Positions 1 through 64,000 of a stretch of 64,000 bases of DNA are shown piece after piece. Positions within the stretch are counted from its first letter, which is position 1, and each line of letters begins with the position of its first letter. The DNA lies in the IMG/VR virus record IMGVR_UViG_3300045934_000106, positions 3,919-67,918 of that record; one strand, given 5' to 3'. A program made the position numbers and the translations under genes. Source of the DNA: a virus. Under the pieces are notes generated by a model that was given only the letters and a program-made list of their open reading frames with translations, searched no databases and had not been told where the DNA came from.

Positions 1-210
1 GATGGCCTGCGCGATGTCGCACAGGATATTCTCGCGGCGAGCCTCTCGCCAGATGTCCGCCGCGCTCGTCGCGGTCAACAGCATCCGCCCGTCGACCGTG
101 TGCACTTCCGTGGCGATGGCGCTGCCGAGCATACCGTCGCGCACGCTGACAATGTGCAGCGGGTTCACGGCGCTGCGGCCGCCACCCGTCAATTCAATCC
201 AGATGAACAT
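1..210 (-). CDS. hypothetical protein (partial, runs off the left edge)
   Basis: ATG at 210 after a GGAGG RBS-like sequence; open frame MFIWIELTGGGRSAVNPLHIV... to the window edge. Confidence 0.55.
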   Translation of the reverse strand, partial: MFIWIELTGGGRSAVNPLHIVSVRDGMLGSAIATEVHTVDGRMLLTATSAADIWREARRENILCDIAQAI

Positions 211-214
211 GGGG

Positions 215-421
215 TCAGTCCTCCAGGGATGCGTCCGGGTGAATGATCGTCGCGCCGCCGGAGCGGCACGACAGGCAGGGTTGCAGCCACCGCGGCCCGG
301 CCAGCGAGACCAGATCGTGGTGGCAGTCGAGCGGAGCGCCACACTGCTCACAGCGCGGCGCCACGAGCGGGGGGAACACACGGTCGAGCAGACGGAGATA
401 CCAGCGTCGGATGATGCCCAT
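215..421 (-). CDS. small zinc-finger-like hypothetical protein
   Basis: 68 aa with CEQC and CLSC pairs; tightly packed after the methyltransferase. Confidence 0.55.
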   Translation of the reverse strand: MGIIRRWYLRLLDRVFPPLVAPRCEQCGAPLDCHHDLVSLAGPRWLQPCLSCRSGGATIIHPDASLED

Positions 422-427
422 GGGGGG

Positions 428-3304
428 TTAGGCCGCCTTCCGTGCGCGGTGTCCGAGGTTGGCCGCCAGCAGCGCAGCCGCGACGTGCGGCGGCACGGAG
501 TTGCCACACATCCGAGTCTGCGCCTTCTTCGAGAGCTTCGTGGGCACGGGCAAGCCGAGGTCAGTGACCGTGACGACGTGTTCGATTTCGTAGTCGTGCT
601 CAACGACTAGGCGGATCAAGAGTGAGCTCGCGCTTGACGTTGGCGCGAGAGTGGACCCACCGATGGCATCGAGCACAAAGGAGCACAAGGTTGTCCAGTG
701 CGAGGCGAAGCTCTGGGAAGGTTGCCCATCCGCCGATATGGTGCACTGCGTATCCGGGACCGCGGCGAACCCGGTCCAGGCATCGCCGGCAACAGCCACC
801 GTCTCGCTGGAAGACGGCGCGGCAGGCCCTGAGCCATGGCTTTGATGCGTAGAAAGCAAGCTGCTCTGGCGTACAGCCGCCCTTCCAGTTTGGCGCGCGT
901 GGACCGGTAAAGAATGCTCGCGAGCAAGCATTCGAGCAAAATCGCCGATGTCGGTAGGTAGGGGAAACGAGACGCCCTCGGCCGCAGAACTCGCAGACGA
1001 GGGTGACTTTTCTGGACTGCGTAGCACCAGAACGTGCTGCCCGCAGTCGATACGCGCATTCACGACTACAGGTGCGACGTTGTGGGCTTGAGGCTCGGAC
1101 GAGATGTGGCCGCGCGCAGACTTCGCACGGTCTCGACTCGCGAGGGTTTGGCGGCCGCCCGCCGCCTGGGTTGCGTGGTCGCGCCATACCTGAATCTCCG
1201 CCTCGGTCTTGAAACTAGGAAAACCCTGGCAGCGGAACAGCTCGCGCGGGGTCAGCATGCGCATCCCGATGTCGACGATGGCGTATTCCTCGCCGGCAAT
1301 CGTGACCGTGACCAGCCCGAAGCGCTCCTTGGTGGTGAGCGTGTCCACCGGCGCGTCGAGCGGACGGCCGGAGACGTTGGTCCCGAAGTACTTGACCAGG
1401 AAGGCCGTGACGAGCGCCTTGTTCTCGCGGCAGACGATGGTGTCGACCGGGCGCTGGAGCTTCTGACCGGTGGCCTCGTGACCGCCGTTGTGCTTCGCCA
1501 GGAACGCGGCGACGAGCCCGAAGCGGTTGGAGGTATGCAGGCTGAAGTCGATGCACTCGGCCGCCGTGCGATAGGGCTGGCGCTTCGGGCCGTGCGTGGG
1601 TTTCGGCCACACGATCGGCTGACCATCGAAGCGGACAATGACGAACAATCGCTTGCGGCGCGTCGGGGCGCCGTGCTCGTCAGCCACCAGCTCGCGATAC
1701 TCCACCACGCCGCCGAGGTTCTGGAGACGCGACACCCAGCGACGGAAACTCTGCCCCTTCTTCGCGGCGTTGGGTCGCCCGTCCTTGCCGAGCGGACACC
1801 AATCGCGGAACTCTTCCACGTTCTCCATGAACAGCATGTCGGGCGGGCGTCCGGTCGCTTTCTTCAGCTCGACGACGCAGCGGACCAGCTCCCACGCGAG
1901 CCCACGAACGCGACGCGCGCGGTTGCGGTCGCGGAACGGTCGACCGCCGCGCGCCTTCGAGTGATAGGTGCAGTTGTGCACGATGATGCCGTCCGCGACG
2001 AAGCTCTCGTCTTGGGCGACGCTCAGGTTGTAGACCGTGAACAACTCGGAGCCGGTATGGATGCGTTCGCGGATGGGCGCCCACAGCAGGCCGTCCTCGA
2101 CCGCAGTGTGCGCGTGCGATTCGGTGATGCTCTCGCGCCATTTCACCGACCAGGCTGGACGCACGTTGACGCGCCGCCCAGCGATCTCGTCGGGCTGATT
2201 GGTCCTCAGCACCACGTGCGCGGCGTGACCCAGCGAGGCGACCAGCGCCTTCAGCCCGAACGCGAGCGCCTTGGAAACGGTCGTCGCGATTGTCAGCGGC
2301 GTGCCGACGCCGTGCGCTACGCACCCGTCTCCGGACAGGTAGCCATCCAGAAACCACTGACGCGACTCGACCGACAGCCCAAGCAACCACCCAGGGATGG
2401 TTTTCTCTGCAGCACCGTGGCCGAAGTGCTCACGGAGCCATTCAACTAATCCCCGATGGCTCGTCGAGAACTGATAGGCGGTCCCTGTCTCCCGCTCAGT
2501 CCACGCCAACTCCCCTGACCGGCTGCGTGTGCCAGCGCGTGGCCACTGCGCCAGCGACTCACGGAGGTCGTCCGCCTCGTGGCGTCCGCAGGTGAGGACG
2601 AGTTCTGCGCGCACGTCTGTGAGCCGCGTCCAGCCGTCGGCGACGTAGCGACCGGCAAGCCAAAGCAGTTTGAAGTCGACCTGTAGTTCACGCTCGCGAT
2701 GCACCGGCACCGCAGGCGCAGCCGCCCCTGGGAATGTCGTCGGCGACGCCCAGTACTGGCCGCGCTCAAGGCTCTTCGCAGGCGCCCAGTACGCCTGGCT
2801 CAGGCGCCTCGCCATTCCGGCGCCGCTCGTGCGGTGCTTCACGAGGAAGGGATGCTCTCCACTGACGAACAGGCCGGGGTGACCGAGCCCACGCACCTGG
2901 AGTAGCGGGCGCTCAGTGCTCATCGTGTTCGTGACGCGGCGCCACCGTTGCTCGTGGGTCAGCACTTCCTCGCCAATTTCGATTTCCTCGATCGGCACGT
3001 AGCCGCGTCGCGCGAGCACCATCGTGCCGGCCGGGAAACAGTCAGGCGAGAACCAGGCGAAGCGGCAGTGCTTGCCCGTGAGCAACGTGCCGTAGTCGAC
3101 CGAGCGGATGTTGGTCTGCACGTGGCGCGTCTTCGGATGGTTCGCGGCGTGCATCGCGAGCGCTTCCGCGTCGTGGTTGATGGCCACGTCGGGCGAGCGG
3201 CCGGTGGCCCACTCGATCCCGACCGAGGCGCCACCACCACCCGCGAACCCGTCGATACAGCCTTCGTCGTCGTAGAGCCGGACTTGCGGAACGCGGGGCT
3301 TCAT
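428..3304 (-). CDS. dcm: DNA (cytosine-5) methyltransferase containing an intein and a second ~206-codon insertion
   Basis: Motif I FAGGGG, AINHD, motif IV SPD|C split by the intein, motif VI ENVEEF, motif VIII PTRRKRLF, C-terminal LTPRELFRCQGFP and RMCGNSVPP. Confidence 0.93.
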   Translation of the reverse strand: MKPRVPQVRLYDDEGCIDGFAGGGGASVGIEWATGRSPDVAINHDAEALAMHAANHPKTRHVQTNIRSVDYGTLLTGKHCRFAWFSPDCFPAGTMVLARRGYVPIEEIEIGEEVLTHEQRWRRVTNTMSTERPLLQVRGLGHPGLFVSGEHPFLVKHRTSGAGMARRLSQAYWAPAKSLERGQYWASPTTFPGAAAPAVPVHRERELQVDFKLLWLAGRYVADGWTRLTDVRAELVLTCGRHEADDLRESLAQWPRAGTRSRSGELAWTERETGTAYQFSTSHRGLVEWLREHFGHGAAEKTIPGWLLGLSVESRQWFLDGYLSGDGCVAHGVGTPLTIATTVSKALAFGLKALVASLGHAAHVVLRTNQPDEIAGRRVNVRPAWSVKWRESITESHAHTAVEDGLLWAPIRERIHTGSELFTVYNLSVAQDESFVADGIIVHNCTYHSKARGGRPFRDRNRARRVRGLAWELVRCVVELKKATGRPPDMLFMENVEEFRDWCPLGKDGRPNAAKKGQSFRRWVSRLQNLGGVVEYRELVADEHGAPTRRKRLFVIVRFDGQPIVWPKPTHGPKRQPYRTAAECIDFSLHTSNRFGLVAAFLAKHNGGHEATGQKLQRPVDTIVCRENKALVTAFLVKYFGTNVSGRPLDAPVDTLTTKERFGLVTVTIAGEEYAIVDIGMRMLTPRELFRCQGFPSFKTEAEIQVWRDHATQAAGGRQTLASRDRAKSARGHISSEPQAHNVAPVVVNARIDCGQHVLVLRSPEKSPSSASSAAEGVSFPLPTDIGDFARMLAREHSLPVHARQTGRAAVRQSSLLSTHQSHGSGPAAPSSSETVAVAGDAWTGFAAVPDTQCTISADGQPSQSFASHWTTLCSFVLDAIGGSTLAPTSSASSLLIRLVVEHDYEIEHVVTVTDLGLPVPTKLSKKAQTRMCGNSVPPHVAAALLAANLGHRARKAA
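600..1187 (-). CDS. HNH endonuclease with zinc-finger repeats, nested out of frame inside dcm
   Basis: CxxC pairs, FCSNAC, NWKGG, VFQRDGGCCRRC, VHHI...NLVLLCARCHRWVH; own ATG with a GGAG RBS. Confidence 0.88.
   Translation of the reverse strand: MARPRNPGGGRPPNPRESRPCEVCARPHLVRASSPQRRTCSRECAYRLRAARSGATQSRKVTLVCEFCGRGRLVSPTYRHRRFCSNACSRAFFTGPRAPNWKGGCTPEQLAFYASKPWLRACRAVFQRDGGCCRRCLDRVRRGPGYAVHHIGGWATFPELRLALDNLVLLCARCHRWVHSRANVKRELTLDPPSR
1973..3040 (-). mobile_element. intein with in-frame LAGLIDADG homing endonuclease, inserted just before the catalytic Cys of the methyltransferase
   Basis: Starts CFPAGTMV; block B SGEHPF; LAGLIDADG motifs LAGRYVADG and FLDGYLSGDG; ends VYNLSVAQDESFVADGIIVHN followed by C; splicing restores SPDCTYHSKA. 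Confidence 0.93.
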
Positions 3305-3756
3305 CGGACCAGCTCCTGAATCTTGTCGGCGATCCGCTCGACGTCGGTCGACGTGCTCGGGATGCCGAGGTTGGCCGATTGCATGACGTCACCGAGGCCG
3401 GATACGAGGTCGGCACCCCATGTCGGATTGGCCGTCCCGATGTTCCAGTCGCGCCCGGCGCCGGCAGACACCTGCAGGAACCCCGGGTATTCGACCGTCG
3501 CGGTGATGCCGCGCTTCGCGAGCGCGGCGACCACGGTCTGAAGGTTGACGGATGGCGCGGGTGTGCCGGTACTGAGCACCGGTTCATCGGCCGCCACGCC
3601 CATGTGCGACGTGCCGATCACGAACGTGCACAGGTTTTCCACAGCCTTGAGTTCGGCCAGGAGTTCGGCGTGCTCGTCAGCGCCGTCCGACGTCTGAATC
3701 ACGACGTGGGCCCGGCTGACGATGTCTTGCAACTGGCGGACAGTGAGCGTGTTCAT
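3301..3756 (-). CDS. hypothetical protein
   Basis: 151-aa ORF; its stop overlaps the dcm start (ATGA). Confidence 0.7.
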   Translation of the reverse strand: MNTLTVRQLQDIVSRAHVVIQTSDGADEHAELLAELKAVENLCTFVIGTSHMGVAADEPVLSTGTPAPSVNLQTVVAALAKRGITATVEYPGFLQVSAGAGRDWNIGTANPTWGADLVSGLGDVMQSANLGIPSTSTDVERIADKIQELVR

Positions 3757-3761
3757 GTGAT

Positions 3762-4022
3762 CTACTCCCAGCCGCGCAAGAAGCCGGCGATGTCGGGGCC
3801 CCAGACGTACCGCTGCGTGACGGTGCGACGGCGCGTGGTGAGTCCGACCTTGGCGCGTTCGAGCGGCGCTGACTCACGCACGAGCATGAGATTGACGAGC
3901 ACCGGGGGGATGCCCTCGGCGATGAGCGCGTCCGGCGTATACGCCTCGCGGTGACGCGCGATGAAGGCCAGCACGTTCCGCACGGCCGGCGTCAAGAGCG
4001 GTTGCACTTCTGAGTGTCTCAT
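3762..4022 (-). CDS. hypothetical protein, probably leaderless, first gene of the dcm operon
   Basis: ATG lies 7 nt downstream of a predicted extended -10 box. Confidence 0.65.
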   Translation of the reverse strand: MRHSEVQPLLTPAVRNVLAFIARHREAYTPDALIAEGIPPVLVNLMLVRESAPLERAKVGLTTRRRTVTQRYVWGPDIAGFLRGWE

Positions 4023-4082
4023 GTTGCCAACGGTAACACGGCAGTGTTGCCATTGTCAACTCTACCTGTTGTCATCGGCAAC
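4023..4082. promoter_or_regulatory. divergent promoter region with three palindromic operators (GTTGYC-N3-GKYAAC)
   Basis: GTTGCC-AAC-GGTAAC at 4023-4037, GTTGCC-ATT-GTCAAC at 4046-4060, GTTGTC-ATC-GGCAAC at 4068-4082; leftward -35 TTGACA (4059-4054) and TGnTACCGT -10 (4035-4030). Confidence 0.8.
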
Positions 4083-4096
4083 TCGGGTATGAGAGA

Positions 4097-4330
4097 ATGG
4101 CGGCTATGACGCTGACGCCCTGGACTCAAGCGCAGTGGACCGCCGCCGCGAAAGCGCTCACGCCGAAACGCCTGCGGGCTCGGCGACTACAGCGCCTGCT
4201 CACCCTCGAACAGGTCGGCGACGCGATCGGGGTGAAGCGGTCCACGGTCTCACGGTGGGAAAACGGGGACCGCGACATTCCGCCCCTGGCCCTGCGGTCC
4301 CTGGTGCAGCTACTCGACATCGACATCTAG
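4097..4330 (+). CDS. XRE-family helix-turn-helix regulator
   Basis: LRARRLQRLLTLEQVGDAIGVKRSTVSRWENG. Confidence 0.88.
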   Translation: MAAMTLTPWTQAQWTAAAKALTPKRLRARRLQRLLTLEQVGDAIGVKRSTVSRWENGDRDIPPLALRSLVQLLDIDI

Positions 4331-4797
4331 CGTTCACACGTGCTCCCTAAGCACTCGAAGAACCTCGGCGACCCCGGGATCACGACGCCCCGCATCACCG
4401 TGAGGTCGCCTCCGGGCGGTTCCGCGTTCAACTGTCGGCGCGGTCCGCCTGATCCGGTAATCCCACGACTCGGCCAGATCGCGTGCTCGCTGTTCTCCTT
4501 GAACGTCTTGAGGCGCACCGGCATCGGTGGACAGTCATTGCCGCAACCCACCGTCAGCGGAACGCGCATCCAGAGGTTGACTTCCTCCCCACGGTCGCCA
4601 TAGAGGATGATGACCGCGTTCCCGGTGTCGCCCGTTTGGTCGATCCCGACGCGATCGATGTAGTCGACGCTCCAGCCCGGTTGCACCTCCACGCTGTTGC
4701 GGCCGGCCTGGAACGCGATGATCACGAACGCCGCGAGCGCGACCACGTCGAGAACGATGCGGACCCCTGTTGTTCTCCCTTGCGTTACCTCGTTCAT
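4327..4797 (-). CDS. hypothetical membrane-anchored protein
   Basis: Start MNEVT coupled (ATGA) to the upstream stop; hydrophobic segment IVLDVVALAAFVIIAF. Confidence 0.6.
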   Translation of the reverse strand: MNEVTQGRTTGVRIVLDVVALAAFVIIAFQAGRNSVEVQPGWSVDYIDRVGIDQTGDTGNAVIILYGDRGEEVNLWMRVPLTVGCGNDCPPMPVRLKTFKENSEHAIWPSRGITGSGGPRRQLNAEPPGGDLTVMRGVVIPGSPRFFECLGSTCER

Positions 4798-5240
4798 GAC
4801 TGCTCCTGTGCGTGCTGGTTCTGTGCGTACTCCGGGTGCTTGTCCTTCATGTGCGCGGCGAGCTGCTTGAATGAGCGATGACAGCACGGACAGACGCCGT
4901 GCGCGATGCGCTGCTCCAGACGCTGCTTAGCGGCCTTGGCTTTGCCCGCTTGGATGGCGGCACCTTTCGCGCGTGACTCGGCCCACTGCCGGCTGCTGCG
5001 CTCAGACTCGACGGCTTGGCGCTCGCGCGCGAGCTGCTGTTCTAGCTCGGCGATCCGCTTCTCTTCCTTCGTCTTGTCGAAATAGCCCTGCGAATGCCCG
5101 CTTGGGCAGTAGAACGGCTGATGGTCTTTGCGTCGCTGGTTATCGAAGTCGTTCGGAACGGCGAATATGATCCCGCATCGACAGCACTCCATCACCCACA
5201 GGGCCGGCATCCCGGCCACGTTCGTGATCGTCGATCCCAT
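4794..5240 (-). CDS. zinc-finger/coiled-coil phage protein
   Basis: CCRCGIIF, FYCPSGH, a coiled coil, then CPCC...HMKDKHP; GGAGG RBS. Confidence 0.75.
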   Translation of the reverse strand: MGSTITNVAGMPALWVMECCRCGIIFAVPNDFDNQRRKDHQPFYCPSGHSQGYFDKTKEEKRIAELEQQLARERQAVESERSSRQWAESRAKGAAIQAGKAKAAKQRLEQRIAHGVCPCCHRSFKQLAAHMKDKHPEYAQNQHAQEQS

Positions 5241-5244
5241 GTCC

Positions 5245-5454
5245 CTAGCCTCCAGTCTCCATTTCAAATAAGTTCTGCTGCCCCTTCGGCGGCGCGGCCG
5301 GCACGAGCACCCTGGCGCCCTGGTCGTCACGCAAGCACGGCGGGCCCGGCGAGCTACCCTCCATCCGGATCAACCCCCTGGCGAACGCTTCCATCGTCAG
5401 CTCGCCACGCAGCACGCGATCACGAAACAGGTTCACGCCCGGCTTGTGACTCAC
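5245..5454 (-). CDS. hypothetical protein
   Basis: Fills a tightly packed operon. Confidence 0.45.
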   Translation of the reverse strand: MSHKPGVNLFRDRVLRGELTMEAFARGLIRMEGSSPGPPCLRDDQGARVLVPAAPPKGQQNLFEMETGG

Positions 5455-5460
5455 TGTCGG

Positions 5461-5700
5461 TCACGCCCGATCCTTTCCGCAGCGCGTGCACTGCCAGCGA
5501 CACCGCCGCGTGCGTGGTGGCGCCGACATCAGCGCCACGTAGTGGCCCAACGCCCGGCAGCGCCGCACCCAGGCCGGCGTCTGCCGTTCGATCTCCTCGG
5601 CCCGGCGGTGAAACTCTTCCGCCAGGGCCTCCGGGACGTGGACGGGCTCGTCTTCGTAGTCGTACGCGTCGAGCGCGACGCGGCTCCCGTGGTGACTCAT
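5461..5700 (-). CDS. hypothetical protein with C-terminal CxxC
   Basis: Start coupled to the upstream stop; CRALGH...WQCTRCG. Confidence 0.55.
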   Translation of the reverse strand: MSHHGSRVALDAYDYEDEPVHVPEALAEEFHRRAEEIERQTPAWVRRCRALGHYVALMSAPPRTRRCRWQCTRCGKDRA

Positions 5701-6041
5701 GGCTGGAACCCGCGTTTCGGGCCTTCGGTGTTCGCCCACTCGCGCCAGCTCGTGGCATCGCGCGCCACGTCTGCCGAAGGCGGATCACTGGCCAGGCGAT
5801 ACTCCGCCGTGACGTAGCGACCGCCGCCGAAGCCGTTACGCCCGCGCGAGCAGATATGTACCCATCCGGGCTCCGCCGTGACCTGATACACCGCGATCGT
5901 CTCGTCCGAGCGCGGCGTGTCGGTGAGCTGGTCGAGCGCGTCCCACGTGCCGTCCTTCGCCTGCACCGCCCGTAAGAAGAACGGGGCACGCTTGAGCAGC
6001 AGCGTCACGCCTTCGGCTGGTCCGTCCAAGAAGCGCGTCAT
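5697..6041 (-). CDS. hypothetical protein
   Basis: MTRFLDGPAEG start with ATGA overlap. Confidence 0.7.
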   Translation of the reverse strand: MTRFLDGPAEGVTLLLKRAPFFLRAVQAKDGTWDALDQLTDTPRSDETIAVYQVTAEPGWVHICSRGRNGFGGGRYVTAEYRLASDPPSADVARDATSWREWANTEGPKRGFQP

Positions 6042-6304
6042 TTCCGTCTGAACTCGTCGGCCGCCTGGCAGGTGGCGAAGTGCGACTCCGCGTTCGAGAA
6101 GTAGGCGATGACGCGGTTGGTGCCGGCCTCGCTCTCGCTCTTGCGCGGCACGGCGCCTTTGTCCATCGGCATGCGCTTGCCGTTCAAGGTCTCGTAGTAG
6201 TCGATCTCCGCGCCGCACTTCGTCGACTTGCAGGTGCCAGGCTCTTTGCTGTCCTCGTAGAGCCGAATGAGCACTTCCTTCTTCTGGGGGGTTGCGGTCG
6301 TCAT
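6038..6304 (-). CDS. zinc-binding hypothetical protein
   Basis: CKSTKCGAEI...GKRMPMD...SHFATC; GAGGAGG RBS. Confidence 0.75.
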   Translation of the reverse strand: MTTATPQKKEVLIRLYEDSKEPGTCKSTKCGAEIDYYETLNGKRMPMDKGAVPRKSESEAGTNRVIAYFSNAESHFATCQAADEFRRK

Positions 6305-6462
6305 GTGAGCCTCCTCGTCACGATCCAGCCCGGCGACGAATGCCCGCAGTAGATGCACCGCAGGCAGATGTGTTCGGGTTTAAGGTGGAGCTGCTTGTAG
6401 TGCCCGCCGTTGACGAGCACGCACCAGATCCAACGCCAGCGCTCGCGAAGCCTGGCGATCAC
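6301..6462 (-). CDS. small protein (53 aa, absent from the ORF track)
   Basis: GTG start overlaps the upstream stop and its stop overlaps the next start; ...GGHYKQLH...CLRCIYCGHSSPGW. Confidence 0.6.
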   Translation of the reverse strand: MIARLRERWRWIWCVLVNGGHYKQLHLKPEHICLRCIYCGHSSPGWIVTRRLT

Positions 6463-7301
6463 TTCAGCAGTCCCAGCAGGGCGTCGAGCGCGGCCACCTG
6501 TTTGCGCACGTGCTGCGACTCGTCGACCATCTTCACGGCCGCTTCGCGGATCAACTGCAGACCGGCGACGGTGTCATCGATCAGGCGAATGATGTCGGTG
6601 TCGGGTTCGGGCAGCTCGGTCGTCGGCTCGACCGAGCGGAGAATCGGGGTGGCCTTCGCTGGCATGTCTGTCGTCTCCTGCGCGTCGCCGCGCTCGATGT
6701 CGAGAGCTTTCGTCAGGGTCCGTCGCACCGCCCCCGGCGAGAGCGGTGAGAAGGTGCAGAGCAGGTGTCGGTGTTTCGCCTGTTCGCGCACGTTGTGCGA
6801 CAGGGCGTGTGAGAGCTGGTTCGTGAGCAGGATCGCGCCGACCTCTGCCGGCACAACGCGCGACTGGTCCGAGACCGCCCGCTCCGTGCTCGGCCAGAAG
6901 AGCAGCAGCGGATGCCGCCGCAGCTTGTCGTCAAAGGTGCCGGGCGCAGAGCCCACGATCAGGACGCGGTGCTGCTGGCGCATCACGTCGGCCACTGCGC
7001 ACGCAAACTCGTCGCTCTCGCCGTCCTCTGGGTGCCGATACTTGCCCTCATCGGCGAGGTAGGCCGCGTTCGAGTGATAGCCAGCCGGACGGCGGGTCAA
7101 CTTCTCCGGCCGGCGGACGCCGGACACTAACGCCTCGCTCATCTGGGTGCCACGCCGTGGTTGATTCGCGACGGCCGCCAGCGCGCTCGTGTCGCGCGCT
7201 TCAAGAAACCGGCTCGGCGCGACAACCATAGGCGCATCGGCCGGCGGCTTCGTCATGTCGATCGTGGGCTCGTCGAACAGGCTGGGCGTGTGCTGCTTCA
7301 T
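6459..7301 (-). CDS. hypothetical protein
   Basis: MKQHTPSLF start coupled to the upstream stop. Confidence 0.65.
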   Translation of the reverse strand: MKQHTPSLFDEPTIDMTKPPADAPMVVAPSRFLEARDTSALAAVANQPRRGTQMSEALVSGVRRPEKLTRRPAGYHSNAAYLADEGKYRHPEDGESDEFACAVADVMRQQHRVLIVGSAPGTFDDKLRRHPLLLFWPSTERAVSDQSRVVPAEVGAILLTNQLSHALSHNVREQAKHRHLLCTFSPLSPGAVRRTLTKALDIERGDAQETTDMPAKATPILRSVEPTTELPEPDTDIIRLIDDTVAGLQLIREAAVKMVDESQHVRKQVAALDALLGLLK

Positions 7302-7591
7302 GCCGCCGCCTTCCGTCGCCGCATCCGCTCCATGGCCAGGGTGTAGCCGTTGTGATGGCCGAGCCGGTACGCATCGCCGAGCGTCTTGCAGCTCTTGAGC
7401 GTCACGCGCAGACGTTCGATGAAGCGCTGCCGATTCGTGGCCCATCCTTTCGCGAACGCGCGGCGTGCGCCGTCAGGGTGCATCGCGTGCCAGTGCGTCT
7501 TCGCGCACGACCGGCTGCAATACGTCTTGCGACGCATGATCTGCTTCGCTGAGAGCGGCGCGGTGCACCAGCGGCAAGCCGTGCGCGTCAT
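7298..7591 (-). CDS. zinc-finger hypothetical protein
   Basis: CRWC...YCSRSC; coupled at both ends. Confidence 0.65.
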   Translation of the reverse strand: MTRTACRWCTAPLSAKQIMRRKTYCSRSCAKTHWHAMHPDGARRAFAKGWATNRQRFIERLRVTLKSCKTLGDAYRLGHHNGYTLAMERMRRRKAAA

Positions 7592-7953
7592 CCGTCCTCT
7601 CCCTGTTCGCGGTCGCGATCATTCGCCGCACGCTGCCCGTAATCGAGCGGCACGGCCGTCGTCGCTTTGGTGAGGATGTCGGTGAGTGATTGCTTCGCCA
7701 GCTCCGACACGTTCGATGTGAACGCCTTGGCCGGTGTCGGCTTGGGCACGATGGTGAGGCGCTTCGTAATCGACAGCGCGGGGAGGTTGGCCGGCGGCTC
7801 TTCGCCGAGGGCCTCGTTCGCGCACAGCGCGCAGTAGACGTGCTTGCCGTTCGACACCCACCGGAACGGTTCCCCGGCGCCGATCGTCGTCGTGCAGACG
7901 CTGCGCTGGCACTTCAGGGGCCCGCGCGCGATGTCCCACTTGTGGGGGCTCAT
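7588..7953 (-). CDS. zinc-binding hypothetical protein
   Basis: CQRSVC...YCALCA; coupled at both ends. Confidence 0.65.
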   Translation of the reverse strand: MSPHKWDIARGPLKCQRSVCTTTIGAGEPFRWVSNGKHVYCALCANEALGEEPPANLPALSITKRLTIVPKPTPAKAFTSNVSELAKQSLTDILTKATTAVPLDYGQRAANDRDREQGEDG

Positions 7954-8555
7954 GAGGCAAACGCCTTTCGTTGGGCTTCACGCCTCGACATGCCTTTCGC
8001 AATCAGCTCATTCATGCGGGCGGTGCGTTCCTGCTGACCCCATGGGTCAGGGTTTTGATGACGGCGCCGTCGGGAAACCCCCTTCTCTGAAGGGGGTATG
8101 GGGGTAGTACCTGATCCGCAGATCGCAGACGAAGACGAAGAGCTTTTTTTGGGTTCTGGTTTGGGTTTCGCCAAAGGAAACCCAGAAATAACGCCTGGGT
8201 TTTTCCGAGGCCGTCCACCGAGCGCCCCGTTCTTCCTTTGTTTTCTACGAAATAGCGTCTGCTTCCGTCGCTCAATTTCCATGCGACGGTTTCTGTACTC
8301 TCCGTTGGAGTTTTCAAACTTGTGCTTAATGCGTGACCAGACGGACACCGCGAGTGCACCATCTGGGATCATCATTAGACGAGCTATAAGCTCATCGTCA
8401 TCGCCAGGGAGAAAGCCGCGATCCCACTGCTGAAACAGCATGGTCCAGTAGGCGCCGCGCTCTTCCAGTGTCATCGTCAGCATGCCCGTCAATGCGTCCT
8501 TGGCGTAGAGTTGGAACGCCGGCGGCTTCCCTTTTTTCTTCCGCTTCTTCGCCAA
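7950..8555 (-). CDS. YdaU/DUF1376-family phage replication protein
   Basis: PAFQLYAKD...MTLEERGAYWTML...WDRGFLP...NRRMEIE...NGALGGRPRK. Confidence 0.82.
   Translation of the reverse strand: MAKKRKKKGKPPAFQLYAKDALTGMLTMTLEERGAYWTMLFQQWDRGFLPGDDDELIARLMMIPDGALAVSVWSRIKHKFENSNGEYRNRRMEIERRKQTLFRRKQRKNGALGGRPRKNPGVISGFPLAKPKPEPKKSSSSSSAICGSGTTPIPPSEKGVSRRRRHQNPDPWGQQERTARMNELIAKGMSRREAQRKAFAS
8145..8206. repeat. TGGGTT/AACCCA repeats, possible replication-origin iterons inside the initiator gene
   Basis: Several TGGGTT(T) copies plus an inverted AAACCCA in an AT-richer stretch; position analogous to the lambda O origin. Confidence 0.35.
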
Positions 8556-8825
8556 CGTGTGTGTCGTCCTTATGAGTTAGGTGCGACTGCCGTGAGCACG
8601 CGCCGTCGCCGCGCGTCTTACTGTCTAGTTGGCCGCCACTACCTCGAACCGGGCTCACGTCGCTGATCACGAACTCGCTTCATCGACCCCCCACTGACCA
8701 GCGTGCAGGGGCTTCCGCCGATTACTGGCCGCCGCGCGAATCTCAATCGAGCCGGTTTCTCTCCCACCGGCAAAGTCACGCCTCGCTCGCCCGGCGTTCA
8801 GCAGCGCGCGTGGTGTCTTCTAGTA

Positions 8826-8978
8826 CTAGGTGCCGGCGCCGACCTCGGCGGCCTGCTCCTGCGTGGCGCCATCACCCTGATCGGATGTGGCCGGCGTGGC
8901 GTCGGTGGTCGCGGGCGGTGCCGTGGTGTTCTGCGGCTCGCTCGTCTCAGTGATCGTGTTGCTCTGTTCGTCGTTCAT
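8826..8978 (-). CDS. small acidic, low-complexity protein (50 aa)
   Basis: GGAGG RBS; MNDEQSNTITETSEPQ... Confidence 0.5.
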   Translation of the reverse strand: MNDEQSNTITETSEPQNTTAPPATTDATPATSDQGDGATQEQAAEVGAGT

Positions 8979-9420
8979 ACGGGGGCGTCCTCCGTGCTAC
9001 GTCTCCGCGTTCATCGCGAAGCCGATGTTCATGTGACTGGTTGGCGTTCCCGAACCGGCGCTCCGTGTGCGAGGCGAGCGCGGTCCACTTGAACGCGAGC
9101 GGTTTATTGGCGTCGGTGCCGATGATGGCGATGCGCTTGTTCTTGAGCAGCCCATTGCAATCGCGGCACACGTGCGTCACGTTGGCCGACGTGTGCTTCA
9201 CAGCGCGTTTCGCCGTCGAGCGCGGCTGCATATGGTCGTGCGTGCAGCCGCCGCCGAGTTCGCAGCGCCGGCCGCAACAGCGACAGGTGCGCGTGCCGTC
9301 CCGCAGATCGACGACGGCGTAGGTCGCGCGCATCTCGCGGTCCTCGTCACGCTTCCGCTGCCGCTTAGTGAAGTGCAGCCGGACCGGTTTCGGACAGGCC
9401 ACACTGCCTTTGCCGGGCAT
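8947..9420 (-). CDS. HNH endonuclease (free-standing)
   Basis: RDGTRTCRCCG...THDHMQPRS...NVTHVCRDCN. Confidence 0.75.
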   Translation of the reverse strand: MPGKGSVACPKPVRLHFTKRQRKRDEDREMRATYAVVDLRDGTRTCRCCGRRCELGGGCTHDHMQPRSTAKRAVKHTSANVTHVCRDCNGLLKNKRIAIIGTDANKPLAFKWTALASHTERRFGNANQSHEHRLRDERGDVARRTPPYERRTEQHDH

Positions 9421-9687
9421 CTACCTGGCGCCTCCCGATTCGATCGCCGCCCACTGACTGGCGGGGATCGCCTCGACGATGCAGGTCTCACACTCGTCGG
9501 CGATGATCGGGCGCACGCGGATCGTGTTGCCGCGGTTGCGCTCCCAGAGGTCGAAGTGGCCGAGGTCGCGCAGCTCGTCGTAGTGCTTGCGACAGGTCGT
9601 CTGGTCGAACACGGTCCGCCCGTGCTTCACGTAGGCGACGTAGATAAACGGGGTGTCCGGGGTGATCCGGGATTCGTCGACGGCCAT
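9421..9687 (-). CDS. hypothetical protein
   Basis: GGAGG RBS; abuts both neighbours. Confidence 0.65.
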   Translation of the reverse strand: MAVDESRITPDTPFIYVAYVKHGRTVFDQTTCRKHYDELRDLGHFDLWERNRGNTIRVRPIIADECETCIVEAIPASQWAAIESGGAR

Positions 9688-10620
9688 TTACGTCCTCCGG
9701 CCTTTGGCGCCAACGCTGCCCTCGTCGAAGAACTGCACGCCGGGGATCTTGATGGTGTCTTTGTCGGCCTTCGCCCGCGCACGCAGATACACGTCGTGCG
9801 GCAGTAGCGCCTCGTGGCTCACCTTCCCCTCCGCGACGGCCTTAATGAGCGCCATCTTGTCGGTGACACGGAACGTCCACTTTTCCGCCCCCCGATTCTT
9901 CGTGGGGCCGGCCTCGGCGAGCGCGGACGACTGGTGATGGATGACCGGTGCCGGCGCGGTCGCGGCGTCGAGGGCGAGCTGCTGCGCCTGCGCCTGTGTC
10001 TCCTGGGCCTGCGCTTCGAGTTCGAGCGCGGCGTCGCGCGTGTCCGCGCGCATCGCCTCCGCCTCGAGTCGCGCGGCCTCCGCGGCGGCGGCCTCGGCTT
10101 CCTTCTTCAGCCGCTCGCGTTCGCGCTCCTGCGCCTCGCGTTCGAGCCGCGCCTGTTCCTCGGCGGCTTTCCGTTCCTCGGCCGTCTTGAACGCGTACCA
10201 GCGCTTCCCAAGGATCTCCAGCGCGGCCTTGATCGGATCGAGATATGACTTCCGCTTTTTTGTCAGCCCATCCCAGGCGGCGTGGGCGCGTTTGATGTCG
10301 TCCTCGAAGAACCCTTCGATGGCTTTGGCTTGCGCCTTCAGCGACGCGATGACCTCGTCCGCTTGCGCGAATGATTTGGCGTCCACGACCTGCAGCGCTT
10401 GCGCGGCAGCGACGATCCGGTCCGCCCGGTGCGCGAGTTCCTCTTCGCGCGTCTGCACGTGCGGCGTGAGTGCTGATGGCATGTCCACCACGACCCCACT
10501 GACCACGGGTGGCGGCGGGTCGGGCGGTTCCGGCGGGTCGAGCACCGCCGTCGGGGCCGGCGGCTCGGGCGGATCCCAGGTGTTTGGATCCCAGGTTGGT
10601 TCAGGCGGCTCGAAGTTCAT
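9688..10620 (-). CDS. coiled-coil phage protein of the recombination module
   Basis: Pro-rich N-terminus, long E/A/R coiled coil, C-terminal KWTFRVTD...IPGVQFF. Confidence 0.75.
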   Translation of the reverse strand: MNFEPPEPTWDPNTWDPPEPPAPTAVLDPPEPPDPPPPVVSGVVVDMPSALTPHVQTREEELAHRADRIVAAAQALQVVDAKSFAQADEVIASLKAQAKAIEGFFEDDIKRAHAAWDGLTKKRKSYLDPIKAALEILGKRWYAFKTAEERKAAEEQARLEREAQERERERLKKEAEAAAAEAARLEAEAMRADTRDAALELEAQAQETQAQAQQLALDAATAPAPVIHHQSSALAEAGPTKNRGAEKWTFRVTDKMALIKAVAEGKVSHEALLPHDVYLRARAKADKDTIKIPGVQFFDEGSVGAKGRRT

Positions 10621-11290
10621 GGGACCTCCAGGTGTGGCCCATCGCGGCGTGTGACCACGTCACATCCAGGGCGGCACGGAAGATGCGGAAATCGCGCGGG
10701 TTGGTGAACTCGTGCACCGTGTAGGGAATGCGGCGCTCTGGGTGGAGCACGACAGACCACCGGCCGAGCACTTCGCTGTTGCCGGTCTCGTCGCGATAGA
10801 GATCGAGATAGCCGGCGAGCTGCAGTTCCACGCCGGTCTGGTCGCCCGTCTTGAGGTCGAGTACGACCTTGCCGCGGCGCCGGCCGAGATCGACGAGGGC
10901 GATACGATCGAGCGTGCCGGCGTACTTCAAGCGGCTGTGCACGCGCCGCTTCTCCATCTCTAGGATCTCGACCTTGCGCGCCAGCTTGAACGCGCGCCAG
11001 GCGAGCACGTAGGGCCAGATCGCCGTGCTGACGGTCGCGTCGTCCAGCGTGCCCTCGTCGTCGTAGTGCGTGGCCAGGTGGACGGCGGTGCCGCGCTGTC
11101 GGGCGTACTCAAGGTGATCGGGCCGGACGTATTCGGTGATGTGCTGCCAGAGCCCGGTCTTGGGGTCTTGCCTCCAGCTCCGATACCGGTTGAACTCCAG
11201 GTTCTGCGTGACCGACGGGATCACTTCGCCGTTGAAGCGATATTCGTGATTCAGCTCACCGAAGAACAGGCCGGGGGCGGTGGCGATCAT
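10601..11290 (-). CDS. PD-(D/E)XK (Cas4/RecB-like) exonuclease
   Basis: HEY...PSVTQ, RGTAVH, YAGTLDRI, VLDLKTG, QLAGY. Confidence 0.85.
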   Translation of the reverse strand: MIATAPGLFFGELNHEYRFNGEVIPSVTQNLEFNRYRSWRQDPKTGLWQHITEYVRPDHLEYARQRGTAVHLATHYDDEGTLDDATVSTAIWPYVLAWRAFKLARKVEILEMEKRRVHSRLKYAGTLDRIALVDLGRRRGKVVLDLKTGDQTGVELQLAGYLDLYRDETGNSEVLGRWSVVLHPERRIPYTVHEFTNPRDFRIFRAALDVTWSHAAMGHTWRSHELRAA

Positions 11291-11378
11291 GACGCTTGTC
11301 CCCGCTTGCCGACATGGCAGATGGACCACGCGAAGGCCGCGAACGCGAGCCAGATCAGGACGGCCACGATGAGGACCC

Positions 11379-11693
11379 TCACCAGCCACCTCCCTGCGCT
11401 TCGTGCAAGCCCTCGCGGCGGCCGTCGGCGAACGCATCGCGCGCGTCGCGCTGCGCGCCCCGTTGCTCCTCGAACAGCTCTTTGCGGTGCCTCGCGGCCG
11501 TGACGGCGCGGTGTCTCAGCACGTAGGCGACACCGTCGAGCGCGTCGCAGAACTGCGCGAGTGTGAAGGCGCGCTCCCCGTAGGCGAAGGACGTCGCCGT
11601 CACGAGCGCGCCGAGTGACGCCATCCACTGGCAGCGCGCGCAGAGGGTGTCACCGGCCAGGATGTAGCCGCCGCAGTGCGTGCAGCGCGTCAC
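11379..11693 (-). CDS. hypothetical protein with N-terminal zinc ribbon
   Basis: CTHCGG...LCARC. Confidence 0.6.
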   Translation of the reverse strand: MTRCTHCGGYILAGDTLCARCQWMASLGALVTATSFAYGERAFTLAQFCDALDGVAYVLRHRAVTAARHRKELFEEQRGAQRDARDAFADGRREGLHEAQGGGW

Positions 11694-12859
11694 AGCCGCA
11701 CCAGTTCGGAGTATTCGGCCATGCCGGATCCGTCCTTCGGCTTGGCGAGGATCTCGACCGGGACCTTCTTGTCGCGGAACTCTTTCGCCTGGATGACGCG
11801 GGCGTCCACGTCATCCCAGGCGTAGTAGACGTTGTCCAAATCGTCGACGACGAGCGCGAAGTAGCGACGGCGCAGCGCATGCGCGGCAACGTACTCCTCG
11901 CTCTTGCCGCGCGTGCCATTCGACTCCATCTTCTCGACGGTCTTGATGTAGCGCGCGTTGACCGCTGGCTCGGGCGGCGTGGGCGGTTCGGGGATGCCGG
12001 CGGGCGGTTCTCCCTTACGCTGCGGCATCTGGATCTCGGCCTGCGCCTCGATCACTTCGGCGTCGTCAATCGGCGTGGCCGTCTCGGTCTCGCTGGCCAG
12101 TAAGCCCAGATCCTGCGGCAATGCCACTTCGGCGCGATCGTCGAGCGAGAGCGCCCGCTGTGTCTCGACCGACGTCGGCAGCAGCTTGCACAGCTGCTTG
12201 AGCGCCGTCTTCTTGAACATCCACTCGCGATCGGTGTCCCACGGTGACGAGCGCTTGGCCTTCACCGAAGCGGAGCGCGCCTTGATCTTCTCGACCTCGC
12301 GCGCGGTCATCACGACGATCTGGAAACTGCCGTCCTTTAACCGCGCTGCCGCCCACACGTGCGTGATCGGGCCCGGGTCTTCTTGTCCGTCGTACGGGAC
12401 GTGCTCCAGCATCGGCGACGTGCCACGCGAGTAGCGGAATTGGTCCTTGGCGTGCACGACCTCGGCGTCAATCGTCGACAGGTCCCCGGAACGACGGACC
12501 AGCGTCACCAGCCCGCGATAGCCGGGGATGAACTGCACCTCTTTGCGGTCCTTCTTGCTGTTCCAGAACGGCACGAGGTACGCCTGACCGAGGACGCCAT
12601 CGGGCACGAGCCCCAGCTGCGCGGCCTGGAACACGGCGCCCAAGAGCGTGATGTGGTCACACTCGAGGAGTTCTGGGTTGCGCTGCACCGCCGTGAGGAC
12701 GACGCGGATCATGTAGCTGACCGGAATGCCCTGCGGCAGGGCGGTCGCCAGGCTCTTCTCGGCCTGCTGCAGGAGGGTCCGGACGTTGGTGAACCGGTCC
12801 CTGGCCAGCGCCTGTTGAGGCTGCACCGGAACCGGCGCAGGAGTCGTTACGGTCGCCAT
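11690..12859 (-). CDS. recT: RecT-family single-strand annealing recombinase
   Basis: AAQLGLVPDGVLGQAYLVPF, QFIPGYRGL, PWDTDREWMFKKTALKQLCKLLP; GGAGG RBS. Confidence 0.93.
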   Translation of the reverse strand: MATVTTPAPVPVQPQQALARDRFTNVRTLLQQAEKSLATALPQGIPVSYMIRVVLTAVQRNPELLECDHITLLGAVFQAAQLGLVPDGVLGQAYLVPFWNSKKDRKEVQFIPGYRGLVTLVRRSGDLSTIDAEVVHAKDQFRYSRGTSPMLEHVPYDGQEDPGPITHVWAAARLKDGSFQIVVMTAREVEKIKARSASVKAKRSSPWDTDREWMFKKTALKQLCKLLPTSVETQRALSLDDRAEVALPQDLGLLASETETATPIDDAEVIEAQAEIQMPQRKGEPPAGIPEPPTPPEPAVNARYIKTVEKMESNGTRGKSEEYVAAHALRRRYFALVVDDLDNVYYAWDDVDARVIQAKEFRDKKVPVEILAKPKDGSGMAEYSELVRL

Positions 12860-12926
12860 GGCAGGACCTCCACTTGTCGGACGTGAGTGAAATCGGGGAT
12901 AATCATGGGCACTCGTCTCCATCTCA

Positions 12927-12962
12927 ACGCCTGCGGCCTAGCCACCGCAGGCGTCTGTTTTT
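12927..12962 (+). terminator. GC hairpin with T-tract, antisense to the operon
   Basis: ACGCCTGCGG/CCGCAGGCGT stem followed by CTGTTTTT on the + strand. Confidence 0.5.
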
Positions 12963-12966
12963 GGGG

Positions 12967-13698
12967 TTAGCCTTCCGCGACGGCGGTTGGCGCTTCCTTC
13001 TCACGCAGCAGGCGCGCGCGCTCTTCCGCGATCAGATTGCTGGTGGCCTCGGCCGGCGGCTCCACGGCCGGCGGCTCCGCCGCCTTGGCCGCCCGTGCGG
13101 CGTCCTCGATCAGGCGCTTTTCTTCGGCGAGCCGTGCGGCCGCTTGACCGCGCTCGATGTTCACGCGCTCCCACCGCTCGTCGCGTTGCGCGGTCGTCTC
13201 GTAATGCAGCGCGCGAATGTAGTCGACCGACCGGGTGTCCTTGCCGCAGTGCTCGCACACCGTGTCGCCCGCGATGTGATAGACGATCTGCTCCTTCGTG
13301 GTGGCCTCGTCGATCAGATGCTCGACGATCTCGTCCTTGATGTCCGCCCACGCACAGCGGAACAGAAACTCCGCATTTGACCTCATCGCCAGGACGGCCA
13401 CGTTGGTGTTCGGCAGGCGATACGTCGTGCCCGCGTACTTCCCGAAGACGACCACATCGCCGACTTCCACTTCGACCGGCAGCACCTGCCGCCGCTCGGC
13501 GTCATAGAGCCCCGGGCCAATGGCGAGGACGATGCCCATGTGGCTCACCTCCTTGGCCTCATCGGGGATCTCGATGCCGCCCGCGGTGCGGGTGGCGTCG
13601 ACAAACCGGAGCACCGAGATGATGTCGTTGCGCGCCTGCCAGCGCGTCACGCGCGTCGTCGTCTGGAAATCCTTCAGGTGTTCATGGACGGAAAACAT
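12967..13698 (-). CDS. groES: GroES-like co-chaperonin with C-terminal extension
   Basis: RTAGGIEIPDEAKE...GIVLAIGPG...VEVGDVVVFGKYAGT. Confidence 0.85.
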   Translation of the reverse strand: MFSVHEHLKDFQTTTRVTRWQARNDIISVLRFVDATRTAGGIEIPDEAKEVSHMGIVLAIGPGLYDAERRQVLPVEVEVGDVVVFGKYAGTTYRLPNTNVAVLAMRSNAEFLFRCAWADIKDEIVEHLIDEATTKEQIVYHIAGDTVCEHCGKDTRSVDYIRALHYETTAQRDERWERVNIERGQAAARLAEEKRLIEDAARAAKAAEPPAVEPPAEATSNLIAEERARLLREKEAPTAVAEG

Positions 13699-13712
13699 GC
13701 GGCTCCTTTGTC

Positions 13713-14096
13713 TTAGTTGGTGCGACCGTTGGCGCTCCGCGGCAGTCGCGTGCCGTGTGGCGCGTCAATCTTGGCGGTGATGTCCCCGTTCGCCTTCTTC
13801 GCGACGGCGACGCCCAGCTGCAGCGTGACGGCGATGTCGAACACTTGCGACGCGGGGGTGACGATCAGTTGATTCTCCCGATACCCGTGCTCCAGCAGCG
13901 TCGCCAGGTACGAGCACGTGAGCAGGTTGCGCTGATTCTCCGAGTGCTGCAGACGCACCAGCAGCGCCTTCAGGTGATCGAGGTGTGCCATCTTCCGGCT
14001 CGTGCCGGTGACGATCGCGAGGGCCTCCTGAAACGCCTCCTGAAACGGATCCGATGGGGCGTTGGGGCTCGTGGCGGCGTTCTGATCCTGATCCAT
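13713..14096 (-). CDS. hypothetical protein
   Basis: GAGG RBS; 127-aa ORF. Confidence 0.7.
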   Translation of the reverse strand: MDQDQNAATSPNAPSDPFQEAFQEALAIVTGTSRKMAHLDHLKALLVRLQHSENQRNLLTCSYLATLLEHGYRENQLIVTPASQVFDIAVTLQLGVAVAKKANGDITAKIDAPHGTRLPRSANGRTN

Positions 14097-14433
14097 GGGT
14101 ACGTCCTCGTCGCTTCCTCACGCCGGCCAGCCGGCCAATTTTCTGCACCGTGCTCTTACTCAGCTGGTGCCGCCGAATCACGAACACTTGCGTTTCCGTC
14201 TGCAGGTCGCGCACGATCGCGGCCCACCGCTCGGGGCTCATCGACTTGACGATGCTGTACGGCCGTGGCACCGATGTCGCCACACGCGCCGTCGACTTCA
14301 CTCCCTGCACCCCTGGCGTCCACACGTCGGTGTGGATCACCACGTCGCGTCGCTGCGCTTGCAACGCCGCGGCCTCGTCTAACGTCGCCACCCGGCGACT
14401 GCAGCCATCTGGAAAGACGGCCAGGATGACCAC
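13765..14433 (-). CDS. hypothetical protein with a possible HTH; 3' part overlaps the next gene
   Basis: ...RHQLSKSTVQKIGRLAGV; true 3' end uncertain. Confidence 0.4.
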   Translation of the reverse strand: MVILAVFPDGCSRRVATLDEAAALQAQRRDVVIHTDVWTPGVQGVKSTARVATSVPRPYSIVKSMSPERWAAIVRDLQTETQVFVIRRHQLSKSTVQKIGRLAGVRKRRGRTHGSGSERRHEPQRPIGSVSGGVSGGPRDRHRHEPEDGTPRSPEGAAGASAALGESAQPAHVLVPGDAAGARVSGESTDRHPRVASVRHRRHAAAGRRRREEGERGHHRQD

Positions 14434-14832
14434 CTACGCCCGCCTCCGCTCCGCCGCGACACTGCGCAGCGCCGCCTTCGCCGCCCGCGATCGAACCGCT
14501 CGCAAGCGCATCGTCGCGACCACGCGCTTCACCGCCACGAGCACGTCCGCATCAATCTCCGCCGCGGAGATGAACCGCACGCGAAACCCGCGCGCCCGTC
14601 CGTAGCGCCGGAGGAAGTTCTTGAGCAGGTCGTCGTCGAGCGCATCGAGCCGATCGACACCGAACGCCTGTGACCCTCCCCGCATCTTCGAGAGCGTCTG
14701 TTCACTCACGCCGAGGTCGATCGCGACGACCTTCGCTTGTCCGTGCTGCGCCAGGGCGTCGTCCAGGCACCGCAACGCGACCGAGTTGCCGTTAGTTGCC
14801 GCCGCCTGGTTCGACTTGCTGTCCGTTGCCAT
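14434..14832 (-). CDS. HTH regulator (cII-like position)
   Basis: AKVVAIDLGVSEQTLSKMRGG; lies downstream of the cro-like gene. Confidence 0.65.
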   Translation of the reverse strand: MATDSKSNQAAATNGNSVALRCLDDALAQHGQAKVVAIDLGVSEQTLSKMRGGSQAFGVDRLDALDDDLLKNFLRRYGRARGFRVRFISAAEIDADVLVAVKRVVATMRLRAVRSRAAKAALRSVAAERRRA

Positions 14833-14890
14833 CGCCCCACCTATCTGCACGTCAGGGGAAACGTGAGGAAACGCATTTCCGTGGTCTTGC

Positions 14891-15325
14891 CTACGCACTC
14901 CGTTCGAGACTGTCGACATGTCGACACACGCGCATGTCTTGCGTGACGCGCACGCCGAATACCTTGCCGCCGTCGATCACGAGGTCGACGTGTTGGCGAC
15001 GCACGAGCCATCGCCGGCCGGTCCAACCACGGGGGAGTCCATGACGTTTCACGAACTTGCGCGCCGCTTCGGTGGCGCGTTGGCCGCGAAAGCGCAGCAG
15101 CGCCGCGAGGTCCGCCGAGCACAGATAGACCCCCGCGTGGAGCTGCAGTTGCGTTTGCGTCAGGTGCGTCGGCTCGAGACCCGCTTGCGCGCGGCGACGG
15201 CGGCGCTCCACGGTTTGGCGGAGCCGCGCCGGGTCCGTCAGATCGGCCGCCTGCAGTGGCGGCTTCGGCGGGCGCTGGCGGCCGCTGAGGGCGTGACGAG
15301 TCGGCTGTACGAGTGAGCGCGCCAT
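14891..15325 (-). CDS. excisionase-like winged-HTH protein (start uncertain)
   Basis: YLCSADLAALLRF...ARKFVKRHGLP...GRRWLVRRQHVD. Confidence 0.5.
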   Translation of the reverse strand: MARSLVQPTRHALSGRQRPPKPPLQAADLTDPARLRQTVERRRRRAQAGLEPTHLTQTQLQLHAGVYLCSADLAALLRFRGQRATEAARKFVKRHGLPRGWTGRRWLVRRQHVDLVIDGGKVFGVRVTQDMRVCRHVDSLERSA

Positions 15326-15496
15326 GTCAGACACCCGTTGTCCTGATCCGAGGTGCCACACGGTGCTCGACGCGATTGTGTTGAGCGAGGACCTGCGCGA
15401 CGCGCCGATCCCGCCCCGCATCACGGCGGCCGCGCAGCGCGTGCGCGCGGCACGTGTGGCCCTGATTGAGGCCATCCGCGAGTTGCGCGCGGCGTG

Positions 15497-15718
15497 TCAC
15501 GACGGGACCACCTCGTCGTGAGTCGTCGCTTCGATGGCTGCGGCGATGTCGTCGCTGCCAACGTTGAGCGCCCGCGCCAGCGCCCGAACGGTGATGTAGG
15601 TGGGCTTACGGATCTTGCCGAGTTCGAGCTGGCTGATGGTGGTCTGCTCGATGTCGGCGAGCCGAGCCAGCCGGACCTGACTGAGCCCAGCGGCTTCGCG
15701 AAGTTGGCGTAATGTCAC
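15497..15718 (-). CDS. Cro-like XRE HTH regulator, leaderless
   Basis: LRQLREAAGLSQVRLARLADIEQTTISQLELGKIRKP; GTG 6 nt after the -10 box. Confidence 0.85.
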   Translation of the reverse strand: MTLRQLREAAGLSQVRLARLADIEQTTISQLELGKIRKPTYITVRALARALNVGSDDIAAAIEATTHDEVVPS

Positions 15719-15724
15719 GCGCCC

Positions 15725-15841
15725 AATATAGAAATAAACTCCACGCCAGTCAAGGACAAAATTTCTATATGTGGACAAATGGTCGGTAAATGATTGGGTA
15801 GGCTAAAGTTGCGTGCTCAGCAAGGAGTTATTCCCTACAAT
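15725..15841. promoter_or_regulatory. lysis/lysogeny divergent promoter region
   Basis: Leftward TTGACT(15753-15748)-N17-TATATT(15730-15725); rightward TACAAT at 15836-15841; inverted repeat ATATAGAAAT (15726-15735) / ATTTCTATAT (15761-15770). Confidence 0.8.
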
Positions 15842-15847
15842 GCCGAC

Positions 15848-16252
15848 GTGACGCCAACTGAACTTTGGCGCTCAGTCGGAGAGATCCTGGCGGGGCACCG
15901 GATACGCCGCGAGTGGAATCACAGCGATGTCGAACGACATGGCGGGCCGACGTACAAGACGGTGCAGCAGATCGAGCGGGGCAAGATCGGGACCGTGACC
16001 AACCTCGCGAGGCACTGCGAGGCAATGGGGTTGTCGGTGGTCGACGTGCTGCGCGCGGCCCTGGATCGCACCGCGCAACCGCTCAGCCCGGAGGCCGTGC
16101 AGGTCGTGCGGAAGTTCGAGCGGACCACAGTGGAGGGGCGGCAGGCACTGCTCTTCCTGGCGCGGGCGTTGCCGGAGGCGAAGCCAGAGCCGTCAACGCC
16201 GCATCCACCGCCTGACGTCCTTCCGGGGAAAGGGCCTCGTAACACGCGATAA
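15848..16252 (+). CDS. CI-like repressor (HTH), probably leaderless
   Basis: GEILAGHRIRREWNHSDVERHGGPTYKTVQQIERG; divergent from cro and upstream of the integrase. Confidence 0.78.
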   Translation: MTPTELWRSVGEILAGHRIRREWNHSDVERHGGPTYKTVQQIERGKIGTVTNLARHCEAMGLSVVDVLRAALDRTAQPLSPEAVQVVRKFERTTVEGRQALLFLARALPEAKPEPSTPHPPPDVLPGKGPRNTR

Positions 16253-16301
16253 GCCACTGTTGTTTCTGGATCGAGATGGGGGAGCGACGGCGGTAGGTCA
16301 T
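16083..16301 (-). CDS. small antisense ORF resembling the repressor C-terminal helices
   Basis: WLIACYEALSPEGRQAVDAALTAL compared with the repressor LSPEAVQVVRKFERTTVEGRQALLFLARAL. Confidence 0.4.
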   Translation of the reverse strand: MTYRRRSPISIQKQQWLIACYEALSPEGRQAVDAALTALASPPATPAPGRAVPAAPPLWSARTSARPARPPG

Positions 16302-16400
16302 ACGAGTTGCGATGGAACGAAACGGATGAGTTGTAAGAAGTTTACACTACTCCGGGTAGGGTAATTTTCGTACAACGCGCGGCGCGCGACAAAAAAACAC

Positions 16401-16847
16401 ATGGGCCGACTCGCACGGTCTACTTGTCGACACTTCTGCACGCTGGCGATGGTCGCCGCGCTCGCGTCGACGGTGCGTGCGCAGATCCAGGAAGTCCCCC
16501 CGCCCGCCAAGGTCTATCTCTGGCTCGACCATGGCGACGCCCCCGCGGCGGTCGAGGTGGTGCGGGTCGCGCAAGACGCGCTCCGCCGCTCGCGTCAGGC
16601 GCCGCTCGTCCGGACGCGGGACGAGAGTGACCTGATCGCGACGATCGTGGCGACGACACGCGGCGACGGTGGGGTCCTCCTGGCGGTCGCCTTTGTCGTC
16701 AACACGACGCCCTTGCCTGCGTTCGTGGACCTCCTAGTGGTCGACGTCGCCCCGGACGAGATCGCCGCGCGCGGGCGGTATCTCGCCGAGGAGACCGAGG
16801 CCGTCGTCCGCGAGTTTCACGCCCTCATCCGCACGCGCCGGCGGTGA
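16401..16847 (+). CDS. exported hypothetical protein (possible lysogen-expressed moron)
   Basis: Signal-peptide-like FCTLAMVAALASTVRA|QIQ; stop overlaps the integrase start. Confidence 0.6.
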   Translation: MGRLARSTCRHFCTLAMVAALASTVRAQIQEVPPPAKVYLWLDHGDAPAAVEVVRVAQDALRRSRQAPLVRTRDESDLIATIVATTRGDGGVLLAVAFVVNTTPLPAFVDLLVVDVAPDEIAARGRYLAEETEAVVREFHALIRTRRR

Positions 16848-17915
16848 TCTACGAACGGCCCGACTCACCCTTCTGGTGGATGCTGCTCGAGCGTCCCGGC
16901 CGGAAGCCGCTCCGTCGCTCGACGAAGGTGCTCGTGCTCGCGTCCTCTCCGGAACAGACCAAGGAGAATCGCCGGCTGGCGCACGCCGCGTACGACGCCG
17001 AGATGGGCGATCTCGCGCGACGGCGGTTCAAGCTGCCCAGCACGCAGGGGCGCACGTTCGCCGCACAGGCCGAGTGGTATCTGACGCATCACACGGCGAC
17101 GCACCGCGGCGCGTTTCAAGAGCGCTCCCGCATCGTGCAGCTCGTCGCCGCCTTCGGCGAGGAGGACGTCGCGGAGATTACGCCCACCCGCTGGGCCGAG
17201 TATCGCGCCGCGCGTCTCGAGGCCGGCGTCAGTGAGAGCACGATCGGCAACGATCTCACCGTCGCCAAATTGATTCTGGCGTCCGCCGTGCCGGCCTACC
17301 TCGATGTGTCCGGCCTGGCCACGGTGAAGCGCAAGACGGTGCGCGTCCCGGAGAAGCGGATCATCGCGCGCGCCGACGAGCCCGCGTTTCTCAAGGCGCT
17401 ACTCGCGCTCAATCGCGAGCTCCACGACCTCTACCTCGTGGGCGTGGGCACGCTGCTGCGACAAGAGAACTTGCTGGAGCTGCAACGTCGCGCGCATCTC
17501 GGCGACCCGCTTGACCCTCCTCACGAAGACCGGCGCTCACACGGTGCCGCTCACCGGGCCGACACCGCTCCAGCGACGCGCCGCGAAGGTGCTGCGCGCC
17601 CGTCTGCCGAAGAAACCTCGCGACTACTTTTTTCCGGAGTGGCAGGCGCACTTCGCGCGGTTCACGTATGACCGTGGATCCGGCCGGCGCTATTTCCTCC
17701 GCCTGGTGCGGCGGGCGGCGCGTGATGCCGACATTCCGTGGGGCCTCGCCAATGGCGGGATCGTGTGGCACACGGCGACACGCGCGACCGGCGCGACGCG
17801 GATGATCCGCGAGTACCAGGTGGACGTGCGCACCGTGCAGCGCATCGGCGGGTGGGCGTCGTTGGACCAGATGATGGCCTATCTGGGCGTGGAAACGACG
17901 AAATCAATCACGTGA
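16844..17915 (+). pseudogene. int: tyrosine integrase split by a +1 frameshift near 17507
   Basis: Frame 1 carries the N-terminus and TLLRQENL (catalytic R); frame 2 carries TKTG, HTATR, GGW and MMAYL; removing one C from GACCCGC joins the two. Confidence 0.85.
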
Positions 17916-18135
17916 CAATCACGTGGGATTACGATGCGGCGATAACAGGCTGACAGGTCAGCAACTTGCACGGAAATGCCCTCGGCCTTCTAAGCCGAGG
18001 GTCGCAGGTTCGAGTCCTGCCGGGCGCGCTTCACTTTCATAGAGGAAAACGCCACAAACCGGCCAGCCCGGCCGCCCCGTACACCCCCGTACGCCCCCTC
18101 TGTCAATCACGTGACAATCACGTGGCCTCACGTGG
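17904..18135 (+). repeat. integrase arm-type sites flanking the attP core
   Basis: Identical TCAATCACGTGACAATCACGTGG at 17904-17926 and 18103-18125, plus a further TCACGTGG ending at 18135. Confidence 0.8.
17981..18029 (+). other. attP core: 3' half of tRNA-Arg (TCT anticodon)
   Basis: Anticodon arm TCGGC-CTTCTAA-GCCGA, T-arm GCAGG-TTCGAGT-CCTGC, acceptor 3' strand CGGGCGCG; no 5' half upstream; directly after the integrase. Confidence 0.85.
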
Positions 18136-18327
18136 CCCGAAGCACGGTTTGGCGAACCGGACCCCGCCGCGTGGGTGCTCGGACCGACCGTCCCAGCGCT
18201 CCGAGCCGCACACGGGACAGCGCTGATGATGGGGGAGTGGCGCCGGATCGCGTGGGATCTCCGTCTCGCCGCGCTGGTGCGCCAGCCACAGCGCCGTCAG
18301 GGCGCCGAGACCGTTACCTGGGATCAC
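18118..18327 (-). CDS. hypothetical protein with CxxC
   Basis: Coupled to the upstream stop; RCPVCGS. Confidence 0.4.
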   Translation of the reverse strand: MIPGNGLGALTALWLAHQRGETEIPRDPAPLPHHQRCPVCGSERWDGRSEHPRGGVRFAKPCFGPREAT

Positions 18328-18587
18328 TCGTCCACGCGCACGATGATCGTGACGTGCTGGCCACGGAGTTGACGCAGGCGCAGCCAGCCGGCGGAGTCGG
18401 GCTTGACCATGATCGCGCTCGCTTGCCCGACCGCGAACATCCCGTCCGCTAGTTCGTGGTCGCTTGAGGTGAGCTGGCCCATGCTGACCGTGTAGGACTC
18501 GCCGAACGCCGCCGCGGGCGCCCCGCAGGCGCGCAGCCCCGTGATCGCCACAATGAGCACGAACAGCCAGAGGCCCGCACGGCTCAT
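18324..18587 (-). CDS. exported or membrane hypothetical protein
   Basis: Hydrophobic N-terminus LWLFVLIVAITGLRAC. Confidence 0.6.
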   Translation of the reverse strand: MSRAGLWLFVLIVAITGLRACGAPAAAFGESYTVSMGQLTSSDHELADGMFAVGQASAIMVKPDSAGWLRLRQLRGQHVTIIVRVDE

Positions 18588-18835
18588 TTACTCCACGTCG
18601 CCGTGACGCGCCAATTCGCGCTCTTCTGATCGCGGAGCTTCTCGAGCTCGCCGGAGAACATCCACGTGCCGACCTTCGTATCGAAGGCGGCCGTGCCGGT
18701 CACGCTGATGCCGCTTTGGTTCGCCACGGCGATCACGGCGACCGTCTTGCCTTGCTGCTGAAGGATGCGCGCTTCGCGCTCCGCCAGCTCCAGGCCGGAC
18801 CGGAGAATCCCGGGCGGGCTAGTACTGAATTCCAT
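18584..18835 (-). CDS. hypothetical protein with beta-strand-rich C-terminus
   Basis: MEFSTSPPG...SANWRVTATWSK. Confidence 0.5.
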   Translation of the reverse strand: MEFSTSPPGILRSGLELAEREARILQQQGKTVAVIAVANQSGISVTGTAAFDTKVGTWMFSGELEKLRDQKSANWRVTATWSK

Positions 18836-19463
18836 GGTGCTTCCTGATGGTGTCGAGGATCCAGCTCCACGGCGCGAACCATTTCGCGTCGTGCAGCACG
18901 CCGCTATGGCCGGCGTCCGGCAAATGGTGATTGCAGCCCGCGCTGCCGACGAGGGGATGCGGCCGGCGCACGCCGAAGAACCCATCACCGAGGCCGCCGA
19001 GCCACTGCATAGAATCGCTGCCGTCGCTGTGCAGGTGAATCCAGTAGCCGATGTTTTTGCGCGCCGCCTCGCCGTACTCCTGGATGATGTCCGCGCGCAC
19101 GGGCCCACAGATGTCGACCAGCGTGTGAATGTACAGGCCGTTGGCGGCGGCAATCAGCGCCGGCTGGAGGCCGTGCGAATGCGTAATGACATGCGTCCAC
19201 AAGGGCGGGATCCGCATCGTGGGCGCCCGTGGCGGCACAATCCGATCGCGCAGGTGCAGGCCGGCGGCGTGCCATGTCGCCCGCTTACGCCAGGGCCAGA
19301 AGCCATCGAGGTTCGTCGACCAGATGAACGTGTCGACGTCGAACCCCTCGGAATCCATCAGGGCCCGCCAGGGCGATCCCTCCTGATACCACTGCGCTTT
19401 GAGATCCTTGGGCGCCCAGCCGTGGGTACCCGGGACGACCGTCACGGGGATGCGTTCGTTCAC
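18819..19463 (-). CDS. alpha/beta-hydrolase-like (lipase/esterase) protein
   Basis: VVPGTHG oxyanion-like motif, HVITHSHG nucleophile elbow, C-terminal GHS. Confidence 0.7.
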   Translation of the reverse strand: MNERIPVTVVPGTHGWAPKDLKAQWYQEGSPWRALMDSEGFDVDTFIWSTNLDGFWPWRKRATWHAAGLHLRDRIVPPRAPTMRIPPLWTHVITHSHGLQPALIAAANGLYIHTLVDICGPVRADIIQEYGEAARKNIGYWIHLHSDGSDSMQWLGGLGDGFFGVRRPHPLVGSAGCNHHLPDAGHSGVLHDAKWFAPWSWILDTIRKHHGIQY

Positions 19464-19474
19464 TCAGCACCTGG

Positions 19475-20881
19475 CTATCTGACCTGTCCCATCACGACAC
19501 TGCCAATCCGCCCGCTGTAGACCGTCTCGACGTGCGCCGCGCGCTCCGCCGGCAAGGACGGGACGCCGCGCTCGCCGTAGAGCACGTAGACAAACCGCCC
19601 GTCGCGGTGTTGCACGCCGTCACAGCGCTCGTGATCGTTCGCCACGAAGACGCGCGTCCCGCGCCAGCGCTCGCCGGAGTGGTGAATCGTGTGCCAGCGC
19701 ATCAGATCGAACGGCAGCGACTCGACCAGGGAGACCGTTTCGTGAAACCCGGGCTGCTCCTCGATCGGGCTGTCCCAGAACACGCCCGGCGACGACATAT
19801 AGGTGTAGGCTTGGCCCGCGACGAGGCTGATCGCCGCCAGCAGGGCAAGCATCTCGGGGTCGTTCTCCTGGCCCACCGTGACGCCGCTCCCTGGTCCGAT
19901 GGGCTCCGTCATCCATCCGGGCTTACCGATCGCTTGGCACGCGCCGTAGCCGTCGGTGAAGTAGTGCTCGAGCATCCGCTTGCGGTTGCGGTCACGCAGC
20001 GGATGGATCGTGACGACGGTCGCCGGGTGCTGCGACCACGCCCGCAGCGGTTCGAGTTCTTCCTGTTCGGCGGGTGCGGAGAGCCCACGAATCGCCGGCA
20101 GGCCGCCGGCGCCCTGCTCGAACGCGTGCAGCATGCCGATCGCCTCGTCCGGCGTGTCCACGCCGTTCTGCCAGGACTCATTACAGGCCCACAGGCCGGC
20201 CAGGACGTCGTGTCCCATCGCGCCGAGACTCTTATAGAGCGCGCCCACGTCGCGCAGGTGGGCGCGCTTCTGGGAGATCGACCACGAATTGAGGTCGCCG
20301 CGGTCATGCATCACTTTCAACTGGCGGTCGTGGCAGGCGTGCAGGAACGCCGCGAGGTGGTCGTAATACGAGGGGGTCGCCGGCACGTGCGCGTTGGCGC
20401 GCGACGGAAACGCAATCGGCGTCACCTCGCGGCCGCGCCACGCGGCATCGTAGTAGCCGAGCACGTCCCAGAAGCGGATCCCGTGATACCCGCCGTTCGC
20501 AATCGCGTCGAGCTGTCGCCGGACGTCATCCGGCCGGCGCACGAACGCCGAGAACGCTTCGCCGAAGTGGCAGAAAAGCGGGAGCACGGGGCCGCTGTTG
20601 TCGACGTAGACGCGTCCCTCGAGCCGCAGCGGGCCAATGAGTGGCCCCGGGTGCGCCTGCGGGGTGTCAGGGTCTGTCGTCAGGCCGAGCGCGCGATCCA
20701 GCTCGCGCAGGTGCTTCGCGCGGGCCGCCTCTAGTGACATCCCGTCCTTGATGTCGTTGCACATCCGGATCGGCCAGATCGGATACAGGTGATCGGGCTC
20801 ACGCCCCGCGCGCGCGTAGCGCTCGCGCACCGTGTCGAGGACGGGGTACCAGAAGTCAGGTTCAGAGGGATACGGGATCAT
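19475..20881 (-). CDS. clan GH-A (GH5-like) TIM-barrel glycoside hydrolase
   Basis: GYHGIRFW, WACNES (acid/base NE), IHPLR, WMTEP (nucleophile E). Confidence 0.6.
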   Translation of the reverse strand: MIPYPSEPDFWYPVLDTVRERYARAGREPDHLYPIWPIRMCNDIKDGMSLEAARAKHLRELDRALGLTTDPDTPQAHPGPLIGPLRLEGRVYVDNSGPVLPLFCHFGEAFSAFVRRPDDVRRQLDAIANGGYHGIRFWDVLGYYDAAWRGREVTPIAFPSRANAHVPATPSYYDHLAAFLHACHDRQLKVMHDRGDLNSWSISQKRAHLRDVGALYKSLGAMGHDVLAGLWACNESWQNGVDTPDEAIGMLHAFEQGAGGLPAIRGLSAPAEQEELEPLRAWSQHPATVVTIHPLRDRNRKRMLEHYFTDGYGACQAIGKPGWMTEPIGPGSGVTVGQENDPEMLALLAAISLVAGQAYTYMSSPGVFWDSPIEEQPGFHETVSLVESLPFDLMRWHTIHHSGERWRGTRVFVANDHERCDGVQHRDGRFVYVLYGERGVPSLPAERAAHVETVYSGRIGSVVMGQVR

Positions 20882-21417
20882 GGCGTCCGCCATTCCGGCA
20901 GAGGGATCTGCCCGGTGAGTGCCTTCACGGCGCGATCGATGTCGCGCCGCATCCACTTGTAGGCCGGGAACGTGTATTTCATTTGCGCCAGGTACGGCGC
21001 CGCCACGCGTTCGGCCGTCTTCGAGTGATAGAACTTCTGCACGCCCACGCCGACCATCTCGGCGAAGAGCTGCCCGAACATCTTGGTTTGCTCGTCAATC
21101 GTGGGCGGCTGCAGGAAATGCCCGGCTTCGTGCGCGAGCACTTCGAAGCGGGCATTGACCGAGAGCCAGGGCTGCAGGTAGATGGTGCGCGTGTGCGCTT
21201 CCGCATAGCCCAGATACGAGACCTTGGGATGGAGGTCCACGAGCCGGACTCCCCACGCCTTTAGCCGCTGCTCGAGGTCCGCGAGCCCGGCGGCCATCTC
21301 GTCGCCCGGTGTCGGCTCATACTTCGCGCCGAAGTGTGAGATCTCTTCGGCGAGGCGCAGCGTCGTTGGCGCACACGCCACCATCGAGAGAGCGACCACG
21401 CACAGCACCGCGCGCAT
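20878..21417 (-). CDS. lipoprotein with HEXXH zinc metallopeptidase motif
   Basis: Lipobox-like LSMVAC; EVLAHEAGH. Confidence 0.7.
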   Translation of the reverse strand: MRAVLCVVALSMVACAPTTLRLAEEISHFGAKYEPTPGDEMAAGLADLEQRLKAWGVRLVDLHPKVSYLGYAEAHTRTIYLQPWLSVNARFEVLAHEAGHFLQPPTIDEQTKMFGQLFAEMVGVGVQKFYHSKTAERVAAPYLAQMKYTFPAYKWMRRDIDRAVKALTGQIPLPEWRTP

Positions 21418-21434
21418 TCCCACCGCCTTTCGTC

Positions 21435-21977
21435 CTACACCGTCCGGATGTCTCGTCCGGGCTCCAGCTCCAGCAACGTCGTCGTCCGTGCGATCCAGCC
21501 TTCGAGGTGTTCGAGTTGTGATGGGTGCTGGGCGACGACCTTCGCGAGAAACCGCTGGCGATACGCGATCATGTCGCGCCGGATCTGCTCCGGGTCCGCC
21601 GTGTTCGCTGCGCGCGCCGTGATCGGACCGAGCACGCCGTCATAGGGCGGGCCCGGCAGCGCCGCATACTGCAGGCTGCGCACGCCCCGCGCCGCCCCGG
21701 AGTGGATCGCGAAGTCAATCGCGCACAGCCGCACGAGGCGATCGAACACGTGATAGAACTTCGGTTTGAAACAGAACTCGCTATGCAGCACGTCGATCGC
21801 GAGATCGAGCGTGAGTGCCTTCATCTCGTCCTTCGTCACCGGCCGCCCCATGAACGCACTCAGCAGCGCCTGCGTCACGCCGTAGCGCGTGGGTCCGCCG
21901 CGGTCGTTCGGACGATCGGTGTAGCGATGCCCTTCGAAATGGTCGATGATGAACCGGCAGAGGTCCCGGTCCGTCAT
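21435..21977 (-). CDS. endolysin, glycoside hydrolase family 108 with peptidoglycan-binding domain
   Basis: FEG...DRPNDRGGPTRYGVT, DFAIHSG, LQ...DGVLGPIT, GWIAR. Confidence 0.92.
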   Translation of the reverse strand: MTDRDLCRFIIDHFEGHRYTDRPNDRGGPTRYGVTQALLSAFMGRPVTKDEMKALTLDLAIDVLHSEFCFKPKFYHVFDRLVRLCAIDFAIHSGAARGVRSLQYAALPGPPYDGVLGPITARAANTADPEQIRRDMIAYRQRFLAKVVAQHPSQLEHLEGWIARTTTLLELEPGRDIRTV

Positions 21978-22372
21978 CCGCGAAACCCCTTCTCGAACAG
22001 CAGCCAGATCAGCCCGACGCCAATCCCGCCACCGAGCAAGCCCCAGATCACTTTGCCGAAGCGCACGGCGCCCCGCACGTCGCGTGCGAGGTCGACGAGC
22101 TCTTTGACTTCGGCTTCGTTGCTGGCGGGTGTCTTGGCGCGCTGGTGCTTCAGATCGCGCATTTCGCGATCGAGCGAGTCGAGCCGTGGACCAAACGCGG
22201 CGCTGATCGTGGCGTTGCGAGCGGTCTGCGTGCGCAGGTCGCGCACCTCCCCCCGCAGTTCCGACAGCTCGGTCCGTGATTCCGTCCGGTGCTCAGCCAG
22301 CTCGCCGTCTATCCGCGTGAGTAGACGGTGCACTTCTCCAAGCGTGGGCTCGGAGTTCGGGATCTCCCCCAT
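21974..22372 (-). CDS. holin-like or membrane coiled-coil protein
   Basis: Coiled coil plus a C-terminal TM segment IWGLLGGGIGVGLIWLLF; directly upstream of the endolysin. Confidence 0.55.
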   Translation of the reverse strand: MGEIPNSEPTLGEVHRLLTRIDGELAEHRTESRTELSELRGEVRDLRTQTARNATISAAFGPRLDSLDREMRDLKHQRAKTPASNEAEVKELVDLARDVRGAVRFGKVIWGLLGGGIGVGLIWLLFEKGFRG

Positions 22373-22429
22373 TCGGAGTGCCTACCTTTTTGGCCCGGCT
22401 GGCATCTCTGTTGTAGCAAAAGCACTGGA

Positions 22430-25400
22430 CTACCGCCCAACGGGCAAGCGATGGCGCGGCATGCCCTGCAGGCCGGCCTTCCCGGTCGCGAGGCGCGCGG
22501 TGTGCACCAACTCCTCGAGCGCCCGATCGAGGGCGGCGCGTTTCTGCTCCGGCGTCATCGCCTCCGGCGACGCGGCGTAAATCTCATCGATCCCGTCCCG
22601 AATCTCGTCAATCCGCCGCTTGCCGGCCCGGAGCCGATTGGCGCGGTCCCCGGTAAAGCCGGCGACGCCCCGCTGCCGGGTATCCGCCCGTTCGCCCCAG
22701 CGGCCCAGGTCCTGGTGCTCGGCCGCCAGCTCGCGGCCGCGGGTGGCATCATTCACCCTGGCCGCACGGCGCATCGCCTGCTCGGCGCCCGTCATCTCGG
22801 TATAGGCGTCGTAGAACGCCTCGATCGAGACCGACTGCGACGAGAACGCCGCATCACGATGGAAGACATCGGCCAGCGGTTTCACCACGAACGGTACGTC
22901 GTGGCGGTCCCGCGGCGCCCGTTCCTTGACCGCCGGCAGCAGCCCCAGCTTGCCCAGCACCGGATCGGCGATGTAGATGACCGCGATCCGGCCCATGCCG
23001 GCCGTGTAGCCGTAGAACAGGTGTTCAATCTTGGCCGGCGACCACTTCATCAGGCGTCCGAGCGCCTTCGCCGTCTCGCTGGTGAAGTCGTTATGCTGGT
23101 CCTCCTCGGGCAGGTCCAGGTCGAACGGTGACACGATATTCCGGTCGCGGAACGTGCTGTAGTTCGCCATCACTTCGAGAATCGGCAGCACCACGGTCGG
23201 CATCACCGAGACGACCGTTTGTCCCATGTCCGAGTCGCTCGGCCGCAGCCGCTTCCAGTGCTCGGCGTTCCCCATCACCTCGTGTGCCGCGGCCTCGGCG
23301 AGGTCCGCCGCATAGCCCCACTCGAACGGTTTCGGGATGCGGATGAAGTAGTCGGCGCCGTGGAATCTCAGGTGCCAGTAGGTGCGCTTCTCCCACGCCG
23401 GCAGTTCTTGATACTCGTCGTCGTCGTGGTTCCACCAGGCGAGGATGGCGGAGAACAGCATCATCGCGGCGACCTTCTCAAGCGTGCCGACCGGATCCCG
23501 GGCCACCGTCTCACCGATGCGGACGTAGCCCTGCACCCGCGCATTGAAGAACGCCGAATAGCGGTTCAACTCCCGGGTCCACCGGCCGCCGCGGCTGAAG
23601 TCCGTCGTGACATCCCGTGCCGCGAGCGCCGCCCGGGTCAGCGTTTCCTCGTTGATCGTGAACTGCTTGGCGCCGAACAGCCGTTTCAGGACGCCCTGCT
23701 CCACGCCGCCGGCTTCGAGCGCCAGCTTGAACTCGCCCATGCGCGTCGCCATCTCCAGCTGTGAGGACACCATTTGCATGAACTGCAGCGGGTGCATCGG
23801 CCAGTAGCGCAGCAGCGCCTTGGCGTCCTGGCGGTTCAACCGGCCGAGGGTTTCGCGGATGCGTTGGCGGTCCTGGCCCACCATCGCCGTCTGATCGATG
23901 CCGGAGGCGAAGAACTGTTTGGCCACCTCTGTGCCGCGCACCAGCTCAATGAGCCCGCGGGCGGTGTCATAGCCCGGGATGAACCCGTAGCGCGACTGCA
24001 GGAAGGCGACGAGCGCATCACGGGCCGGGTTGCGCGCGATGAAGTGTGGCGTGAGCGTGGCGCCCGCCCGCAGCACGCGCGTGAACGGCTCGACGAACGT
24101 CGCCAGCACGCTGCTCTTCAGGTTCGCCCCAATGCGCGTGATCGCCTCGTAGAGCTCGGGATTGTGGACGTCGTAGAACTCGCGGCGGCCGTCCCGGATC
24201 ACCGTCACGAGGGTCTGGCCGGGCGTGACGAACGTGGCCGGCGTGAACAGCGTCACCAGATCCCGATCGGTCAGGCCGGTCGCCTGGATAAAGTCCGCGA
24301 TCGCGGGGTCCTGGCCGGCGAACGCCTCGAGGATCGCCATCACGTTCACCGTGTCGGGGATCTGCGGGGCGGGGATCTTCTCCAGTCCGCCGAGCCGCGA
24401 GGACGCTTTCGAGCGGTCCGCCTGGTTGGCGAGCGCCATCATCGCGCGGTTCTTCTCGACCATATCGACGATGGCGTGCGTGTTGACGATGATCGACTCG
24501 AACGGGTTGACGATGTCGAGCCCGGATCCTTTGATCCGCTTCACGGGCACGGTGCGGTTGCCGATGCGCATCGCGCCGCTCATGCGCGCCTCGACCTCCT
24601 CCATCACCCGCTTGAACGGGATGTAGAACTCGTTCAGCTTCTTGATCTTGGCGATCTGCTCGTCGCTCATCGCGCCGTACTGGCGCGCGTACTCGAGCAG
24701 CGCATCCTGATAGGCGTAGACCGCGTCCCGGGCCTGCTCGAACGCGGTGAAGTCGGCCCGTTGCTTGGTGACCTTGATCGTCTCGATCGCCTCGGTGAGC
24801 GAGATGCCGGTTTCGACCGGCAGCGTGCGCTTCTTGGTGTCCTTCAGCTCCACCACGCGCAGCGCGACGAGGTAATTGCCGAATTTCTTCAACGTCTCGT
24901 CGTTCTTGGAGACAGGCTTGAGGGCGTCGGCGAGACTGCCGCTGATGAACTTCCCATTGCGCGCCCGCACGCCCCATTCGAGGAAGGCTTGGGCTTTGCC
25001 GGCCGCCCCACGCGCCAGGCGCGCGAGCACGTAGGCGTTCTGGCGGAAGGCCACCGCGGCGCCGTCACGCATCGCGTCGACCGCGCGCTTGATCGGCTGC
25101 AGGTCGTCGACGAGGTTCGTGGCCGCGTGGCGCAGCGCCGCCTTCGGGTCGGTCGCGGCGAGCCGGAGCCCGGTCGCCGGGCCCTTACCGGTGTAGTCGA
25201 TCCGCGCTTCGAGCCGCTCCGGGTAGGACATGCCGAGATAGCCCTGCACGTTCGTACGGGCCTCGTGCAGCGCCTGCTCGAGATCGGGCTTGGTCGCGAG
25301 CTGCTTCGTGAACTCGGCGAAATAGTTCGGCGCGGCCGCCTGCACCGCCGAGGGGTCTAGTAGCCACTCGCGGAAGAAGTTCGCGGCGCCCTCCCGGCGC

Positions 25401-28400
25401 ACCTCGCCGGCCGTATAGGACGGGCGGGACGTGGGCACACCCAGCGCATGCAGTTCCGCTTTCCACCGTTTGTCGTTGCGCTTAATGCCGAGGATGGAGA
25501 TGTCGAGCCCGTGGCCAGCCTCGTGGAAGATGGTCATCAGGTCGTTGGCGACCTTCACGCGGATCGACTCGACGTCGTCTTTGTAGATGCCGCGCGCGCG
25601 CTGGCGGAAGTGCTTTTCGCGCACCGGCACACCGCCCAACGCCTGGCGGATCTGGTTCACGATCGCGCTCGGGCGGAGGTTGGCCGAGACGGGGAGCCCG
25701 GAGCCCTTCGGCGGCGGCATTGGTATTGGGCGCGGCGGCACACTGACCGGCAGGGACGAGACGGATCCGGACGGCGTGTCGTCGTCGCTGTCCTCGTCGG
25801 TGTCCGCGGCCGCCGGCGCCGGCTCGGGTGCGGGCTGCAGCGCCGTCATCCGCTCGCGCACGCGCGATTCGAGGTCCCGCTTTTTCACCGCCTCCCAGAG
25901 GTCGTCTTGTCCCGTGCCAAGATCGGCCGCGCTCAGTAGGCGCCGGGCGTAAATCTCGACGGCCTTGTCATCGCTGGCGGACTCGGCGCGCTCCATGCCG
26001 AGCTCGGCGCGCAGTTGGAACAGTTCCGCTTCCTTCGCTTCGAGTTCGGCCAGCTGCTTAAATGGCGCGTCCAGTAACTTGCGATTGGTCTCGACCTCCT
26101 GCTGGTAGCGCTCGGTCCACTTCTCGCTGTCGGCGATCTCGCTGGCCAGTCGCTGCACCCCGAAGTACGCGTCGAGACTGCGCGTGTAGCTCGGGATCGT
26201 GCCCTGCAGCTTGGAGTGCGGCGAATAGCCGGGCGACGTGCCAACGGGGTCCTTCTCCAGGCGCACGGAGATTGCGGGCGTGTAGAACTGGACCCCCTCA
26301 TCGTTGTGCGCCTGCGTCCCGCGCGTGTACTCCAGCGTGAACGGCCCGGCGGTCCCCATCGCCATCTCGTCGGCGCCGACATATGCGGCGTCGAGCTTCA
26401 TCACGGCCTCGACGTCGGCCTGGAATTGCTTGCGCGCCTCCGGATCTTTCCAGTCGTAGGTGCGCGGCTCGGAGCGCTGGATGGAGTCCATCCCCCACTG
26501 CTTGCCGGCCTTCACTGTCAGCGTGACGGTGGGCTTCTCGTGCCACGCCTTCAGTTCTTCGAGCTTCGCCTTCAGCTTCTCAATGCGCGGATGCGCGCGA
26601 CCGAGGAACTCGACGGTCCGATCGATCTCGCCCTGCGCCGCCTGGCGCTTGCGCGACCAGTTCGTATACCGCGCCCGAAGCCCCTTCAGGTCGCGCTCGA
26701 TATTGAGCATCTTGAGCGTGCGCGGATCGCCGCTGGCGAGCGCGGCGGCCACCTCCATGTCGAGCTGCGACGGGTCGACGTCGTCCATCTTGTTCACTTC
26801 GCCACGGAGCATCTTGTAGATGAATCCCTGCTTGATGGCGAGCAGCGACCAGCGGTATTCGTCGAACGAGCCTTCGGTGACGTAGCGCAGGACCTCGATT
26901 TCCTCGTTCGTGTTGCCCTGGCGACGGATGCGTCCCTCGCGTTGCTCCATGTCGGCCGGGCGCCACGGCACGTCGAGATGGTGGAGTGCCACGAGCCGCT
27001 TCTGCACGTTCATGCCGACGCCACCCTTGGCGGTGGAGGCGATCATGATGCGTACGCGCCCGTCGTTCATCGCAGCAAAGAGGCGGCCCTGTTCTCCTGG
27101 CGTCTGCGCCTGCTGAATGAACGCGATCTCGTCGGCCGGGATCTTGTGCTCTCTCACGAGGACGCGCTTCAGCTCCTCATAGAGGTTGCGCATGTGGCCA
27201 GCGGCGGCGATGTCCCGCATCGCTTCGTCGAACTCGGCCTCTTCGTCAACGATGTCGTCTTTGGCCTCGTCGTCCGTTTCGTCGTCAGCGGCCGCCTCCT
27301 CCTGGACCGGCGCCGCGGCGGCCTGCCCGCCCACGACTGACGGCGGGAGCGGGGGCATTTCCTTGGCCGGCGGCACGCCCACGTCGAGGAACACGAGCTG
27401 TGTGCCCTTGGTGGCGGCGTGCTCGGTGTAGCGCTTCGCCAGTTCGCGGGCGGCGGTGCGAATACGCCCGTTCGGATCGTCTTCGGCCTCTGGCTTCACG
27501 AGCCGCATATCGATCGCGGCGAGGCCCGCCTGCGTCGTGATCAGGAGGTGGTTGTCGTCCTTCGGATCGACGCGGCCCGTTTTCAGCGCCTCAATGCGGT
27601 CGTCGAGTTCGTGCATGAACTTGGGCATCAGCGGGTGCGGCTTGAGTGCGACAACTGTTGGGCGCCCGCCTTTGAGCTTCGGCAGCTTCAGCACGCCGCT
27701 CTGCTCGAGGTCATCGGTCGTCAGCACGTCGGTGAAGCGGCGGAACAGTTTCGACAGTTCGCGCAAGTTGCTCCACTCGCGCAGCCGGATCCGTTCCTTG
27801 TAGCCGGTGCCCGCGGCCTTCTCCATGGCCGGCGACGCCTCGGCGTAGCCACTCATCCACGAGTCGAAGCCAGCCATGCCGAACCGGTCTAGCGTGTGCT
27901 GCGCCAGATACCGGAACATCGTGTAGAGCTCGGAAATAGCGTTACTGACTGGCGTGCCGGTCGCGAACATCAGGTTGCGGTAGTTGCTGGCCTGATTGAT
28001 CAGCCGCGCCTTCAGGAACATATCCATCGCGCGGTCGGAGTCTGATCCGCGCAGCCCGACGATCTTGTTGTGGCGGCTGGAGAAATAGAGATTCTTGAAC
28101 AGGTGCGCTTCGTCGATCAGGAGCGCATCGACGCCGAGCTTCTCGAACTCGACCGGCGCGTCTTTCGCTTGCTGGTCGAGCCGCTTCTGCATGCGCGTGC
28201 GCAGGCGAATGAGCGCCCGGACAATATCCTTCGTGCTCTCCTCGACGCCGCGGCCCATCACGCGCTGCTTCGCTCGCTTGTCTCCGTCGGCGGCCTCGGT
28301 GACGGCTTGGTCGAACTCCTCGACCGTCATATCGAGGCTGTCGGCACCCTCAGCCAGAAGCTGCGCCTCCTGCTCCTCGACGAACGCCCTAAGCGTGTCG

Positions 28401-31400
28401 AGCGTGACGCCGACGCGCACGTACTGCGACATCGGGAGGATCACGGCGTCCCAATCGTTGTTCGCAATGCGCGCGATGAGTCGCTGACGGTTCTTCTTCT
28501 CGAAGTCGGCTTTCGCCGGCACGATCACGCGGGCGCCGGGATAGAACAGCAGATAATCGCGCCGCCACTGTTCGATCAGGTGGTTCGGCACCACGATCAT
28601 GGGCTTGCGCGCCAGGCCGAGACGCTTCATCTCGCCGGACGTCGCGATCATCGCGAACGTCTTGCCGGCGCCGACGGCGTGCGCCAGGAGCGTATTGCCA
28701 GCTTGCAGGGCCCGCCACACGGCATTCTTCTGCCAGGGCCGCAGCTGGATCTCAGGGTTGCTGTTCGGGATGATCAGCTTCGACCCGTCGAATTGCCGTG
28801 GCGCCTCGCGGTTAAACTGCGCGTTATAGAGCTTGGTGAGCTGGTCCGCGACCTGCGCATCCGCGCGCCACCACGTGCTCCACTCTTCGCGCAGCTGCTT
28901 CAGCGACTGCCGGTACTGCTCGGTGGCCTGCGTGTCGACGTAGGTCGACCCGTCCGGGTTCTCACGCTTCACCGTCGGCAGTTTGCCGTTGAGAGCCTCC
29001 GCCAACCACTCGGAGTACACGAGGTTGGGCGGCATGAGGTCGTCGCGGCCCCACCCTGTGACGTAGTACTGCACCCGGTGCGCGTTGTTCACGAGCTTGA
29101 TGTCGAGGTCGCTGTTGGCGCCGCGCGACTTGAAGAACTTATCGAATGCCGTGATCGGCACCCACGTTGCGCCGAACGGTGCGTCGAAGTCTTCGGGCGT
29201 GAGCGGCGCCGGCTGCACCTTGTTCAGCGCTTCGACGTTCCGCCGGTAGGTGTGATCCTGCAGCGCGGCGGCTTCCGCCGCGGCGAGCTTCGTGACGACG
29301 TCACCGGACAGATACTCCTCGGTCGTCACCCATCCCTTCGTCGCCGGATCGCGGTAGACCTCGGCGCCGAGTTCCTCGGTCAGCTGCTCAGCGGTCTTGC
29401 CCGTGAGCTGCGTCATGTAGGGCAGGTCGACCTGCCCCTTCCATGCGAGGCTCTGCACGAGCGCGTCCTGCGCGCTGGCGGCGGTCGTCGGCTCTTCGAC
29501 CGGCTGAATCGTGCGCTTGGTGAAGAACGGCGCCAACCCCTTGAACTGCAGGACGGCGGGCTTGCCCTTCGTCTCCTTGATAAACTCGACATCTTCGAGC
29601 GCCAGGATGCGCGCCCCGTTGGGATCGAGGTTGATGACGCGCGCGTTCTCGCGCGTGTTGACGTGGCCGAGCGCCGACACGAAGCGGTCGTAGTGCTTCC
29701 GTAGATCCGCCTGGGCGGCGGCGAGGGCCTCATCCGAGGCGCGCGATACCATCGCGTCGAGCACCTGCTGATAGGCGTCGCGGAGTGGGACGAAATACTT
29801 GGCGCGGTCGAGCGCCTTGCCCTTCAGCTCGAGCGGCTTCATCGTGCCCTTGTCAAACACGTAGGCTTTGCCCTTGTCGATCAGGAGGGTGCCTTGTTTG
29901 GCATCGGCCGGCGCGTCCTTCGCCACCTTGCGCGGCGGCGTCTTCGACGGCTTATAGGCGCCGGTCTCGAACTGCGCGACCGCGGACGCAAGGCGCTCCG
30001 GCGTCAGGTCCCCGACGACGTTGTATTGCGCGTCGCGCGTGCGTTGCATCTTGCCGGATCCGTCCGCCGTGCCCAGCACCATCTCGGGATGCTTCGCGAA
30101 ATACTGATTGACCGGGAACTTCACCTTGTCCTTCGCCCAGAACTCCCCCTTGGTGGCTTTCTTGGCATCCCGCACGACCTGAATGGTCTCGGTGTAGAGC
30201 CACTGTTGTGCGGCAACGCCCTTGACGTTCGGATCTTTGCGTCGCAACACGATCACGTCCGTTACCACTTCGGTGCCGGCGGTGGACTGGAAGGATGTGT
30301 CCGGCAGGCGGAACGCGCCGAGGAAGTCCGCGCGTGCGTCGAGATACTTGCGCACCACGTCACTCTGGCTGTCCATGGTGTAGCGCGACGTGACGAACAC
30401 GACGAGCCCGCCCGGACGAACCAGATCGAGCGCCTTGCCAAAGAAGTAGTTATGCAGCGACCGCGACATCACCTGCTTCTCGGAACCGCTGAACGCCGGG
30501 TCAAAGACCGGGAGCCTCCCGAACGGCACATTCGAGATGACGAGGTCGAAATAGTGCTCCGGCAATCGCGCTTCCTGCAGGGGCGACGTCTGGATATGGG
30601 CGCCTTGATAGAGCTGACGCGCAATGGCCGAGGCAATCGGCTCCATGTCGACGCCGTAGAGCGTCGTGCGCGTGTTGGTGCGGATGCTGGCCGGCATCGT
30701 GCCGAAGAAGTGGCCCGTGCCGATGGCCGGCTCGAGGATCGATCCGCCCTTGAACCCCAGACGCTCGACCAGATTCCACATCGCGCGCGGCAGCTCGTTG
30801 AAGGAATAGTGCGCGTTGACGGTGGAGTCTCCCATCGCGCTCAGTTCCGCCTTCGTGAGGAGGCGATCCAGCTCCTGGCGCGCGAGCTTGTGCCGAGGAT
30901 CTGTGACGTGGTCGACGCCACGCGGGTCAACGACGGGCGCCAGGTTGGTGTGCCCCCAGCCGATATAGCGCGCGAGCACGGCCTGCTCCGCATCGGTGGC
31001 CATGCGGTTGTTCTCGGCCCGCAGCGCTTTCAGCAGGCGCAACGCCGCCATGTTGTCGTCGAGTTTCTTCGTCCATCCGCCTTCGGTGAGGACCTCGGCG
31101 TTGTCGATGACGAAGTGTCGCGGGGCTTGCCCGCGCGCGTGACCGGCCGCTACTTCGGGGTCTGTGGCACTGTCGGCGGTGTCCACATGAGCGGGGCTGC
31201 TTGCTCCCGCGCTTCGTGGAGCGGGAGCCCCTGAGCCCTCAACAGCAGCTCGTGCTCGTGTGCCGCGTTGACCGCGTTTCTGACCGCCTGTTCGACGTCC
31301 CTCGGGTTGGCTCGGTGTGCTCGTCTGGTCGGCGGGCTGTGCTCCAGCCACACCCGCAGCACCTCCGTCTCGATCCCCTCCAGCGGCGTCTTCGTCACGG

Positions 31401-34400
31401 GCTCCGACGGCGTCCCCACGACGTGTATCGTCTTGTCCATCGGCCGTCTCCTGAGTGGTATTCTGCGCCTCTTCCGGCAGGTCTGCAACTCGGCGGTCTT
31501 CGTTCCGCAACCGGCGCCAGGCAATCTCAAAATGCCGCTGGAGCAGGGCCGCCAGCGGTGGGTAGTCCTCCTTGAACGTCAGCCACGCCAACTTGAATTC
31601 GACGACGCCATCATCAATGTAGGTGCGGACGATCCCCACCATATCGACGACATCCTGCGGATCGATGCCGGCGGTGAGCGTGGTGCCGTGGCGGGCGGCG
31701 AGTTTCTTCGCCAGCTCGTCGCGCTTCGCCTTGTTGGCCGCCTTGCGCGCGTCGAGCTCGGCGCGTTGCGTGTCGACGACGGGCGCCGATGGCTTCGCGT
31801 GCGGCGCCGTGACGAACGACGGCAGCACGTACTTCCATTCGGGCTCGACCTGCGGTGTCTTCGGCTTCACCGGCACGCCCGGCAACTCCACCGGAGGCGC
31901 CGGTTTCTCTGCCTTCGGTCCGATCTTCCGCTTCAGGACGATCTTCTCTGCGTCGGCGATGGCCTGATTCTTCTGAGGGTGTAGTGACTCCAGACGCGCC
32001 GCCGTGGGTACCGGCGACAAGACCTGAACTCTGACGGCCCACCGTTTACCGATGCCCGTATCTTCGAGGTCGACGGTGACCCTCACCTCTTCCCCGTTGG
32101 GGGTCCAGCCCTTGAAGCCTCCGACCGTATCAAGGTCGCGCTCGAATTGCGTAGTGTGCTCGCCGCCCGCGGTGAGTGGTGCCAGTCGCACGCGATCAAC
32201 CGGGATCCACTTCGACAGCTCGCCGTTCGGTTCGAGTGCGATCTTGACGTTGCGTGTCGCGCCGTCGAACGCATGCACGGTGCCCATGCCTTCGTCGGCG
32301 ATGACGCGTTCACCCACTTTGATGCCATTGGCGCTCGTCGACATCGCCTCGCCACGGCCCATCGGCTCTGAGCTGTCGGCCTTCGGCGTGACGGGCAGAT
32401 CCGGCGGCTTCGCCTGTTGAGCACCGAAGTCCAGTGACGGCAGCGTCATGCCGGCCTTGGTGCCGTGCCGCGTCATGAACGCCTTGATGGGCGCCATCGT
32501 CGCTTGCACCTGTTCGACGGTGGCCGTGGGCAACTGCGGATACGCACCCATCCCCGCGCGCAGGTGTCCGTGGATGAGGCCCTGGAGCTTGCCGGCCGCC
32601 TGCCCTGGCGCCTTCCAATACGGCCATCCGTCGCTATGGCTGTCGACTTCCTGCTGGAACGCTTGCAGGAAGCGCGACGCCGGACCGAGGACGGAATGCC
32701 GATCGAAGCGCGAGACCGCCTCCTCAATCTCGCTTCGGTTCATCCACACGGACGGCGCATCGGCCGGCTTGTCAGCCGCCGCGGGTGTCGCTTTCTGCTC
32801 CGCCTTTGCCGGGCCCAGCCCAGGATTGATGGTGCGCGCGTCGACAAACGTGACGGTCTCGTCGCCTTCCCACTGCACGCGGAGGTAATCACCCTTCGGC
32901 CCGGGCTCCTGTGCCGGCGACGCGACGTGGCCGATCTTCCACTCCATCGGATCGACGCTACGTTGGTCTGTGACCTGCTGGCCGGCGGTGTAACGCGCAG
33001 CCGCTGCGCCCATGCTTTCGATCACCTCGACCTTTGGCCCGGCGGCCGGTGTCGGCTTCTTCTCCTGCACTGGCGGTGCGGTTTTCTTCGAGGCGGCTGC
33101 CTTCGGCGCAGGCGCCGCGGCCTCTGGTGCGTGGGCGACGACGTCCATGCCCTTGAGCATGAGACTGTCGTTGGGGACCGTCCCTTCGCTGGTGGCGGTC
33201 TTGCCTTTGCCCTTGTTCGCGATCTTGAGTAGGCTCCACTTGTTGGCGCCGATCTTCGTGGCGGCCCAGGCGCCGGATTGGCGGCGCGTGCCGATGGGAT
33301 CGTCTTGTGGAAGTGATTTTTGACTTCCACGTTTCACTTCCACCGCCGGAGGTTGACTTCCAGCCGCCGCCTGCTCCGCTTCGTATTCCTTGAGGATCTC
33401 TGCGGCCAGTTCCTCGTCGGACATCTCCGCGGCGGCCTTCGGTGTCGCGGCGACAGGCGGTGGCGCCTTCTCCTCCGCCTTCGGCGTGACCGGTGCCGAT
33501 CGCTTCGGCACGCGGAACTTCATCTCACTGGCGGTCGTCGTGCGTTTCTTCGGGTTGCGCACGTGCATCGTGACTTCGTAGTCGATGGTGACGACGTCGC
33601 CGTCGCGCGTGACGCGAGTCACCTTAAACGTCGAGTCTTTCTCCTGCGGACTGTCTTGGATCCCAAGGATGTTCTTCGCGGCGGTGCGGCGCCGCGCGTC
33701 GTTCATCGACTCCCATTCGCCGCGGCCCATCGACGCCTTGATGTGCACCTCCGTCGCGTCCATGACCGCGTCGTAGGCTTTGCGCGTGATCGGGTCGGCT
33801 TTCTCGGCGATGTTCTCGGCGAAGCGGGGTGCGGCTGGCGTGTCCGCGAGCGCCGCGTCCGCTGCCGCGAGCACGGATTCAGGTGTCGGCGCGGTACCGC
33901 CCAACGGGATCTCAACCTGCTCGCCGTTGCGGTCGGAGAACACGAGCCGATCGAGCGTGACGGACTGTCCAGCGATCGACGTGTCGCCGTCGTACTTCTT
34001 GCCCAAGCCAGGCTTGACGTACGCCACGGTCGCATGCGGCTTGTAGTCGGGATGCGTGTCGGTGTGCGGCAGCGCATCGGCGATCTTCTTGTTCAGTCGA
34101 TGCAGGTCGTCGGAGTCGATGTCGACCTTGACGGCGTCGGCGGTGCCGTCCTCTACGTCCGGGAAGTGCGACGTCTTGCCGAACGTGACGCGGATCGGTG
34201 GCTCATCCGCCAGCAACGCGCGCACTTCATCGACGTAGTCGCCGTGCAGACCATACTTGACCGTGATATGCGGCTGCTCTTCGCGGCCGTGCTCAGGCGC
34301 CAGGTCCTCGTCGGGGATCTTCGCGGAGAGCGTACTGATCTGTTTCGCCGCATCCGGCGGCAGGTTCGCCTGCGTCGACGCGAACTTGTATTTGGTCTCG

Positions 34401-36526
34401 CGCTCCGGCTCTTCCTCGACGTCCTCCTCGACGTCGGCCATCGGATCGGGGAACGTCTCGCCGCGCTCTTTGGCGGCCGTCTCGCGGGACGTCTCGAGCT
34501 GAGACTGCTGCTCGCCCATCGCCCGCAGTTCCTTCGATCCGAGTTCTTCGCCGCGCGCGAGCTTCTCGCGGATGCGGGTATACGCCGCGTCCTGTTCCGG
34601 CGTGCTGATGCGATCCGCGCCTCGACGCTCTGGGCCGGTGTACAGGGTCCGGACGGGCGCCCGGTCCCGGCCCCCTGTACGGGCTGGGGGCGTCTCCGCC
34701 AGCGCGGCATCGACCGCCGCCAGCATCTCCTCCGGCGTTCGTTCGAGCGTCACGCCGCGCGCGTCAAGGATCGACTGCCAGTGTCGGACGTTCGCCTCGG
34801 CCTGCTGTAGCACCTCCGGCGAGGCACGCATGCCGCCCTTCTTCTTCGTGAGCTGGTCGAGCGTGCCCTGTGCGTGCAGCAGCTCCATCCGGATCTGATC
34901 GTCCGGCCACGCGGCGACATCGGCCGGCAGCTCGTCGCCCGGCTGCATGTCCTCCGGCGTCGGCACCGACAGCGTCGCGTCAATCTGCGCGAGCAGGTCT
35001 TCGGCCGCCGGGGCCTCAAGCGGGAGGTCCTGTCCGGTCTGTCCGGTCTGTCCGATCGCGGTCTGTCCGGCCGGATCGACGCGGGCGGCGGCCTGTGCGG
35101 GCGTCATGCCCGCCATCTCCGCCTCGGAGAGGCCGAGCGCTTCGAGCGGCCCGCGCATCTGTTGCGCGAGCTGGGACGGCGTCACCGTCTCCGGCGGTGG
35201 CGGCGGGACCGGCGGACGACCGAGCTGTGACACCGCGCCCGCGCCCCCGCCCATCACGGCGCCCGCGAACGCGCCCAGCACCGCGGCATCGTCGACGTTC
35301 TCGTGAAGCGGCCGGCCCGTGGCGAGGTTCTGCGCCACCTGCTCTTGTACGGACTGCGGCAGTTCTTCGAGGACCCCTTCGTTGAACGCCGCGAAGCCGA
35401 CCTCAAGGACAGCCCGCGTGAAGCCTTTACGGGCGTTCGGGTTGAGCGCGGCGGCGGCCAGCAACGTATCGACGTCGGCGACCCCCAGCGTCTCGGCGAC
35501 CTTGCCGCCGACGAACCCCAGCATCCCCGTCAACGCGCCGGACGAGATGGCGATCCCCGCTTGGCCAGGGCCGAGCACGCCGCCGGAGTCGTGCCGGATC
35601 TGTTCGGCGGTCTGCCCGCCCGCCACGGCACCCTCGCCGATGGCACCCGCGGTGACCGGCGACAGTGCTGGCGCCGCTTTGAGCAGCGGACGCGCCACGC
35701 CGAGCCCGCCCATCATCGACGGGGCGGATTCGAGCGCGGTATGGCCGATCACCGATGGATTCGACAGCGCCGCCATCGCCTTGTCGAGGAACCCGGAGGC
35801 GTCCTGCACGGTGGCGAACGCCTGTTTCTGCGGGTCCGAGTAGTAGCGCGACAGGATCTCCTTGGCGAGCGCCGGCTGATACCCCGCGGCTTCGGCCGCG
35901 CGCATGAACGCGCCGCCTTCGTAGCCGAGATCGCCCGGTCCGGCAGCATCCACCGCGCCGAGATACGCGGCCACGACGGCATCGGCCAGCCCAATCCCGG
36001 CTTCCGGCAGACCCACGACCCCCTTCGCGAGCGAGATGGCGGGGTCCTGTGCGTAGCGTTCAAACGGCGTGGCCGGTGAGAACGGCGCCGGCGGTGCCGG
36101 TGGCGGCGGCGACGGGAGCGCCTGCCCACTCAGGTTGACGACAGGACGGCCGATCCCCGCGCGCTGCTCGCCCGCGGACGGCGAGATCGGCACATGACTG
36201 CGCGCCATCGTCGCCCCGGTCGCTTGACGCTTCGCGGCCTGGACTTGCGCCACGGATGGCCCTGGCTGCATCGAAGCGGCCCCTGGCTGCATCAAACCTG
36301 GCCCCGGCTGCATACGTGCCCGGCTCGACATCGGTGCCAAGGGCGCCATCGTGGTTGACAGGGCGGGCACCGTAGGCGGCGTCGAGTCATCCGCCAGCGT
36401 AGAGTCGATGTCGGCGAGCAACGACGACAGGTCCGGCGTCTTCGTCCGGATGGTCTGGGACTCTTGCAGCGTCGCGTCGATGTCGGCCAGCAGCGACTGG
36501 AGGGAAGAACCGGGCTGCTGTGCCAC
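22430..36526 (-). CDS. giant polyvalent DarB-like protein: 2H phosphoesterase, N6-adenine methyltransferase, SNF2 helicase, zincin and LPD38 domains
   Basis: HITV/HATV 2H motifs; LEPAIGTG and NVPFG; HAVGAGKT, DEAH, ATGTP, QREGRIRRQGN; FHEAGH; YQELPAWEK...RIPKPFEWG. Confidence 0.9.
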   Translation of the reverse strand: MAQQPGSSLQSLLADIDATLQESQTIRTKTPDLSSLLADIDSTLADDSTPPTVPALSTTMAPLAPMSSRARMQPGPGLMQPGAASMQPGPSVAQVQAAKRQATGATMARSHVPISPSAGEQRAGIGRPVVNLSGQALPSPPPPAPPAPFSPATPFERYAQDPAISLAKGVVGLPEAGIGLADAVVAAYLGAVDAAGPGDLGYEGGAFMRAAEAAGYQPALAKEILSRYYSDPQKQAFATVQDASGFLDKAMAALSNPSVIGHTALESAPSMMGGLGVARPLLKAAPALSPVTAGAIGEGAVAGGQTAEQIRHDSGGVLGPGQAGIAISSGALTGMLGFVGGKVAETLGVADVDTLLAAAALNPNARKGFTRAVLEVGFAAFNEGVLEELPQSVQEQVAQNLATGRPLHENVDDAAVLGAFAGAVMGGGAGAVSQLGRPPVPPPPPETVTPSQLAQQMRGPLEALGLSEAEMAGMTPAQAAARVDPAGQTAIGQTGQTGQDLPLEAPAAEDLLAQIDATLSVPTPEDMQPGDELPADVAAWPDDQIRMELLHAQGTLDQLTKKKGGMRASPEVLQQAEANVRHWQSILDARGVTLERTPEEMLAAVDAALAETPPARTGGRDRAPVRTLYTGPERRGADRISTPEQDAAYTRIREKLARGEELGSKELRAMGEQQSQLETSRETAAKERGETFPDPMADVEEDVEEEPERETKYKFASTQANLPPDAAKQISTLSAKIPDEDLAPEHGREEQPHITVKYGLHGDYVDEVRALLADEPPIRVTFGKTSHFPDVEDGTADAVKVDIDSDDLHRLNKKIADALPHTDTHPDYKPHATVAYVKPGLGKKYDGDTSIAGQSVTLDRLVFSDRNGEQVEIPLGGTAPTPESVLAAADAALADTPAAPRFAENIAEKADPITRKAYDAVMDATEVHIKASMGRGEWESMNDARRRTAAKNILGIQDSPQEKDSTFKVTRVTRDGDVVTIDYEVTMHVRNPKKRTTTASEMKFRVPKRSAPVTPKAEEKAPPPVAATPKAAAEMSDEELAAEILKEYEAEQAAAGSQPPAVEVKRGSQKSLPQDDPIGTRRQSGAWAATKIGANKWSLLKIANKGKGKTATSEGTVPNDSLMLKGMDVVAHAPEAAAPAPKAAASKKTAPPVQEKKPTPAAGPKVEVIESMGAAAARYTAGQQVTDQRSVDPMEWKIGHVASPAQEPGPKGDYLRVQWEGDETVTFVDARTINPGLGPAKAEQKATPAAADKPADAPSVWMNRSEIEEAVSRFDRHSVLGPASRFLQAFQQEVDSHSDGWPYWKAPGQAAGKLQGLIHGHLRAGMGAYPQLPTATVEQVQATMAPIKAFMTRHGTKAGMTLPSLDFGAQQAKPPDLPVTPKADSSEPMGRGEAMSTSANGIKVGERVIADEGMGTVHAFDGATRNVKIALEPNGELSKWIPVDRVRLAPLTAGGEHTTQFERDLDTVGGFKGWTPNGEEVRVTVDLEDTGIGKRWAVRVQVLSPVPTAARLESLHPQKNQAIADAEKIVLKRKIGPKAEKPAPPVELPGVPVKPKTPQVEPEWKYVLPSFVTAPHAKPSAPVVDTQRAELDARKAANKAKRDELAKKLAARHGTTLTAGIDPQDVVDMVGIVRTYIDDGVVEFKLAWLTFKEDYPPLAALLQRHFEIAWRRLRNEDRRVADLPEEAQNTTQETADGQDDTRRGDAVGARDEDAAGGDRDGGAAGVAGAQPADQTSTPSQPEGRRTGGQKRGQRGTRARAAVEGSGAPAPRSAGASSPAHVDTADSATDPEVAAGHARGQAPRHFVIDNAEVLTEGGWTKKLDDNMAALRLLKALRAENNRMATDAEQAVLARYIGWGHTNLAPVVDPRGVDHVTDPRHKLARQELDRLLTKAELSAMGDSTVNAHYSFNELPRAMWNLVERLGFKGGSILEPAIGTGHFFGTMPASIRTNTRTTLYGVDMEPIASAIARQLYQGAHIQTSPLQEARLPEHYFDLVISNVPFGRLPVFDPAFSGSEKQVMSRSLHNYFFGKALDLVRPGGLVVFVTSRYTMDSQSDVVRKYLDARADFLGAFRLPDTSFQSTAGTEVVTDVIVLRRKDPNVKGVAAQQWLYTETIQVVRDAKKATKGEFWAKDKVKFPVNQYFAKHPEMVLGTADGSGKMQRTRDAQYNVVGDLTPERLASAVAQFETGAYKPSKTPPRKVAKDAPADAKQGTLLIDKGKAYVFDKGTMKPLELKGKALDRAKYFVPLRDAYQQVLDAMVSRASDEALAAAQADLRKHYDRFVSALGHVNTRENARVINLDPNGARILALEDVEFIKETKGKPAVLQFKGLAPFFTKRTIQPVEEPTTAASAQDALVQSLAWKGQVDLPYMTQLTGKTAEQLTEELGAEVYRDPATKGWVTTEEYLSGDVVTKLAAAEAAALQDHTYRRNVEALNKVQPAPLTPEDFDAPFGATWVPITAFDKFFKSRGANSDLDIKLVNNAHRVQYYVTGWGRDDLMPPNLVYSEWLAEALNGKLPTVKRENPDGSTYVDTQATEQYRQSLKQLREEWSTWWRADAQVADQLTKLYNAQFNREAPRQFDGSKLIIPNSNPEIQLRPWQKNAVWRALQAGNTLLAHAVGAGKTFAMIATSGEMKRLGLARKPMIVVPNHLIEQWRRDYLLFYPGARVIVPAKADFEKKNRQRLIARIANNDWDAVILPMSQYVRVGVTLDTLRAFVEEQEAQLLAEGADSLDMTVEEFDQAVTEAADGDKRAKQRVMGRGVEESTKDIVRALIRLRTRMQKRLDQQAKDAPVEFEKLGVDALLIDEAHLFKNLYFSSRHNKIVGLRGSDSDRAMDMFLKARLINQASNYRNLMFATGTPVSNAISELYTMFRYLAQHTLDRFGMAGFDSWMSGYAEASPAMEKAAGTGYKERIRLREWSNLRELSKLFRRFTDVLTTDDLEQSGVLKLPKLKGGRPTVVALKPHPLMPKFMHELDDRIEALKTGRVDPKDDNHLLITTQAGLAAIDMRLVKPEAEDDPNGRIRTAARELAKRYTEHAATKGTQLVFLDVGVPPAKEMPPLPPSVVGGQAAAAPVQEEAAADDETDDEAKDDIVDEEAEFDEAMRDIAAAGHMRNLYEELKRVLVREHKIPADEIAFIQQAQTPGEQGRLFAAMNDGRVRIMIASTAKGGVGMNVQKRLVALHHLDVPWRPADMEQREGRIRRQGNTNEEIEVLRYVTEGSFDEYRWSLLAIKQGFIYKMLRGEVNKMDDVDPSQLDMEVAAALASGDPRTLKMLNIERDLKGLRARYTNWSRKRQAAQGEIDRTVEFLGRAHPRIEKLKAKLEELKAWHEKPTVTLTVKAGKQWGMDSIQRSEPRTYDWKDPEARKQFQADVEAVMKLDAAYVGADEMAMGTAGPFTLEYTRGTQAHNDEGVQFYTPAISVRLEKDPVGTSPGYSPHSKLQGTIPSYTRSLDAYFGVQRLASEIADSEKWTERYQQEVETNRKLLDAPFKQLAELEAKEAELFQLRAELGMERAESASDDKAVEIYARRLLSAADLGTGQDDLWEAVKKRDLESRVRERMTALQPAPEPAPAAADTDEDSDDDTPSGSVSSLPVSVPPRPIPMPPPKGSGLPVSANLRPSAIVNQIRQALGGVPVREKHFRQRARGIYKDDVESIRVKVANDLMTIFHEAGHGLDISILGIKRNDKRWKAELHALGVPTSRPSYTAGEVRREGAANFFREWLLDPSAVQAAAPNYFAEFTKQLATKPDLEQALHEARTNVQGYLGMSYPERLEARIDYTGKGPATGLRLAATDPKAALRHAATNLVDDLQPIKRAVDAMRDGAAVAFRQNAYVLARLARGAAGKAQAFLEWGVRARNGKFISGSLADALKPVSKNDETLKKFGNYLVALRVVELKDTKKRTLPVETGISLTEAIETIKVTKQRADFTAFEQARDAVYAYQDALLEYARQYGAMSDEQIAKIKKLNEFYIPFKRVMEEVEARMSGAMRIGNRTVPVKRIKGSGLDIVNPFESIIVNTHAIVDMVEKNRAMMALANQADRSKASSRLGGLEKIPAPQIPDTVNVMAILEAFAGQDPAIADFIQATGLTDRDLVTLFTPATFVTPGQTLVTVIRDGRREFYDVHNPELYEAITRIGANLKSSVLATFVEPFTRVLRAGATLTPHFIARNPARDALVAFLQSRYGFIPGYDTARGLIELVRGTEVAKQFFASGIDQTAMVGQDRQRIRETLGRLNRQDAKALLRYWPMHPLQFMQMVSSQLEMATRMGEFKLALEAGGVEQGVLKRLFGAKQFTINEETLTRAALAARDVTTDFSRGGRWTRELNRYSAFFNARVQGYVRIGETVARDPVGTLEKVAAMMLFSAILAWWNHDDDEYQELPAWEKRTYWHLRFHGADYFIRIPKPFEWGYAADLAEAAAHEVMGNAEHWKRLRPSDSDMGQTVVSVMPTVVLPILEVMANYSTFRDRNIVSPFDLDLPEEDQHNDFTSETAKALGRLMKWSPAKIEHLFYGYTAGMGRIAVIYIADPVLGKLGLLPAVKERAPRDRHDVPFVVKPLADVFHRDAAFSSQSVSIEAFYDAYTEMTGAEQAMRRAARVNDATRGRELAAEHQDLGRWGERADTRQRGVAGFTGDRANRLRAGKRRIDEIRDGIDEIYAASPEAMTPEQKRAALDRALEELVHTARLATGKAGLQGMPRHRLPVGR
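31150..31440 (-). CDS. 96-aa protein overprinted in the +1 frame of the giant gene
   Basis: AGGAG RBS 7 nt before the ATG; helical, protein-like sequence while the host frame is a G/R/A/D-rich linker. Confidence 0.6.
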   Translation of the reverse strand: MDKTIHVVGTPSEPVTKTPLEGIETEVLRVWLEHSPPTRRAHRANPRDVEQAVRNAVNAAHEHELLLRAQGLPLHEAREQAAPLMWTPPTVPQTPK

Positions 36527-37453
36527 TTAGATCCCGCCTGCGGGCTTGACGCCCCCTGTAGCCTTCTCGACTTCCTTTCGGAGACGGAGCAGTTCCTGTC
36601 GCGCCGCTTCCTGGGCGGCCGGCGTCGTGGCGTCGCGATAGCGCTTCGTCGCCGCGGCCACCTTCGACGCGAGCTGGGTCAGCTTGTCGTCGGCCGCCTC
36701 AGGCGAGGCGGGCGTGTCCGGGTCCACCGGATCGTTGACGATCTCGGTCTGCGGCGGCACCTGCGGCCGCGGGGCGCCGGTCCTGACGTCCTGCGTCGCG
36801 TTGGGTTCAGCCGGGGGCGGCTCGCCGGCCTGCGGGTTCTCGAGGAAGTTCACGGCGCCCATGCGGTTATTGCGATCCGCCTCGATCCGTTCGCGGCTCT
36901 GTCGGTTCTCTGCGGCCGTCTGGGCGGCGGTGCGTTGGCCTTGCCGGACCGTCTCCTGACTGAGGTTGAAGCGGGTATTGCGGCCCTGCTCGCCGATGGT
37001 GAACCGGTTCTGGCGACCCTGCTCGAGGAATTGCTGGATCGTCTGTCGCGCCGCATTGTTGGCGTCCGCGACGCGCTCGACGGAGCTGCGCGTGTGCAGC
37101 GTGTTCCCCGATGGCCGGTTCCAACGGTAGTTCTGGCCTTCCTGCCCGATGATGGCGCGATCGGTGGCGCCCGTCTGGTTGATGACGGCGACGTCTTCGC
37201 GCGTCTGATTCGTCGCCGCGGTGCGGCGGTCCTGGCCTTCCTGTTGGGCGGTGGTATTGCCCGACGGGCGATCGTAGCGGGCATCCCGCATGGATTCGAG
37301 CAAGATGCGCACTTCGCTCTGCAGGCGGGCGATCTCTTCGCGCGCGTCGATGCCTTCGCGCGCCACACGGGTGCGCTCGTTCTCACGCAGCCCATGCGCG
37401 AGGCCCGTAAGGGCTCCCCCGATGGCGCTGACGGCGGCTTGTCCACGTCCCAT
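36527..37453 (-). CDS. putative internal virion/ejection protein
   Basis: Q/R/T-rich helical repeats (RPSGNT twice); positioned before the giant protein. Confidence 0.55.
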   Translation of the reverse strand: MGRGQAAVSAIGGALTGLAHGLRENERTRVAREGIDAREEIARLQSEVRILLESMRDARYDRPSGNTTAQQEGQDRRTAATNQTREDVAVINQTGATDRAIIGQEGQNYRWNRPSGNTLHTRSSVERVADANNAARQTIQQFLEQGRQNRFTIGEQGRNTRFNLSQETVRQGQRTAAQTAAENRQSRERIEADRNNRMGAVNFLENPQAGEPPPAEPNATQDVRTGAPRPQVPPQTEIVNDPVDPDTPASPEAADDKLTQLASKVAAATKRYRDATTPAAQEAARQELLRLRKEVEKATGGVKPAGGI

Positions 37454-37462
37454 TGAGTCCCC

Positions 37463-39409
37463 TTACAGGCGCACGCGCCACGGCGAGCGTGTCGGCGGCG
37501 GCCCGCTCTGCCCCGGCGGATTGATGCCGATCCCCGGTGCCGTGCGGTCCTCGATCTGCTGTCCCGACCCCGGCACGGTGGTCCGCGTGTTGCGCTCGGG
37601 AATCGTGTAGGGATAGCCGCCACCGCCCGGATAGCTGAATCCCCCCATGCCCGCCGTCTCGCGCCGGAACTCGAGGTCGGCGAGGAACTGGTCGTCTTCC
37701 TGCGACAGCGTTTCGTAGAAGCGCTCTTGCAGGGCCCGCAGTTCTTCCATCCGGAAGGCGAGCTCCTCGTTGAACTCGCGTGACTGCTGTGACAGCTTCT
37801 TGAGATCGATGTCCGCGCCAACGTCGATCCCGTAGCGGTCGGTGAGGTCGTTCATCAGACCGAGCGTGTATTGCAGCTGGAGCTGATCGCCCTGCAGGCC
37901 GAGTTCGGCCGCCTTGGCGTTGACCTGCTCGCGCAGCGCGTAGCGGTCGCCCTTGAGCGCGGCGCCCCGCAGCCCGACATCTGCTGCAAGCGCGACGGCC
38001 TCTTTGCGCATCCCCGCCTCTTGCAAGGCGAGCGTGCGCTGCTGGCCGGCGACTCCGGCGCCGAGCTCCGCCGCCGCGCGACGGTCCTGCATGTTCGTCG
38101 AGGCCGCGGCGATGTCGATGTCGCGTTCCGACTGAATGGTGTTGCGCTTGCGCTGTTCCCGCAGTCCCATGCGCTCGCTGGCGAGCCAGTTCGAGTCGGC
38201 GACGCCGGTATTGTGCGCGAAGCGCATCAGCTCTTGATCGTCGAACTGCCCCATCTCCGCCAGGGTGTCCGCCTCGCGCGACTTCATCAGTTCCACGGTC
38301 CGCGGATCCATGGACTCCGGATTCTGGAGAATCCGCATCACGAGATCCTGCGTCGCGTTGTCGACGGCGCCCGGACCGTTCGGGAGCGGTCCGATCCGGC
38401 CCAGGATGCTGTCCATGGACGAGAACTGATCGAGGTCCTCGGTCCCAATCTCGCCCGGGGTGTAGGTCGGGCCCATGCGTGACCACGCGGGCGCCTGTGG
38501 CGTCGGTCGTCCGGTCGGTCCCGGGGCGCCCTGGCCCCCGCCACCGCCCGAACCGCTGCCGTACTGCCGGAACGCGGCGTCGAGCGCGGCATTCATCATG
38601 TCCCCGTAGACCGGAGAGTTGTCGTCGAGGCCACCGGTAAAGCCCACGGTCTGCGCGACCCAATTCAGCTCCGCCTCGTTGAGCGTGCGACCGATGCCGC
38701 GCTGCATTTCGCTTTGCAGGTGCTGCAAGGCTTCCGCGCGCGTCCCGACACGCGAGGGGTCGACGTAGTTCGGGGTGTAGGACGCCTGCGGGGCGGGGGC
38801 GTCCTGCGCGGTGCCCATCGTCAGCGACGACGTGCCGCCGCCCTGGCGTGTATCCCCGGCGGCGCCGGCCAGCGTGTACGGCCGGCCGTCGATGACGATC
38901 TGATCGCCCTGCCACTTCACGTCGTGGCCATCGGCCTGCAGGCTGCTGTAGATGTTGCGCGCGAGACGATCCTGCTCAATCGCTTGCACCTGCGGATCGG
39001 TCGAACTCCGCATCCGGTTGAGCGAGTCGCGCCACTGCTGGACGGTCGCTTGCGCGTTGGCGTTGCCCTGCTGGACCCCGCCCTTCGGCATCGGGATCGC
39101 GTTCGGACGGTCCGTGATCGGCCCGTACCGTATCTGCTCCAGTGAATCGCCGCCACCGGTCACGCCGGGGAACTGCCCCATCGTGTTCGCGCCGTACTCC
39201 ATCGGCGAGGACACCGCCGGCGGCGTCGCCGGGGTCGGGGCCGGGCCGGTGAGGGATGGCAGCTCGAGCCCGGCGGGCGGCTTCATCGCCCCGCCCGACC
39301 GGGTCAGCGCGTTCGAGGTGCGCGAAATGGACGATCCGTACGTAGGACGCGTCTGTGCCGCGTCTTCCATCGGATCGAGCGAGGACCACGAGAATTGTCC
39401 AAGAGCCAT
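37463..39409 (-). CDS. putative internal virion/ejection protein
   Basis: 648 aa, Gly/Pro-rich then coiled coil; position after the tail genes. Confidence 0.55.
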   Translation of the reverse strand: MALGQFSWSSLDPMEDAAQTRPTYGSSISRTSNALTRSGGAMKPPAGLELPSLTGPAPTPATPPAVSSPMEYGANTMGQFPGVTGGGDSLEQIRYGPITDRPNAIPMPKGGVQQGNANAQATVQQWRDSLNRMRSSTDPQVQAIEQDRLARNIYSSLQADGHDVKWQGDQIVIDGRPYTLAGAAGDTRQGGGTSSLTMGTAQDAPAPQASYTPNYVDPSRVGTRAEALQHLQSEMQRGIGRTLNEAELNWVAQTVGFTGGLDDNSPVYGDMMNAALDAAFRQYGSGSGGGGGQGAPGPTGRPTPQAPAWSRMGPTYTPGEIGTEDLDQFSSMDSILGRIGPLPNGPGAVDNATQDLVMRILQNPESMDPRTVELMKSREADTLAEMGQFDDQELMRFAHNTGVADSNWLASERMGLREQRKRNTIQSERDIDIAAASTNMQDRRAAAELGAGVAGQQRTLALQEAGMRKEAVALAADVGLRGAALKGDRYALREQVNAKAAELGLQGDQLQLQYTLGLMNDLTDRYGIDVGADIDLKKLSQQSREFNEELAFRMEELRALQERFYETLSQEDDQFLADLEFRRETAGMGGFSYPGGGGYPYTIPERNTRTTVPGSGQQIEDRTAPGIGINPPGQSGPPPTRSPWRVRL

Positions 39410-40869
39410 TACCCTCCGTACGACAGCGACATCGGACTCCGCGCCGCCAGCCGTCGACGATTCCGGTTCCGTGAGGCGCCGGTCTGGAGACGGTCCGCCT
39501 CGGGTCCTAACGCCGCACTCATCAGTGGATCTGGTTGCAGGCCCTGACCCATCGAGCTACTCCGGTTGCGCGTCATCGCCGCACGGTCGTTCATGGATGG
39601 CATCGCCATCGGATCCGCGGGCTCCACAAACGGGCCTCCCGGTGCCGGCGGCGGCATCATGGGACTGCTCGGCGGCGCTCCCGGGATCGGCCGTCCCCAG
39701 GGCGACGTGGTCGACCGGGCGCCGCCCACCGGACCGAGGTTGCCGGCTACGGCCGAGGGATCACTGCCGATGGCGGAGAGCAGATCGATCGCCGTAAACC
39801 GTGGCGCGCTCGGATCGGTCGCGGTCGGGTTGACCGCGCGTCCACTGGCAATCTGATCGCGCATGGTGCCGGCAGCGGAGCGCATCTCCGGCGTGTAGGC
39901 GCCGGGCGTCTCCCGCTGATAGCGCGTGCCGGCGGCCACGGTGCGCGGCCCGCCGTTGATAATCCGGTCCAGTAGCGCCATCGCCTGCATCTGCGCCATG
40001 ACGTGGCTGTACGGGTCGCGGCCGCCTTCTTCGGTCAACGTGTCGAGCAGCGCGAGGTCGCGTTCCCGCGCGTCGCGGCTCTGCTCAATCTCCAGACTGT
40101 GCTCGCGGTTGGCGTCGCCTTCGCGGGCATTCGACCACGCGTTCAACCCGAAGCCCGCGGCCTCGAGCGCCGGCATCACCCAGGGCGATGACAACATTCC
40201 CCCTCCTGTCGCACTTCCTGCGGCGGTCGTGCCGGCCGCAGCGCCACCGCCCGCCGCCGACGTGCCAAACGTCGGGCCCAGCCCGCGGCTCACATTCGAG
40301 GCCAGCACCGGAGAGATGCCGGCACCGCCCGCCACTGCGCCACCTCCGGCTGCGGCCGCGCCGGGCACCAGGCCGGAGGCCACGGGAGCGGCATAGCCCG
40401 CCATCGGGGCCGTCCATCCGGTGGAGGCGAGGAGTCCGGTGCCGCCCGCTGCGGCGCCGCCGCCACCCGCCGCGCCGCCGGCCGCCGCGCCACCCGCCGC
40501 GCCACCGCCGCCACCACTGAAGGCACTCATCAGGGCCGGCCCGCCAAAGTACGCGCCCGCGCCGATCGCGGCCCCGATGCCGATGTTGCGGAGCAAGGTG
40601 TTGTGCTGGTTGATGTTCCCGGCGCCGTCGATGTGCATGCCGTCCGGCAAGCGGATGCCTTGACTGCCGAGCCACCGTTCAAATTCCGCCTGGTGCCGAT
40701 CGGACATGCGGATCCCGCGCCCGGTGTCGACCATGCCGCGCTGCGCCTTCCATTCCTGCACCTGCGGCAGAGACCCCAGCCAGCGATTGAACTGATCGAG
40801 CTGTCGTTCATCCGTGTCCCGGTCGGGCACCTGGCGGCCGTCCGGGGTGTAGTACCGCTGTCTCGGCAT
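39409..40869 (-). CDS. putative DNA pilot/ejection protein, Gly/Ala-rich
   Basis: Hydrophobic IGIGAAIGAGAYFGG segment and Gly-Ala tracts. Confidence 0.55.
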   Translation of the reverse strand: MPRQRYYTPDGRQVPDRDTDERQLDQFNRWLGSLPQVQEWKAQRGMVDTGRGIRMSDRHQAEFERWLGSQGIRLPDGMHIDGAGNINQHNTLLRNIGIGAAIGAGAYFGGPALMSAFSGGGGGAAGGAAAGGAAGGGGAAAGGTGLLASTGWTAPMAGYAAPVASGLVPGAAAAGGGAVAGGAGISPVLASNVSRGLGPTFGTSAAGGGAAAGTTAAGSATGGGMLSSPWVMPALEAAGFGLNAWSNAREGDANREHSLEIEQSRDARERDLALLDTLTEEGGRDPYSHVMAQMQAMALLDRIINGGPRTVAAGTRYQRETPGAYTPEMRSAAGTMRDQIASGRAVNPTATDPSAPRFTAIDLLSAIGSDPSAVAGNLGPVGGARSTTSPWGRPIPGAPPSSPMMPPPAPGGPFVEPADPMAMPSMNDRAAMTRNRSSSMGQGLQPDPLMSAALGPEADRLQTGASRNRNRRRLAARSPMSLSYGG

Positions 40870-41148
40870 TTACCCTCCCGCCTGTTCCGCTTCCACCGTT
40901 TCGAGCGCTTCGCGCATGGTCGTCATTTGCGCGTCGCCGCTGACGTTGCGCGGATCGTTGGCCGTCCGCCACGCGGCTTGGGTCCGCACGTTCAGCCGAT
41001 CCGCCCATTTCGTCATTGCGATCGCGACTTCGGACATCCCGCCCGCCGTGAGGACCTGCGTCGCCGTCAGGCCCCGCGAAGCGGCATACTCCTCGAGCGC
41101 GAGCTGCTGGTTGACGGTGAGCACAAAGTTGACTGCGGTGGTCGCCAT
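40870..41148 (-). CDS. hypothetical protein
   Basis: AAAGGA RBS; MATTAVNF start. Confidence 0.65.
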   Translation of the reverse strand: MATTAVNFVLTVNQQLALEEYAASRGLTATQVLTAGGMSEVAIAMTKWADRLNVRTQAAWRTANDPRNVSGDAQMTTMREALETVEAEQAGG

Positions 41149-41158
41149 GAGTCGTCCT

Positions 41159-42058
41159 TTACGGCGCAAACGTGTCCGACGTGAGGCAGATGTGAATGGT
41201 GTAGCCGCCGCCGCTGGAGACGCTGCACCCGGTGCCGCGCTGCGTGCCGAGATACCGGATGACCACGCAGCCCGTCATGCCATTCCCGCCGGCGCCGGTT
41301 CCGCCACCGCCGCCGCCACCGGCCCCGCACAGCGTCGCATTGCCGCCCGCGGCGTTGGCGCCCGATCCGCCCGTGCCGGCCCCTGTCCCGCCCGCGCCGC
41401 CCACGACGACGCCCGACCCCCCGCCGCCGCTGCCGTAGACGAACGTCGCGCCCGCGTAATCATTACTGTCGCCTTCGGCCCCGGCGCCACCCGTGCCGCC
41501 GCCCGCGGTCGTGCCATTGCTGCCCGTGCCGTTCGCGCCGCCCCCGCCACCGCCCGCGCTGTCTGCGCCCGCCGTGGAGACACCGTTGCCGCCGTTGTGG
41601 CCGTCGTCGCCCACGCCACCAGTTACCGTGCCGCCGCCCGCGTCGCGCGAGCCACCGCCACCACCACCCGCCCCGCCGTCGCCGCCGCCCGCGCTATTCG
41701 CCGTGCCGCCGCGTCCGCCGAACCCGCCACCATCGGCCGTGACGCTGATGGTGCCGCCGATGAGCGTCGTGTCAGCGCCGGCCGTGCCGCTATTCCCACT
41801 GCTCCCGCCCGCGCCAGCCGCCCCAATCGTGACGGTCAGGGCCGCGCCGCCGCGCACGACCGTGGAGCTCCCGGTCAGCGCCTCGCCACCGCCCCCGCCA
41901 CCGCCGGTCGCCGTGACGCCGTCGGTCGAATTGCCGCCGCCGCCGCCCGCACCCACCACGAGGTACTCGATGACGTACGTCTTGTTCACGCCGAGCAGGC
42001 GCATCAGTTGCGCCTCGCTCGAGGTCAGCGTCAGCGCGAGAAGCAGGAGCCAGCGCAT
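41159..42058 (-). CDS. glycine-rich domain tail-associated protein with signal peptide
   Basis: IEYLVVGAGGGGG...GCVVIRY; N-terminus MRWLLLLALTLTSSEA|Q. Confidence 0.75.
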   Translation of the reverse strand: MRWLLLLALTLTSSEAQLMRLLGVNKTYVIEYLVVGAGGGGGNSTDGVTATGGGGGGGEALTGSSTVVRGGAALTVTIGAAGAGGSSGNSGTAGADTTLIGGTISVTADGGGFGGRGGTANSAGGGDGGAGGGGGGSRDAGGGTVTGGVGDDGHNGGNGVSTAGADSAGGGGGGANGTGSNGTTAGGGTGGAGAEGDSNDYAGATFVYGSGGGGSGVVVGGAGGTGAGTGGSGANAAGGNATLCGAGGGGGGGTGAGGNGMTGCVVIRYLGTQRGTGCSVSSGGGYTIHICLTSDTFAP

Positions 42059-43048
42059 TTAGAAGTTCTGCCCCGCCGTGAAGCAATACCAGTTCGTCCC
42101 GGCGTTGTAGGTAAGGCAGGTGAAGAAGTCCTTTTTGCCGTTGGTGCTCGTCATTGTCGGTGCGGCCGCGCCCGCCCACGCGACGCTCGCTGGCCAGGTG
42201 ACCGTCCGCAGCGTGCCATCCGCCGTGAAGACCAGCGTGAACGAGCCCGCCTTCCCGGTCGTCGGCGCGTTCGAAATCGTCAGCGTCGTGATGTTCGCGG
42301 TGAGCGCGACATCGAAGTGCGTCGCCGTCGACAGGTCCAGCGTCAGGGCATTCGCGCTGATCGTCGGCGCCGTGCGCGTTTCGGTGTAGGTCAGCAGGTC
42401 GTTGCGCGCGGTGAACGCGTTGGCCGTGCCGAGCATCGCCACGCCCGTGAGGTTCGTGCCCGACAGTGACGCGAAGTAGGTCGAGCTGATGGCGGGAATC
42501 TGGCCGGTGGCGCTGACAATACCGACGTTGCCGGAGCCGGCGTTGATGCCGCCCGCCACATCGAGCGCGTTGATGCCGGCGCCGAAGATGTTGGCCGTGG
42601 ACCCCACGAAGAGGTCGGTGTTCGTGGCAATCGCGCCGGAGGCGTTGAAGGACCCCGCCACCACCGTGTTCCCGGTCGCCGCGGCGATCGTGACGTTCCC
42701 GCTGCCGATGTTGACGTCGCCGGCAATATCCACGGTCGAACCCGCGGTGAGTGCCCCTGAGAAATTGCCGAGGACGCTGTAGAAGGCCGCCCAGCGTGTT
42801 CCGCTGGCGCCCAGATCGCGCGTGTTGTTGCCGTCGGCGACGATGGCCCGGGTCGTCAGGGTGCCGGTCATGGTGCCGCCCGTGCGGTTCAGGGCGTTCG
42901 CGTAGACGGCATTGACGATGGTGTTCACCTCGTCGGGCGAAATAATCGTGCCGGCCGTGAAGGTGAACGGTGGGGAGCCGAGCTGCGCCGAGGCGACTCC
43001 GGTCGCCAGCAGCAGCGCAAGAGCGATTCCGAGCAGTCGGTTACGCAT
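42059..43048 (-). CDS. tail fibre-like protein with signal peptide
   Basis: FTAGTIISPDEVN, LNRTGGTMTGTL, C-terminal TVTWPASVAWAGAAAPT...KKDFFT; N-terminus MRNRLLGIALALLLATGVASA|Q. Confidence 0.75.
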   Translation of the reverse strand: MRNRLLGIALALLLATGVASAQLGSPPFTFTAGTIISPDEVNTIVNAVYANALNRTGGTMTGTLTTRAIVADGNNTRDLGASGTRWAAFYSVLGNFSGALTAGSTVDIAGDVNIGSGNVTIAAATGNTVVAGSFNASGAIATNTDLFVGSTANIFGAGINALDVAGGINAGSGNVGIVSATGQIPAISSTYFASLSGTNLTGVAMLGTANAFTARNDLLTYTETRTAPTISANALTLDLSTATHFDVALTANITTLTISNAPTTGKAGSFTLVFTADGTLRTVTWPASVAWAGAAAPTMTSTNGKKDFFTCLTYNAGTNWYCFTAGQNF

Positions 43049-43358
43049 CGACGGTGTTCTCCCTGGCGGTGACGAAGACGAGGAGGGCACGCGTCCCATT
43101 CGCGCTCGCCAGCAGATAGGCGACGTCCTTCGTCCACAGATTCCCGACGGGCGTGTAGACGATGCCGCCCACTTGACTCAATACAACCATGCCGATGGGT
43201 ATTTCGCCCATACCGTGGGCCACGTCGACGACCGTGCTGTTCGAGGGGAAGTACACCTCGAAGATCTTTGAACACGCCGCGAACGGCCATTCAAAGGGCT
43301 GTCGGCGGTCCACCGCCACCAGGGCATCGGACGTCGGACGATCAACGGGCCGCGGCAT
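43041..43358 (-). CDS. hypothetical virion protein
   Basis: VAHGMGEIPIG motif typical of small tail-associated proteins. Confidence 0.6.
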   Translation of the reverse strand: MPRPVDRPTSDALVAVDRRQPFEWPFAACSKIFEVYFPSNSTVVDVAHGMGEIPIGMVVLSQVGGIVYTPVGNLWTKDVAYLLASANGTRALLVFVTARENTVDA

Positions 43359-43361
43359 TCG

Positions 43362-45476
43362 TTACCCGTTCACGCTCGGGACGAGCCGCTTCGAGAGCGG
43401 ATCGCAGGTGACGCCGAACTGCTTGAGTCGCACTTCGGACGAGGGATAGAAGTTCCAGAACTGGATCTGGAGCGTCACGAACGTGCGTTCAAACCGCTGT
43501 TTCTTCAGGGACTGCCCCGGCCCGCCGGACCATTCCGACTCGCCCCAGATGGCTTGACCCCAGATCGCGCCGGCCTGCTCGATCGGGAACGCGAGATCGT
43601 TGATGGCGGTGACGTGCCCGTCGTCATCGTTGAACCGGATGCGCGCGAACAGGCTCTGGTCGTCGGCGCTGGAGCTTGCCGCCACGAACAGGAAGCGCGA
43701 TTGCTTCGCGTGCGTCGGGACCTTGAAATCGAGGAACGAGGTATTCCAGAACCACCGGATCCCGCCGACGATCACCTCCCAGCCGTCGCCGGACGGCACG
43801 GGCGACAGCTCCGGCCCGTTGGTCGTGTCCAGGGTGATCACCGTGCCGGTATTTGAGGCCGCCCGGACCCACTGCCAGATGCCGGCCGGACTTTTCACGG
43901 CAATGGGCATGCCCGCCAGCCCGCCGCCGGTCGTGTAGAACGTCGCCCCGCTCGCGGTAATCGTGCTGACCGTGGCGCCCGTGATGGTCTCTTCCGTCGT
44001 GCCACTCGGCGGCCCGTCGTGCGCGCCGTCGAACATCTGGTAGACGCGGCCCCAATGGTCGCCCATATACAGGCCGAGATCGCCGTTGGTGTCGGTGAAC
44101 TGCGCGAACGATCCGTACTCGTGCCCGGTGATCGGGGGAAGCCAGGCACCGAGCAGGTAGTGATACGCGAGCAGCGTCCGCACGCGCGTCGTCGACGTGG
44201 TCGGGACGCTCCAGATCACGAGGTTGTTGACTTCGTCGTGGACGCAGCGAATGAGCGCGAGCGCTTGTTTGTTGACCGTCGCGATGAAATTCGAGATCCG
44301 GCTGTTGCCAATCGACCGCCACGCCGAGAGGTTCGTCACATACGGGCCGCGAATCCGGTCCCAGCCGTACAGTTCGCTGTCCACCTCGACGCACGACTCG
44401 GCGCTGACGTTGCCGTACGTCTGGTGGAGGCGCTTCGGCTTGAACGGTACCCGGTCGCCCACGAGCTCCCACGTCGCATGGGCCGTGCCGATGATGCGCC
44501 GCTCCGAGAACTCGAGGCCCCACGTCAGCGCGTCGCCCGTGGCGCGCGAGATCGGGAAGTTATCGCGCGGATGCCAGCTTTGCAGGTCGCCGAGCTTGCT
44601 GATGTCGACGGCGTCGGTGTTCGCGCGGATGCCGAACCCGTAGCCGTTCATTTCAAACAGGTGGATGAAGTTCCCCGGCGGCGGATCGTTCACGCTCGTC
44701 TTGTCGGCGATCTGGTTCGCCCGGCGCGTCGTGTCGGTGACGGTCTCGGTGGCGCTGCCCGTGGCGACGGTCCAACTCCCGGCGAGGTAGTAATTCAGCT
44801 CGTTCGTATCGGTGCGTCGCACCCACGCGCGCCAGTGGGTCGCCGCAGACGGAACGCTGCCACCGGGTTTGGTGTGCGTCCGGCCCTGCGCCGCCAGGGC
44901 CTGCGTAGCCGTCGCATCGGAGATGGAACTGTCGTGGTCCATCGCCGAGTCGTACCAGGTATAGACGGCCTCATAGGTGCCGGTGAGCGTGCCGGCGCCC
45001 GCCGACATATTCGTGACCGACGACGGCCGCGCGAAGCCGATGTCATAGAGCGCCGAGCCGTCATAGCGCTTCTGCGCCGAGCCATCGTAGATGAACGCGT
45101 TGCTCTTGAACGGCGTCATCCGGGCCTGATTCCCCGCCGTGCCGAACGCGCTGCCGATGGTCGACGTGGACCCATTGACCGGGTCCACTTCGGAGAGCTG
45201 GCCGTTGCACATCGCGAGCAGCTCGGCCGCCGCGGCCGGCCGACGGAAATCAAACAGGCCGTCGACGCGCTTCGCTGACGCCATCACCGTCGGGTTGATC
45301 AGCCGGACGCCCGGACGGACCCCCATTTCGCACTGCCGCGAATCGAGGTTCGCTTCGTAGAGAAAGGCGTTGGCCGCGTCGGGCGTCGCGAACGGCGGCA
45401 GCGTGCTCGGGGTGTCGAGGAAGCCGGCCGAGAAGTTATCCACCCAGATGTCGGAGATCGGTTGCTGGGCACTCAT
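43362..45476 (-). CDS. tail tubular/nozzle (P22 gp10 / T7 gp12-like) protein
   Basis: DNFSAG...DAAN...RPG N-terminus, beta-propeller-like body, position after the adaptor. Confidence 0.65.
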   Translation of the reverse strand: MSAQQPISDIWVDNFSAGFLDTPSTLPPFATPDAANAFLYEANLDSRQCEMGVRPGVRLINPTVMASAKRVDGLFDFRRPAAAAELLAMCNGQLSEVDPVNGSTSTIGSAFGTAGNQARMTPFKSNAFIYDGSAQKRYDGSALYDIGFARPSSVTNMSAGAGTLTGTYEAVYTWYDSAMDHDSSISDATATQALAAQGRTHTKPGGSVPSAATHWRAWVRRTDTNELNYYLAGSWTVATGSATETVTDTTRRANQIADKTSVNDPPPGNFIHLFEMNGYGFGIRANTDAVDISKLGDLQSWHPRDNFPISRATGDALTWGLEFSERRIIGTAHATWELVGDRVPFKPKRLHQTYGNVSAESCVEVDSELYGWDRIRGPYVTNLSAWRSIGNSRISNFIATVNKQALALIRCVHDEVNNLVIWSVPTTSTTRVRTLLAYHYLLGAWLPPITGHEYGSFAQFTDTNGDLGLYMGDHWGRVYQMFDGAHDGPPSGTTEETITGATVSTITASGATFYTTGGGLAGMPIAVKSPAGIWQWVRAASNTGTVITLDTTNGPELSPVPSGDGWEVIVGGIRWFWNTSFLDFKVPTHAKQSRFLFVAASSSADDQSLFARIRFNDDDGHVTAINDLAFPIEQAGAIWGQAIWGESEWSGGPGQSLKKQRFERTFVTLQIQFWNFYPSSEVRLKQFGVTCDPLSKRLVPSVNG

Positions 45477-46435
45477 CCCATGAACGGCCGAATCCGCGGC
45501 CGTGCCGGTTGAATCGTGTTGTCGTGACCGACCAGCGCGATGAGCGACGCGTTCGATCCCTGATCGACGTCAGTCAGCTCGCCGCGATTGACCTTGAAGT
45601 AATTCCCCATGCGCTCGAGGAGCGCAGAGACCCAGAACTGCGGCACCGTATCGGCGTCATAGAGCAGGCGTTTCGGCAGACGGAGACACGGCACGCCGAT
45701 GATCTGGCCCGCCGTGATCGGCTTCGGGTGCAACACGATCGTCGGAATCTCCACCTGACTCTGTTCCGGTAAGAGTTTCTGGAGCGTCGCGCCGGCGGAG
45801 TCCAGGCGCAGCGTCACCGTGCCGCGCGAGCTGGTGTGCTCGGTGTCCGGGGTGTCCGCCTCGGTGTACGCCTTCGTGAACCCGGTGATCGGCGGGAACC
45901 ACGTGCCGGCCGCGACCGGCGTCGTGCCATTGAGCGTCAGCTGCGCCTCGTCGACGACGCCGTCACTGTTGATGCCCTGCACGACGACGGCAATATCGGT
46001 GTCGCTGGCGTGGGACGAGACCAGTTCGAGCGCTTGGCCCGCCGTGTCCGGCTGCGTCGTCACCGCCGACACGCCGCCGAGCGAGTACCGCTCTGGCACG
46101 CTGGCCACTTCGAGGTCCGTGCCCGCCTCCGGAAACTCCATCCACAACGCGTCAAGGTCGTAGGGCACGAGATCGCGCCCGGTCGTGAGGTTCCGCACCC
46201 GCAGGTGCGGCGGAATGCGCCCGAAATACGGCGGGAGCGCATAGGTGCGCTGGTCCGCGACGGTCGTGACCTGCACGGGATCGGGCATCCGGTGATCTTT
46301 GAACGGATGGCGCAGCCAGATGTCGAGATAGGAGACGTTCAGGAGCCGTTCGGCGAGATCGCGCGACCGGGTATCGCCGTACTCGCCGTGCATGTGCAGA
46401 AACGTGTCGAGCAGCTCGCGGCGTGAGTTGTTCAT
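45473..46435 (-). CDS. head-tail adaptor protein
   Basis: LLNVSYLDIW...TVADQRTYALP motif; position. Confidence 0.65.
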   Translation of the reverse strand: MNNSRRELLDTFLHMHGEYGDTRSRDLAERLLNVSYLDIWLRHPFKDHRMPDPVQVTTVADQRTYALPPYFGRIPPHLRVRNLTTGRDLVPYDLDALWMEFPEAGTDLEVASVPERYSLGGVSAVTTQPDTAGQALELVSSHASDTDIAVVVQGINSDGVVDEAQLTLNGTTPVAAGTWFPPITGFTKAYTEADTPDTEHTSSRGTVTLRLDSAGATLQKLLPEQSQVEIPTIVLHPKPITAGQIIGVPCLRLPKRLLYDADTVPQFWVSALLERMGNYFKVNRGELTDVDQGSNASLIALVGHDNTIQPARPRIRPFMG

Positions 46436-46605
46436 TGACAGGTGATCCGGTACTTCTGCTGCAAGGGCGGCGACGCGCAGATCACGTCAATCGTCACCGC
46501 CTTGACGAACTCGAACTCTTGGGCATGGCGATACGCCAGGGCCGCGAGGCCGAGCACGAGCAGCCCCGCGAGCGTGCCGCCGAAGGCCAGGGCGAACGTC
46601 CGCAT
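46432..46605 (-). CDS. small membrane protein
   Basis: MRTFALAFGGTLAGLLVLGLAAL. Confidence 0.55.
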   Translation of the reverse strand: MRTFALAFGGTLAGLLVLGLAALAYRHAQEFEFVKAVTIDVICASPPLQQKYRITCQ

Positions 46606-48749
46606 CACTTCAACAACAGCCGGAGCAGGGGCTTCAGGTAGCTGATGATTTCCGGCGGCAGCTCTGGCTCGGTGCGGGGATCGGGAAACTCGCTCGGGGT
46701 GTAGTAGAGGACCCACGCCGAACCGTTCCAGCGATAGAGCTGGCCATCAGGCGTCGCGCCGTTCGTGGTGTTCCACTCGCCGACATCCGTCGCCCAGAAG
46801 GCGACATTGACGAGCGTCGGCGTGATGGTGTTCATCTGCGCGAAGGTGCCGACGCCGACCCCATGGCCCGACTGCGCCGCGGCGGCGCTCCCGTCGAACC
46901 CGGCGGAGGCGTGGCCGTGCGGGTAGCCGTCGTGATCGAACTTATGCGTCCCAGAGCGGACCGGGTGATTCTGATTGTGCGTCCCGCCCCACGGCAGATT
47001 GGTGTTGTTGACGCCGACTGTGTTCAACCACTGGTAGCACCCTTCGACCACCTGATCGTACGGAATGACCGGGACGTGATCGCTCTGTGCATTGTTCGCC
47101 GTGCCGGTGTAGTTCGGCCGGTGGAGGTTGAACGAGAAATTGTTCGCCGTCGGCGCCGGGTCCGCGAGGATGTCATACGTGCCTTCGATGTCCCCCTTGG
47201 TCGAGCCGAGGTGAATGTAGTCGTCCGCGTCCAACCCGTGATTGGTCCGCGTGGCCGTCACGAGGCTGTTGGTGTAGCTGTAGTTGAACGTGCGCGACGA
47301 AATCCGCGTGCCCTGACCGGCGCACGAGTTATCGAAGAGCTGATTCACGCGGTTGATCTCGACGACGAGGGGCGGATCGTTGTCCGTGAACCGGTGCGGC
47401 TCGTTCGCCTGTTCCGCGGCGAGGTCGACGGTCAGCACGCCGATCCCATCCGTGACGCCGTTATTCGACCGGATGCGCCCATGGCACATCGGCGACGCCG
47501 GGACGGTGGATCCGTTCCCGCCGTTGGAAAAGCACCCCTGGACCTTCAGCACCATGTCGACGTAGTCGTCTTCGATCCACGTCACATTGCCCGCTGTCGT
47601 GATTTCCCATTCGTGCCCGTTCGCGTGCGGTGTGATGGTGCCAATCGTGAACACTTTGAACGGATTGCCGGCGTCGTTGAGGTCCCAGATGCACTCGCCA
47701 TCGGCGGAACAGAAATGCCGCCCCTCGTGTGAGTCCCAGCGGTTCGTCTCGAACTGGCCGACGCTATCGTTGTTGGCGAGGTCCTCGTAGTCGTTCATGA
47801 ACGCGATCCAGGACCCAGAGCGGAGCTGCCCCTGGTTGCTCACGCCGACGAAGGTGTTGCCGTAGTATTCGCCGCACCGGCTGCCACGGAGACGCCCGCC
47901 GCTCTCGGTGCCGTGCGCGTTGATGTTGCCGTTCTGGACGTAGTTATACCGAAACACGTAGCTCGTGCCGCCCCACGAGTCGGTGACCGGAATGCCGCTC
48001 GTCAACGAACCCGTCTTGACGATGTAGTTCGACTCCATGAGGACGGTCGTCGTGGTCCCGCGTGGACACGGATCCGCCCACCTCTGATCGGGATAGGCAA
48101 AGCTGTTCGCGGTCGTCCCGACGTTCTGCATAAAGTCGGTGCCGGAGGTGCGCGAGAAATAGTTGTGGTCAATGAGGCCGTTCCCCGTGAACGGCTCGAA
48201 GAACTGATCCGGGTCACTGGTGGTCGTGAAGCGGATATGGTCGTACCGGAACATCCGATCATCGAGCGGATCGCCCGTGGTCTGTCCGTTGACTTGCAGC
48301 AACCCGGCGCCCGTGCCGAGGTTCGTCGCGCCATCGAGAAAGGCGACATGCGCGAGACGCGCCGTGGTGCCGGTCGCCGTCGTGATCACAAACAGCGACG
48401 ACGTGCTGCCGGCTGGGAGGTCGTTCGTGATGATCGTGGTGCACGCTGACGGGATGCCTTCGATGCCGCCCATCGTCTCGAGCGTGCAATCCTCCTCGCC
48501 CCGGACGGTGATGTCGTGGGCCTGCGGCTGCAACGTGACCTGCGCCGTCCACGAGCACGAGCCCGTCTTGATATAGACCGTGTCAATTTCGCCGGCCGAG
48601 GCTTCCGCCTCGTCGATCACTTTCTGCACGTCTCCCTCTTCGCACGAGGCCGACGTGACCGAGTCGCGCAGGGTGAGCGTCTTCAGTTCTCCGGCGGTGG
48701 TGACGATCAGAATGATGATGGATGTCGCAACGCTGGCGGCTAACTTCAT
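46605..48749 (-). CDS. beta-helix (pectate-lyase-like) tailspike/depolymerase-like protein with signal peptide
   Basis: SCEEGDVQKVID...DTVYIKTGSCSW, GLIDHNYF, YVFRYN, EYYGNTF; hydrophobic N-terminus; many Cys. Confidence 0.65.
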   Translation of the reverse strand: MKLAASVATSIIILIVTTAGELKTLTLRDSVTSASCEEGDVQKVIDEAEASAGEIDTVYIKTGSCSWTAQVTLQPQAHDITVRGEEDCTLETMGGIEGIPSACTTIITNDLPAGSTSSLFVITTATGTTARLAHVAFLDGATNLGTGAGLLQVNGQTTGDPLDDRMFRYDHIRFTTTSDPDQFFEPFTGNGLIDHNYFSRTSGTDFMQNVGTTANSFAYPDQRWADPCPRGTTTTVLMESNYIVKTGSLTSGIPVTDSWGGTSYVFRYNYVQNGNINAHGTESGGRLRGSRCGEYYGNTFVGVSNQGQLRSGSWIAFMNDYEDLANNDSVGQFETNRWDSHEGRHFCSADGECIWDLNDAGNPFKVFTIGTITPHANGHEWEITTAGNVTWIEDDYVDMVLKVQGCFSNGGNGSTVPASPMCHGRIRSNNGVTDGIGVLTVDLAAEQANEPHRFTDNDPPLVVEINRVNQLFDNSCAGQGTRISSRTFNYSYTNSLVTATRTNHGLDADDYIHLGSTKGDIEGTYDILADPAPTANNFSFNLHRPNYTGTANNAQSDHVPVIPYDQVVEGCYQWLNTVGVNNTNLPWGGTHNQNHPVRSGTHKFDHDGYPHGHASAGFDGSAAAAQSGHGVGVGTFAQMNTITPTLVNVAFWATDVGEWNTTNGATPDGQLYRWNGSAWVLYYTPSEFPDPRTEPELPPEIISYLKPLLRLLLK

Positions 48750-49576
48750 TCCCCTCCTTGGTTCCGCAAGTGCTCGAAGAACTCACCGACGTGGAGCAAC
48801 AGGCCACGTCCGGTCGACGTGGCGGTATCAGCCGCCGCGATCTCGGCCGCGAGACCGGCCGTGTTCACGCTCGACGCGGCATCGCAGACCACGCTCGTGT
48901 CGTTGTCGGTCCGGTACGAGAGCTGAAACCCGCGCGTGGGCGACGTGCCCGTGTTGTCATCCAGCTCGGTAAAGCCCGTCTCGTCGTTGAAGAGCGTGCC
49001 GGCCTGCGCGCCGCAGAACTTCACCGCCCCGTTGAACGCCGAGCTAAAGGCCGAGAGCGAAATGGTCACATTCGACGGCGTGTCTGCCGAGTTCCCATTC
49101 GACTGCACAACGGCACCCGCGCCATTCGTCCCCGTCGTGACCACGCCGGTGAACTCGATCATGTTGATCGTCACCGCGGAGGTCGTCTCACCGAAGTTGA
49201 CCGTATACGTGCCCGATCCGGGCGCCGCGTTCAGGCACCGAAAGAGCGTGACGCGGAACGTCGGCGAGGCTTCGGTGTTGAATTGCCGGGAGACGACGGG
49301 ATCCCAGGTGCACGTCAAACTGCCGTTGGACGAGGCCGTTGGCGTGGCCGGGGTGCCCGAATCGCGGGCACTCAGCACCGCCAAGAGCACGAGCGCGTTC
49401 GCGGTGGGAGACGCCGACGAGGCACTCGTGAAACTCGTGTTGTCTGCGTTGGTTTCCAGCGCACCGTTCGTGACGAGCGCCGCCGCCAGCGCGCGCCGCG
49501 CCTCGATCTGCACGACGTGCCACGGCAGCAGCGAGAGGAGCGCCAGGACGATCAGCCAGATCGGCGGTCGGCGCAT
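48746..49576 (-). CDS. Ser/Thr-rich beta protein with signal peptide, tail/surface module
   Basis: MRRPPIWLIVLALLSLLPW...; S/T/A-rich mature region. Confidence 0.65.
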   Translation of the reverse strand: MRRPPIWLIVLALLSLLPWHVVQIEARRALAAALVTNGALETNADNTSFTSASSASPTANALVLLAVLSARDSGTPATPTASSNGSLTCTWDPVVSRQFNTEASPTFRVTLFRCLNAAPGSGTYTVNFGETTSAVTINMIEFTGVVTTGTNGAGAVVQSNGNSADTPSNVTISLSAFSSAFNGAVKFCGAQAGTLFNDETGFTELDDNTGTSPTRGFQLSYRTDNDTSVVCDAASSVNTAGLAAEIAAADTATSTGRGLLLHVGEFFEHLRNQGGE

Positions 49577-50662
49577 TTACTGCTCGGTAATGACGCCGTA
49601 GATCCCCACGGCAGCATTCGTGTTATCCGTGCTCGTCGGACCGCCCGTGATGCAATAGCCCAGGCCCGTGCCGAACGCGATGCCCTTCGTCCCGAACGAG
49701 AACGCAAAGCCAGCGCCCGATGTGCTCGCCGGAATCGCGAGCGAGAAGGTGAACCCGGTCGCGGAGCTGCACGTCGGCGACGTCGCGAGGTTGTAGAACC
49801 GGATGTAATAGATCGTCGAGGTCGTGTTGACCAAATAGACGCCCATCAACCGGCCGGCTTGGTTGTTCAGCAGCGTCGCGTTGTTCGATGCCGCGCTCAC
49901 GACGGGGTTGCCCTGCGATCCGGTGTGTAGCGGATCGTCCGTCGACGTCACGACGCGCGTGGTCGTGCTATCGATGACGCCCGCGCCCGCCGAGCTCGTG
50001 CTGATGGCATTGCCCGACGCGTCATAGACGGTGACGCGCAAGCTGTTCGCCGTGGTGTTCGTGATCGCGTCACCGCCCGCGGCATCCTTCAACACGCCGT
50101 CGTAGGGCAGATCGTCGTTGACGACCTCGCTGCCGGTGGAGTCGACGAGCATCACGCGCAGCGCATCGGCGCCGGCCTGCGTGACCGCATCGCCCCCTGG
50201 CGCATCCTGCAAGACGCCGTCAAAGGACGCGGCCGCCGCGACGCTCGACGCACCGCCCGCCGGACTGCCGCGCAGGAATACCTCAACCTCGCCGGTCGAC
50301 CATCCCGACGAGATCACGCGAATCGCGTTCTTCCCCGCCGTCGGACAGTCCCAAATCCCGTTGGCAGACGATCCGGTGACGGTGACGGTCTCGTCCGGCG
50401 CGAGACAGTTCACGGTCTGATAGTTTTCGAGGTCGATCGAGACCTGAAACTCCAGCGTGCCCGTCCACGTCCCGGTCAGCTGCACGCCGACGGTCGCCCA
50501 GCCGCCGGTCGGCAAACCGATACCGCCGGTCAGTAGCTGGACGGGTTCGTCGACGGCGTCGATCGTGCCCGTCGGCACAATCTGCGCGTCGACCCGTGAC
50601 GGCGCCAGGAGAGCACCCGCCGCCAGGACGGCGCTCAGCCACCGACACATCCACATCTTCAT
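49577..50662 (-). CDS. virion-associated beta protein with signal peptide
   Basis: MKMWMCRWLSAVLAAGALLAPSRVDA|Q; VQLTGTWTGTLEFQVSID; C-terminal YIRFYN...GIAFGTGL. Confidence 0.7.
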   Translation of the reverse strand: MKMWMCRWLSAVLAAGALLAPSRVDAQIVPTGTIDAVDEPVQLLTGGIGLPTGGWATVGVQLTGTWTGTLEFQVSIDLENYQTVNCLAPDETVTVTGSSANGIWDCPTAGKNAIRVISSGWSTGEVEVFLRGSPAGGASSVAAAASFDGVLQDAPGGDAVTQAGADALRVMLVDSTGSEVVNDDLPYDGVLKDAAGGDAITNTTANSLRVTVYDASGNAISTSSAGAGVIDSTTTRVVTSTDDPLHTGSQGNPVVSAASNNATLLNNQAGRLMGVYLVNTTSTIYYIRFYNLATSPTCSSATGFTFSLAIPASTSGAGFAFSFGTKGIAFGTGLGYCITGGPTSTDNTNAAVGIYGVITEQ

Positions 50663-50902
50663 TGCTCTCTCGCCTTTTTGGCCCGGCTTCGGAGCAGGTG
50701 AATCTCGACGCACGGCGGGTGGATCAACTCAATCCCTGCCCCGCCGTACGCCGTGGGTGCTTACGCTTCCTTCGCCCAGGTGCCGACGATGAACTCGATG
50801 CGCCAGGCCGAGGTCCTCGAGGAAGCGCGCCAGCGGTTCGTTGGTGAGATAGGACATTCAGGATCTCCCTTTGTCGAAAATGAGTCACACGGACTCGGTT
50901 GC

Positions 50903-51286
50903 TTACGTGGCCACCGTGTAGGTGTGACCGACCGCAAGACCGACCACGAGCCACTTGTAGGTGGTGTCGGCCGTGCGAATACACGTCGCCCGGATGAGCG
51001 CGCCGATCTTCTGGCCAGAGGTCGATGCCGCGAGCGAGTTCGCCGCCGCATCGTTGAACGTGACGACGTCGCCCGCTGTCGCGCCGGCCACGACGATGTT
51101 CTGATCGGCCACGCCGAGGAACTCGTAGCGGTCGCCGAGGTAGCTGATGTTCGGGGTCGGCAACGTGAACGTCACCGATCCGGAGGCGCCGCGGTTGGTA
51201 AAGAGCGTGCCGCTGCGATCGGCCATGCGGGTCACGCTGTAGGCGGCCGTCTTGTCGACGACACGCTGTTTCGGAACGAGTGGCAT
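50903..51286 (-). CDS. capsid decoration/cement protein
   Basis: KTAAYSVT...DRSGTLFTNRGASGSVTFTLP motif; close to the capsid gene. Confidence 0.65.
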   Translation of the reverse strand: MPLVPKQRVVDKTAAYSVTRMADRSGTLFTNRGASGSVTFTLPTPNISYLGDRYEFLGVADQNIVVAGATAGDVVTFNDAAANSLAASTSGQKIGALIRATCIRTADTTYKWLVVGLAVGHTYTVAT

Positions 51287-51301
51287 TGAGGATCTCCCCC
51301 T

Positions 51302-51778
51302 TTACGCGGTCGGCATGCCGGCGTTCGAGATCCGCGAGCCCGCCAGCCGTTCCAGCGGGTCATACGCGTCGACCGCAATGTCTCGATACAGCCCTCGGCG
51401 GCGGCGCCGTCGCGACTCGTGCGCCCACGCCTCTTCGTACTCGAGTTCGTCCGAGAGCTTCGCCGCCCCTCGCACGAACAGGTCTTCGCCTTCCTCACGC
51501 AACTCGCGGAGGATGTTCCACGGCCGCGTCAACCATTGCCAATGCACGATCGACACGTGGATGTAGCCGTCCCGCGCCTGGATATGCAGATCGGAGTGAT
51601 CGCCGAGGCCCGCGTTGCACGCCGGCACGCGCCGCGCGCGCCGCTCGAGCACGTAGTAGCCGTCGCGCTCCGCGCTCTTGCGCAGCCGCAGCGCGGGGTC
51701 GGCCAGGGCGAGGTACTCCGGCACATGCGCGGCCCACGGGTCGAGCCGCAGATGTGGAGGCACCGGGACATGGATCAT
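51302..51778 (-). CDS. hypothetical protein
   Basis: GGAGG RBS; 158-aa ORF in the head operon. Confidence 0.7.
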   Translation of the reverse strand: MIHVPVPPHLRLDPWAAHVPEYLALADPALRLRKSAERDGYYVLERRARRVPACNAGLGDHSDLHIQARDGYIHVSIVHWQWLTRPWNILRELREEGEDLFVRGAAKLSDELEYEEAWAHESRRRRRRGLYRDIAVDAYDPLERLAGSRISNAGMPTA

Positions 51779-51786
51779 CGGGTCGC

Positions 51787-52467
51787 TTACCTCCGACGGC
51801 TCGTGCGACGGATTTCGTCCGGCGTGGGGGCGCTATGCACCGTCAGGTCCGCCTCCTGCGGTTTCTCCCAGCCTGCCGCTTCGTTGCGCGCGAATTCGGC
51901 TTTAGCGTCACTGCCCTCGACCGGTGCGAGCGCCGCTGCAACGGCGTTGTCACTGCCGATCACCTGCTGCTGCGGCTTGGCGATGCCACCGCTCGGCGCC
52001 AGGCCGAGACCAGGCAACCCGCGGGCGAGATCGCCCGTGCGGCGGATCTGCACGTCGCGATCGACCGGCGAGAGCCCTTCACGGTTGAGGCCCTCCGACT
52101 TCCCGGCATACCGATCGAGAAAGTCTTCGTCGAACGGCACACACTGATCGTCCGGGTCGACGCCGCGAATGCCGATCCAGCTCACGAACTGCGGGACCGA
52201 GGCGTCATACGGGTTCGGGTTGCGCGTGCCGGGCACGATCAACCGCTTCTGGAGGTGCTGCGCCGTCGCGTACGAGACCTGGAAGACCGCGCTGGGCGGC
52301 ACCACGTACGGATCGGCGTTGTGCATGTCCCGCAGCTCGAACGGCCCGCGGTTGATACAAAACACGGGCGTCTCCGGCGAGAGTTCCTGCTTCTGCTTGT
52401 GCGCCGGCAGCAACGTGATGACCTGCGAGAGGTCGATGTCCGTCGGCGGCGTATAGGTGCGTGCCAT
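51787..52467 (-). CDS. hypothetical protein
   Basis: GAGGAG RBS before MARTYT. Confidence 0.7.
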   Translation of the reverse strand: MARTYTPPTDIDLSQVITLLPAHKQKQELSPETPVFCINRGPFELRDMHNADPYVVPPSAVFQVSYATAQHLQKRLIVPGTRNPNPYDASVPQFVSWIGIRGVDPDDQCVPFDEDFLDRYAGKSEGLNREGLSPVDRDVQIRRTGDLARGLPGLGLAPSGGIAKPQQQVIGSDNAVAAALAPVEGSDAKAEFARNEAAGWEKPQEADLTVHSAPTPDEIRRTSRRR

Positions 52468-52500
52468 GGGTCGAAAGCTCCTCACTGCCGCGTGCCACGA

Positions 52501-52530
52501 GCGCGGGTGATGGTGATGCATCACCCGCGC
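52501..52530 (-). terminator. perfect 12-bp hairpin downstream of the capsid gene (stabiliser/attenuator)
   Basis: GCGCGGGTGATG / CATCACCCGCGC; no U-tract. Confidence 0.5.
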
Positions 52531-52565
52531 TATACGCGGCTCCGCGTGCTCTGGTCAGACGGGGC

Positions 52566-53909
52566 TTAGGCCGCCTTCACCGCGAGCTGGTTGACGTCGA
52601 TCCCTTCCCCGCGCGCGTTCACGTTCGGACGCTGGCAGTGGAAGTTGTCCTGAATGAGGTAGTAAGCGGTGAACTCGTCGTACTCCGCCACCCACTTCAG
52701 GACGTGACCCTCATCGGCCGCCCACTCGCCTTCGTTCTCGACGTAGCGGGTCCACGAGGCTTTGTTGATGCCGAAGAGCATGCGATAGGGCGCATCGCGG
52801 TCCACGAAGAGCGGGATGTCGCCGTAGGTGATGGCGCGGCCCGCGGGCTTCTTGGCCGCGACGGTGCCGCCGTCCGGACGCGAGAGATCCGCGCCCGTGT
52901 AGCGCCGGTCGGCCTCGAGCAACGTCAGATAGGCGCGGCGGACGGCATGCTCACACGCGAACATGTCGAACTGCTTGCCCGTCTTGATGTTGACCGCATC
53001 GACCATCTGCTGGATGGCGTCCAGCGAGAGCGCGCCGATGCTGGTGGCGACGTAGGCGTTGAGAATGGGATAGGTCGTGCGGCTCAACCCGTGGTAGGTC
53101 GCGACGTAGGTGCCGTCGTCGATCCCCGCGAGCAAGCCTTCCGGCTCCTGGTTGAGCGAGGTCTGCGTGGCCGACTGCGCGATGACGATCTTCGCGTTGT
53201 CGTCGCAGGTGATCGCTGTGTCGACCGTCACGGACGTCAGGGCGGTGGCGACCGCGGTAACGGTGGCGGTGCCCTGAATGTTGTTCGACGAGTCGAGGAA
53301 CGCGAGGAACATGCCCGACGTCGCGTCGCCGTCGATGAAGCGCGCGCCGCCGGCCGAGCCCGCCACGTTGGCCGGGGAGTCGACTTCAATGGTGGTGTCG
53401 GCGGTCTGCGCGCCGTTGACCAGCGCGAGAATGCCCGACCCATAGCCCCACACGACGCGATTGCGATGGAACGCCATCGCCTCGGTGAGCGCTTCCATTT
53501 CCGCCGGGATGACCTGCTGCCAAGACCCCTTCTTGTTGCGCGACTGTGCGATGACGTTCCGCTCGAACCCGACGCGCCCATACGTGTTGCGCATCGGAAC
53601 TTCGAAGTTCTCGTACACCGAACGGCCGGCCTGCGGCAGACGGCCGCGATTCGGGATCGAGCCAATCGACCGGTTGCGGCCGATCATGATCGGGACCACC
53701 TTCTGGCGGCCGACCCATGAATCGTCCTTGACCTCTGACTCCATCCACTTCGTCATGAGGTTCTCTTCGTTCACTTGGCTGTGGATCACGGGACCGTAGT
53801 CGTCTTTGAACAACGGATCCCACTGCGTGGTGTCGGACCCCGGCATCCACTGACGGTCATGCAGGCCGTCGAATCGAAGGTCCGAGCACGCGTGAAAACT
53901 GAATTTCAT
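52566..53909 (-). CDS. major capsid protein
   Basis: LFKDDYGPVIHSQVN...GRNRSIG...LPQAG, WGYGSGILA, EPEGLLAGID, C-terminal RPNVNAR; follows the scaffold; AGGAG RBS. Confidence 0.8.
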   Translation of the reverse strand: MKFSFHACSDLRFDGLHDRQWMPGSDTTQWDPLFKDDYGPVIHSQVNEENLMTKWMESEVKDDSWVGRQKVVPIMIGRNRSIGSIPNRGRLPQAGRSVYENFEVPMRNTYGRVGFERNVIAQSRNKKGSWQQVIPAEMEALTEAMAFHRNRVVWGYGSGILALVNGAQTADTTIEVDSPANVAGSAGGARFIDGDATSGMFLAFLDSSNNIQGTATVTAVATALTSVTVDTAITCDDNAKIVIAQSATQTSLNQEPEGLLAGIDDGTYVATYHGLSRTTYPILNAYVATSIGALSLDAIQQMVDAVNIKTGKQFDMFACEHAVRRAYLTLLEADRRYTGADLSRPDGGTVAAKKPAGRAITYGDIPLFVDRDAPYRMLFGINKASWTRYVENEGEWAADEGHVLKWVAEYDEFTAYYLIQDNFHCQRPNVNARGEGIDVNQLAVKAA

Positions 53910-53928
53910 TCGCGAGACTCCTGCCCCC

Positions 53929-54990
53929 CTAGCCGATCTGGCGAATGCGGCGCGACACGTCCGCGACCGTGCGTTCTTTCGTCGCACGGGCGGGCGTGGG
54001 CGCACCGGGACCGCCAGCCTGATGCCGGGGGAGCGATTGATTGCGTTGGGCCATACGCTGCGCAGCAGCTCCGGCGGCAATGCGTTGCGTGGTCGGGTTC
54101 ACACCCGCCTTCTTCAGGTAGTGCTTGATGGTGGCGTTCGGATCGAGGGTCTTCCCGTTCATCCGGGCGTAGTGGTAGCTGCCCTTGACACTGTCGAGAA
54201 ACAGGTCGCGGATGTTCGGGTCCTTGATCTGCTTGGCGGCAGCGTCGATGCCCGCCGCCCAGCGTGATTCGATCGCGGACTGGCGATCGCGCTGCACGCC
54301 ACCTTCAAGCGAATCGATCCGTTTCAACGCCCGTTGGTGATCCGCGAGCATGGTGCGAAGCTGGCCCCGAAGTTGATGGACCGTGCGCGCCTGCTCGAGG
54401 AAGTACTTGCCGGATTCGTCCGCTGTGTTCCAGGGGACCTGTTCGTTGAACGGCTCGTCCTGCTGCGGGACTGCCGGGCGACGTGTCGTGGCGGGGGTGC
54501 CGCCGTCCTCGTCATCCGCGTCGTCGCGCCCCTCGATGAGGAGGCGCCGCAACCTGGCATTGTTCTGGAGACGCTGTTGAAGCGCCTGATATTGACTGGC
54601 CGCGTGCATCAGACCGTCGAGATCGACGCCCTTCAATCGCGCGTTCACGGCGACGTTCTTGGCAACCTTGCGCTTCAGGCGTCTGTTGTCCTTCAGCAGC
54701 TTGCGAAACGTCTTTTCGTCGAGCGGGCGTGTGTCGTCGTCGTCGTCGTCGTCCCTGCCTGCGACAAGGTCTACGTCGTCGTCCTCGCCCTCTCCCTCGG
54801 ATCCGGCGTGACGCTCAGCGGCGTCATCGCCTGCCTCACCGAGGGCAGGGTCGTCGGTGCCGTCGTCCAATCCGGGCTCATAGCCGGGATCGCCTGCGTC
54901 GGCGCCTTCTCCGCCAGCGCCGGCCGCGCCATCTTCTGGAGCCAGAAGGGGCATGGCGACCGTGCTGCGGAACATGCGAAAGAGGTGCAT
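53929..54990 (-). CDS. capsid scaffolding protein
   Basis: Very acidic N-terminus then coiled coils; lies between portal and capsid genes. Confidence 0.7.
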   Translation of the reverse strand: MHLFRMFRSTVAMPLLAPEDGAAGAGGEGADAGDPGYEPGLDDGTDDPALGEAGDDAAERHAGSEGEGEDDDVDLVAGRDDDDDDDTRPLDEKTFRKLLKDNRRLKRKVAKNVAVNARLKGVDLDGLMHAASQYQALQQRLQNNARLRRLLIEGRDDADDEDGGTPATTRRPAVPQQDEPFNEQVPWNTADESGKYFLEQARTVHQLRGQLRTMLADHQRALKRIDSLEGGVQRDRQSAIESRWAAGIDAAAKQIKDPNIRDLFLDSVKGSYHYARMNGKTLDPNATIKHYLKKAGVNPTTQRIAAGAAAQRMAQRNQSLPRHQAGGPGAPTPARATKERTVADVSRRIRQIG

Positions 54991-55019
54991 GGTCTGCTCT
55001 CCTCGAAAATGAGCGGGCA

Positions 55020-55515
55020 AATGAAAAGGGCGGAACACCGACGCAGCGCTTGCGGCGCTGTCGCGTCAGGTCCCGCCCTCGGAACTCACCCGCCCTTGTT
55101 GATCGCTGAACAGCGTGCGGTGGGCTACCGCAGGCCCGTCGGCCTGTGCTGTTCAGACGTGCCGTGACGCGCGTACCGCGTCACTCTTGGTTGCGGGTCG
55201 CTGAGTCGAACAGCGCTGTGAGAGGTAATGAGCCTCTCTAGGACCCACGCCCACCCGCGACAACTCTTGTCGTTCTTCAGCGTGCACGAAGCACGGTCAA
55301 ACCGCCCATACCCCCGTCAGGTTGTGCGACCGGGCCCGTCGTCCGCTGGCACCGTCGACCGACGGTGGAGACGCCCTCCGCAGATAACAGCCCGGTCGGC
55401 ACCTTGTGCACGATCGCGAGAAGGACCCCGGTCCACCGAGCGGACGGCCGGGCCAATTCGAACGTCGCGAGCTGGGGTGTGACAGCTCTGCACCCGGGTC
55501 CGAGATCCTTCACGT
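55020..55515 (-). ncRNA. candidate large structured RNA between portal and scaffold
   Basis: No credible ORF; many nested perfect stems (see findings). Confidence 0.5.
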
Positions 55516-55519
55516 GACC

Positions 55520-57976
55520 TCACATCGGCGGCGGCGGTGGTTCCTCCTCCCTCACCGGCCGCAGCATGCCGGCCTCCAACAGGTCATCGACCGACGGGCC
55601 CTGCATCGGCGTCGGCACGCCTGGCGACAACACCCCAGCCGAGACCGCTCCGTCGAGCGCTTGCGGCGGCTGTTCCTGTGCCGGCTGCAGCGCCCCCGAC
55701 TCGATCGCGCCTTCGAGCGCGCCGCCGGATCCGGGCGGTGGGGCCTCTTCCTTCGCCGGCGGCTGCGGACCAGCGGCGACCGCGGCCTGCTGCATCTGCT
55801 TCATCACCAGCGTCTGTTCGAGCATCTTCACGCTCTGCACCATGGCCATATAGACCGGCGCGTTCGCCGTGCGCATCTCTTCGGCCTCCTCGGTCTTGAG
55901 GAACTGCTTTTTGAGGTAGATGTGAACGGGCAACTCGATCATCTCGGGGTCGGGCGCTGCGGCCAGGACCTCGTCCGGCGTGCGGGCGGCCTTCCACCGA
56001 TCCAGCTCGCGCGCCACCTGCTTGCGGTCGTTGTCGAGCGACTTCTTGAAGTGCGCCAGGTTCATCTCGACGAGCAACTTGCCACTCACTTCGGGATCCA
56101 TCTGCGGCATCAGCACGCCCATCGACACGGCTTCCTTCAGCCGGAGCTGCTGCATCAGCGGGGACTTCGGCCAGGCGCTGGCGCGGTCGACCTGAATGTC
56201 AATCTGGCCGGAGAGGTCGGCGGCGGCGAACTGCTTGATCTCCCATTGCTGGTTTTCGCCCCGGATGCGGCGGAAGCGCGGCGACCACGCGCACTGCCGA
56301 GCGATGTCGAGCAGCATGAACGACAGATCGATCTCGAACTGGATCAACCCGTCGAGCGGGTTACGGAACTTCGCTTGCCCGCGCTCCTCGAGGATCTGCA
56401 CTTCGCCCAGCGTCGGATCGCCCTCCGGCCGCGAGCCGGCCAGCACAGAGTTGAGCCCGCTGACCTCCTGCATGTTGGCCTTGATGCGATCGAGGTAGTT
56501 GAACAGCGCCTCCGGCGGATTGATGCCGCGCGTCTCGGTGGGCTTCTGGCCGTCCATTGAGCGGTAGCGCACGTGCTGGCCCGGGACGCCGGTCGGCTCG
56601 TCGATGAACGTGACCGTTTCGGGCACGTAGGTCGTCGGCGCCGAGTTGTGCATGATGATCAACTGCACCAGCGCGTCGACCATGTTGTAGCTCACCTGCA
56701 ACGGCGCGAGGTCGTCGGCCGGCGGATGGCCGAACTGTGTCGCCATGCCTTCGGTCCACGAGCGGATGAGGATGTTCTTGTAGCGCCGGCCCTCGGAATC
56801 CTGGAACGGCAGCGGGCCTGGCGTCTGGGCCGTCTGGTCCTCGATCAGCTGCTCGCCGATCATCACGCCGTAGAACCCGTCCGGAAAGTAGAACTCCCCG
56901 TCATCGATCGGGTCGTGCTGCAGGCGATAGACGACCACGCCATCGAACTCGCCACTGCCGCCGGACTGACTGGTGGCGTTACCGGATTGCGGGCTCGCGA
57001 GCGACTGGAGCTGGTCCGCATAGGCGCGGGTGAGCGCGCCGTCCGCCTTGGCGCCTTTGTCCTTCACGAGGTCACGCGCCGACGGCCACATCCGGACGAT
57101 GTCCTCGGGCGCCATGCGCGTGTGCGTGAGCACCCACGGCGTGGCCTTCGCGTTCGCCCGCCGGCAGGAGGACGGCAGCGAGTATTCGACGCTGGGGATC
57201 GGCTGCGCGCAGATCCGGCCAATCGGCAGGTTCACCGACATGGGCGCCGGCACGCCGAGCTCGTCCGCCTGCGTCGCCAGCTCGAACGCCTCGGTGTCCG
57301 TGTTCTCGCACTCCGGGTTCGGACACTTGCCGAGTTCGTCGATCTCAACCGGCGTGGCCATCTCGCCGCACACGGTGCACGTGTAGACGTCGACGGGCGC
57401 CTCGCCGTACTTCGGATCGTTGTCGTAGTAGAGGCAGTAGGCGACGCCGTTGGTGAGCGCCGAGAGACGATTCAACAGGTGACGATGCCCCTGGCTGTCA
57501 TAGCCGCACTCTTCGCGGAGCACCGGGACCGCATCAATCGCCACTTCGGACGTGGCGCGGTCCTCGTCGGCGTCGGTCTTCGGGGCGAAGAGCTGCGCGG
57601 GCTCTGCCTGGTCGAGGATGGCGGTGATCCCGTCGATGTGCGCCGTAAAGAGGTTCGTGACTGGCCGTGGCACCCACTCGGGCAGGCCGCCCTTGTCCGG
57701 GTCGCTCCCGCGCTCGACGTAGCGCTGCGCGGACGGATCCCAGATCGACCAATGGTTCGCTTGGCCGCCGCGATCGAGCTTGTGATGCCAGATGTCCGCC
57801 CGATCGCGCAGCAGGCGGGCGGTGTGGCTCTTGGCGTCGCGAACGCAGCGCTCCATGAGCATCTTGCCCTGGCCCTGGTAGTCGACCGTGCGGGCCTCCG
57901 GCTCGGCGCCCGCGGCGTCCGGCAGGGGGACAGCGGCATCCTGTGCCGCGGGATCATCAGGAGGCGGTACGTGCAC
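55520..57976 (-). CDS. portal protein
   Basis: 818 aa; RPVTNLF...TDADEDRATSEVA, DDLAPLQVSYN, QEVSGLNSVLAG; lies between terminase and scaffold. Confidence 0.82.
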   Translation of the reverse strand: MHVPPPDDPAAQDAAVPLPDAAGAEPEARTVDYQGQGKMLMERCVRDAKSHTARLLRDRADIWHHKLDRGGQANHWSIWDPSAQRYVERGSDPDKGGLPEWVPRPVTNLFTAHIDGITAILDQAEPAQLFAPKTDADEDRATSEVAIDAVPVLREECGYDSQGHRHLLNRLSALTNGVAYCLYYDNDPKYGEAPVDVYTCTVCGEMATPVEIDELGKCPNPECENTDTEAFELATQADELGVPAPMSVNLPIGRICAQPIPSVEYSLPSSCRRANAKATPWVLTHTRMAPEDIVRMWPSARDLVKDKGAKADGALTRAYADQLQSLASPQSGNATSQSGGSGEFDGVVVYRLQHDPIDDGEFYFPDGFYGVMIGEQLIEDQTAQTPGPLPFQDSEGRRYKNILIRSWTEGMATQFGHPPADDLAPLQVSYNMVDALVQLIIMHNSAPTTYVPETVTFIDEPTGVPGQHVRYRSMDGQKPTETRGINPPEALFNYLDRIKANMQEVSGLNSVLAGSRPEGDPTLGEVQILEERGQAKFRNPLDGLIQFEIDLSFMLLDIARQCAWSPRFRRIRGENQQWEIKQFAAADLSGQIDIQVDRASAWPKSPLMQQLRLKEAVSMGVLMPQMDPEVSGKLLVEMNLAHFKKSLDNDRKQVARELDRWKAARTPDEVLAAAPDPEMIELPVHIYLKKQFLKTEEAEEMRTANAPVYMAMVQSVKMLEQTLVMKQMQQAAVAAGPQPPAKEEAPPPGSGGALEGAIESGALQPAQEQPPQALDGAVSAGVLSPGVPTPMQGPSVDDLLEAGMLRPVREEEPPPPPM

Positions 57977-58271
57977 TCGTCATCGCTTCCTGGCCCGGCG
58001 GCGGTGACGGCATCTCGGTCATTTGCATCGCGCGGAAGGCGCGATGAATAGCGGGTTCGGAGGCCGAACGTGGGGCGGTGGCTACTCCGGAGACTTGTTT
58101 GACTTCGAGCAGACGGTCGAGGGTGCGTTCTTCGCGCTCACGCCAGTACTGCGCCTCGTATTTCAGGTTCGCCACGTCGCGCTCGAGGACCTCGCAGCGT
58201 GCGCACGGCGGCGGCGACGCGACGCCGCGCAAGAGACGCCAGGCGAGCGAGAGGCGCGCGACCCACGTCAT
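57957..58271 (-). CDS. hypothetical coiled-coil protein
   Basis: CARCEVLERDVANL; coupled to neighbours. Confidence 0.65.
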   Translation of the reverse strand: MTWVARLSLAWRLLRGVASPPPCARCEVLERDVANLKYEAQYWREREERTLDRLLEVKQVSGVATAPRSASEPAIHRAFRAMQMTEMPSPPPGQEAMTSARTAS

Positions 58272-58468
58272 CGCGGGGTCAGCACCTTGTCGATGAGCAC
58301 GTTACCGTCACGGAACAGCGAGGCCACGAGGATGCGACGCTGGCCGCCGGCCGTGCGGACGTATTCGACCTTGTTGTCATCGAGCCACTTGTACATCGTG
58401 CGACGGCACACCCCGGCGATGACGCAGGCTTGATTGATGTTCACGTGCTGACGCCGCTCGTCCATCAC
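58268..58468 (-). CDS. excisionase-family (HTH_17/MerR-like) DNA-binding protein
   Basis: NINQACVIAGVCRRTMYKWLDDNKVEYVRTAGGQRRI. Confidence 0.85.
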   Translation of the reverse strand: MMDERRQHVNINQACVIAGVCRRTMYKWLDDNKVEYVRTAGGQRRILVASLFRDGNVLIDKVLTPR

Positions 58469-58507
58469 AGACTCCGTTGTAGCACTCCGACCGCGAAACC
58501 GCCCAGA

Positions 58508-59008
58508 TCAGGCCGGGTCGGGGATGAACTCGTTGCCCCGGACCTGTCCGGACAACTGTCCGGTCTGGTTGATGCTCGAGATGCGCAGGTGCACCGGCCC
58601 GCCGTCACGCGGCACCTGAACGACGGTCGGCAGCTTCATCGGGGTCGCCGAGCTCGCGAGGGCACGCAGGAACATTTCGAGGCGTGGGGCGTACGACAGT
58701 TCCGGCAGCTTCGGCTCGGGGTTCGGTGCGGGCGCGTCGACGAGCGGGGTATAGCCGCTCTCGAACGCCTCGGCCGGACTGAACGACAAATAGCCGTCCG
58801 CGTAGGCCACGAAGTAGCCGCCCGGTTGCGGCGTGTGCTTCTTCATGTAGGCGGCGTCGACGTCGGCCTGGAAGGCGATTTCTGCCGCCCCGATCGGCGC
58901 GAGCGTGAGGCGCCCGGCGCCGTCCTGCTCGATCACCTCGACCGCCACGATCTTCGCGGCGTGGACGACCTTGTGTGACTGGTACTGCGGTAACAGCTTG
59001 ACGTTCAT
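58508..59008 (-). CDS. conserved phage protein (GYxVxYxDGYxSxSP family)
   Basis: LPQYQSHKVVHAAKI...PQPGGYFVAYADGYLSFSPAEAFESGYT. Confidence 0.75.
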   Translation of the reverse strand: MNVKLLPQYQSHKVVHAAKIVAVEVIEQDGAGRLTLAPIGAAEIAFQADVDAAYMKKHTPQPGGYFVAYADGYLSFSPAEAFESGYTPLVDAPAPNPEPKLPELSYAPRLEMFLRALASSATPMKLPTVVQVPRDGGPVHLRISSINQTGQLSGQVRGNEFIPDPA

Positions 59009-59301
59009 CTCGGCGGCGGCTCCTTGGCCGGCGGCGGTGGCGCGGGCTTTGGTGCAGGTGGCGGCGCGGGCGTCGCGGCGATCACCGTGCGCGCGTTGTC
59101 GCACACCGCCCGATCCAGCGTGATACGAGACTGCGCGTTGTCCTTGTAGACGAGGCGCAGATAGCACGTGCCCGCTTCATCGTAGAGCACGGCCGTTTGC
59201 AGGTAGGCATTGAGGCTCGTCGTCGACGGCCGTGTGTAGTAGCCGACACTGGCGCAGCCACACAGCGACGCCGTCGCGATGAGCAGGGCCATCGTCTTCA
59301 C
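59005..59301 (-). CDS. lipoprotein with Pro-rich tail
   Basis: Lipobox SLCGC after a hydrophobic stretch; C-terminal PAPPPAPKPAPPP. Confidence 0.65.
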   Translation of the reverse strand: MKTMALLIATASLCGCASVGYYTRPSTTSLNAYLQTAVLYDEAGTCYLRLVYKDNAQSRITLDRAVCDNARTVIAATPAPPPAPKPAPPPPAKEPPPR

Positions 59302-59302
59302 G

Positions 59303-59527
59303 TTAGAACTGGCCCTTGAGCGCAATCGAGCCGTTGGCGATGTGCACGCACTCGCGCAGCTTGCGCACGGCGACGGTCTGGTCCGCAGACTGCGGCGTGT
59401 TCGCGACGAGGATCTTCGCAAACACTTTGGCGCCCGCGCGAATGGCCTCGTATTTCGGGATCTGGTCCGGTGTCGGAGCGTGATACGTGAACAGGTCCTC
59501 AATCGCGTCGTCGTCGAGCTTCTTCAT
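59303..59527 (-). CDS. Acb2/Tad1-like helical-hairpin protein (candidate immune-signal sponge)
   Basis: FTYHAPTPDQIPKYEAIR...TPQSADQTVAVRKLRECVHIANGSIA. Confidence 0.65.
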   Translation of the reverse strand: MKKLDDDAIEDLFTYHAPTPDQIPKYEAIRAGAKVFAKILVANTPQSADQTVAVRKLRECVHIANGSIALKGQF

Positions 59528-59721
59528 TGGCTCCTTTCACGCTTGCACTCAGGGCAAGCGATCTCGCCGTCGCCGTGCATGCACTCGCCTGCGCCGCGAC
59601 ACATATCGTCGATGCAGACGACGATGAAGCCCGCGCCCATGCAGGCGTTACAGCCGTCGTCGTATGGGTATTCGTCGTCGTGGCCGTACTCGTCTTCGTC
59701 GAAGTCGCCGCGCATAGTCAT
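59524..59721 (-). CDS. small Cys-rich zinc-finger protein
   Basis: CNACMGAG...CIDDMC...CMHGDG...CPEC. Confidence 0.7.
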   Translation of the reverse strand: MTMRGDFDEDEYGHDDEYPYDDGCNACMGAGFIVVCIDDMCRGAGECMHGDGEIACPECKRERSQ

Positions 59722-59733
59722 CGACCTTTCGTC

Positions 59734-60015
59734 TTACGCCAGGTTCGCCAGTACTGACGGTGCTCGGCGCCGCGGCTGGCGCCCGAAATAGGTCTCGAAG
59801 CCATACCGGCGTTCGGTGCCGCAGACCTCGCAGACCGCGAGGTCATGGCCGGAGGCGCGATGGGGCGTGTGCTGCAACGCGCGCAGGCGCACGACGAGAT
59901 CGTCCGGCACTGGGTAGACCGTGGCCACGGACGATTCATGCTCGCGATACTCGGTGACGGCCGCGTCGACGTCAGCGACCCTCGGGTTACACCGTCCTTC
60001 GCAGATCAGCTCCAT
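59734..60015 (-). CDS. hypothetical zinc-binding protein
   Basis: LICEGRCN...HTPH...CEVCGTERRYG. Confidence 0.65.
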   Translation of the reverse strand: MELICEGRCNPRVADVDAAVTEYREHESSVATVYPVPDDLVVRLRALQHTPHRASGHDLAVCEVCGTERRYGFETYFGRQPRRRAPSVLANLA

Positions 60016-60030
60016 CGTGGCTCCAAGGAT

Positions 60031-60480
60031 TTACTTCGGCCATCCGAACAGGGCCCACCGCAGGCGGCGGACGAACGACATCCCGCGAAAGTCGATGAGC
60101 GCGGCGACCGCCAGGTGATGCGCGCCGAGCGTGGGCACGTCGTCCCGCATCTTGTGATACGCGGCCGCCGCCGACTCGTTGAACGCCACGACCTGGTTCT
60201 CGGCCCGCGTCACGCTCTCGCTGATCACGTGCTGACGCTGCTCGAGGGCCATCACCATCTTGCCTTGCGCGTCGAGGCGGCGCGTCAGCTCCGCTCGCGT
60301 CGCTTCCAGCGTGCGCTCGAACTCCTGCACCTGCTTGGCGACGCGTTGGGACACGTCCGTCGCGTGATTGGCGCTGGTAATGCACTCGTTCGTGCGGAGG
60401 ACGGCTTCGTCGTGGATACGGGCGGCCTCTTCGACCACGTCAGCGACGGTCGCGAAGTTCCGCTTTTGTTCTCGGCCCAT
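60031..60480 (-). CDS. coiled-coil hypothetical protein
   Basis: Heptad-rich; ends FVRRLRWALFG. Confidence 0.65.
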   Translation of the reverse strand: MGREQKRNFATVADVVEEAARIHDEAVLRTNECITSANHATDVSQRVAKQVQEFERTLEATRAELTRRLDAQGKMVMALEQRQHVISESVTRAENQVVAFNESAAAAYHKMRDDVPTLGAHHLAVAALIDFRGMSFVRRLRWALFGWPK

Positions 60481-60643
60481 AGAGTGGTCCCGGCGTCACG
60501 GGGATCGAGCGCTCTACCGGCTCCCCGGATCGTGGGTGCCGGGCTTCCACCTTCACCCACAATCCGGCTCCCGGGGATGCAGTCGCTGCTAGAGGCTCAT
60601 AACGAGCACCAGCCTGACAAAAGGCTGCGGTGGAGCGCAAGAG

Positions 60644-63208
60644 CTAGCGGCGGACCAGACTCCCCATCACGCCGCCCGGGCGTTTCTTGTGGCGCTTGTC
60701 GAGCGTTTCGTAGTGCTGCCGCTCGAGCGCCGGCAGGTGCGCGTAGGGGTCGACGATGAGCGTGCGGTCTTGGAACGGACGCGCCTCGAAGAACCGGCCG
60801 ATGTCCTCGTAGCAGTTATGAACCAGGAGGCCGTTGGCGAAGAACTCGTGCGCGTCTTCGACGGTTAGGTCATACACCGCGGCGCGCCCGCTTGGCCGCA
60901 CGGTAGTAACACTTCGGGTCACCGCAGAAGCGCTTGTTCGGTCGCTTCGTGGCGAATCGAGCGCCGCACCCATCGCACCGGACAAAGCGCGTCGGCTTCG
61001 ACTCTCGCTGTCGTTCCTCGAACGAACGATTGATGCACTTGGCGGAACAATAATTGACGTCGCGCAGCTGGTCACCGGCGATGTCAGCGGGTCCCCCACA
61101 CATCGCGCAGGTCGTGAGGACACGAGGGATTGCCAGCCGCGCTTCAGAAGCGTATCCAGCGTTCTCGCGACGCGCAGCGCGCTGGCGAGGAGTCGGATTC
61201 CTACTATGGAGCGAGAGATGCTGCTTTCGAGGCAAGAGTTCGAGATTGTCGGGATGGTTGTTTGCACGGTTCCCATCCTTGTGGTGCACATGACAGCCAA
61301 ACGGCAGACGCCCGTGCGTGTCTCGCCACACGCGGCGGTGAAGGCGACCGTAGCCACGGCGCGCAAAGTAGCGACCGCATTTGTAATAGACCACGTCCCG
61401 CCACACCTGCGCTGTCTCTGACAGCACGATTGGAGCTTCGACCACAAGGAAACCTCTGTCGCGTAATACGGTATGAAGTCGTTGGATATTTCGTCGACAC
61501 GGATGAATCCACGCGTTTTGTCAAAGATTCCATGGTTCCCAGTGGCGCGCACGGCGCCGCCAGGTGTCACGACCTCGAACACCTCGGCATCTGGCGATGT
61601 CTGCCAGGCACGCAACACCCGCCGATAGCCTCGGCGCGTCAGGAGCCTGTCACCGGCCAGAATCCGCTCGATCGGCGTCAGTCCTTCGTCGGTGTGCACC
61701 AGCGTGCCCTCGGCGATGCAGTGGTTCTCGGAGTCTTCGTCCTCCACGTCGGGATCTTCCTCGTCCCATGGGATGTCCGGGACCGTGCGGATCGCCTCCG
61801 GGCACGCAGTCGTGATCGTCCAGTTCGGCAACCCGTCGACGTTGGTCTGCAGGGCATCGAGCCAGCGCTGCGGCCGCGACTCCCGGGCCGGCCGGCCCGC
61901 GGCACCGAGCCGCACGTTGCAGAGGTGCAGCAGCTCGTCGCAGTAGACCTCGTAGATCGATTTCGCGCGGCCGAGTTCCTCCCGTGACGCCTTCATCGAG
62001 GGGTCGATCACGATCCACTCGGGCTTGTAGTTCCGGTGTTCGAGCAGCTGGCGAATCATCTGCGCCTGTTCCACGTCGCGCTTGCGGGGCATGTAGAACT
62101 CGAAGAAGGTCCGCACGTGGCCACCGGGCAGGCCGGCATGCAGGTGAAACGACCACGGCACGCCATAGCCGTAGTCGACCGAGCCCCAGATCGGGGCGCC
62201 TGCCGGCGGCTTCCAATGCGCGTTGGGGATCACGTGCCAGGGGATCACCTGACCGACCGACAGCGCCGCCGAGAGCGCCAGCAGATCCTCGTCGGTCTCG
62301 TGGATCATCTTCTTCTCGCGCCAGAACGGGCCGACGATCATCTGATCGTAGGCGTCCCAATCGCCCTCCGCCAGTTGCTTCGCCTTGTCGCCCCCCAGCG
62401 CGTAGACCTTGGCCAGGTAGTGCGGATCGGCGTTGGCCAGCGCCATGTTGTCGTGGAACCACGCCGGGATGAACTGCCGCGTGGGCACGAACTCTGGTTT
62501 GCTCGGATCGCCGGGGAGCGGCAACGGGCGCCACACCTCGAAGGGCTGCGGCGGCAGGCGCCCCGGGCCAAGCTCCTCGGGCCGAGGCCGCAAGAACCAG
62601 CGTTTGAGCCATCCATGGCCGACACCGCCCGGGTTCGACATCAGGCGGATGCGCTTGCGCATGCCGAGACGCGCCGAGCGCACGCGCGTCATCAGGTATT
62701 TCACCTGGAACTCGGTGAAGTGGGACGCCTCGTCGATGAACAGCGCCACCCACTGCGCCGACTGGTAGCTGTAGACATCTTTCTCGTGCTGTGCGTGGCA
62801 GAACCAGAGCTGTGAGCCGTTCCAGAACGTCGCCACCAAATCCGAGGCATTGAACTTGGCGATGTAATCCGGCACGAGCAGCAGGAAGCGGCTGATGATC
62901 TCCTGCTTCAGTTCCTTCAACTTGCGGCGGAAGAACGCGACTTTGACGTTCGGGTTCTCGATGCAGATCGTGATCGCCTCGACCAGGCCGAACTCGGACT
63001 TGCCGCCACCGACGGCGCCGCCGTAGAACAGGACCTCGGCGACGGAGGCGTGCGCGAACGCCTGTTTCGGCTGCGGAACGCAGCGATCACGGCGGGGATG
63101 GCAGGGGGGATCGTGCACGCACTCGCCGGACGGATCGGTGTAGCCCCAATTCCAGCCGGCGCGCAGGGACGCGAGGCGGCGCGCTTCCTTCGAGCGCTTA
63201 CCGCTCAT
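60644..63208 (-). CDS. terL: terminase large subunit with intein
   Basis: YGGAVGGGKS Walker A, FIDEASHF Walker B, SNPGGVGHGWLKRWF, nuclease VDYG...IDPS, and ENH|CYED split by the intein. Confidence 0.95.
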   Translation of the reverse strand: MSGKRSKEARRLASLRAGWNWGYTDPSGECVHDPPCHPRRDRCVPQPKQAFAHASVAEVLFYGGAVGGGKSEFGLVEAITICIENPNVKVAFFRRKLKELKQEIISRFLLLVPDYIAKFNASDLVATFWNGSQLWFCHAQHEKDVYSYQSAQWVALFIDEASHFTEFQVKYLMTRVRSARLGMRKRIRLMSNPGGVGHGWLKRWFLRPRPEELGPGRLPPQPFEVWRPLPLPGDPSKPEFVPTRQFIPAWFHDNMALANADPHYLAKVYALGGDKAKQLAEGDWDAYDQMIVGPFWREKKMIHETDEDLLALSAALSVGQVIPWHVIPNAHWKPPAGAPIWGSVDYGYGVPWSFHLHAGLPGGHVRTFFEFYMPRKRDVEQAQMIRQLLEHRNYKPEWIVIDPSMKASREELGRAKSIYEVYCDELLHLCNVRLGAAGRPARESRPQRWLDALQTNVDGLPNWTITTACPEAIRTVPDIPWDEEDPDVEDEDSENHCIAEGTLVHTDEGLTPIERILAGDRLLTRRGYRRVLRAWQTSPDAEVFEVVTPGGAVRATGNHGIFDKTRGFIRVDEISNDFIPYYATEVSLWSKLQSCCQRQRRCGGTWSITNAVATLRAVATVAFTAACGETRTGVCRLAVMCTTRMGTVQTTIPTISNSCLESSISRSIVGIRLLASALRVARTLDTLLKRGWQSLVSSRPARCVGDPLTSPVTSCATSIIVPPSASIVRSRNDSESRSRRALSGAMGAALDSPRSDRTSASAVTRSVTTVRPSGRAAVYDLTVEDAHEFFANGLLVHNCYEDIGRFFEARPFQDRTLIVDPYAHLPALERQHYETLDKRHKKRPGGVMGSLVRR
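60815..61720 (-). mobile_element. intein in the terminase nuclease domain, with no in-frame endonuclease
   Basis: Starts CIAEGTLVHTDEG; block B RATGNHGIF; ends VYDLTVEDAHEFFANGLLVHN followed by C. Confidence 0.93.
60870..61445 (-). CDS. HNH endonuclease nested out of frame inside the terminase intein
   Basis: RLHRRVW...HVHHKDGNRANNHPDNLELL...H, then CAMC/YCSAKC and CDGC/FCGDPKC; GAGGT RBS before the GTG. Confidence 0.9.
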   Translation of the reverse strand: MVEAPIVLSETAQVWRDVVYYKCGRYFARRGYGRLHRRVWRDTHGRLPFGCHVHHKDGNRANNHPDNLELLPRKQHLSLHSRNPTPRQRAARRENAGYASEARLAIPRVLTTCAMCGGPADIAGDQLRDVNYCSAKCINRSFEERQRESKPTRFVRCDGCGARFATKRPNKRFCGDPKCYYRAAKRARRGV

Positions 63209-63846
63209 TCATCATCAGGCGTCGGATCTCCCGAAACTCCTGGCTTCTCTTCGGTGTCGCCCATCACGCGCACGACGCTGCGATGATGCGTGAAGGTCGC
63301 GGTGTAGGCGTCGTCGACATCGCCCAGGTCGACGCCGGAGAGGAACCGGCCCTCCTCGTTGGTCGTCCAGTCCCCCTCACGGTACTGGCGCGCGACCTCG
63401 GCCTCGATACGCAGCTGCTCGAACGTGGGTTCGTCATAGAACCCCTGCGGCCGGTGCACGCGCTCGAGGACGTTCAGCGCGTAGAGCTTGTGGAGATACG
63501 TCGCATTCGCCGCGATCGGCGGCCACGTCCAAGGCGGCTCATCATCGAGCAGGAAGACGACGCGCGGTTCCTGGCGATAGAGCGTGACCTGCGTATCGCG
63601 TGGCGCACCCCACCGCAGACTGCCGCCGATCAGGCAGCTCCCCAGCTCCATCCGATGAAACGTGAGCGCGTTCGGATGATCGGGCGCTCGCACGCCCAGC
63701 TCTTCGAGCGCGACGCGGAAGAGCACCTGTCGCTCCAGAGCGAGAGACTCACTGTCCCGGCGCCCGAAGGTGCGGAGGAACTCGGCAAGCTCCAGCGACG
63801 GCGGCTGCGACTGGCGCAGCACGCGGAACCATTCACGGACCGTCAT
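63205..63846 (-). CDS. hypothetical protein upstream of the terminase
   Basis: Coupled by ATGA overlaps on both sides. Confidence 0.6.
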   Translation of the reverse strand: MTVREWFRVLRQSQPPSLELAEFLRTFGRRDSESLALERQVLFRVALEELGVRAPDHPNALTFHRMELGSCLIGGSLRWGAPRDTQVTLYRQEPRVVFLLDDEPPWTWPPIAANATYLHKLYALNVLERVHRPQGFYDEPTFEQLRIEAEVARQYREGDWTTNEEGRFLSGVDLGDVDDAYTATFTHHRSVVRVMGDTEEKPGVSGDPTPDDE

Positions 63847-64000
63847 TCGGGGTTCTCCCTCGGCTGGAGCACGCCGCGCCAATACCGCGGCAAATCGGCC
63901 TGCGCCTCGACGAGGTAGCGGTCACAGCACGGATCACAGTCGGCGATCCGCACGTGCAGCGTCGTCCAATTGTTCTTGTTGAACAGCCGCAGATGCCCCA
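63843..64000 (-). CDS. hypothetical protein (partial, 5' end outside the window)
   Basis: Open frame ...GHLRLFNKNNWTTLHV...RENPE, with its stop overlapping the next ATG. Confidence 0.45.
   Translation of the reverse strand, partial: GHLRLFNKNNWTTLHVRIADCDPCCDRYLVEAQADLPRYWRGVLQPRENPE

What the first reader, a model, noticed from the sequence alone, without database searches (positions are those of the whole stretch)
599..1216. HNH endonuclease overprinted inside the methyltransferase, host frame open and no recognisable splicing element
Seen: the normally contiguous C5-methyltransferase motif QGFP-xDY-I...MCGNSVPP is split by about 206 codons of Ser/Ala/Thr-rich, non-protein-like sequence with no stop codon. 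The same DNA, read at +2 offset, encodes a complete zinc-finger HNH endonuclease (600-1187) with its own RBS and ATG, ending at the insertion boundary. The insert starts with Ser (SFKTEAEIQV, faintly like intein block A) but has no HN-C/S/T end. Almost no non-coding room exists for a group I intron core. CCTAGT occurs near both ends. Inference: this is a homing element that avoids killing its host gene by keeping the host frame open. It could be tolerated as a loop, removed by atypical protein splicing, or skipped by ribosomal bypassing.
Basis: partly seen in the sequence, partly recalled or inferred. Interest (0 to 1): 0.88.

Follow-up and report, generated by a model that had tools for sequence, protein, structure and literature searches.

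The report
Hidden HNH gene inside cytosine methyltransferase
A selfish DNA-cutting (HNH) gene sits in a shifted reading frame inside this soil phage's cytosine-methyltransferase gene, whose own frame stays free of stop codons and is probably read straight through without splicing; this arrangement was first published in 2025 for other phage methylases, and this is a large, separate lineage of it.

Summary
The 958-aa C5-methyltransferase ORF (428-3304, minus strand) carries a 206-codon, stop-free insert (599-1216, boundary good to one codon) between QGFP and DY of motif IX. A complete 195-aa HNH gene (600-1187) fills the insert in the other frame.

There is no intron or intein signal. In 45 of 45 non-redundant relatives embedded the same way (GC 31-64%), the methyltransferase frame has no stop across the HNH gene. 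The third frame has 2-21 stops. Six more distant HNH genes that are not embedded have 4-9 stops in the corresponding frame. The start codon lies exactly 29 nt after QGFP in 26 loci.

A profile of the host-frame insert finds 514 protein clusters. All 10 that I sampled are C5 methyltransferases.

Bypassing and atypical protein splicing are not.

The kind is already published: the ShiLan domain (Genes 2025, PMC11855218), in actinophage N6/N4 methylases. This element differs from the one published example I could fetch in host enzyme class, insertion site, HNH lineage (26% identity) and frame offset. Earlier notes of this scan report the same arrangement on other DNA.

Verdict: a new member of a known, still untested kind. 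The host-frame peptide also shows signs of selection.

The parts
428..3304 (-). C5-cytosine DNA methyltransferase ORF, 958 aa including two inserted elements (stop codon at 428-430)
   Evidence: ORF list. PF00145 E 2.2e-15. Alignments with insertion-free homologues.
3041..3304 (-). N-extein, aa 1-88 (FAGGGGAS motif I ... WFSPD)
   Evidence: Alignments A1 and A3.
1973..3040 (-). Intein, 356 aa (aa 89-444): Cys1 (CFPAGT...), two LAGLIDADG-like motifs, ends ...VHN followed by Cys+1 (CTYHSKARGG). A second, separate mobile element in the same gene.
   Evidence: Absent from 9 of 9 homologues aligned at exactly SPD|C (3, 6). Hint_2, LAGLIDADG_3 and Intein_splicing matches are all just below Pfam cut-offs.
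1217..1972 (-). Extein segment, aa 445-696 (CTYHSKARGG ... ENVEEF ... IVDIGMRMLTPRELFRCQGFP), ending in the first half of motif IX
   Evidence: 1697 homologues with E<=1e-10.
599..1216 (-). Inserted element, 618 nt = 206 host-frame codons with no stop (boundary could be one codon further 3', at 596-1213)
   Evidence: No Pfam match for the host-frame translation. No Rfam match.
1188..1216 (-). 29-nt leader of the element, upstream of the HNH start. It contains GGAG 9 nt before the ATG. In the host frame it reads SFKTEAEIQV, a predicted beta-strand.
   Evidence: The start is exactly 29 nt after QGFP in 26 loci. Host-frame codons 2, 6, 8 and 10 are hydrophobic in 20, 15, 25 and 21 of 26 loci, with synonymous codon variety. 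AlphaFold2 strand with pLDDT about 85.
600..1187 (-). HNH endonuclease gene, 195 aa plus TGA, in frame +2 relative to the methyltransferase (methyltransferase frame = HNH frame +1). Zinc-ribbon Cys pairs plus an HNH core.
   Evidence: PF01844. 55 homologues with E<=1e-3. Conserved Cys/His/Asn columns. The profile matches the solved HNH domains 6me0, 5h0m and 6ghc.
431..598 (-). C-extein, aa 903-958 (H-DYEIEHV ... KLSKKAQTRMCGNSVPP ...): second half of motif IX plus motif X
   Evidence: GNSV-type motif X is kept in the same frame in embedded relatives.

Best explanation
A mobile HNH endonuclease cassette has inserted into the phage's C5-methyltransferase gene inside motif IX, between QGFP and x-D-Y. 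The cassette is a 29-nt leader, a 195-codon ORF and a stop codon at its last bases.

It is removed neither from the RNA nor from the protein. Ribosomes translating the methyltransferase read straight through it in the host frame (HNH frame +1). This adds about 206 residues, and they then continue into motif X. The enzyme therefore stays in one piece.

The two ends of the extra peptide are beta-strands that probably pair. If so, the insert hangs off the surface as a stalked loop or small domain and the two halves of motif IX stay together.

The HNH protein is made separately, by internal initiation at its own ATG in the shifted frame. It presumably cuts insertion-free alleles at the conserved QGFP-DY coding sequence, so that repair copies the cassette in (homing).

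What is shown: the anatomy, the stop-free host frame across 45 divergent relatives, the fixed geometry, the retention of motif X, and the lack of intron and intein features.

What is inferred: read-through translation, methyltransferase activity with the insert in place, strand pairing, HNH expression and HNH cleavage specificity.
For: (1) Anatomy in the window.

(2) Stop-free host frame across relatives. Of 51 non-redundant loci whose HNH match spans more than 140 residues, 45 (window included) have 0 stops in the +1 frame across the HNH gene. The +2 frame has 2-21 stops. GC ranges from 31% to 64%. The other 6 loci (30-36% identity) have 4-9 stops in +1 and no QGFP or GNxV motif nearby. Permuting each gene's own synonymous codons gives a median P(0 stops) of 0.17 per locus and a summed log10 P of -37.5 over 44 loci.

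(3) One long host ORF. In each of the 45 loci the open +1 frame extends past the HNH gene on both sides (open stretch 204-986 codons, cut short by contig ends in some). The motif-IX search found QGFP-type motif IX followed by a candidate HNH start 20-60 nt downstream in 33 of the 45 (34 carry the motif), and a GNxV-type motif X lies downstream in nearly all. L005, L015 and L084 are the same methyltransferase subfamily as the window, with both exons in one frame.

(4) Fixed geometry. The HNH start is exactly 29 nt after QGFP in 26 loci. The HNH stop lies within about 3-20 nt (read by eye from the listing) of the resumed host motif.

(7) Scale. A profile of the host-frame insert finds 514 representatives at E<=1e-3, 424 at <=1e-10 and 331 at <=1e-30 among 1.84 billion. 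All 10 long ones sampled are PF00145.

(5) No Rfam family within 1-4000 at E<=10 apart from a chance snoRNA match. No Hint or intein match for the insert.

(6) Signs of selection on the host-frame peptide. The leader has a hydrophobic alternation with synonymous codon variety. Excess wobble identity in the overlap is 0.048-0.118, against 0.020-0.049 in host exons at matched amino-acid identity. AlphaFold2 gives pLDDT 82-92 for parts of the insert.

(8) Public runs. A contig from an RNA library runs unbroken over the 3' junction (339-790). No joint skipping the insert appears in 2 RNA and 2 DNA runs.

(9) Mobility. The window's HNH is 60% identical to L085's, whose host exons are only 18% identical. 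The same-subfamily hosts L005, L015 and L084 show 52-55% HNH identity against 40-45% exon identity.

(10) The same reading was proposed for the published ShiLan domain (PMC11855218, sections read).
Against: Nothing here shows the protein itself.

- No product size, methylation activity or HNH cleavage was measured. The published precedent is also purely computational.
- From the window alone the open frame is unremarkable, given the HNH gene's own codon choice (P = 0.44-0.45).
- The permutation P-values are multiplied as if the loci were independent, but the loci are related.
- The AlphaFold2 confidence for the insert may be an imprint of covariation in the overlapping HNH frame. I could not inspect contacts, so strand pairing is not shown.
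- The excess wobble identity could come from RNA-level or codon-context effects, or from the element being younger than its hosts.
- RNA-library contigs may derive from contaminating DNA, and contigs cannot exclude a minor spliced form. The 5' junction is crossed by only 28 letters, below the tool's 31-letter rule.
- No strong, conserved Shine-Dalgarno sequence precedes the HNH start across loci.
- One relative (P0001) has the HNH ORF running in frame into motif X. I could not examine its DNA.
- About 100 fetched loci with only partial HNH matches were left out of the counts.
Confidence: 0.75

Rival explanations
1. The host-frame insert is not merely tolerated filler. It is itself a selected, folded module, either a self-closing clamp or a domesticated domain that modulates the methyltransferase. 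On this view about 200 codons truly encode two proteins. This extends the best explanation more than it competes with it.
For: The leader is not overlapped by HNH, yet it keeps hydrophobic residues at host codons 2, 6, 8 and 10 (20, 15, 25 and 21 of 26 loci) with synonymous variety (Ile ATT 11, ATA 5, ATC 4). Wobble identity excess in the overlap is about 2.4 times that in host exons at matched divergence. AlphaFold2 predicts the same strands and helices with pLDDT 82-92 from two different alignments. The host-frame peptides align across 32 loci.
Against: Conservation and covariation in the overlap are partly forced by the HNH frame. The model has no similar known fold (best Foldseek E 1.3). 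Segments 27-52 and 117-164 of the 274-residue model are below pLDDT 50. The patchy distribution across hosts points to a selfish element, not a fixed domain.
Confidence: 0.3
2. The insert is removed from the RNA by an unrecognised self-splicing or host-assisted intron. The open host frame is then a by-product.
For: HNH genes are commonly carried by group I introns in phages (general knowledge). The profile also matches the HNH domain of a group II intron maturase (6me0).
Against: There is no Rfam match at E<=10. Only 29 nt 5' and about 0-3 nt 3' of the insert are non-HNH sequence, which leaves no room for a ribozyme core. An intron gives no reason for 45 of 45 stop-free host frames or for a length divisible by 3. 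An RNA-library contig runs unspliced over the 3' junction, and no joints were seen.
Confidence: 0.04
3. The insert is removed from the protein by atypical protein splicing (an intein-like element without recognisable motifs), or is skipped by ribosomal bypassing.
For: The host frame is open, as in inteins. The window's insert begins with Ser.
Against: There is no Hint or intein match. The first residues vary (S, F, F, N, E, D ...), as do the last (EH, RH, QH, SE ...), and there is no His-Asn plus Cys/Ser/Thr. The HNH gene in the other frame takes up 195 of the 206 codons, and no splicing-domain match was found in the host-frame peptide. The genuine intein in the same gene shows what one looks like here. 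Bypassing needs no open frame, and 618 nt is far beyond the 50-nt gene-60 gap (recalled).
Confidence: 0.03
4. The methyltransferase is simply dead or split by the insertion, and the open frame reflects composition or chance.
For: The genome has 66% GC, and long stop-free alternative frames are common. Single-locus permutation P is 0.44-0.45. Phage methyltransferases are dispensable.
Against: All 45 embedded loci are open, including loci at 31-37% GC with 19-21 stops in the third frame. Motif X stays conserved downstream in frame. In this genome, 0 of 10,191 windows of that length are open in that frame of real genes. The 6 HNH relatives that are not embedded have 4-9 stops.
Confidence: 0.02

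Closest known systems
ShiLan domain: hidden out-of-frame HNH endonuclease in actinobacteriophage DNA methylases (ShiLan gp65; also Pacc40 gp60 and Applejack gp54/gp55). Sources: PMC9957025 (2023, passages only), PMC11855218 (2025; abstract and sections 3, 12, 19, 32 read), PMC12613952 (2025, passages only).
   Same: An insert of about 200 codons in a phage DNA methylase at a conserved site. The host frame is stop-free. A complete HNH gene of about 195-208 aa, with zinc-finger and HNH parts, fills the insert in another frame, starting a few tens of nt in and stopping at its last bases. No intron or intein features. Predicted to protrude as a loop or hairpin. Patchy distribution. The host gene also carries an intein. 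The proposed mechanism is the same and is equally untested.
   Different: Tested on Applejack (L164). Its host is an N6/N4 methylase (PF01555), not C5 (PF00145). Its HNH is only 26% identical over 146 aa, pairwise E 0.002. Its frame offset is the opposite: there the HNH is at methylase frame +1 (host = HNH +2, with 9 stops in HNH +1), whereas here the HNH is at +2 (host = HNH +1). Here the site is motif IX of C5 enzymes, the lineage spans at least 514 clusters at 50% identity, and the hosts are not actinophages. No Mycobacterium phage appears among the 10 named organism groups or the 40 records listed for the methyltransferase relatives. I could not see the papers' supplements or repository, which may list C5 cases.
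Inteins with homing endonuclease domains
   Same: An in-frame mobile insertion at a conserved motif, translated with the host protein. A genuine one sits in this same gene (1973-3040).
   Different: Inteins excise themselves through a Hint domain, and the endonuclease is in the same frame. Here there is no Hint match, no conserved splice residues, and the nuclease is in another frame.
Group I intron-encoded HNH homing endonucleases of phages, such as I-HmuI (recalled; I-HmuI is also cited in PMC11855218)
   Same: An HNH homing gene interrupts a conserved phage gene at a conserved site.
   Different: Those rely on a ribozyme core and RNA splicing, and they usually break the host frame. Here there is no room for a core, no Rfam match, and the host frame is conserved as open.
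Free-standing homing endonuclease genes that split a host gene into two polypeptides, such as mobE in the Aeromonas phage Aeh1 nrdA (recalled from memory, not checked here)
   Same: A nuclease gene without intron or intein is inserted inside a coding region, and the host function survives.
   Different: There the host gene becomes two ORFs with a stop and a restart. Here it stays one continuous ORF.

Membership tests
ShiLan-type hidden out-of-frame HNH insertion element (the kind) | [quoted passage not shown] | tested here: met
   QGFP-x-x-Y is contiguous in L001-L003 and in P0057, P0100, P0133, P0070 and P0153. 958 - 356 - 206 = 396 aa, the length of P0057 and P0078.
ShiLan-type hidden out-of-frame HNH insertion element (the kind) | Host reading frame free of stops through the whole insert, and conserved as such in relatives | tested here: met
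   Window. Relatives: 45 of 45 embedded non-redundant loci.
ShiLan-type hidden out-of-frame HNH insertion element (the kind) | A complete HNH ORF in another frame fills nearly the whole insert (start shortly after the 5' junction, stop at the 3' end) | tested here: met
   HNH ORF 600-1187 within insert 599-1216. PF01844. Same geometry in 33 loci.
ShiLan-type hidden out-of-frame HNH insertion element (the kind) | No detectable intron or intein features | tested here: met
   Rfam scan at E<=10: nothing relevant. Pfam on the host-frame insert: 0 families.
ShiLan-type hidden out-of-frame HNH insertion element (the kind) | Patchy distribution, with the element less diverged than or discordant with its hosts (mobility) | tested here: inconclusive
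   Window HNH against L085: 60% identity, with host exons at 18%. Against same-subfamily hosts: 52-55% HNH and 40-45% exons. The overall correlation is 0.58. No tree test was run, and no near-identical insertion-free allele of this phage was found.
ShiLan/Applejack element as a sequence family (homology) | Clear sequence relationship of the HNH and of the host methylase to the actinophage examples | tested here: not met
   HNH 26% identical, pairwise E 0.002. Host is PF01555 there and PF00145 here. Opposite frame offset. Only Applejack was fetched; the ShiLan sequence itself was not compared.
HNH endonuclease (PF01844) | HNH core with catalytic His, Asn and His, plus CxxC zinc ligands | tested here: met
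   E 4.3e-9, above the cut-off. H149, H150, N166, H175, H179 and the Cys pairs are invariant in 13 sequences. PDB profile hits to 5h0m and 6me0.
C5-cytosine DNA methyltransferase (PF00145) | Motifs I (FxGxG), IV (PC/DC), VI (ENV), IX (QGFP) and X (GNSV), in order and in one frame | tested here: met
   FAGGGG, SPDC, ENVEEF, QGFP and GNSVPP are all present. The motif names are recalled; their positions come from the alignments. Activity was not tested.
Intein (for the 599-1216 insert) | Hint splicing domain; N-terminal Cys/Ser; C-terminal His-Asn followed by Cys/Ser/Thr | tested here: not met
   No Hint match. The insert ends VVEH|DY. The ends vary among relatives.
Group I / group II intron | Ribozyme core detectable by covariance model; non-coding RNA of about 200 nt or more | tested here: not met
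   No Rfam hit. Only about 30 nt lie outside the HNH ORF.
Programmed translational bypassing (T4 gene 60 type) | Matched take-off and landing codons, a stop after take-off, and a short coding gap | tested here: not met
   There is no stop at the junction. The CCTAGT pair would land in the wrong frame and is chance. A conserved open frame is not needed for bypassing. The defining features are recalled.

The most novel reading that the evidence does not exclude
This is an independent invention of the 'translate-through' lifestyle for a homing endonuclease. It uses the opposite frame offset from the one published actinophage example I could fetch (Applejack), and it targets motif IX of C5 methyltransferases. 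The host-frame reading has itself evolved into a selected peptide: its conserved first and last beta-strands zip together and hold the split motif in place. That would be splicing replaced by folding, with about 200 codons truly encoding two proteins in at least 500 protein clusters across phages of very different GC content.
Probability: 0.3. Interest if true: 0.72.

Novelty: new member of a known kind. Interest (0 to 1): 0.5.

Why it matters
Homing endonuclease genes were thought to survive inside genes only with the help of an intron or an intein, or else by sitting between genes. A third way, being translated straight through in the host frame, was proposed only in 2025 from a few actinophage methylases. 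It has never been tested at the bench.

This window shows that the same strategy exists in a different enzyme class, at a different conserved site and with a different frame offset. It also shows the strategy is common: 514 clusters of called proteins, and 45 of 45 DNA loci with the host frame intact.

That gives a much stronger statistical case that selection keeps the host frame open. It points to a structural adaptation, the conserved end strands, that could explain why the insert is tolerated. It also offers many natural variants for experiments.

There is a practical consequence too. Gene callers report either the methyltransferase or the HNH gene, not both, so these nucleases are systematically missed or the methyltransferases are mis-split.

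Tried and rejected
**CCTAGT direct repeat as a junction or recombination signal.** It is present at 1219-1214 and 611-606, but it is chance-level (9.5% of shuffles) and 608 nt apart, which is not a multiple of 3. Deletion between the copies would read QGFPSR-stop (the reading is mine).

**Stop-depletion test on the single sequence.** Not significant (P = 0.44-0.45). It became meaningful only across relatives.

**Rfam.** Only a trypanosomatid snoRNA at E 2.7, inside the intein region. I treat it as chance.

**Foldseek of the host-frame model against the PDB.** No match at E<=0.001; the best was E 1.3.

**Cultured-phage collection.**
- By tblastn, the nearest HNH relatives are 27-35% identical (haloviruses, a Bacillus phage), so no cultured example of this lineage was found there.
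- 75 weak rows and 87 rows were not listed to me.

**P0001 (HNH ORF fused in frame to motif X).** Its DNA was not among my loci and could not be fetched, so it stays unexplained.

**RNA-library contigs.**
- They do not cover about 841-1188 in X16.
- They do not cover several stretches in X20.
- I draw no conclusion from those holes.

**Joints with intervening letters in DNA runs** (1371>3012 and 2721>2297, table 5c). These lie in or around the intein region, at low depth. I did not interpret them.

**Not used.** Complex prediction and the protein-atlas search were not needed. I ran no tree or AU test of element against host.

**Not seen.** The supplements and the GitHub repository of the two Gogarten-lab papers. 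They may list further out-of-frame HNH cases, possibly in C5 enzymes, and this bears on the novelty claim. Searches for print precedents.

**Rows dropped before the counts.** Of 160 loci fetched, only those with a plus-strand HNH match spanning more than 140 query residues were analysed. After removing identical HNH segments, 51 remained, window included. The rest match only the C-terminal HNH core and were not examined.

Full report
**What is there**

The window is 64 kb of a 67.9-kb single-contig genome with about 66% GC. Near-identical DNA occurs in soil metagenome runs.

On the minus strand a single ORF, 428-3304, encodes 958 aa and matches the C5-cytosine methyltransferase family PF00145. 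Three phage homologues and six metagenomic homologues of 387-416 aa show that two segments are extra.

- The first is a 356-aa intein at SPD|C (aa 89-444, window 1973-3040). It has Cys1, LAGLIDADG-like motifs, a ...VHN end and Cys+1.
- The second is the reported insert. Homologues read QGFP-x-x-Y without a break. The window has 207 residues between QGFP and DYEIE, which means 206 inserted codons (599-1216, or one codon further 3').

The arithmetic fits: 958 - 356 - 206 = 396 aa, the length of the closest insertion-free homologues, P0057 and P0078.

Read in frame +2, the insert holds a 195-aa ORF (600-1187). It matches PF01844 (E 4.3e-9) and keeps every invariant Cys, His and Asn of its relatives. 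Its ATG lies 29 nt after the QGFP codons, with GGAG 9 nt upstream. Its TGA overlaps the last host-frame codon of the insert.

The host-frame translation of the insert matches no Pfam family. No Rfam family matches within 1-4000 at E<=10, apart from a chance snoRNA hit.

**Is the open host frame more than chance?**

From this sequence alone, the case is weak. If the HNH gene's own synonymous codons are permuted, the host frame stays open in 44-45% of trials.

The HNH gene does have unusual codon choice, however. Its GC3 is 0.60, against 0.84 in the flanking methyltransferase exons. In 54 putative genes of this genome, 0 of 10,191 overlapping 206-codon windows are open in the +1 frame, against 928 of 10,191 in the +2 frame.

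The decisive test uses relatives. With an alignment of HNH homologues I fetched 80 viral and 80 metagenomic loci. I kept loci whose HNH match spans more than 140 residues and removed identical copies, which left 51 including the window. About 100 loci with only partial matches were dropped.

- In 45 of the 51 loci, the frame +1 of the HNH gene has no stop at all across the gene. The +2 frame has 2-21 stops. These 45 loci range from 31% to 64% GC. One example is L089: 31% GC, 0 stops in +1 and 21 in +2.
- The other 6 loci are the most distant HNH relatives (30-36% identity). They have 4-9 stops in +1 and no methyltransferase motif nearby.

The own-codon permutation is conservative, because codon choice has itself been shaped by selection. 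It gives a median P of 0.17 per locus and a summed log10 P of -37.5 over 44 loci. That sum treats the loci as independent, which is only roughly true.

**The open frame is always a methyltransferase**

In the 45 loci the open +1 stretch extends past the HNH gene on both sides (204-986 codons in all, truncated by contig ends in some). Upstream it carries ...TP.ECERLQGFP or ...PRELF.AQGFP. Downstream it carries ...RYKALGNSMAVPV or ...K.AQ.RMCGNSV. The element therefore sits at the same structural site, between QGFP and x-[WYF]-T or x-D-Y of motif IX, in at least two C5 subfamilies.

L005, L015 and L084 belong to the window's subfamily and have the same arrangement.

The geometry is fixed. The motif-IX search found QGFP followed by a candidate HNH start 20-60 nt later in 33 loci. 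In 26 of them the start is exactly 29 nt later. The HNH stop lies about 3-20 nt (read by eye) before the host motif resumes.

A profile of the host-frame insert alone (A6, 32 sequences) finds 514 representatives at E<=1e-3, 424 at <=1e-10 and 331 at <=1e-30 among 1.84 billion cluster representatives. In the rows I checked, about 40-60 residues follow the match. All 10 long representatives that I sampled are PF00145, and one also carries an intein.

**Mechanism**

A conserved open frame, a length divisible by three and a retained motif X make sense only if ribosomes read through the element and the C-terminal motif is needed in the same polypeptide.

- An intron would not need this, and there is no room for a ribozyme.
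- An intein would need a Hint domain and conserved junction residues. Neither is present.
- Bypassing needs no open frame.

Two further observations suggest that the host-frame peptide is more than filler.

1. The 29-nt leader is not overlapped by the HNH ORF. Yet in the host frame it keeps hydrophobic residues at codons 2, 6, 8 and 10 (20, 15, 25 and 21 of 26 loci), with synonymous variety (Ile as ATT 11, ATA 5, ATC 4).
2. At identical HNH residues, the wobble base (the second codon position of the host frame) is shared more often than composition predicts. The excess is 0.048, 0.094 and 0.118 in three identity bands. The flanking host exons show 0.020, 0.036 and 0.049.

AlphaFold2 was run on two alignments. 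A4 covered window aa 445-958 with 107 sequences, of which only 4 cover the insert. A5 covered the insert plus flanks with 32 sequences. Both predict the same elements: an N-terminal strand (pLDDT about 85), a hairpin, two helices and a C-terminal strand (pLDDT 82-92). Two long low-confidence stretches separate them. Foldseek finds no similar solved fold.

Two caveats apply. Covariation in the overlapping HNH frame can leak into the host-frame alignment. And I could not inspect contacts, so pairing of the two end strands is an inference.

**Public reads**

The region occurs in soil metagenomes. Two metatranscriptome libraries hold parts of it.

- One RNA-library contig (452 nt, no differences) runs from 339 to 790 across the 3' junction.
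- No joint skipping the insert appears in 2 RNA and 2 DNA runs.
- A DNA contig (577-1473) spans the whole insert.

DNA carry-over in RNA libraries cannot be excluded, so this is weak support for the absence of splicing.

**Mobility**

The window's HNH is closest (60%, 57%) to HNH genes in Dcm-type hosts whose exons are only 18-25% identical to the window's. HNH genes in same-subfamily hosts are 52-55% identical, with exons at 40-45%. Overall, the correlation between HNH identity and exon identity is 0.58. This fits occasional movement between methyltransferase subfamilies, but I ran no tree test. There is no second HNH copy in this genome.

**Comparison with what is known**

The arrangement is published. 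The ShiLan domain was described as an enigmatic insert in 2023 (PMC9957025; passages read). [quoted passage not shown] A 2025 genome announcement annotates one in phage Applejack (PMC12613952; passages). [quoted passage not shown] Two broader searches found no C5 case.

I fetched Applejack gp54/gp55.

- Its host is an N6/N4 methylase, PF01555.
- Its HNH is 26% identical to the window's, pairwise E 0.002.
- Its frame offset is the opposite. The host frame is HNH +2, and HNH +1 has 9 stops.

The window's element therefore works like the ShiLan element but is not a sequence relative of the one published example I could fetch (Applejack). I file it as a new member, in fact a large separate lineage, of a known kind. 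Earlier notes of this scan describe the same arrangement in C5 methyltransferases of other genomes. They agree with my reading, but they are not independent evidence.

**Verdict**

The novelty is reduced by the 2025 paper.

What this adds is a strong multi-locus case for selection on the host frame, a different enzyme class, site and frame offset, the scale of the lineage, and hints that the read-through peptide is itself shaped by selection. No experiment yet shows read-through, activity or homing for any element of this kind.

Noticed in passing
window 1973-3040 (-): The same methyltransferase gene also carries a 356-aa intein at SPD|C. It has Cys1, two LAGLIDADG-like motifs, a VHN end and Cys+1. 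Its Pfam Hint_2, LAGLIDADG_3 and Intein_splicing scores all fall just below the cut-offs. So one gene hosts two different selfish elements, as in ShiLan gp65. P0290, a relative carrying the HNH insert, also has an intein.
   Followed up: partly
window 22430-36526 (-): A giant 4698-aa ORF with LPD38 (large polyvalent protein domain), 2'-5' RNA ligase, and SNF2/ResIII helicase plus Helicase_C domains. It is a phage 'polyvalent protein'.
   Followed up: no
window 11690-12922 (-): A RecT-family recombinase (PF03837, E 2e-45). A phage-encoded recombination function like this could serve repair-mediated homing of the two elements.
   Followed up: no
protein P0001 (metagenome; DNA not retrieved): In this relative (55% identical HNH) the HNH ORF does not stop at the junction. 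It runs in frame into the methyltransferase's motif X (...FIRRIDVGKALTKTAQIKMCGNSV...). This could be a frame-shifted variant, an HNH-motif X fusion or an assembly error.
   Followed up: partly
window about 1236, run X20 record 17 (table 7): A 231-nt contig from an RNA library matches 1236-1276 with 3 differences and then diverges. By my hand translation of the printed loose end it reads ...F-L-A-Q-G-F-P-R-S-Y-V. That would be an insertion-free relative of the methyltransferase in the same kind of soil sample.
   Followed up: no
L084 3473-4561; L010, L018, L004, L024: Some elements are longer: an extra N-terminal zinc-ribbon in the HNH gene, or leaders of 50-53 nt. Their host frames are still stop-free, so the constraint holds across length variants. 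The window, L005, L015 and P0001 lack the N-terminal CxCG...SQVAKxCxxC ribbon that most relatives have.
   Followed up: partly
window 1371-3012 and 2297-2721, DNA runs X7 and X10 (table 5c): Low-depth contigs join distant points in or around the intein region, with 17-29 other letters in between. They may come from related methyltransferases with a different or absent intein.
   Followed up: no

What the first reader, a model, noticed from the sequence alone, without database searches (positions are those of the whole stretch)
600..61445. Both nested HNH genes use the same relative frame and architecture
Seen: 3304-1187 and 63208-61445 both leave remainder 2 when divided by 3. Both nested genes are about 190-195 aa, zinc-finger-rich, preceded by an RBS embedded in host codons, and look less GC-rich than their flanks. 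They are different HNH types: C-terminal HNH in one, N-terminal HNH_3-like in the other. In this offset any NTG-A, NTA-A or NTA-G codon junction in the HNH would create a host stop, and none occurs. Inference: this is a repeated, selected strategy (a class of frame-preserving overprinted homing endonucleases) rather than a one-off accident.
Basis: partly seen in the sequence, partly recalled or inferred. Interest (0 to 1): 0.8.

Follow-up and report, generated by a model that had tools for sequence, protein, structure and literature searches.

The report
Hidden HNH genes inside phage genes
A soil phage carries two homing-endonuclease genes written in a shifted reading frame, one inside its terminase intein and one inside its DNA methyltransferase gene, while the host frame stays readable; this trick of selfish DNA was first described in 2025, and these are new examples.

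Summary
ORF 600..1187(-) is a 195-aa PF01844 HNH. It lies inside a C5 DNA methyltransferase gene (428..3304), in a 618-nt insertion just after motif IX (QGFP). ORF 60870..61445(-) is a 191-aa PF13392 HNH_3. It lies inside the terminase large subunit (TerL) intein (60815..61720), exactly where an intein normally carries its endonuclease domain. Both start at offset 2, and the host frame has no stop across either.

In the window alone this is weak evidence: synonymous shuffles keep the host frame open in 45% and 14% of trials. Relatives decide it. The same two architectures recur at the same sites in distant phages, including 30-37% GC genomes where chance gives P=0.002-0.008. Substitutions in the overlap fall on HNH codon position 3.

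The "same relative frame" rule is not general. Four other nested HNHs (Lamina13, Optimus, L018, L026) use the other offset, also with selected stop avoidance (P<=0.001).

The kind is already published: the ShiLan domain (Genes 2025) and out-of-frame endonucleases in actinophage inteins (bioRxiv 2025). These are new members, in a new host gene and site (C5 methyltransferase) and with a new endonuclease family in TerL inteins.

The parts
428..3304 (-). Host gene 1: C5 cytosine DNA methyltransferase, 958 aa as encoded. It carries two intervening elements.
   Evidence: PF00145, E 2.2e-15. The alignment with 25 relatives shows motifs up to QGFP and GNSV.
1973..3040 (-). In-frame LAGLIDADG intein (aa 89-444) at the motif IV catalytic Cys of the methyltransferase. 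It is a canonical intein and a separate element from the HNH insertion.
   Evidence: Hint_2, LAGLIDADG_3 and Intein_splicing matches. The sequence reads C...VHN|C.
599..1216 (-). 618-nt (206-codon) insertion right after the QGFP codons of motif IX, read through in the host frame. The borders are ambiguous by 3 nt (1213..596 fits equally well).
   Evidence: QGFP to GNSV is 241 aa here, against 20-36 aa in relatives. 79 of 80 relatives are uninterrupted.
600..1187 (-). HNH1: a 195-aa HNH endonuclease gene with zinc fingers, at offset 2 to the host. Its stop codon lies within the last 4 nt of the insertion.
   Evidence: PF01844, E 4.3e-9. PDB 5h0m, E 2.1e-6. Relatives of 39-57% identity are nested at the same site.
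1196..1204 (-). Shine-Dalgarno-like GAGGCGGAG; the GGAG ends 8 nt before ATG 1187.
   Evidence: Read from the sequence. Function is inferred.
60644..63208 (-). Host gene 2: terminase large subunit, 854 aa as encoded.
   Evidence: PF04466 and PF03237. tblastn hits to phage TerL genes.
60815..61720 (-). Intein in TerL (aa 497-798). It has the N- and C-terminal splicing blocks of a mini-intein, separated by about 175 residues of unrecognisable host-frame sequence.
   Evidence: PF14890, E 2.8e-9. Query residues 19-78 and 256-302 align to residues 27-84 and 92-137 of the Spl DnaX mini-intein 7cfv. The sequence reads CIAEG...LLVHN|C.
60870..61445 (-). HNH2: a 191-aa HNH_3 endonuclease gene, at offset 2 to the host. 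It fills the intein's endonuclease slot, starts right after the N-terminal Hint block, and overlaps the start of the C-terminal splicing region (from aa ~776; my reading of the sequence) by about 14 nt.
   Evidence: PF13392, E 6.7e-15. 69% aa identity to the nested HNH of relative L126, with substitutions concentrated at its own codon position 3.
61453..61457 (-). Shine-Dalgarno-like AGAGG, 7 nt before GTG 61445.
   Evidence: Read from the sequence. Function is inferred.

Best explanation
Both are free-standing-type HNH homing endonuclease genes that have settled inside a host gene. Each lies on the same strand but in a shifted frame, in a form that lets ribosomes read the host frame straight through.

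TerL. The HNH_3 gene occupies the endonuclease slot of a mini-intein. The host-frame reading of it is a meaningless linker of about 175 aa, which is removed with the intein by protein splicing. The essential terminase is therefore unharmed.

C5 methyltransferase. A minimal cassette sits in the loop between motifs IX and X. It consists of a 26-29 nt leader with a Shine-Dalgarno-like motif, the 588-nt HNH ORF, and 1-4 nt of tail, 618 nt in all (3 x 206). No intron and no intein is present. The methyltransferase is most likely made with a 206-aa looped-out insert.

In both cases the HNH protein is made from its own internal start. It presumably cuts insertion-free alleles at the conserved target (the TerL intein site; methyltransferase motif IX), and repair copies the element in.

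Selection then acts on two layers of the same DNA. The amino-acid sequence is selected in the HNH frame. In the host frame only the absence of stops is selected.

Shown: the anatomy, the homology, recurrence at the same sites, stop avoidance beyond chance in relatives, and selection on the HNH frame.
Inferred: internal translation initiation, cleavage specificity, homing, protein splicing, and a methyltransferase that works with the insert.
For: Anatomy.

TerL-intein family. HNH_3 is nested with host frame = HNH+1 in 7 of 7 distinct loci:
- the window;
- L126;
- L008 and L010;
- Tetrasphaera phage TJE1;
- Clostridium phages phiCDHM19 and phiCD119.
All sit at the same TerL site. A Vibrio phage has the split-intein form, with the HNH gene between the two halves.

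Methyltransferase family. PF01844 HNH is nested just after QGFP (QTVP in L131) in 5 of 5 distinct C5 methyltransferases: the window, L041, L127, L128 and L131. Their GC ranges from 0.36 to 0.65.

Sporadic distribution. 79 of 80 closest methyltransferase relatives lack the insertion.

Stop avoidance (synonymous shuffles). P(host frame open) is 0.002 for phiCDHM19, 0.0075 for L041 and 0.016 for L010. Free-standing relatives have 2-12 stops in that frame.

Which frame is selected.
- Window against L126: differences per site at host codon positions 1, 2, 3 are 0.19/0.14/0.42 in the N-extein and 0.19/0.53/0.24 in the overlap. Host position 2 is HNH position 3.
- HNH aa identity is 69%, against 43% for the host frame over the same DNA.
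- Alignment z-scores are 14-34 in the HNH frame and 2.6-9 in the host frame.

No intron. No Rfam family matches at gathering score in the whole window, and no intron family appears even at E<=10 around either site.

Reads. One RNA-library contig (339-790, 0 differences) runs unbroken across the 3' border of the methyltransferase insertion. This is weak, because DNA can be present in an RNA library.

Fold. In the AF2 model of the methyltransferase with its insert, core blocks score pLDDT 78-95, the insert 23-54 and the motif X helices 60-82.

Same kind in print: PMC11855218 and bioRxiv 10.1101/2025.01.02.630785.
Against: - In the window itself the open host frames are not statistically remarkable (45% and 14% of shuffles).
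- No expression, splicing, cleavage or methylation data exist for this phage.
- Shine-Dalgarno-like motifs are absent upstream of several relatives' HNH starts (L008, L041, TJE1), so internal initiation is not obviously conserved.
- The AF2 model is also poor in the methyltransferase's target-recognition region (pLDDT 34-48). Low confidence in the insert is therefore not specific to it.
- L131's nested HNH has an internal stop while its host frame stays open. This shows that such HNHs can be dead passengers.
- The two complete relatives of this phage lack the methyltransferase altogether, so no empty site was seen in a close relative.
- No read joint that skips either element was seen in the 4 of 4 runs laid.
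Confidence: 0.8

Rival explanations
1. HNH2 is not a homing enzyme but a terminase-associated HNH, a packaging cofactor that merely ended up encoded within terL.
For: Free-standing relatives of P0004 sit immediately beside terL in 5 phages that I inspected: SN1, FBPa53, Poludnitsa, CL2 and Shemara. From memory, HNH proteins next to terminase genes are known packaging factors; PMC11855218 section 4.2 mentions HNHs aiding terminases.
Against: It sits exactly in the endonuclease slot of an intein. An in-frame HNH_3 intein exists in a DNA polymerase, which is not a packaging context (L011). Free-standing homing genes also typically sit next to the gene they target. The family is sporadic among TerL genes: of 987 phage records with TerL matches, none covers 80% or more of the query.
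Confidence: 0.1
2. The nested HNH genes of this particular phage are no longer expressed or active. They are decaying passengers, and only selection on the host genes keeps the host frames open.
For: L131 shows this state: one internal stop in the HNH and an open host frame of 766 aa at GC 0.37. The homing-endonuclease life cycle predicts decay after fixation (preprint section 15).
Against: Both window ORFs are intact, with the catalytic HNH motifs present. HNH2 shows purifying selection against L126. HNH1 keeps 39-57% identity with intact nested relatives.
Confidence: 0.07
3. The methyltransferase insertion is removed at the RNA level by an unrecognised self-splicing intron. The open host frame is then irrelevant.
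For: HNH ORFs are common in phage group I introns. The authors of the ShiLan paper considered this too.
Against: No intron family is found by Rfam, even at E<=10. Only about 30 nt of the insertion lie outside the ORF. The insertion length is a multiple of 3. The host frame stays open in 5 of 5 family members, including two at GC 0.36-0.37. An RNA-library contig crosses the 3' border unspliced (weak).
Confidence: 0.03
4. This is coincidence in GC-rich DNA. Long alternative ORFs are common at 65% GC, so the arrangement has no meaning.
For: Many long overlapping ORFs are listed in the window. Shuffles keep the host frame open in 45% and 14% of trials.
Against: Both frames have strong family matches. 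The same architecture occurs at 30-37% GC. Only 0.5% of 994 windows in ordinary genes of this phage are open in that frame.
Confidence: 0.01

Closest known systems
ShiLan domain: an out-of-frame HNH insertion in mycobacteriophage N6 DNA methylases (Arsenault, Gosselin, Gogarten, Genes 2025, PMC11855218). I read the abstract, sections 3 and 4, the figure legends and passages.
   Same: It is an insertion in a phage DNA methylase, absent from homologues. The host frame has no stop. A 195-aa zinc-finger HNH lies in the 'third frame'. Its start is a few nt into the insertion and its stop within the last 4 nt. No intron or intein signature is found. The host-frame part is predicted to loop out. The same methylase also carries a separate intein.
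   Different: Here the host is a C5 methyltransferase (PF00145), not N6 (PF01555). The site is motif IX (QGFP). The HNH is only distantly related: P0002 finds no mycobacteriophage at E<=1e-5, and its relative P0006 reaches nested mycobacteriophage HNHs at 24.7% identity, E 2e-4. A Shine-Dalgarno-like motif is present here, whereas the paper reports none. Family members occur in AT-rich, non-actinobacterial-type phage contigs.
[quoted passage not shown] I read the abstract, section 15 and passages; the supplements were not visible.
   Same: The intein splicing blocks lie in the host frame. The endonuclease is encoded on the same strand in frame 3 within the endonuclease slot. TerL is among the hosts. 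The host-frame linker is unrecognisable.
   Different: The endonuclease here is PF13392 HNH_3, not IPR004211. The family reaches Clostridium phages (GC 0.30) and has a split-intein member in Vibrio phages. Their supplementary tables, which I could not see, may list related cases.
Fractured genes: split inteins with a free-standing endonuclease gene between the halves (Dassa et al. 2009, PMC2677866). I saw only the listing and the start of the abstract.
   Same: A free-standing-type endonuclease gene is lodged in the middle of an intein coding region. The Vibrio phage 1.245.O relative has exactly this form at the same TerL site.
   Different: In the window the intein is contiguous, because the host frame has no stop across the endonuclease gene.
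[quoted passage not shown]
   Same: The slot in the intein is the same and the endonuclease superfamily is the same. L011 is an in-frame HNH_3 intein in a DNA polymerase.
   Different: Here the HNH is out of frame and must be translated separately.
Homing endonuclease genes embedded in phage genes that split the host gene (mobE in nrdA of phage Aeh1, Gibb and Edgell 2007). This is cited in the preprint; I did not read the paper.
   Same: A free-standing HNH gene lies inside a host coding region.
   Different: From memory, in that case the host gene is cut into two ORFs. Here the host frame is continuous.

Membership tests
Out-of-frame HNH insertion element in a phage DNA methylase (ShiLan-domain kind) | Insertion within the methylase ORF that is absent from homologous methylases | tested here: met
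   79 of 80 closest IMG/VR relatives are uninterrupted at the site; 1 (L068) is undetermined.
Out-of-frame HNH insertion element in a phage DNA methylase (ShiLan-domain kind) | No stop when read in the host frame; length a multiple of three | tested here: met
   0 stops. 618 nt = 206 codons.
Out-of-frame HNH insertion element in a phage DNA methylase (ShiLan-domain kind) | An alternative same-strand frame encodes an HNH endonuclease that fills nearly the whole insertion | tested here: met
   PF01844, E 4.3e-9. The ORF takes 588 of 618 nt; the leader is 26-29 nt and the tail 1-4 nt.
Out-of-frame HNH insertion element in a phage DNA methylase (ShiLan-domain kind) | No intron and no intein signatures | tested here: met
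   Rfam finds none. Pfam Hint matches lie only in the separate intein at aa 89-444.
Out-of-frame HNH insertion element in a phage DNA methylase (ShiLan-domain kind) | Homology to the ShiLan element itself (N6 methylase host, ShiLan HNH) | tested here: not met
   The host is PF00145 (C5). P0002 has no mycobacteriophage hit at E<=1e-5. It works like ShiLan but is a different lineage.
Out-of-frame HNH insertion element in a phage DNA methylase (ShiLan-domain kind) | Active homing (cleavage of empty alleles and copying-in) | not testable with these tools
   Only indirect evidence: the same site in 5 divergent C5 methyltransferases and a sporadic distribution.
Intein with an out-of-frame homing endonuclease (non-canonical intein) | Hint splicing blocks in the host frame, with Cys1, terminal His-Asn and a +1 Cys | tested here: met
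   PF14890, E 2.8e-9. Mini-intein alignments. CIAEG...LLVHN|C.
Intein with an out-of-frame homing endonuclease (non-canonical intein) | Endonuclease encoded on the same strand in another frame, between the N- and C-terminal splicing blocks | tested here: met
   HNH_3 at 60870..61445, offset 2. It lies between aa ~585 and ~776 of the host.
Intein with an out-of-frame homing endonuclease (non-canonical intein) | Endonuclease VII-like (IPR004211) type, as in the preprint | tested here: not met
   Pfam gives only PF13392 HNH_3. The endonuclease family differs; the architecture is the same.
Intein with an out-of-frame homing endonuclease (non-canonical intein) | Protein splicing occurs | not testable with these tools
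   Inferred, because TerL is essential and the record is a CheckV-complete phage genome.
Group I intron carrying an HNH ORF | Ribozyme core detectable; no need for an open host frame | tested here: not met
   No Rfam intron hit at E<=10. The host frame is kept open under selection in relatives.
Fractured gene / split intein with a free-standing endonuclease gene | Intein halves on separate ORFs | tested here: not met
   The window's TerL is one ORF of 854 aa. The feature is met only in the Vibrio relative.

The most novel reading that the evidence does not exclude
Translated-through, out-of-frame endonuclease insertion may be a general third way, beside introns and inteins, for a homing gene to live inside a coding sequence. 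It is spread well beyond actinophages, reaching Clostridium phages and AT-rich environmental phages.

In this reading the endonuclease's own codon choice is shaped by selection to keep the host frame free of stops. Which of the two possible offsets is used is then set by the endonuclease's codon composition. Low or middle GC3 forces host = HNH+1. High GC3 also allows host = HNH+2.

The TerL family would further document a continuum for one endonuclease lineage at one locus: free-standing beside terL, then between split-intein halves, then overprinted in a contiguous intein, then in-frame intein domain.
Probability: 0.55. Interest if true: 0.6.

Novelty: new member of a known kind. Interest (0 to 1): 0.45.

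Why it matters
Gene callers keep one ORF per stretch of DNA, so these endonucleases stay invisible. The host proteins are filed as oversized methyltransferases or as terminases with a "decaying" intein.

The window adds two things to a class that is only about a year old:
- a C5-methyltransferase motif IX lineage, with 5 members found here;
- an HNH_3 lineage in TerL inteins, which reaches Clostridium phages.

It also supplies tests that I did not find in the passages I read of the two papers:
- quantitative evidence that the host frame is kept open by selection (P down to 0.002 at 30% GC);
- codon-position evidence that the HNH frame is the one coding for a protein;
- evidence that both offsets occur.

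The methyltransferase case is a natural experiment on how large a meaningless insert an enzyme loop can tolerate. The TerL case bears on the idea that inteins acquire their endonucleases by invasion of free-standing genes.

Tried and rejected
Searches that gave nothing or little:
- Near-identity DNA search of both host genes against 50,697 phage records: no match.
- Rfam at gathering score over the whole window, and at E<=10 around both sites: nothing relevant.
- Profile-pattern search for HNH1 relatives in 185,579 prokaryote genomes: 62 pattern hits, none confirmed. This does not show absence.
- A search for this methyltransferase and for HNH1 in the two complete relatives G001 and G002: no match. 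No empty site in a close relative could therefore be shown.
- TerL N-extein relatives in IMG/VR: only 2 loci, one a fragment of nearly the same sequence (99%). Intein-free close alleles were therefore not sampled.

Sequencing runs. Contigs only, at depth of about 2-10. There were no joints skipping either element in 4 of 4 runs. The lower word shares turned out to reflect fragmentary cover, not alternative alleles. Uncovered parts say nothing.

Structure. The AF2 model of the methyltransferase with its insert has mean pLDDT 52 and is poor in the target-recognition region too. It is weak support only. I ran no fold search on it.

Readings considered and rejected:
- Double ribosomal frameshifting that would make an in-frame HNH intein. 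It needs two precise shifts, and an independent start with a Shine-Dalgarno-like motif exists.
- Compensating sequencing indels. The arrangement is conserved in 7 distinct TerL loci.

Not pursued: the CCTAGT hexamer near both borders of the methyltransferase insertion was noted but not followed up. I did not verify the frame of the preprint's endonuclease VII-like cases myself.


Full report
ANATOMY

The window is 64 kb of a 67,918-base IMG/VR virus record rated 100% complete by CheckV. Its GC is about 65%, and it has no near-identical phage in GenBank.

Host gene 1 (428..3304, minus strand, 958 aa) is a C5 cytosine DNA methyltransferase (PF00145). It carries two separate intervening elements.
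- The first is a canonical in-frame LAGLIDADG intein at the motif IV cysteine (aa 89-444).
- The second is a stretch of 206 codons between motif IX (QGFP, aa 693-696) and the sequence HDYEIEH...GNSV (motif X). It matches nothing in the host frame.

An alignment with 25 uninterrupted relatives places this insertion at 1216..599, with a 3-nt ambiguity. The ORF 600..1187 (195 aa, PF01844 HNH at its C-terminus, zinc-finger pairs) fills 588 of the 618 nt. It begins 26-29 nt into the insertion, behind a GGAG with 8-nt spacing. Its TGA lies within the last four bases.

Host gene 2 (60644..63208, minus strand, 854 aa) is the terminase large subunit (TerL). It has an intein at aa 497-798, reading CIAEG...LLVHN|C. 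The intein's N- and C-terminal splicing regions align to solved mini-inteins, in which only a few residues separate them. Here about 175 residues do. The ORF 60870..61445 (191 aa, PF13392 HNH_3 near its N-terminus) fills that gap. It starts 7 nt after an AGAGG.

Both nested ORFs start at offset 2 from the host start codon.

CHANCE WITHIN THE WINDOW

The host frame has 0 stops across each nested ORF. The third same-strand frame has 4 and 6. Three nulls give different answers.
- Synonymous-codon shuffles of each HNH keep the host frame open in 45% (HNH1) and 14% (HNH2) of 4000 trials. They keep the other frame open in 0.05% or less.
- Keeping the protein but drawing codons from this phage's own usage gives 9% and 15%.
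- In 17 ordinary genes of the phage, only 0.5% of 994 windows of 191 codons are open in that frame (mean 4.4 stops), and 10.9% in the other frame.

HNH1 also uses CTG and GTG far less than the phage's genes do. Leu is 3 of 15 against 50%, and Val is 2 of 11 against 42%. None of the 6 (HNH1) or 12 (HNH2) listed NTG codons is followed by A.

So the window alone is suggestive, not decisive.

RELATIVES OF THE TerL ELEMENT

tblastn with HNH2 against phage records and IMG/VR found homologues lying under terL. In 7 of 7 distinct loci the HNH_3 ORF lies inside a TerL intein at the same TerL site, with host frame = HNH+1 and no host-frame stop. These loci are:
- the window (plus a fragment of nearly the same sequence: L007, 100% over the HNH; L125, 99% over the TerL stretch);
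- L126, a complete 65.7-kb relative;
- L008 and L010;
- Tetrasphaera phage TJE1;
- Clostridium phages phiCDHM19 and phiCD119 (there terL is annotated in pieces upstream).

phiCDHM19 has 30% GC, and the shuffle gives P=0.002. L010 gives 0.016. TJE1, L126 and L008 give 0.25, 0.14 and 0.57.

Other states of the same lineage were also found.
- Vibrio phage 1.245.O has the same HNH in the same phase, but with 14 host-frame stops. Its terL is split into an N-extein plus intein-N ORF and an intein-C plus C-extein ORF, which is a fractured gene.
- Free-standing relatives sit directly beside terL in SN1, FBPa53, Poludnitsa, CL2 and Shemara.
- L011 is an in-frame HNH_3 intein in a DNA polymerase.

Of the 33 IMG/VR loci returned for HNH2, 5 are nested in a longer same-strand ORF.

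RELATIVES OF THE METHYLTRANSFERASE ELEMENT

HNH1 relatives of 39-57% identity are nested in 5 of 5 distinct C5 methyltransferases just after QGFP (QTVP in L131), all with host frame = HNH+1. These are the window, L041 (= L040), L127, L128 (= L129) and L131. The methyltransferases belong to different subfamilies, and GC ranges from 0.36 to 0.65. L041 gives P=0.0075 for the open host frame. L127 and L128 give 0.14 and 0.25.

L131 (GC 0.37) also has a LAGLIDADG intein at the PCQ motif. Its HNH carries one internal stop, while its host frame stays open for 766 aa. Of the 14 loci from the profile search, 6 are nested and 8 are free-standing or fragments.

Among the 80 closest relatives of the window's methyltransferase, 79 are uninterrupted at the site (QGFP to GNSV is 20-36 aa, against 241 here). 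One, L068, ends early and is undetermined. The two complete relatives of this phage lack the gene.

WHICH FRAME CODES

In window against L126, differences per site at host codon positions 1, 2 and 3 are:
- 0.19/0.14/0.42 in the N-extein;
- 0.29/0.22/0.51 in the intein N-domain;
- 0.19/0.53/0.24 across the overlap.

Host position 2 is HNH position 3. HNH identity is 69%, against 43% for the host-frame peptide over the same DNA. Across four pairs, the HNH frame aligns with z of 14-34 and the host frame with z of 2.6-9. The HNH is therefore a protein under purifying selection. The host-frame reading is a spacer whose only visible constraint is the absence of stops.

THE FRAME RULE

The rule is not general. 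Four further nested HNHs have host = HNH+2:
- L018, an HNH_3 in a DUF5131 gene;
- L026, an HNH_3 in an N6 methyltransferase;
- mycobacteriophages Lamina13 and Optimus, in N6 methyltransferases. In Lamina13 GenBank annotates both genes, gp61 and gp62.

In each of the four, 5-6 host-frame stops are expected and 0 are found, with P<=0.001. Mantra, a ShiLan-type element, has offset 2 with P=0.043.

The tally is 13 of 17 distinct nested loci with offset 2 and 4 with offset 1. Counted as lineages, it is three against three, plus the preprint's "frame 3" cases, which I did not verify.

The AT-rich members are all offset 2, where the other frame would carry about 28 stops. The offset-1 members have HNH GC3 of 0.69-0.76. 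In the window, both HNHs have GC3 of 0.60-0.67, which makes offset 2 the only workable phase. The shared offset is thus a consequence of codon composition. It is not a class-defining strategy.

NOT AN INTRON

- Rfam finds no intron family.
- Only about 30 nt of the methyltransferase insertion lie outside the ORF.
- The insertion length is a multiple of 3.
- The host frame is conserved open in all family members.
- In 4 of 4 soil runs laid (three listed as DNA, one RNA library; contigs only) there is no joint skipping either element.
- One RNA-library contig (339-790, no differences) crosses the 3' border of the insertion unbroken. DNA in that library cannot be excluded.

An AF2 model of the post-intein methyltransferase gives pLDDT 78-95 for the catalytic core, 23-54 for the insert and 60-82 for the motif X helices. 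The target-recognition region is also poor.

PRIOR ART

Searches found the kind already in print.
- Arsenault, Gosselin and Gogarten (Genes 2025, PMC11855218; I read the abstract, sections 3 and 4, the legends and passages) describe the ShiLan domain. It is a 195-aa out-of-frame HNH in the third frame of mycobacteriophage N6 methylases. The start is 18 bp in, the stop lies within the last four bases, there is no intron or intein, and the host-frame part is predicted to loop out.
- Their preprint (10.1101/2025.01.02.630785; I read the abstract, section 15 and passages) reports actinophage inteins, including TerL inteins, with an endonuclease VII-like gene in frame 3. It proposes invasion of inteins by free-standing endonuclease genes.
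- A genome announcement mentions an out-of-frame HNH in Applejack's methylase (PMC12613952; I saw only the start of the abstract in the listing).

In what I read, neither paper mentions C5 methyltransferases ("cytosine" has 0 occurrences), AT-rich hosts, a statistical test of stop avoidance, or the second offset.

VERDICT

It is not new as a kind. The window holds two new members:
- a C5-methyltransferase motif IX lineage, ShiLan-like in design but a different host gene and HNH lineage;
- an HNH_3 lineage overprinted in TerL inteins.

The claimed frame rule fails as a general law. It is explained by codon composition.

Noticed in passing
window 1973..3040 (-): The same C5 methyltransferase also carries a canonical in-frame LAGLIDADG intein at the motif IV catalytic cysteine (aa 89-444). 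L131 has the same pair of elements (intein at PCQ, nested HNH after motif IX) in a very different, 37% GC methyltransferase.
   Followed up: partly
window 8947..9420 (-): A third, free-standing 157-aa ORF with a weak HNH match (21.5 bits in the own-genome search; no Pfam hit at E<=0.001 for the whole protein). It lies beside the lowest-GC kilobase of the window (8001-9000, GC 0.598). It has 3 and 6 stops in its two other same-strand frames, so it is not nested.
   Followed up: partly
L002 (Vibrio phage 1.245.O) 1..3374: terL is split by a split intein, with the HNH_3 gene between the halves. This is a fractured gene at the same TerL site as the window's contiguous intein.
   Followed up: partly
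L018 2190..3803 and L026 1959..3881: HNH_3 genes nested out of frame, at the other offset, in a DUF5131 gene and in an N6 methyltransferase. In L026 and in Lamina13 the insertion appears to split a CxC...CxxC zinc ribbon of the methyltransferase.
   Followed up: partly
L044 (mycobacteriophage Mantra gp64) 931..3255: Besides the ShiLan-type HNH, the host frame holds a LAGLIDADG-like segment near the N-terminus with no obvious Hint blocks. There are also two copies of an EP(V/I)VVARKP stretch, one just before the HNH overlap and one after it.
   Followed up: no
L068 2180..3550: A relative of the window's methyltransferase whose ORF stops before the IVDIGMRML / motif IX region. This may be another interruption, or a break in the contig.
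   Followed up: no
L147, L148, L004, L145 (phages SN1, FBPa53, Poludnitsa, CL2): Free-standing relatives of HNH2 sit immediately downstream of terL, before the next (portal or structural-protein) gene. The lineage appears tied to the terL locus in all its forms.
   Followed up: partly
window 596..620 and 1211..1222 (-): The hexamer CCTAGT occurs near both borders of the methyltransferase insertion. Its meaning is unknown; it may be chance.
   Followed up: no

Follow-up and report, generated by a model that had tools for sequence, protein, structure and literature searches.

The window analysed here is a 64,000-nucleotide stretch of viral DNA, in which a DarB-like polyvalent giant gene closes the late operon, behind the TerL, portal, major head and tail-fibre genes. 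Its product contains 2H phosphoesterase, methyltransferase, SNF2 helicase and LPD38 domains, with the Pfam families ResIII, SNF2, Helicase_C, Eco57I and LPD38, and it belongs to the DarB-like class in that the methyltransferase-SNF2 helicase dyad sits in a multi-domain giant of the virion module. Giants of this class make up a fifth of the genome in Bcep22-like and related podoviruses, where they are studied as injected anti-restriction weapons. In the linker before the methyltransferase, a second reading frame is open in the +1 frame. The features of the locus are as follows.

22430..36526, minus strand: DarB-like polyvalent giant gene, 4698 aa (phrog_10089, E = 0; Pfam).
31448..31452, minus strand: Shine-Dalgarno-like AGGAG, followed by a 7-nt spacer and the ATG.
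31150..31440, minus strand: putative embedded +1-frame gene, 96 aa plus stop (ORF translation, homologues, fold, alternative-frame pN/pS).
31148..31441, minus strand: giant-frame linker across the small gene, residues 1696-1793 (composition, pN/pS).
31184..31186, minus strand: GTG codon of V1781 (in HVDTAD), within the ATGTGG of the small gene (start of the proteins of two relatives).
29543..29827, minus strand: predicted docking surface, giant residues 2234-2328 (co-fold interface list).

The embedded ORF runs for 96 codons from its ATG (31440..31438) to its stop (31152..31150). The AGGAG-N7-ATG signal and the 96-aa +1 ORF described inside the giant gene by the initial annotation were recovered with the same coordinates and frame (signal at 31452..31438, minus strand), and the translation ends, as first read, with ...VEQAVRNAVNAAHEHELLLRAQGLPLHEAREQAAPLMWTPPTVPQTPK. 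The ORF indeed stops just before the methyltransferase module: the conserved ARGxAPRHFVI... stretch, which belongs to the giant alone, starts there, and the PHROG methyltransferase matches begin at residue 1823. Over the same bases, the giant frame encodes the low-complexity filler that had been suspected, with 83% G/A/R/D/P/S/T and 5% hydrophobic residues, compared to 52% and 27% in the whole giant. A 705-nt contig from an RNA library spans 30947-31651, possibly as DNA carry-over, and is uninformative on start or strand. Four sequencing runs yielded no SNPs, and the near-identical cluster members of the giant have zero differences in the linker and are hence uninformative.

Openness alone means little at this locus, since 12 runs of 96 or more codons without a stop, as well as five ATG-initiated ORFs of at least 96 aa, are present in the +1 frame of the giant; the probability of meeting no stop in 96 codons of this frame is 0.097. 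Three features of the ORF do exceed chance expectation: its homology, codon-position signal and conservation. The sceptical explanation is that there is no gene, the open frame and the similarity being by-products of high G+C (66% in the giant gene) and of conservation in the giant frame. It can draw on the commonness of such off-frame ORFs, as well as on the Pfam and PHROGs searches, which assigned the 96-aa protein to no family; the comparisons below contradict it already, and we regard it as very improbable.

A phmmer search of 1.84 billion representatives returned 41 homologues of the small protein at E≤1e-3, of which 26 reached E≤1e-10 (best E 1.1e-21); many of the 41 are singletons from short contigs that may be embedded copies called on fragments, so that this number is not a count of independent stand-alone genes. 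They are mostly 92-140 aa long, and their alignment has protein-like conservation with W31 and R54 invariant. The small protein occurs at seven distinct loci, four of which (the window, L006, L008 and L013) lie within an open giant frame; the sequence of P0133 is identical to the L006 copy. In all four embedded copies the ATG is located 18-26 codons 5′ of a PLxGLE motif, and the SD-like sites of L006, L008 and L013 read GGGAGG, AAGGAGG and AGGGAG. Altogether, the +1 ORF is open, with ATG and SD-like site, in four of the four related giants of the window's family with DNA examined. Both the homologues and the retained alternative frame with its ribosome-binding site, on which the initial annotation had made the hidden gene depend, were thus found.

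The remaining three loci carry copies outside giants. L009 and L011 are stand-alone, the latter adjoining an integrase and HsdM (type I methylase), whereas L012 is an ORF of 379 codons in which membrane helices at the N-terminus precede the small protein as the C-terminal domain. Moreover, L013 retains the small ORF though the downstream methyltransferase-helicase is missing. The +1 ORFs are open in giants L002-L005 as well. Four distant viral giants were matched in no case by the HMM of alignment A1 (0/4 at E≤1), but do have +1 ORFs when the frame is read directly. A scan of viral contigs with the alignment of the window's family (A2) gave 32 pattern matches, none of which was confirmed, and among 400 genomes from the same class as the L013 MAG, this MAG alone matched. 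By tblastn, the window ORF gave chance-level rows only in phages and no match in the plasmid collection, and the L005 ORF had no match in the latter either. Two apparent fusions, P0170 and P0146, are frame-mosaic gene calls with indels and were discarded as fusion evidence.

The product had been described at first sight as a folded helical protein, and AlphaFold2 supports this description: with the 41-sequence alignment it gave a confident model of four helices, with a pLDDT of 88.7 and a pTM of 0.76. Foldseek of this model against PDB and BFVD returned nothing at E≤0.001, and the best match of VIA-align wide (Z 5.9) is within helical-bundle noise. In the protein atlas, the best score was 0.85, to clusters without names, and a TnpV-bearing cluster stood at rank 19 with a score of 0.80.

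Sister +1 ORFs occupy the pre-methyltransferase linker in 61 cultured-phage records, including PEp14, Bcep22, Ralstonia, Klebsiella and Vibrio phages among others; tblastn with the PEp14 ORF retrieved 21 phage records and with the Cimandef ORF 40. They are covered by the giant CDS in all of the 61 records but Itty13, and annotated as a separate CDS in none. The ORF is open in 10 cultured-phage loci, its +1 offset was confirmed in all nine continuous giants checked, and the sites preceding the ATG are GAGG, GGAG, AGGAG and AAGGAGG. Comparison by hhalign of the window's family (A2) with the PEp14-type family (A5) gave a probability of 83.4% (E 8.5e-6, 64 columns). The Cimandef-type ORF scored 6.4% over 25 columns against the PEp14-type alignment, which leaves kinship to the other families unsupported.

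In Sinorhizobium phage PBC5, the N-terminal part of the giant shares its reading frame with the small ORF, and the two end together. This arrangement would suit an explanation in which ribosomal frameshifting into +1 extends the N-terminal half of the giant C-terminally by the small domain, as the main way of making this domain; so would the window, where no stop interrupts the alternative frame over the 46 codons preceding the ATG. That upstream stretch, however, is Arg-rich junk bounded by a stop, every copy examined has an ATG and an SD-like site at the head of the ORF, and the PBC5 arrangement possibly reflects a single indel or sequencing error. We consider frameshifting improbable as the main route; the conserved Shine-Dalgarno-like sites and ATG suggest instead that the small ORF is translated separately.

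Evidence against a by-product of the giant frame comes from selection on the two frames. In the overlap of the window's family, all 21 pairs had a pN/pS of 0.38-0.75 in the alternative frame, as opposed to 1.04-2.72 in that of the giant; these values derive from an alignment built in the alternative frame at saturated divergences, which giant-frame controls mitigate. In the giant-frame alignment, 1712-1771 is the only one of 60 60-codon windows in which giant position 3 varies less than position 1. Summed over six embedded pairs, the differences at positions 1, 2 and 3 of the alternative codons were 179, 159 and 227, i.e., pos3 > pos1 > pos2 (chi-square p 0.0015), and the flanks of the overlap had a normal codon-position pattern (98/76/166). 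Over the shared bases, amino-acid identity is 30-42% in the giant frame and 51-58% in the alternative one, the giant frame being the less conserved of the two.

A giant-frame alignment of three Erwinia phages (PEp14, Pavtok and Stean) served as an unsaturated replicate. The giant pN/pS rises from 0.07-0.23 in the flanks to 1.00-1.36 in the overlap, where that of the alternative frame is 0.29-0.36, and changes at giant position 3, which affect about 20-27% of codons in the flanks, affect about 10% in the overlap. Purifying selection thus tracks the alternative frame, and the linker residues of the giant frame show none. Further arguments against the view that there is no gene are the homologues at loci whose giant frame is closed or lacking, and the confident fold. 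Since the homologues, the conservation of frame, ATG and SD-like site, the selection on the alternative frame, the copies outside giants and the confident fold all point the same way, the 96-aa ORF is very probably a real, selected coding gene.

A resemblance to TnpV proteins had also been proposed. TnpV (PF14198) is a transposon-encoded protein of Tn4451-type elements, of unknown function, and its genes adjoin methyltransferase-helicase genes in conjugative elements. The resemblance may hold as a remote link through the sister ORFs and their hhalign match to the window's family, but not as a direct hit of that family: at E≤0.01 none of its 41 members matched Pfam TnpV, the window ORF had no match at E≤1, and the three locus copies gave none. 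Among the ten PEp14-type embedded ORFs, seven have TnpV as their top Pfam match, at a best E of 1.8e-4, as does the Bcep22 ORF at E 0.045; all these matches fall below the gathering score and span most of the Pfam profile. The gathering threshold of 27 bits was reached by no member, with 20.7 bits as the best score of a sister family. As judged from these profile matches, each below threshold, the embedded ORF families seem remotely TnpV-like. Both groups are small (about 100-125 aa), helical and from mobile elements; they differ in that the embedded ORF lies out of frame inside another gene, not in a gene of its own.

The initial annotation had suggested co-folding the small protein with the methyltransferase, and the prediction passed its controls. 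Co-folded with one chosen region of the giant, residues 1794-2560, the small protein gave ipSAE values of 0.77, 0.75 and 0.75, compared to 0.00 for the best of three controls, with a partner pLDDT of at least 82 and at least 97% of contacts in common between runs. The mark used was reached by 58 of 80 solved complexes and two of 110 mismatched pairs, a calibration that is rough for the custom alignments used here. By sequence, no solved relatives were found for either chain. The predicted docking surface, residues 2234-2328, is a highly conserved stretch between the methyltransferase and the helicase, with G2287, N2294, D2301, P2302, N2303, R2306, L2310, E2311 and G2321 invariant. On the strength of this model, we lean towards the small protein binding the giant.

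Alternatively, the gene may be real and its product independent of the giant: a small regulator or DNA-binding factor, as is guessed for the TnpV of transposons, or a moron in an insertion-tolerant linker. Such independence would agree with the copies away from giants (the stand-alone L009, the membrane-protein fusion L012, and L011 with its integrase and type I methylase neighbours), with the retention of the small ORF in L013, and with family and fold searches that give no function. Against it stand the pre-methyltransferase position, conserved across very divergent giants, and the confident co-fold, which puts the protein on a conserved domain of the giant and whose controls scored 0.00; we hold independence to be unlikely.

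Weighing these explanations, we consider it probable that the locus holds a genuine embedded gene with its own start, whose remotely TnpV-like four-helix product has an accessory role on the giant; this role is suggested by one co-fold and the conserved position. On the late mRNA, ribosomes would start at the Shine-Dalgarno site and ATG of the small gene, while others would read the giant through the same bases in frame 0. The frame-0 product over the overlap would serve only as a flexible, low-complexity linker, which must remain stop-free. The small protein would be an accessory subunit or assembly factor docked on residues 2234-2328 of the methyltransferase-helicase module, and its encoding in cis would ensure that both proteins are made together.

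The initial annotation had further proposed that a two-gene cassette was captured into the polyprotein by read-through, with the small partner still translated separately. Split forms of the giant make this plausible, though not proven: the methyltransferase-helicase proteins P0022 and P0026 begin with MDTAD..., at the V of VDTAD, and PBC5 has its N-terminal part apart. In addition, L011 has a GTG start at the place equivalent to V1781 in the ORF listing. The small gene looks like the older, selected frame, and the giant linker like a derived read-through.

In the spanin pair Rz/Rz1 of lambdoid and many other phages, the two products are partners and the small Rz1 gene is nested in a larger one, in the +1 frame. 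The present locus has the same layout, the inner gene being complete and equipped with a start of its own, and its two products are predicted partners. The proteins and their function are unrelated, however, and here the outer frame is a disordered linker and the inner gene is selected and also free-standing elsewhere. Embedded Rz1 is mentioned in the available part of PMC10269572. Likewise, the accessible portions of work on out-of-frame remodelled families and viral overprinting (PMC8788219, PMC8227390, PMC3494269) concern single sequences of which different gene contexts use two frames, and their general picture agrees with the compositional bias seen in the younger frame. In classical overprinting, the small gene is the newcomer within an older gene, whereas here the small gene looks older and the linker derived. 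In the portions of the literature available, searches on DarB-like and polyvalent proteins and on TnpV gave no description of a gene embedded in, or overlapping, such giants.

In P1, according to the available parts of PMC12810830 and PMC9144972, the accessory Dar proteins Ulx, DdrA, DdrB, Hdf and DarA are needed for DarB packaging and function; the accessible part of the JC1 paper reports no homologues of these proteins found in Bcep22-like phages. The P1 accessory proteins resemble the present one in being small and encoded near darB, but ulx is a separate gene downstream of darB. P1 Ulx was considered as a relative and rejected, with an hhalign probability of 0.07% and no similarity.

More tentatively, and on the whole less likely than not, the TnpV-like protein may be an ancient obligatory partner of DarB-type methyltransferase-helicases, whose gene was swallowed by the polyprotein frame and persists as a hidden +1 gene. 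One mRNA would then serve both proteins, with assembly possibly co-translational, and the small protein would be needed for the folding, packaging or anti-restriction of the giant. It would be the accessory Dar factor so far missed in Bcep22-like phages and would give transposon TnpV a testable function.

DarB-like giants are annotated as one gene, and the conserved second gene lacks separate annotation in 61 phage records. If it is real, the annotation, mutation and expression of DarB-like loci would have to change; deletion or recoding of the linker would silently lose a partner protein. Cultured carriers, including Bcep22, PEp14, Pavtok, SopranoGao, Atu_ph08 and VvAW1, allow direct testing. 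The small protein would be a candidate counterpart of the accessory factors required by P1 DarB, none of which has been found in the Bcep22-like group, and would offer a first functional lead for TnpV-like proteins. The locus may also be a clean example of a polyprotein linker that arose when an older gene was read across in a different frame.

The source virus record (~68 kb, 66% G+C) carries a late operon on the minus strand of the window, which includes the large terminase, portal, major head protein and tail fibre genes and ends with an ORF encoding a 4698-aa DarB-like polyvalent protein (phrog_10089 match, E = 0), hereafter the giant. The features of the giant and of the small ORF inside it are as follows:

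22430..36526, minus strand: giant
34013-34360 (giant residues 723-838), minus strand: 2H phosphoesterase domain (Pfam 2_5_RNA_ligase2, E 4.8e-12)
31452..31448, minus strand: Shine-Dalgarno-like AGGAG, 7 bases ahead of the small-ORF ATG
31440 (ATG) to 31150 (stop), minus strand: small ORF, 96 codons, +1 relative to the giant
giant from about residue 1823, minus strand: methyltransferase (Pfam/PHROG domain search)
giant residues 2593-3204, minus strand: SNF2 helicase
giant residues 4369-4516, minus strand: LPD38

The 2H phosphoesterase region also gave a weak match to the anti-CBASS protein Acb1 (E 0.017), and residues 723-838 may be a counter-defence module of the giant that degrades cyclic nucleotides.

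The description of the small ORF in the initial annotation, AGGAG-N7-ATG opening a 96-aa ORF in the +1 frame, proved exact, with both coordinates and frame reproduced. The ORF overlaps giant residues 1696-1793, across which the giant frame is composed of 83% G/A/R/D/P/S/T and 5% hydrophobic residues, in agreement with its reading as filler. The openness of the small ORF alone is unremarkable: stop-free stretches of 96 codons or more occur 12 times in the +1 frame of the giant, which also contains five ATG-ORFs of 96 aa or longer. The case for a gene rests on other evidence. Further ATG-ORFs of at least 96 aa lie on the same (minus) strand of the giant, in the +1 frame at 34153-34710, 33703-34077, 29413-29733 and 25933-26382, and in the +2 frame at 32310-32627 and 24018-24977. 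Some of these may be the other “overprinted genes” of the initial annotation; a sliding codon-position scan over giant residues 1601-3499 gave no alternative-frame signal at 29413-29733.

With the 96-aa sequence as phmmer query, 1.84 billion cluster representatives yielded 41 homologues at E<=1e-3, 26 of them at E<=1e-10 (best E 1.1e-21). The homologues share 42-65% identity, are mostly 92-140 aa long, and follow the consensus PLxGLExxVLxxWLENSPxLRxAY...VExAVRxAV...ELxLRAQGLxxxEAxExTRPAMWTPPT, in which W31 and R54 are invariant. The family alignment has the look of that of a folded protein, and AlphaFold2 with this 41-sequence alignment predicted four helices (pLDDT 88.7, pTM 0.76). As the best 10 homologues are metagenome singletons, mostly from short contigs, and one database protein (P0133) is identical in sequence to the embedded copy of metagenome locus L006, many of the homologues probably represent fragment calls of embedded copies, and 41 is not a count of independent free-standing genes. 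Neither family nor fold searches assigned a function, and the phage P1 accessory factor Ulx is unrelated on profile comparison. Upstream of the domain, two longer family members, P0153 and P0130, have a repeated basic helical motif (roughly xAFxKNxAKSKAxRxA), and P0153 has an apparent second, divergent copy of the domain. In P0170 and P0146, single calls alternate between the giant and small-protein frames; we rejected natural fusions here, as such frame switching is expected from indel-rich assemblies.

Scans with the small-protein alignments found seven metagenome loci (five distinct) and one MAG contig (L013, Casimicrobiaceae), giving seven distinct loci with the window included. A long giant frame spans the small ORF in four of them (the window, L006, L008 and L013), and the small ORF is open and in the +1 frame in every case. 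Each of these embedded copies has an ATG 18-26 codons ahead of the PLxGLE motif and, before this ATG, AGGAG, GGGAGG, AAGGAGG or AGGGAG; the alternative frame and its Shine-Dalgarno-like site are kept in these related giants. The remaining three loci have the small protein outside any giant. The giant-equivalent frame of L009 is closed and followed by unrelated sequence, and in L012 a 379-codon ORF that starts with membrane helices has the small protein as its C-terminal domain. In L011 (locus 1-3812), from a bacterial chromosome, the start of the small gene overlaps the stop of a preceding 86-aa ORF, close to SurA-like and UPF0182 genes and to the following:

2071..3381, minus strand: tyrosine integrase
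1..1956, minus strand: type I HsdM methylase

Selection was assessed in an alignment built from the alternative-frame proteins (seven sequences, 21 pairs), in which alternative codon position 3 was the most variable in all 21 pairs. Summed over the six embedded pairs, the differences at alternative positions 1/2/3 were 179/159/227, lowest at position 2, which coincides with the giant's third position (chi-square p = 0.0015), and in the overlap pN/pS was 0.38-0.75 for the alternative frame versus 1.04-2.72 for the giant frame. To guard against alignment bias, the test was repeated on giant-frame alignments. The methyltransferase region showed an ordinary codon pattern (e.g. 98/76/166 differences at giant positions 1/2/3), and in 60 sliding windows over residues 1601-3499 giant position 3 varied less than position 1 only in 1712-1771. 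From identical DNA, amino-acid identity in the overlap was 30-42% in the giant frame versus 51-58% in the alternative frame. Three Erwinia phages in a giant-frame alignment provided an unsaturated replicate: giant pN/pS was 0.07-0.23 in the flanks and 1.00-1.36 in the overlap, where alternative-frame pN/pS was 0.29-0.36, and giant third-position changes fell from ~20-27% of codons in the flanks to ~10% in the overlap. The conserved linker “motifs” of the giant frame are shadows of alternative-frame motifs, with VAGEQP shadowing WLENSP and HVDTAD shadowing MWTPPT; both are correctly spaced in 14 of the 24 giant-type database proteins P0003-P0026.

Alternative frames upstream of the methyltransferase were also inspected in other giants. 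Four distant viral giants (L002-L005, 36-41% identical) all have an open +1 ORF with a Shine-Dalgarno site and ATG in the pre-methyltransferase linker; read directly from the linker frame, each encodes a helical protein, and none of the four was matched by the small-protein family HMM. Cultured phages carry such ORFs as well, among them Bcep22 and JC1, for both of which virion mass-spectrometry data sets exist, and PEp14, Pavtok, Atu_ph08 and VvAW1; two examples are:

NC_016767.1 31778..32095: Erwinia phage PEp14 +1 ORF (MNLNNWVSQARTHWKEHQP...), inside a 4914-aa DarB-like CDS
NC_005262.3 52337..52660: Bcep22 +1 ORF, inside gp75, with AAGGAGG ahead

By tblastn, the PEp14 ORF occurs in 21 phage records, from Erwinia, Klebsiella, Pseudomonas, Agrobacterium, Ochrobactrum, Vibrio, Sinorhizobium and Microcystis phages, and that of Ralstonia phage Cimandef in 40 (31 Ralstonia and 9 Burkholderia, the latter including Bcep22, DC1, BcepIL02, BcepMigl and CSP3). 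The offset is +1 in all nine continuous giants checked. The annotation under the match is the giant, never a separate CDS, in all these records with the sole exception of Pseudomonas phage Itty13 (NC_070969.1 6645-7723). There, the only annotated CDS (5006..8467, hypothetical protein) runs on the strand opposite to the giant frame and embedded ORF, and probably represents an antisense mis-call, the genome being G+C-rich.

Profile comparison of the window's family with the PEp14-type family by hhalign gave 83.4% probability (E 8.5e-6) over 64 columns across the helical core. Pfam TnpV is the top match for seven of 10 PEp14-type members (best E 1.8e-4) and for the Bcep22 ORF (E 0.045), all below the 27-bit gathering score; the window's own family has no Pfam TnpV match, and kinship between the Cimandef-type ORF and the PEp14-type family was not demonstrable (6.4% probability). 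Therefore, the likeness to TnpV proposed in the initial annotation amounts at most to a probable remote homology through the sister ORFs and does not extend to family membership; “TnpV-like” is best taken in this sense.

As to origin, the methyltransferase-helicase proteins of two relatives start at the V of VDTAD, which is a GTG within the ATGTGG of the small gene. At the locus from Sinorhizobium phage PBC5 (NC_003324.1 25824-26863, reverse complement), the TnpV-like ORF lies in the frame of the annotated DarB-like CDS, which corresponds to the N-terminal half, and both end at one stop; beside them, the methyltransferase frame is open from locus position 133 onwards. Either the giant is split here, or the arrangement stems from a natural frameshift or an old sequencing indel. 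The 1500-codon giant frame of L013 (contig 1-4501) keeps the small ORF and ~60 following residues of the methyltransferase N-terminal region, then passes after AEQAVLA into unrelated polyvalent-protein sequence with no methyltransferase-helicase, a dyad lost or swapped by recombination. Given these three cases and the free-standing copies, the evidence fits the model of the initial annotation, in which a small gene and a methyltransferase-helicase gene were bridged by polyprotein read-through. The small gene would then be the older, selected frame and the giant linker the derived one.

In a co-fold of the two proteins, the small one was given a 41-row alignment and giant residues 1794-2560, which span the methyltransferase module, a 17-row alignment. 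The three runs gave ipSAE of 0.77, 0.75 and 0.75, against 0.00 for the best of three controls, with partner pLDDT of at least 82 and at least 97% of contacts in common. In calibration, the mark was reached by 58 of 80 solved complexes and 2 of 110 mismatched pairs, counts that are rough given the custom alignments used here. The predicted interface places small-protein residues 1-9, 21-26 and 57-78 against giant 2234-2328, a segment rich in invariant columns; among the predicted contacts are small-protein residues 4-8 and 61-69 and giant residues 2288-2296 and 2313-2328. As no solved structure is related by sequence to either chain, recall of a known complex by the predictor is an unlikely cause of the pass. 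The prediction supports binding of the small protein to the giant.

The window sequence is present in soil metagenomes, and an identical 705-nt contig over 30947-31651, spanning the whole overlap, comes from one soil metatranscriptome (RNA-library) run; no sequence variants were seen in the runs. This contig is compatible with late-operon transcription but is no proof of it, as contigs are silent on strand, ends and true transcription. Searches of openly available full-text articles gave no earlier description of an embedded gene in DarB-like or polyvalent proteins; the passages searched of Iyer et al. 2017 (PMC5512222) contain neither “TnpV” nor “overlapping”.

Altogether, the initial observation is confirmed and its interpretation supported, and the finding is broader than first reported, extending to many phages rather than the window alone: the evidence supports a gene that is conserved, unannotated and remotely TnpV-like, lies in the +1 frame of DarB-like giants and encodes a product predicted to bind the giant. 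According to one study, the giant of Bcep22-like phages is virion-associated, and homologues of P1's accessory Dar proteins have not been found in these phages (PMC9144972). A hidden partner protein would fit the gap left by the missing Dar factors in Bcep22-like phages.
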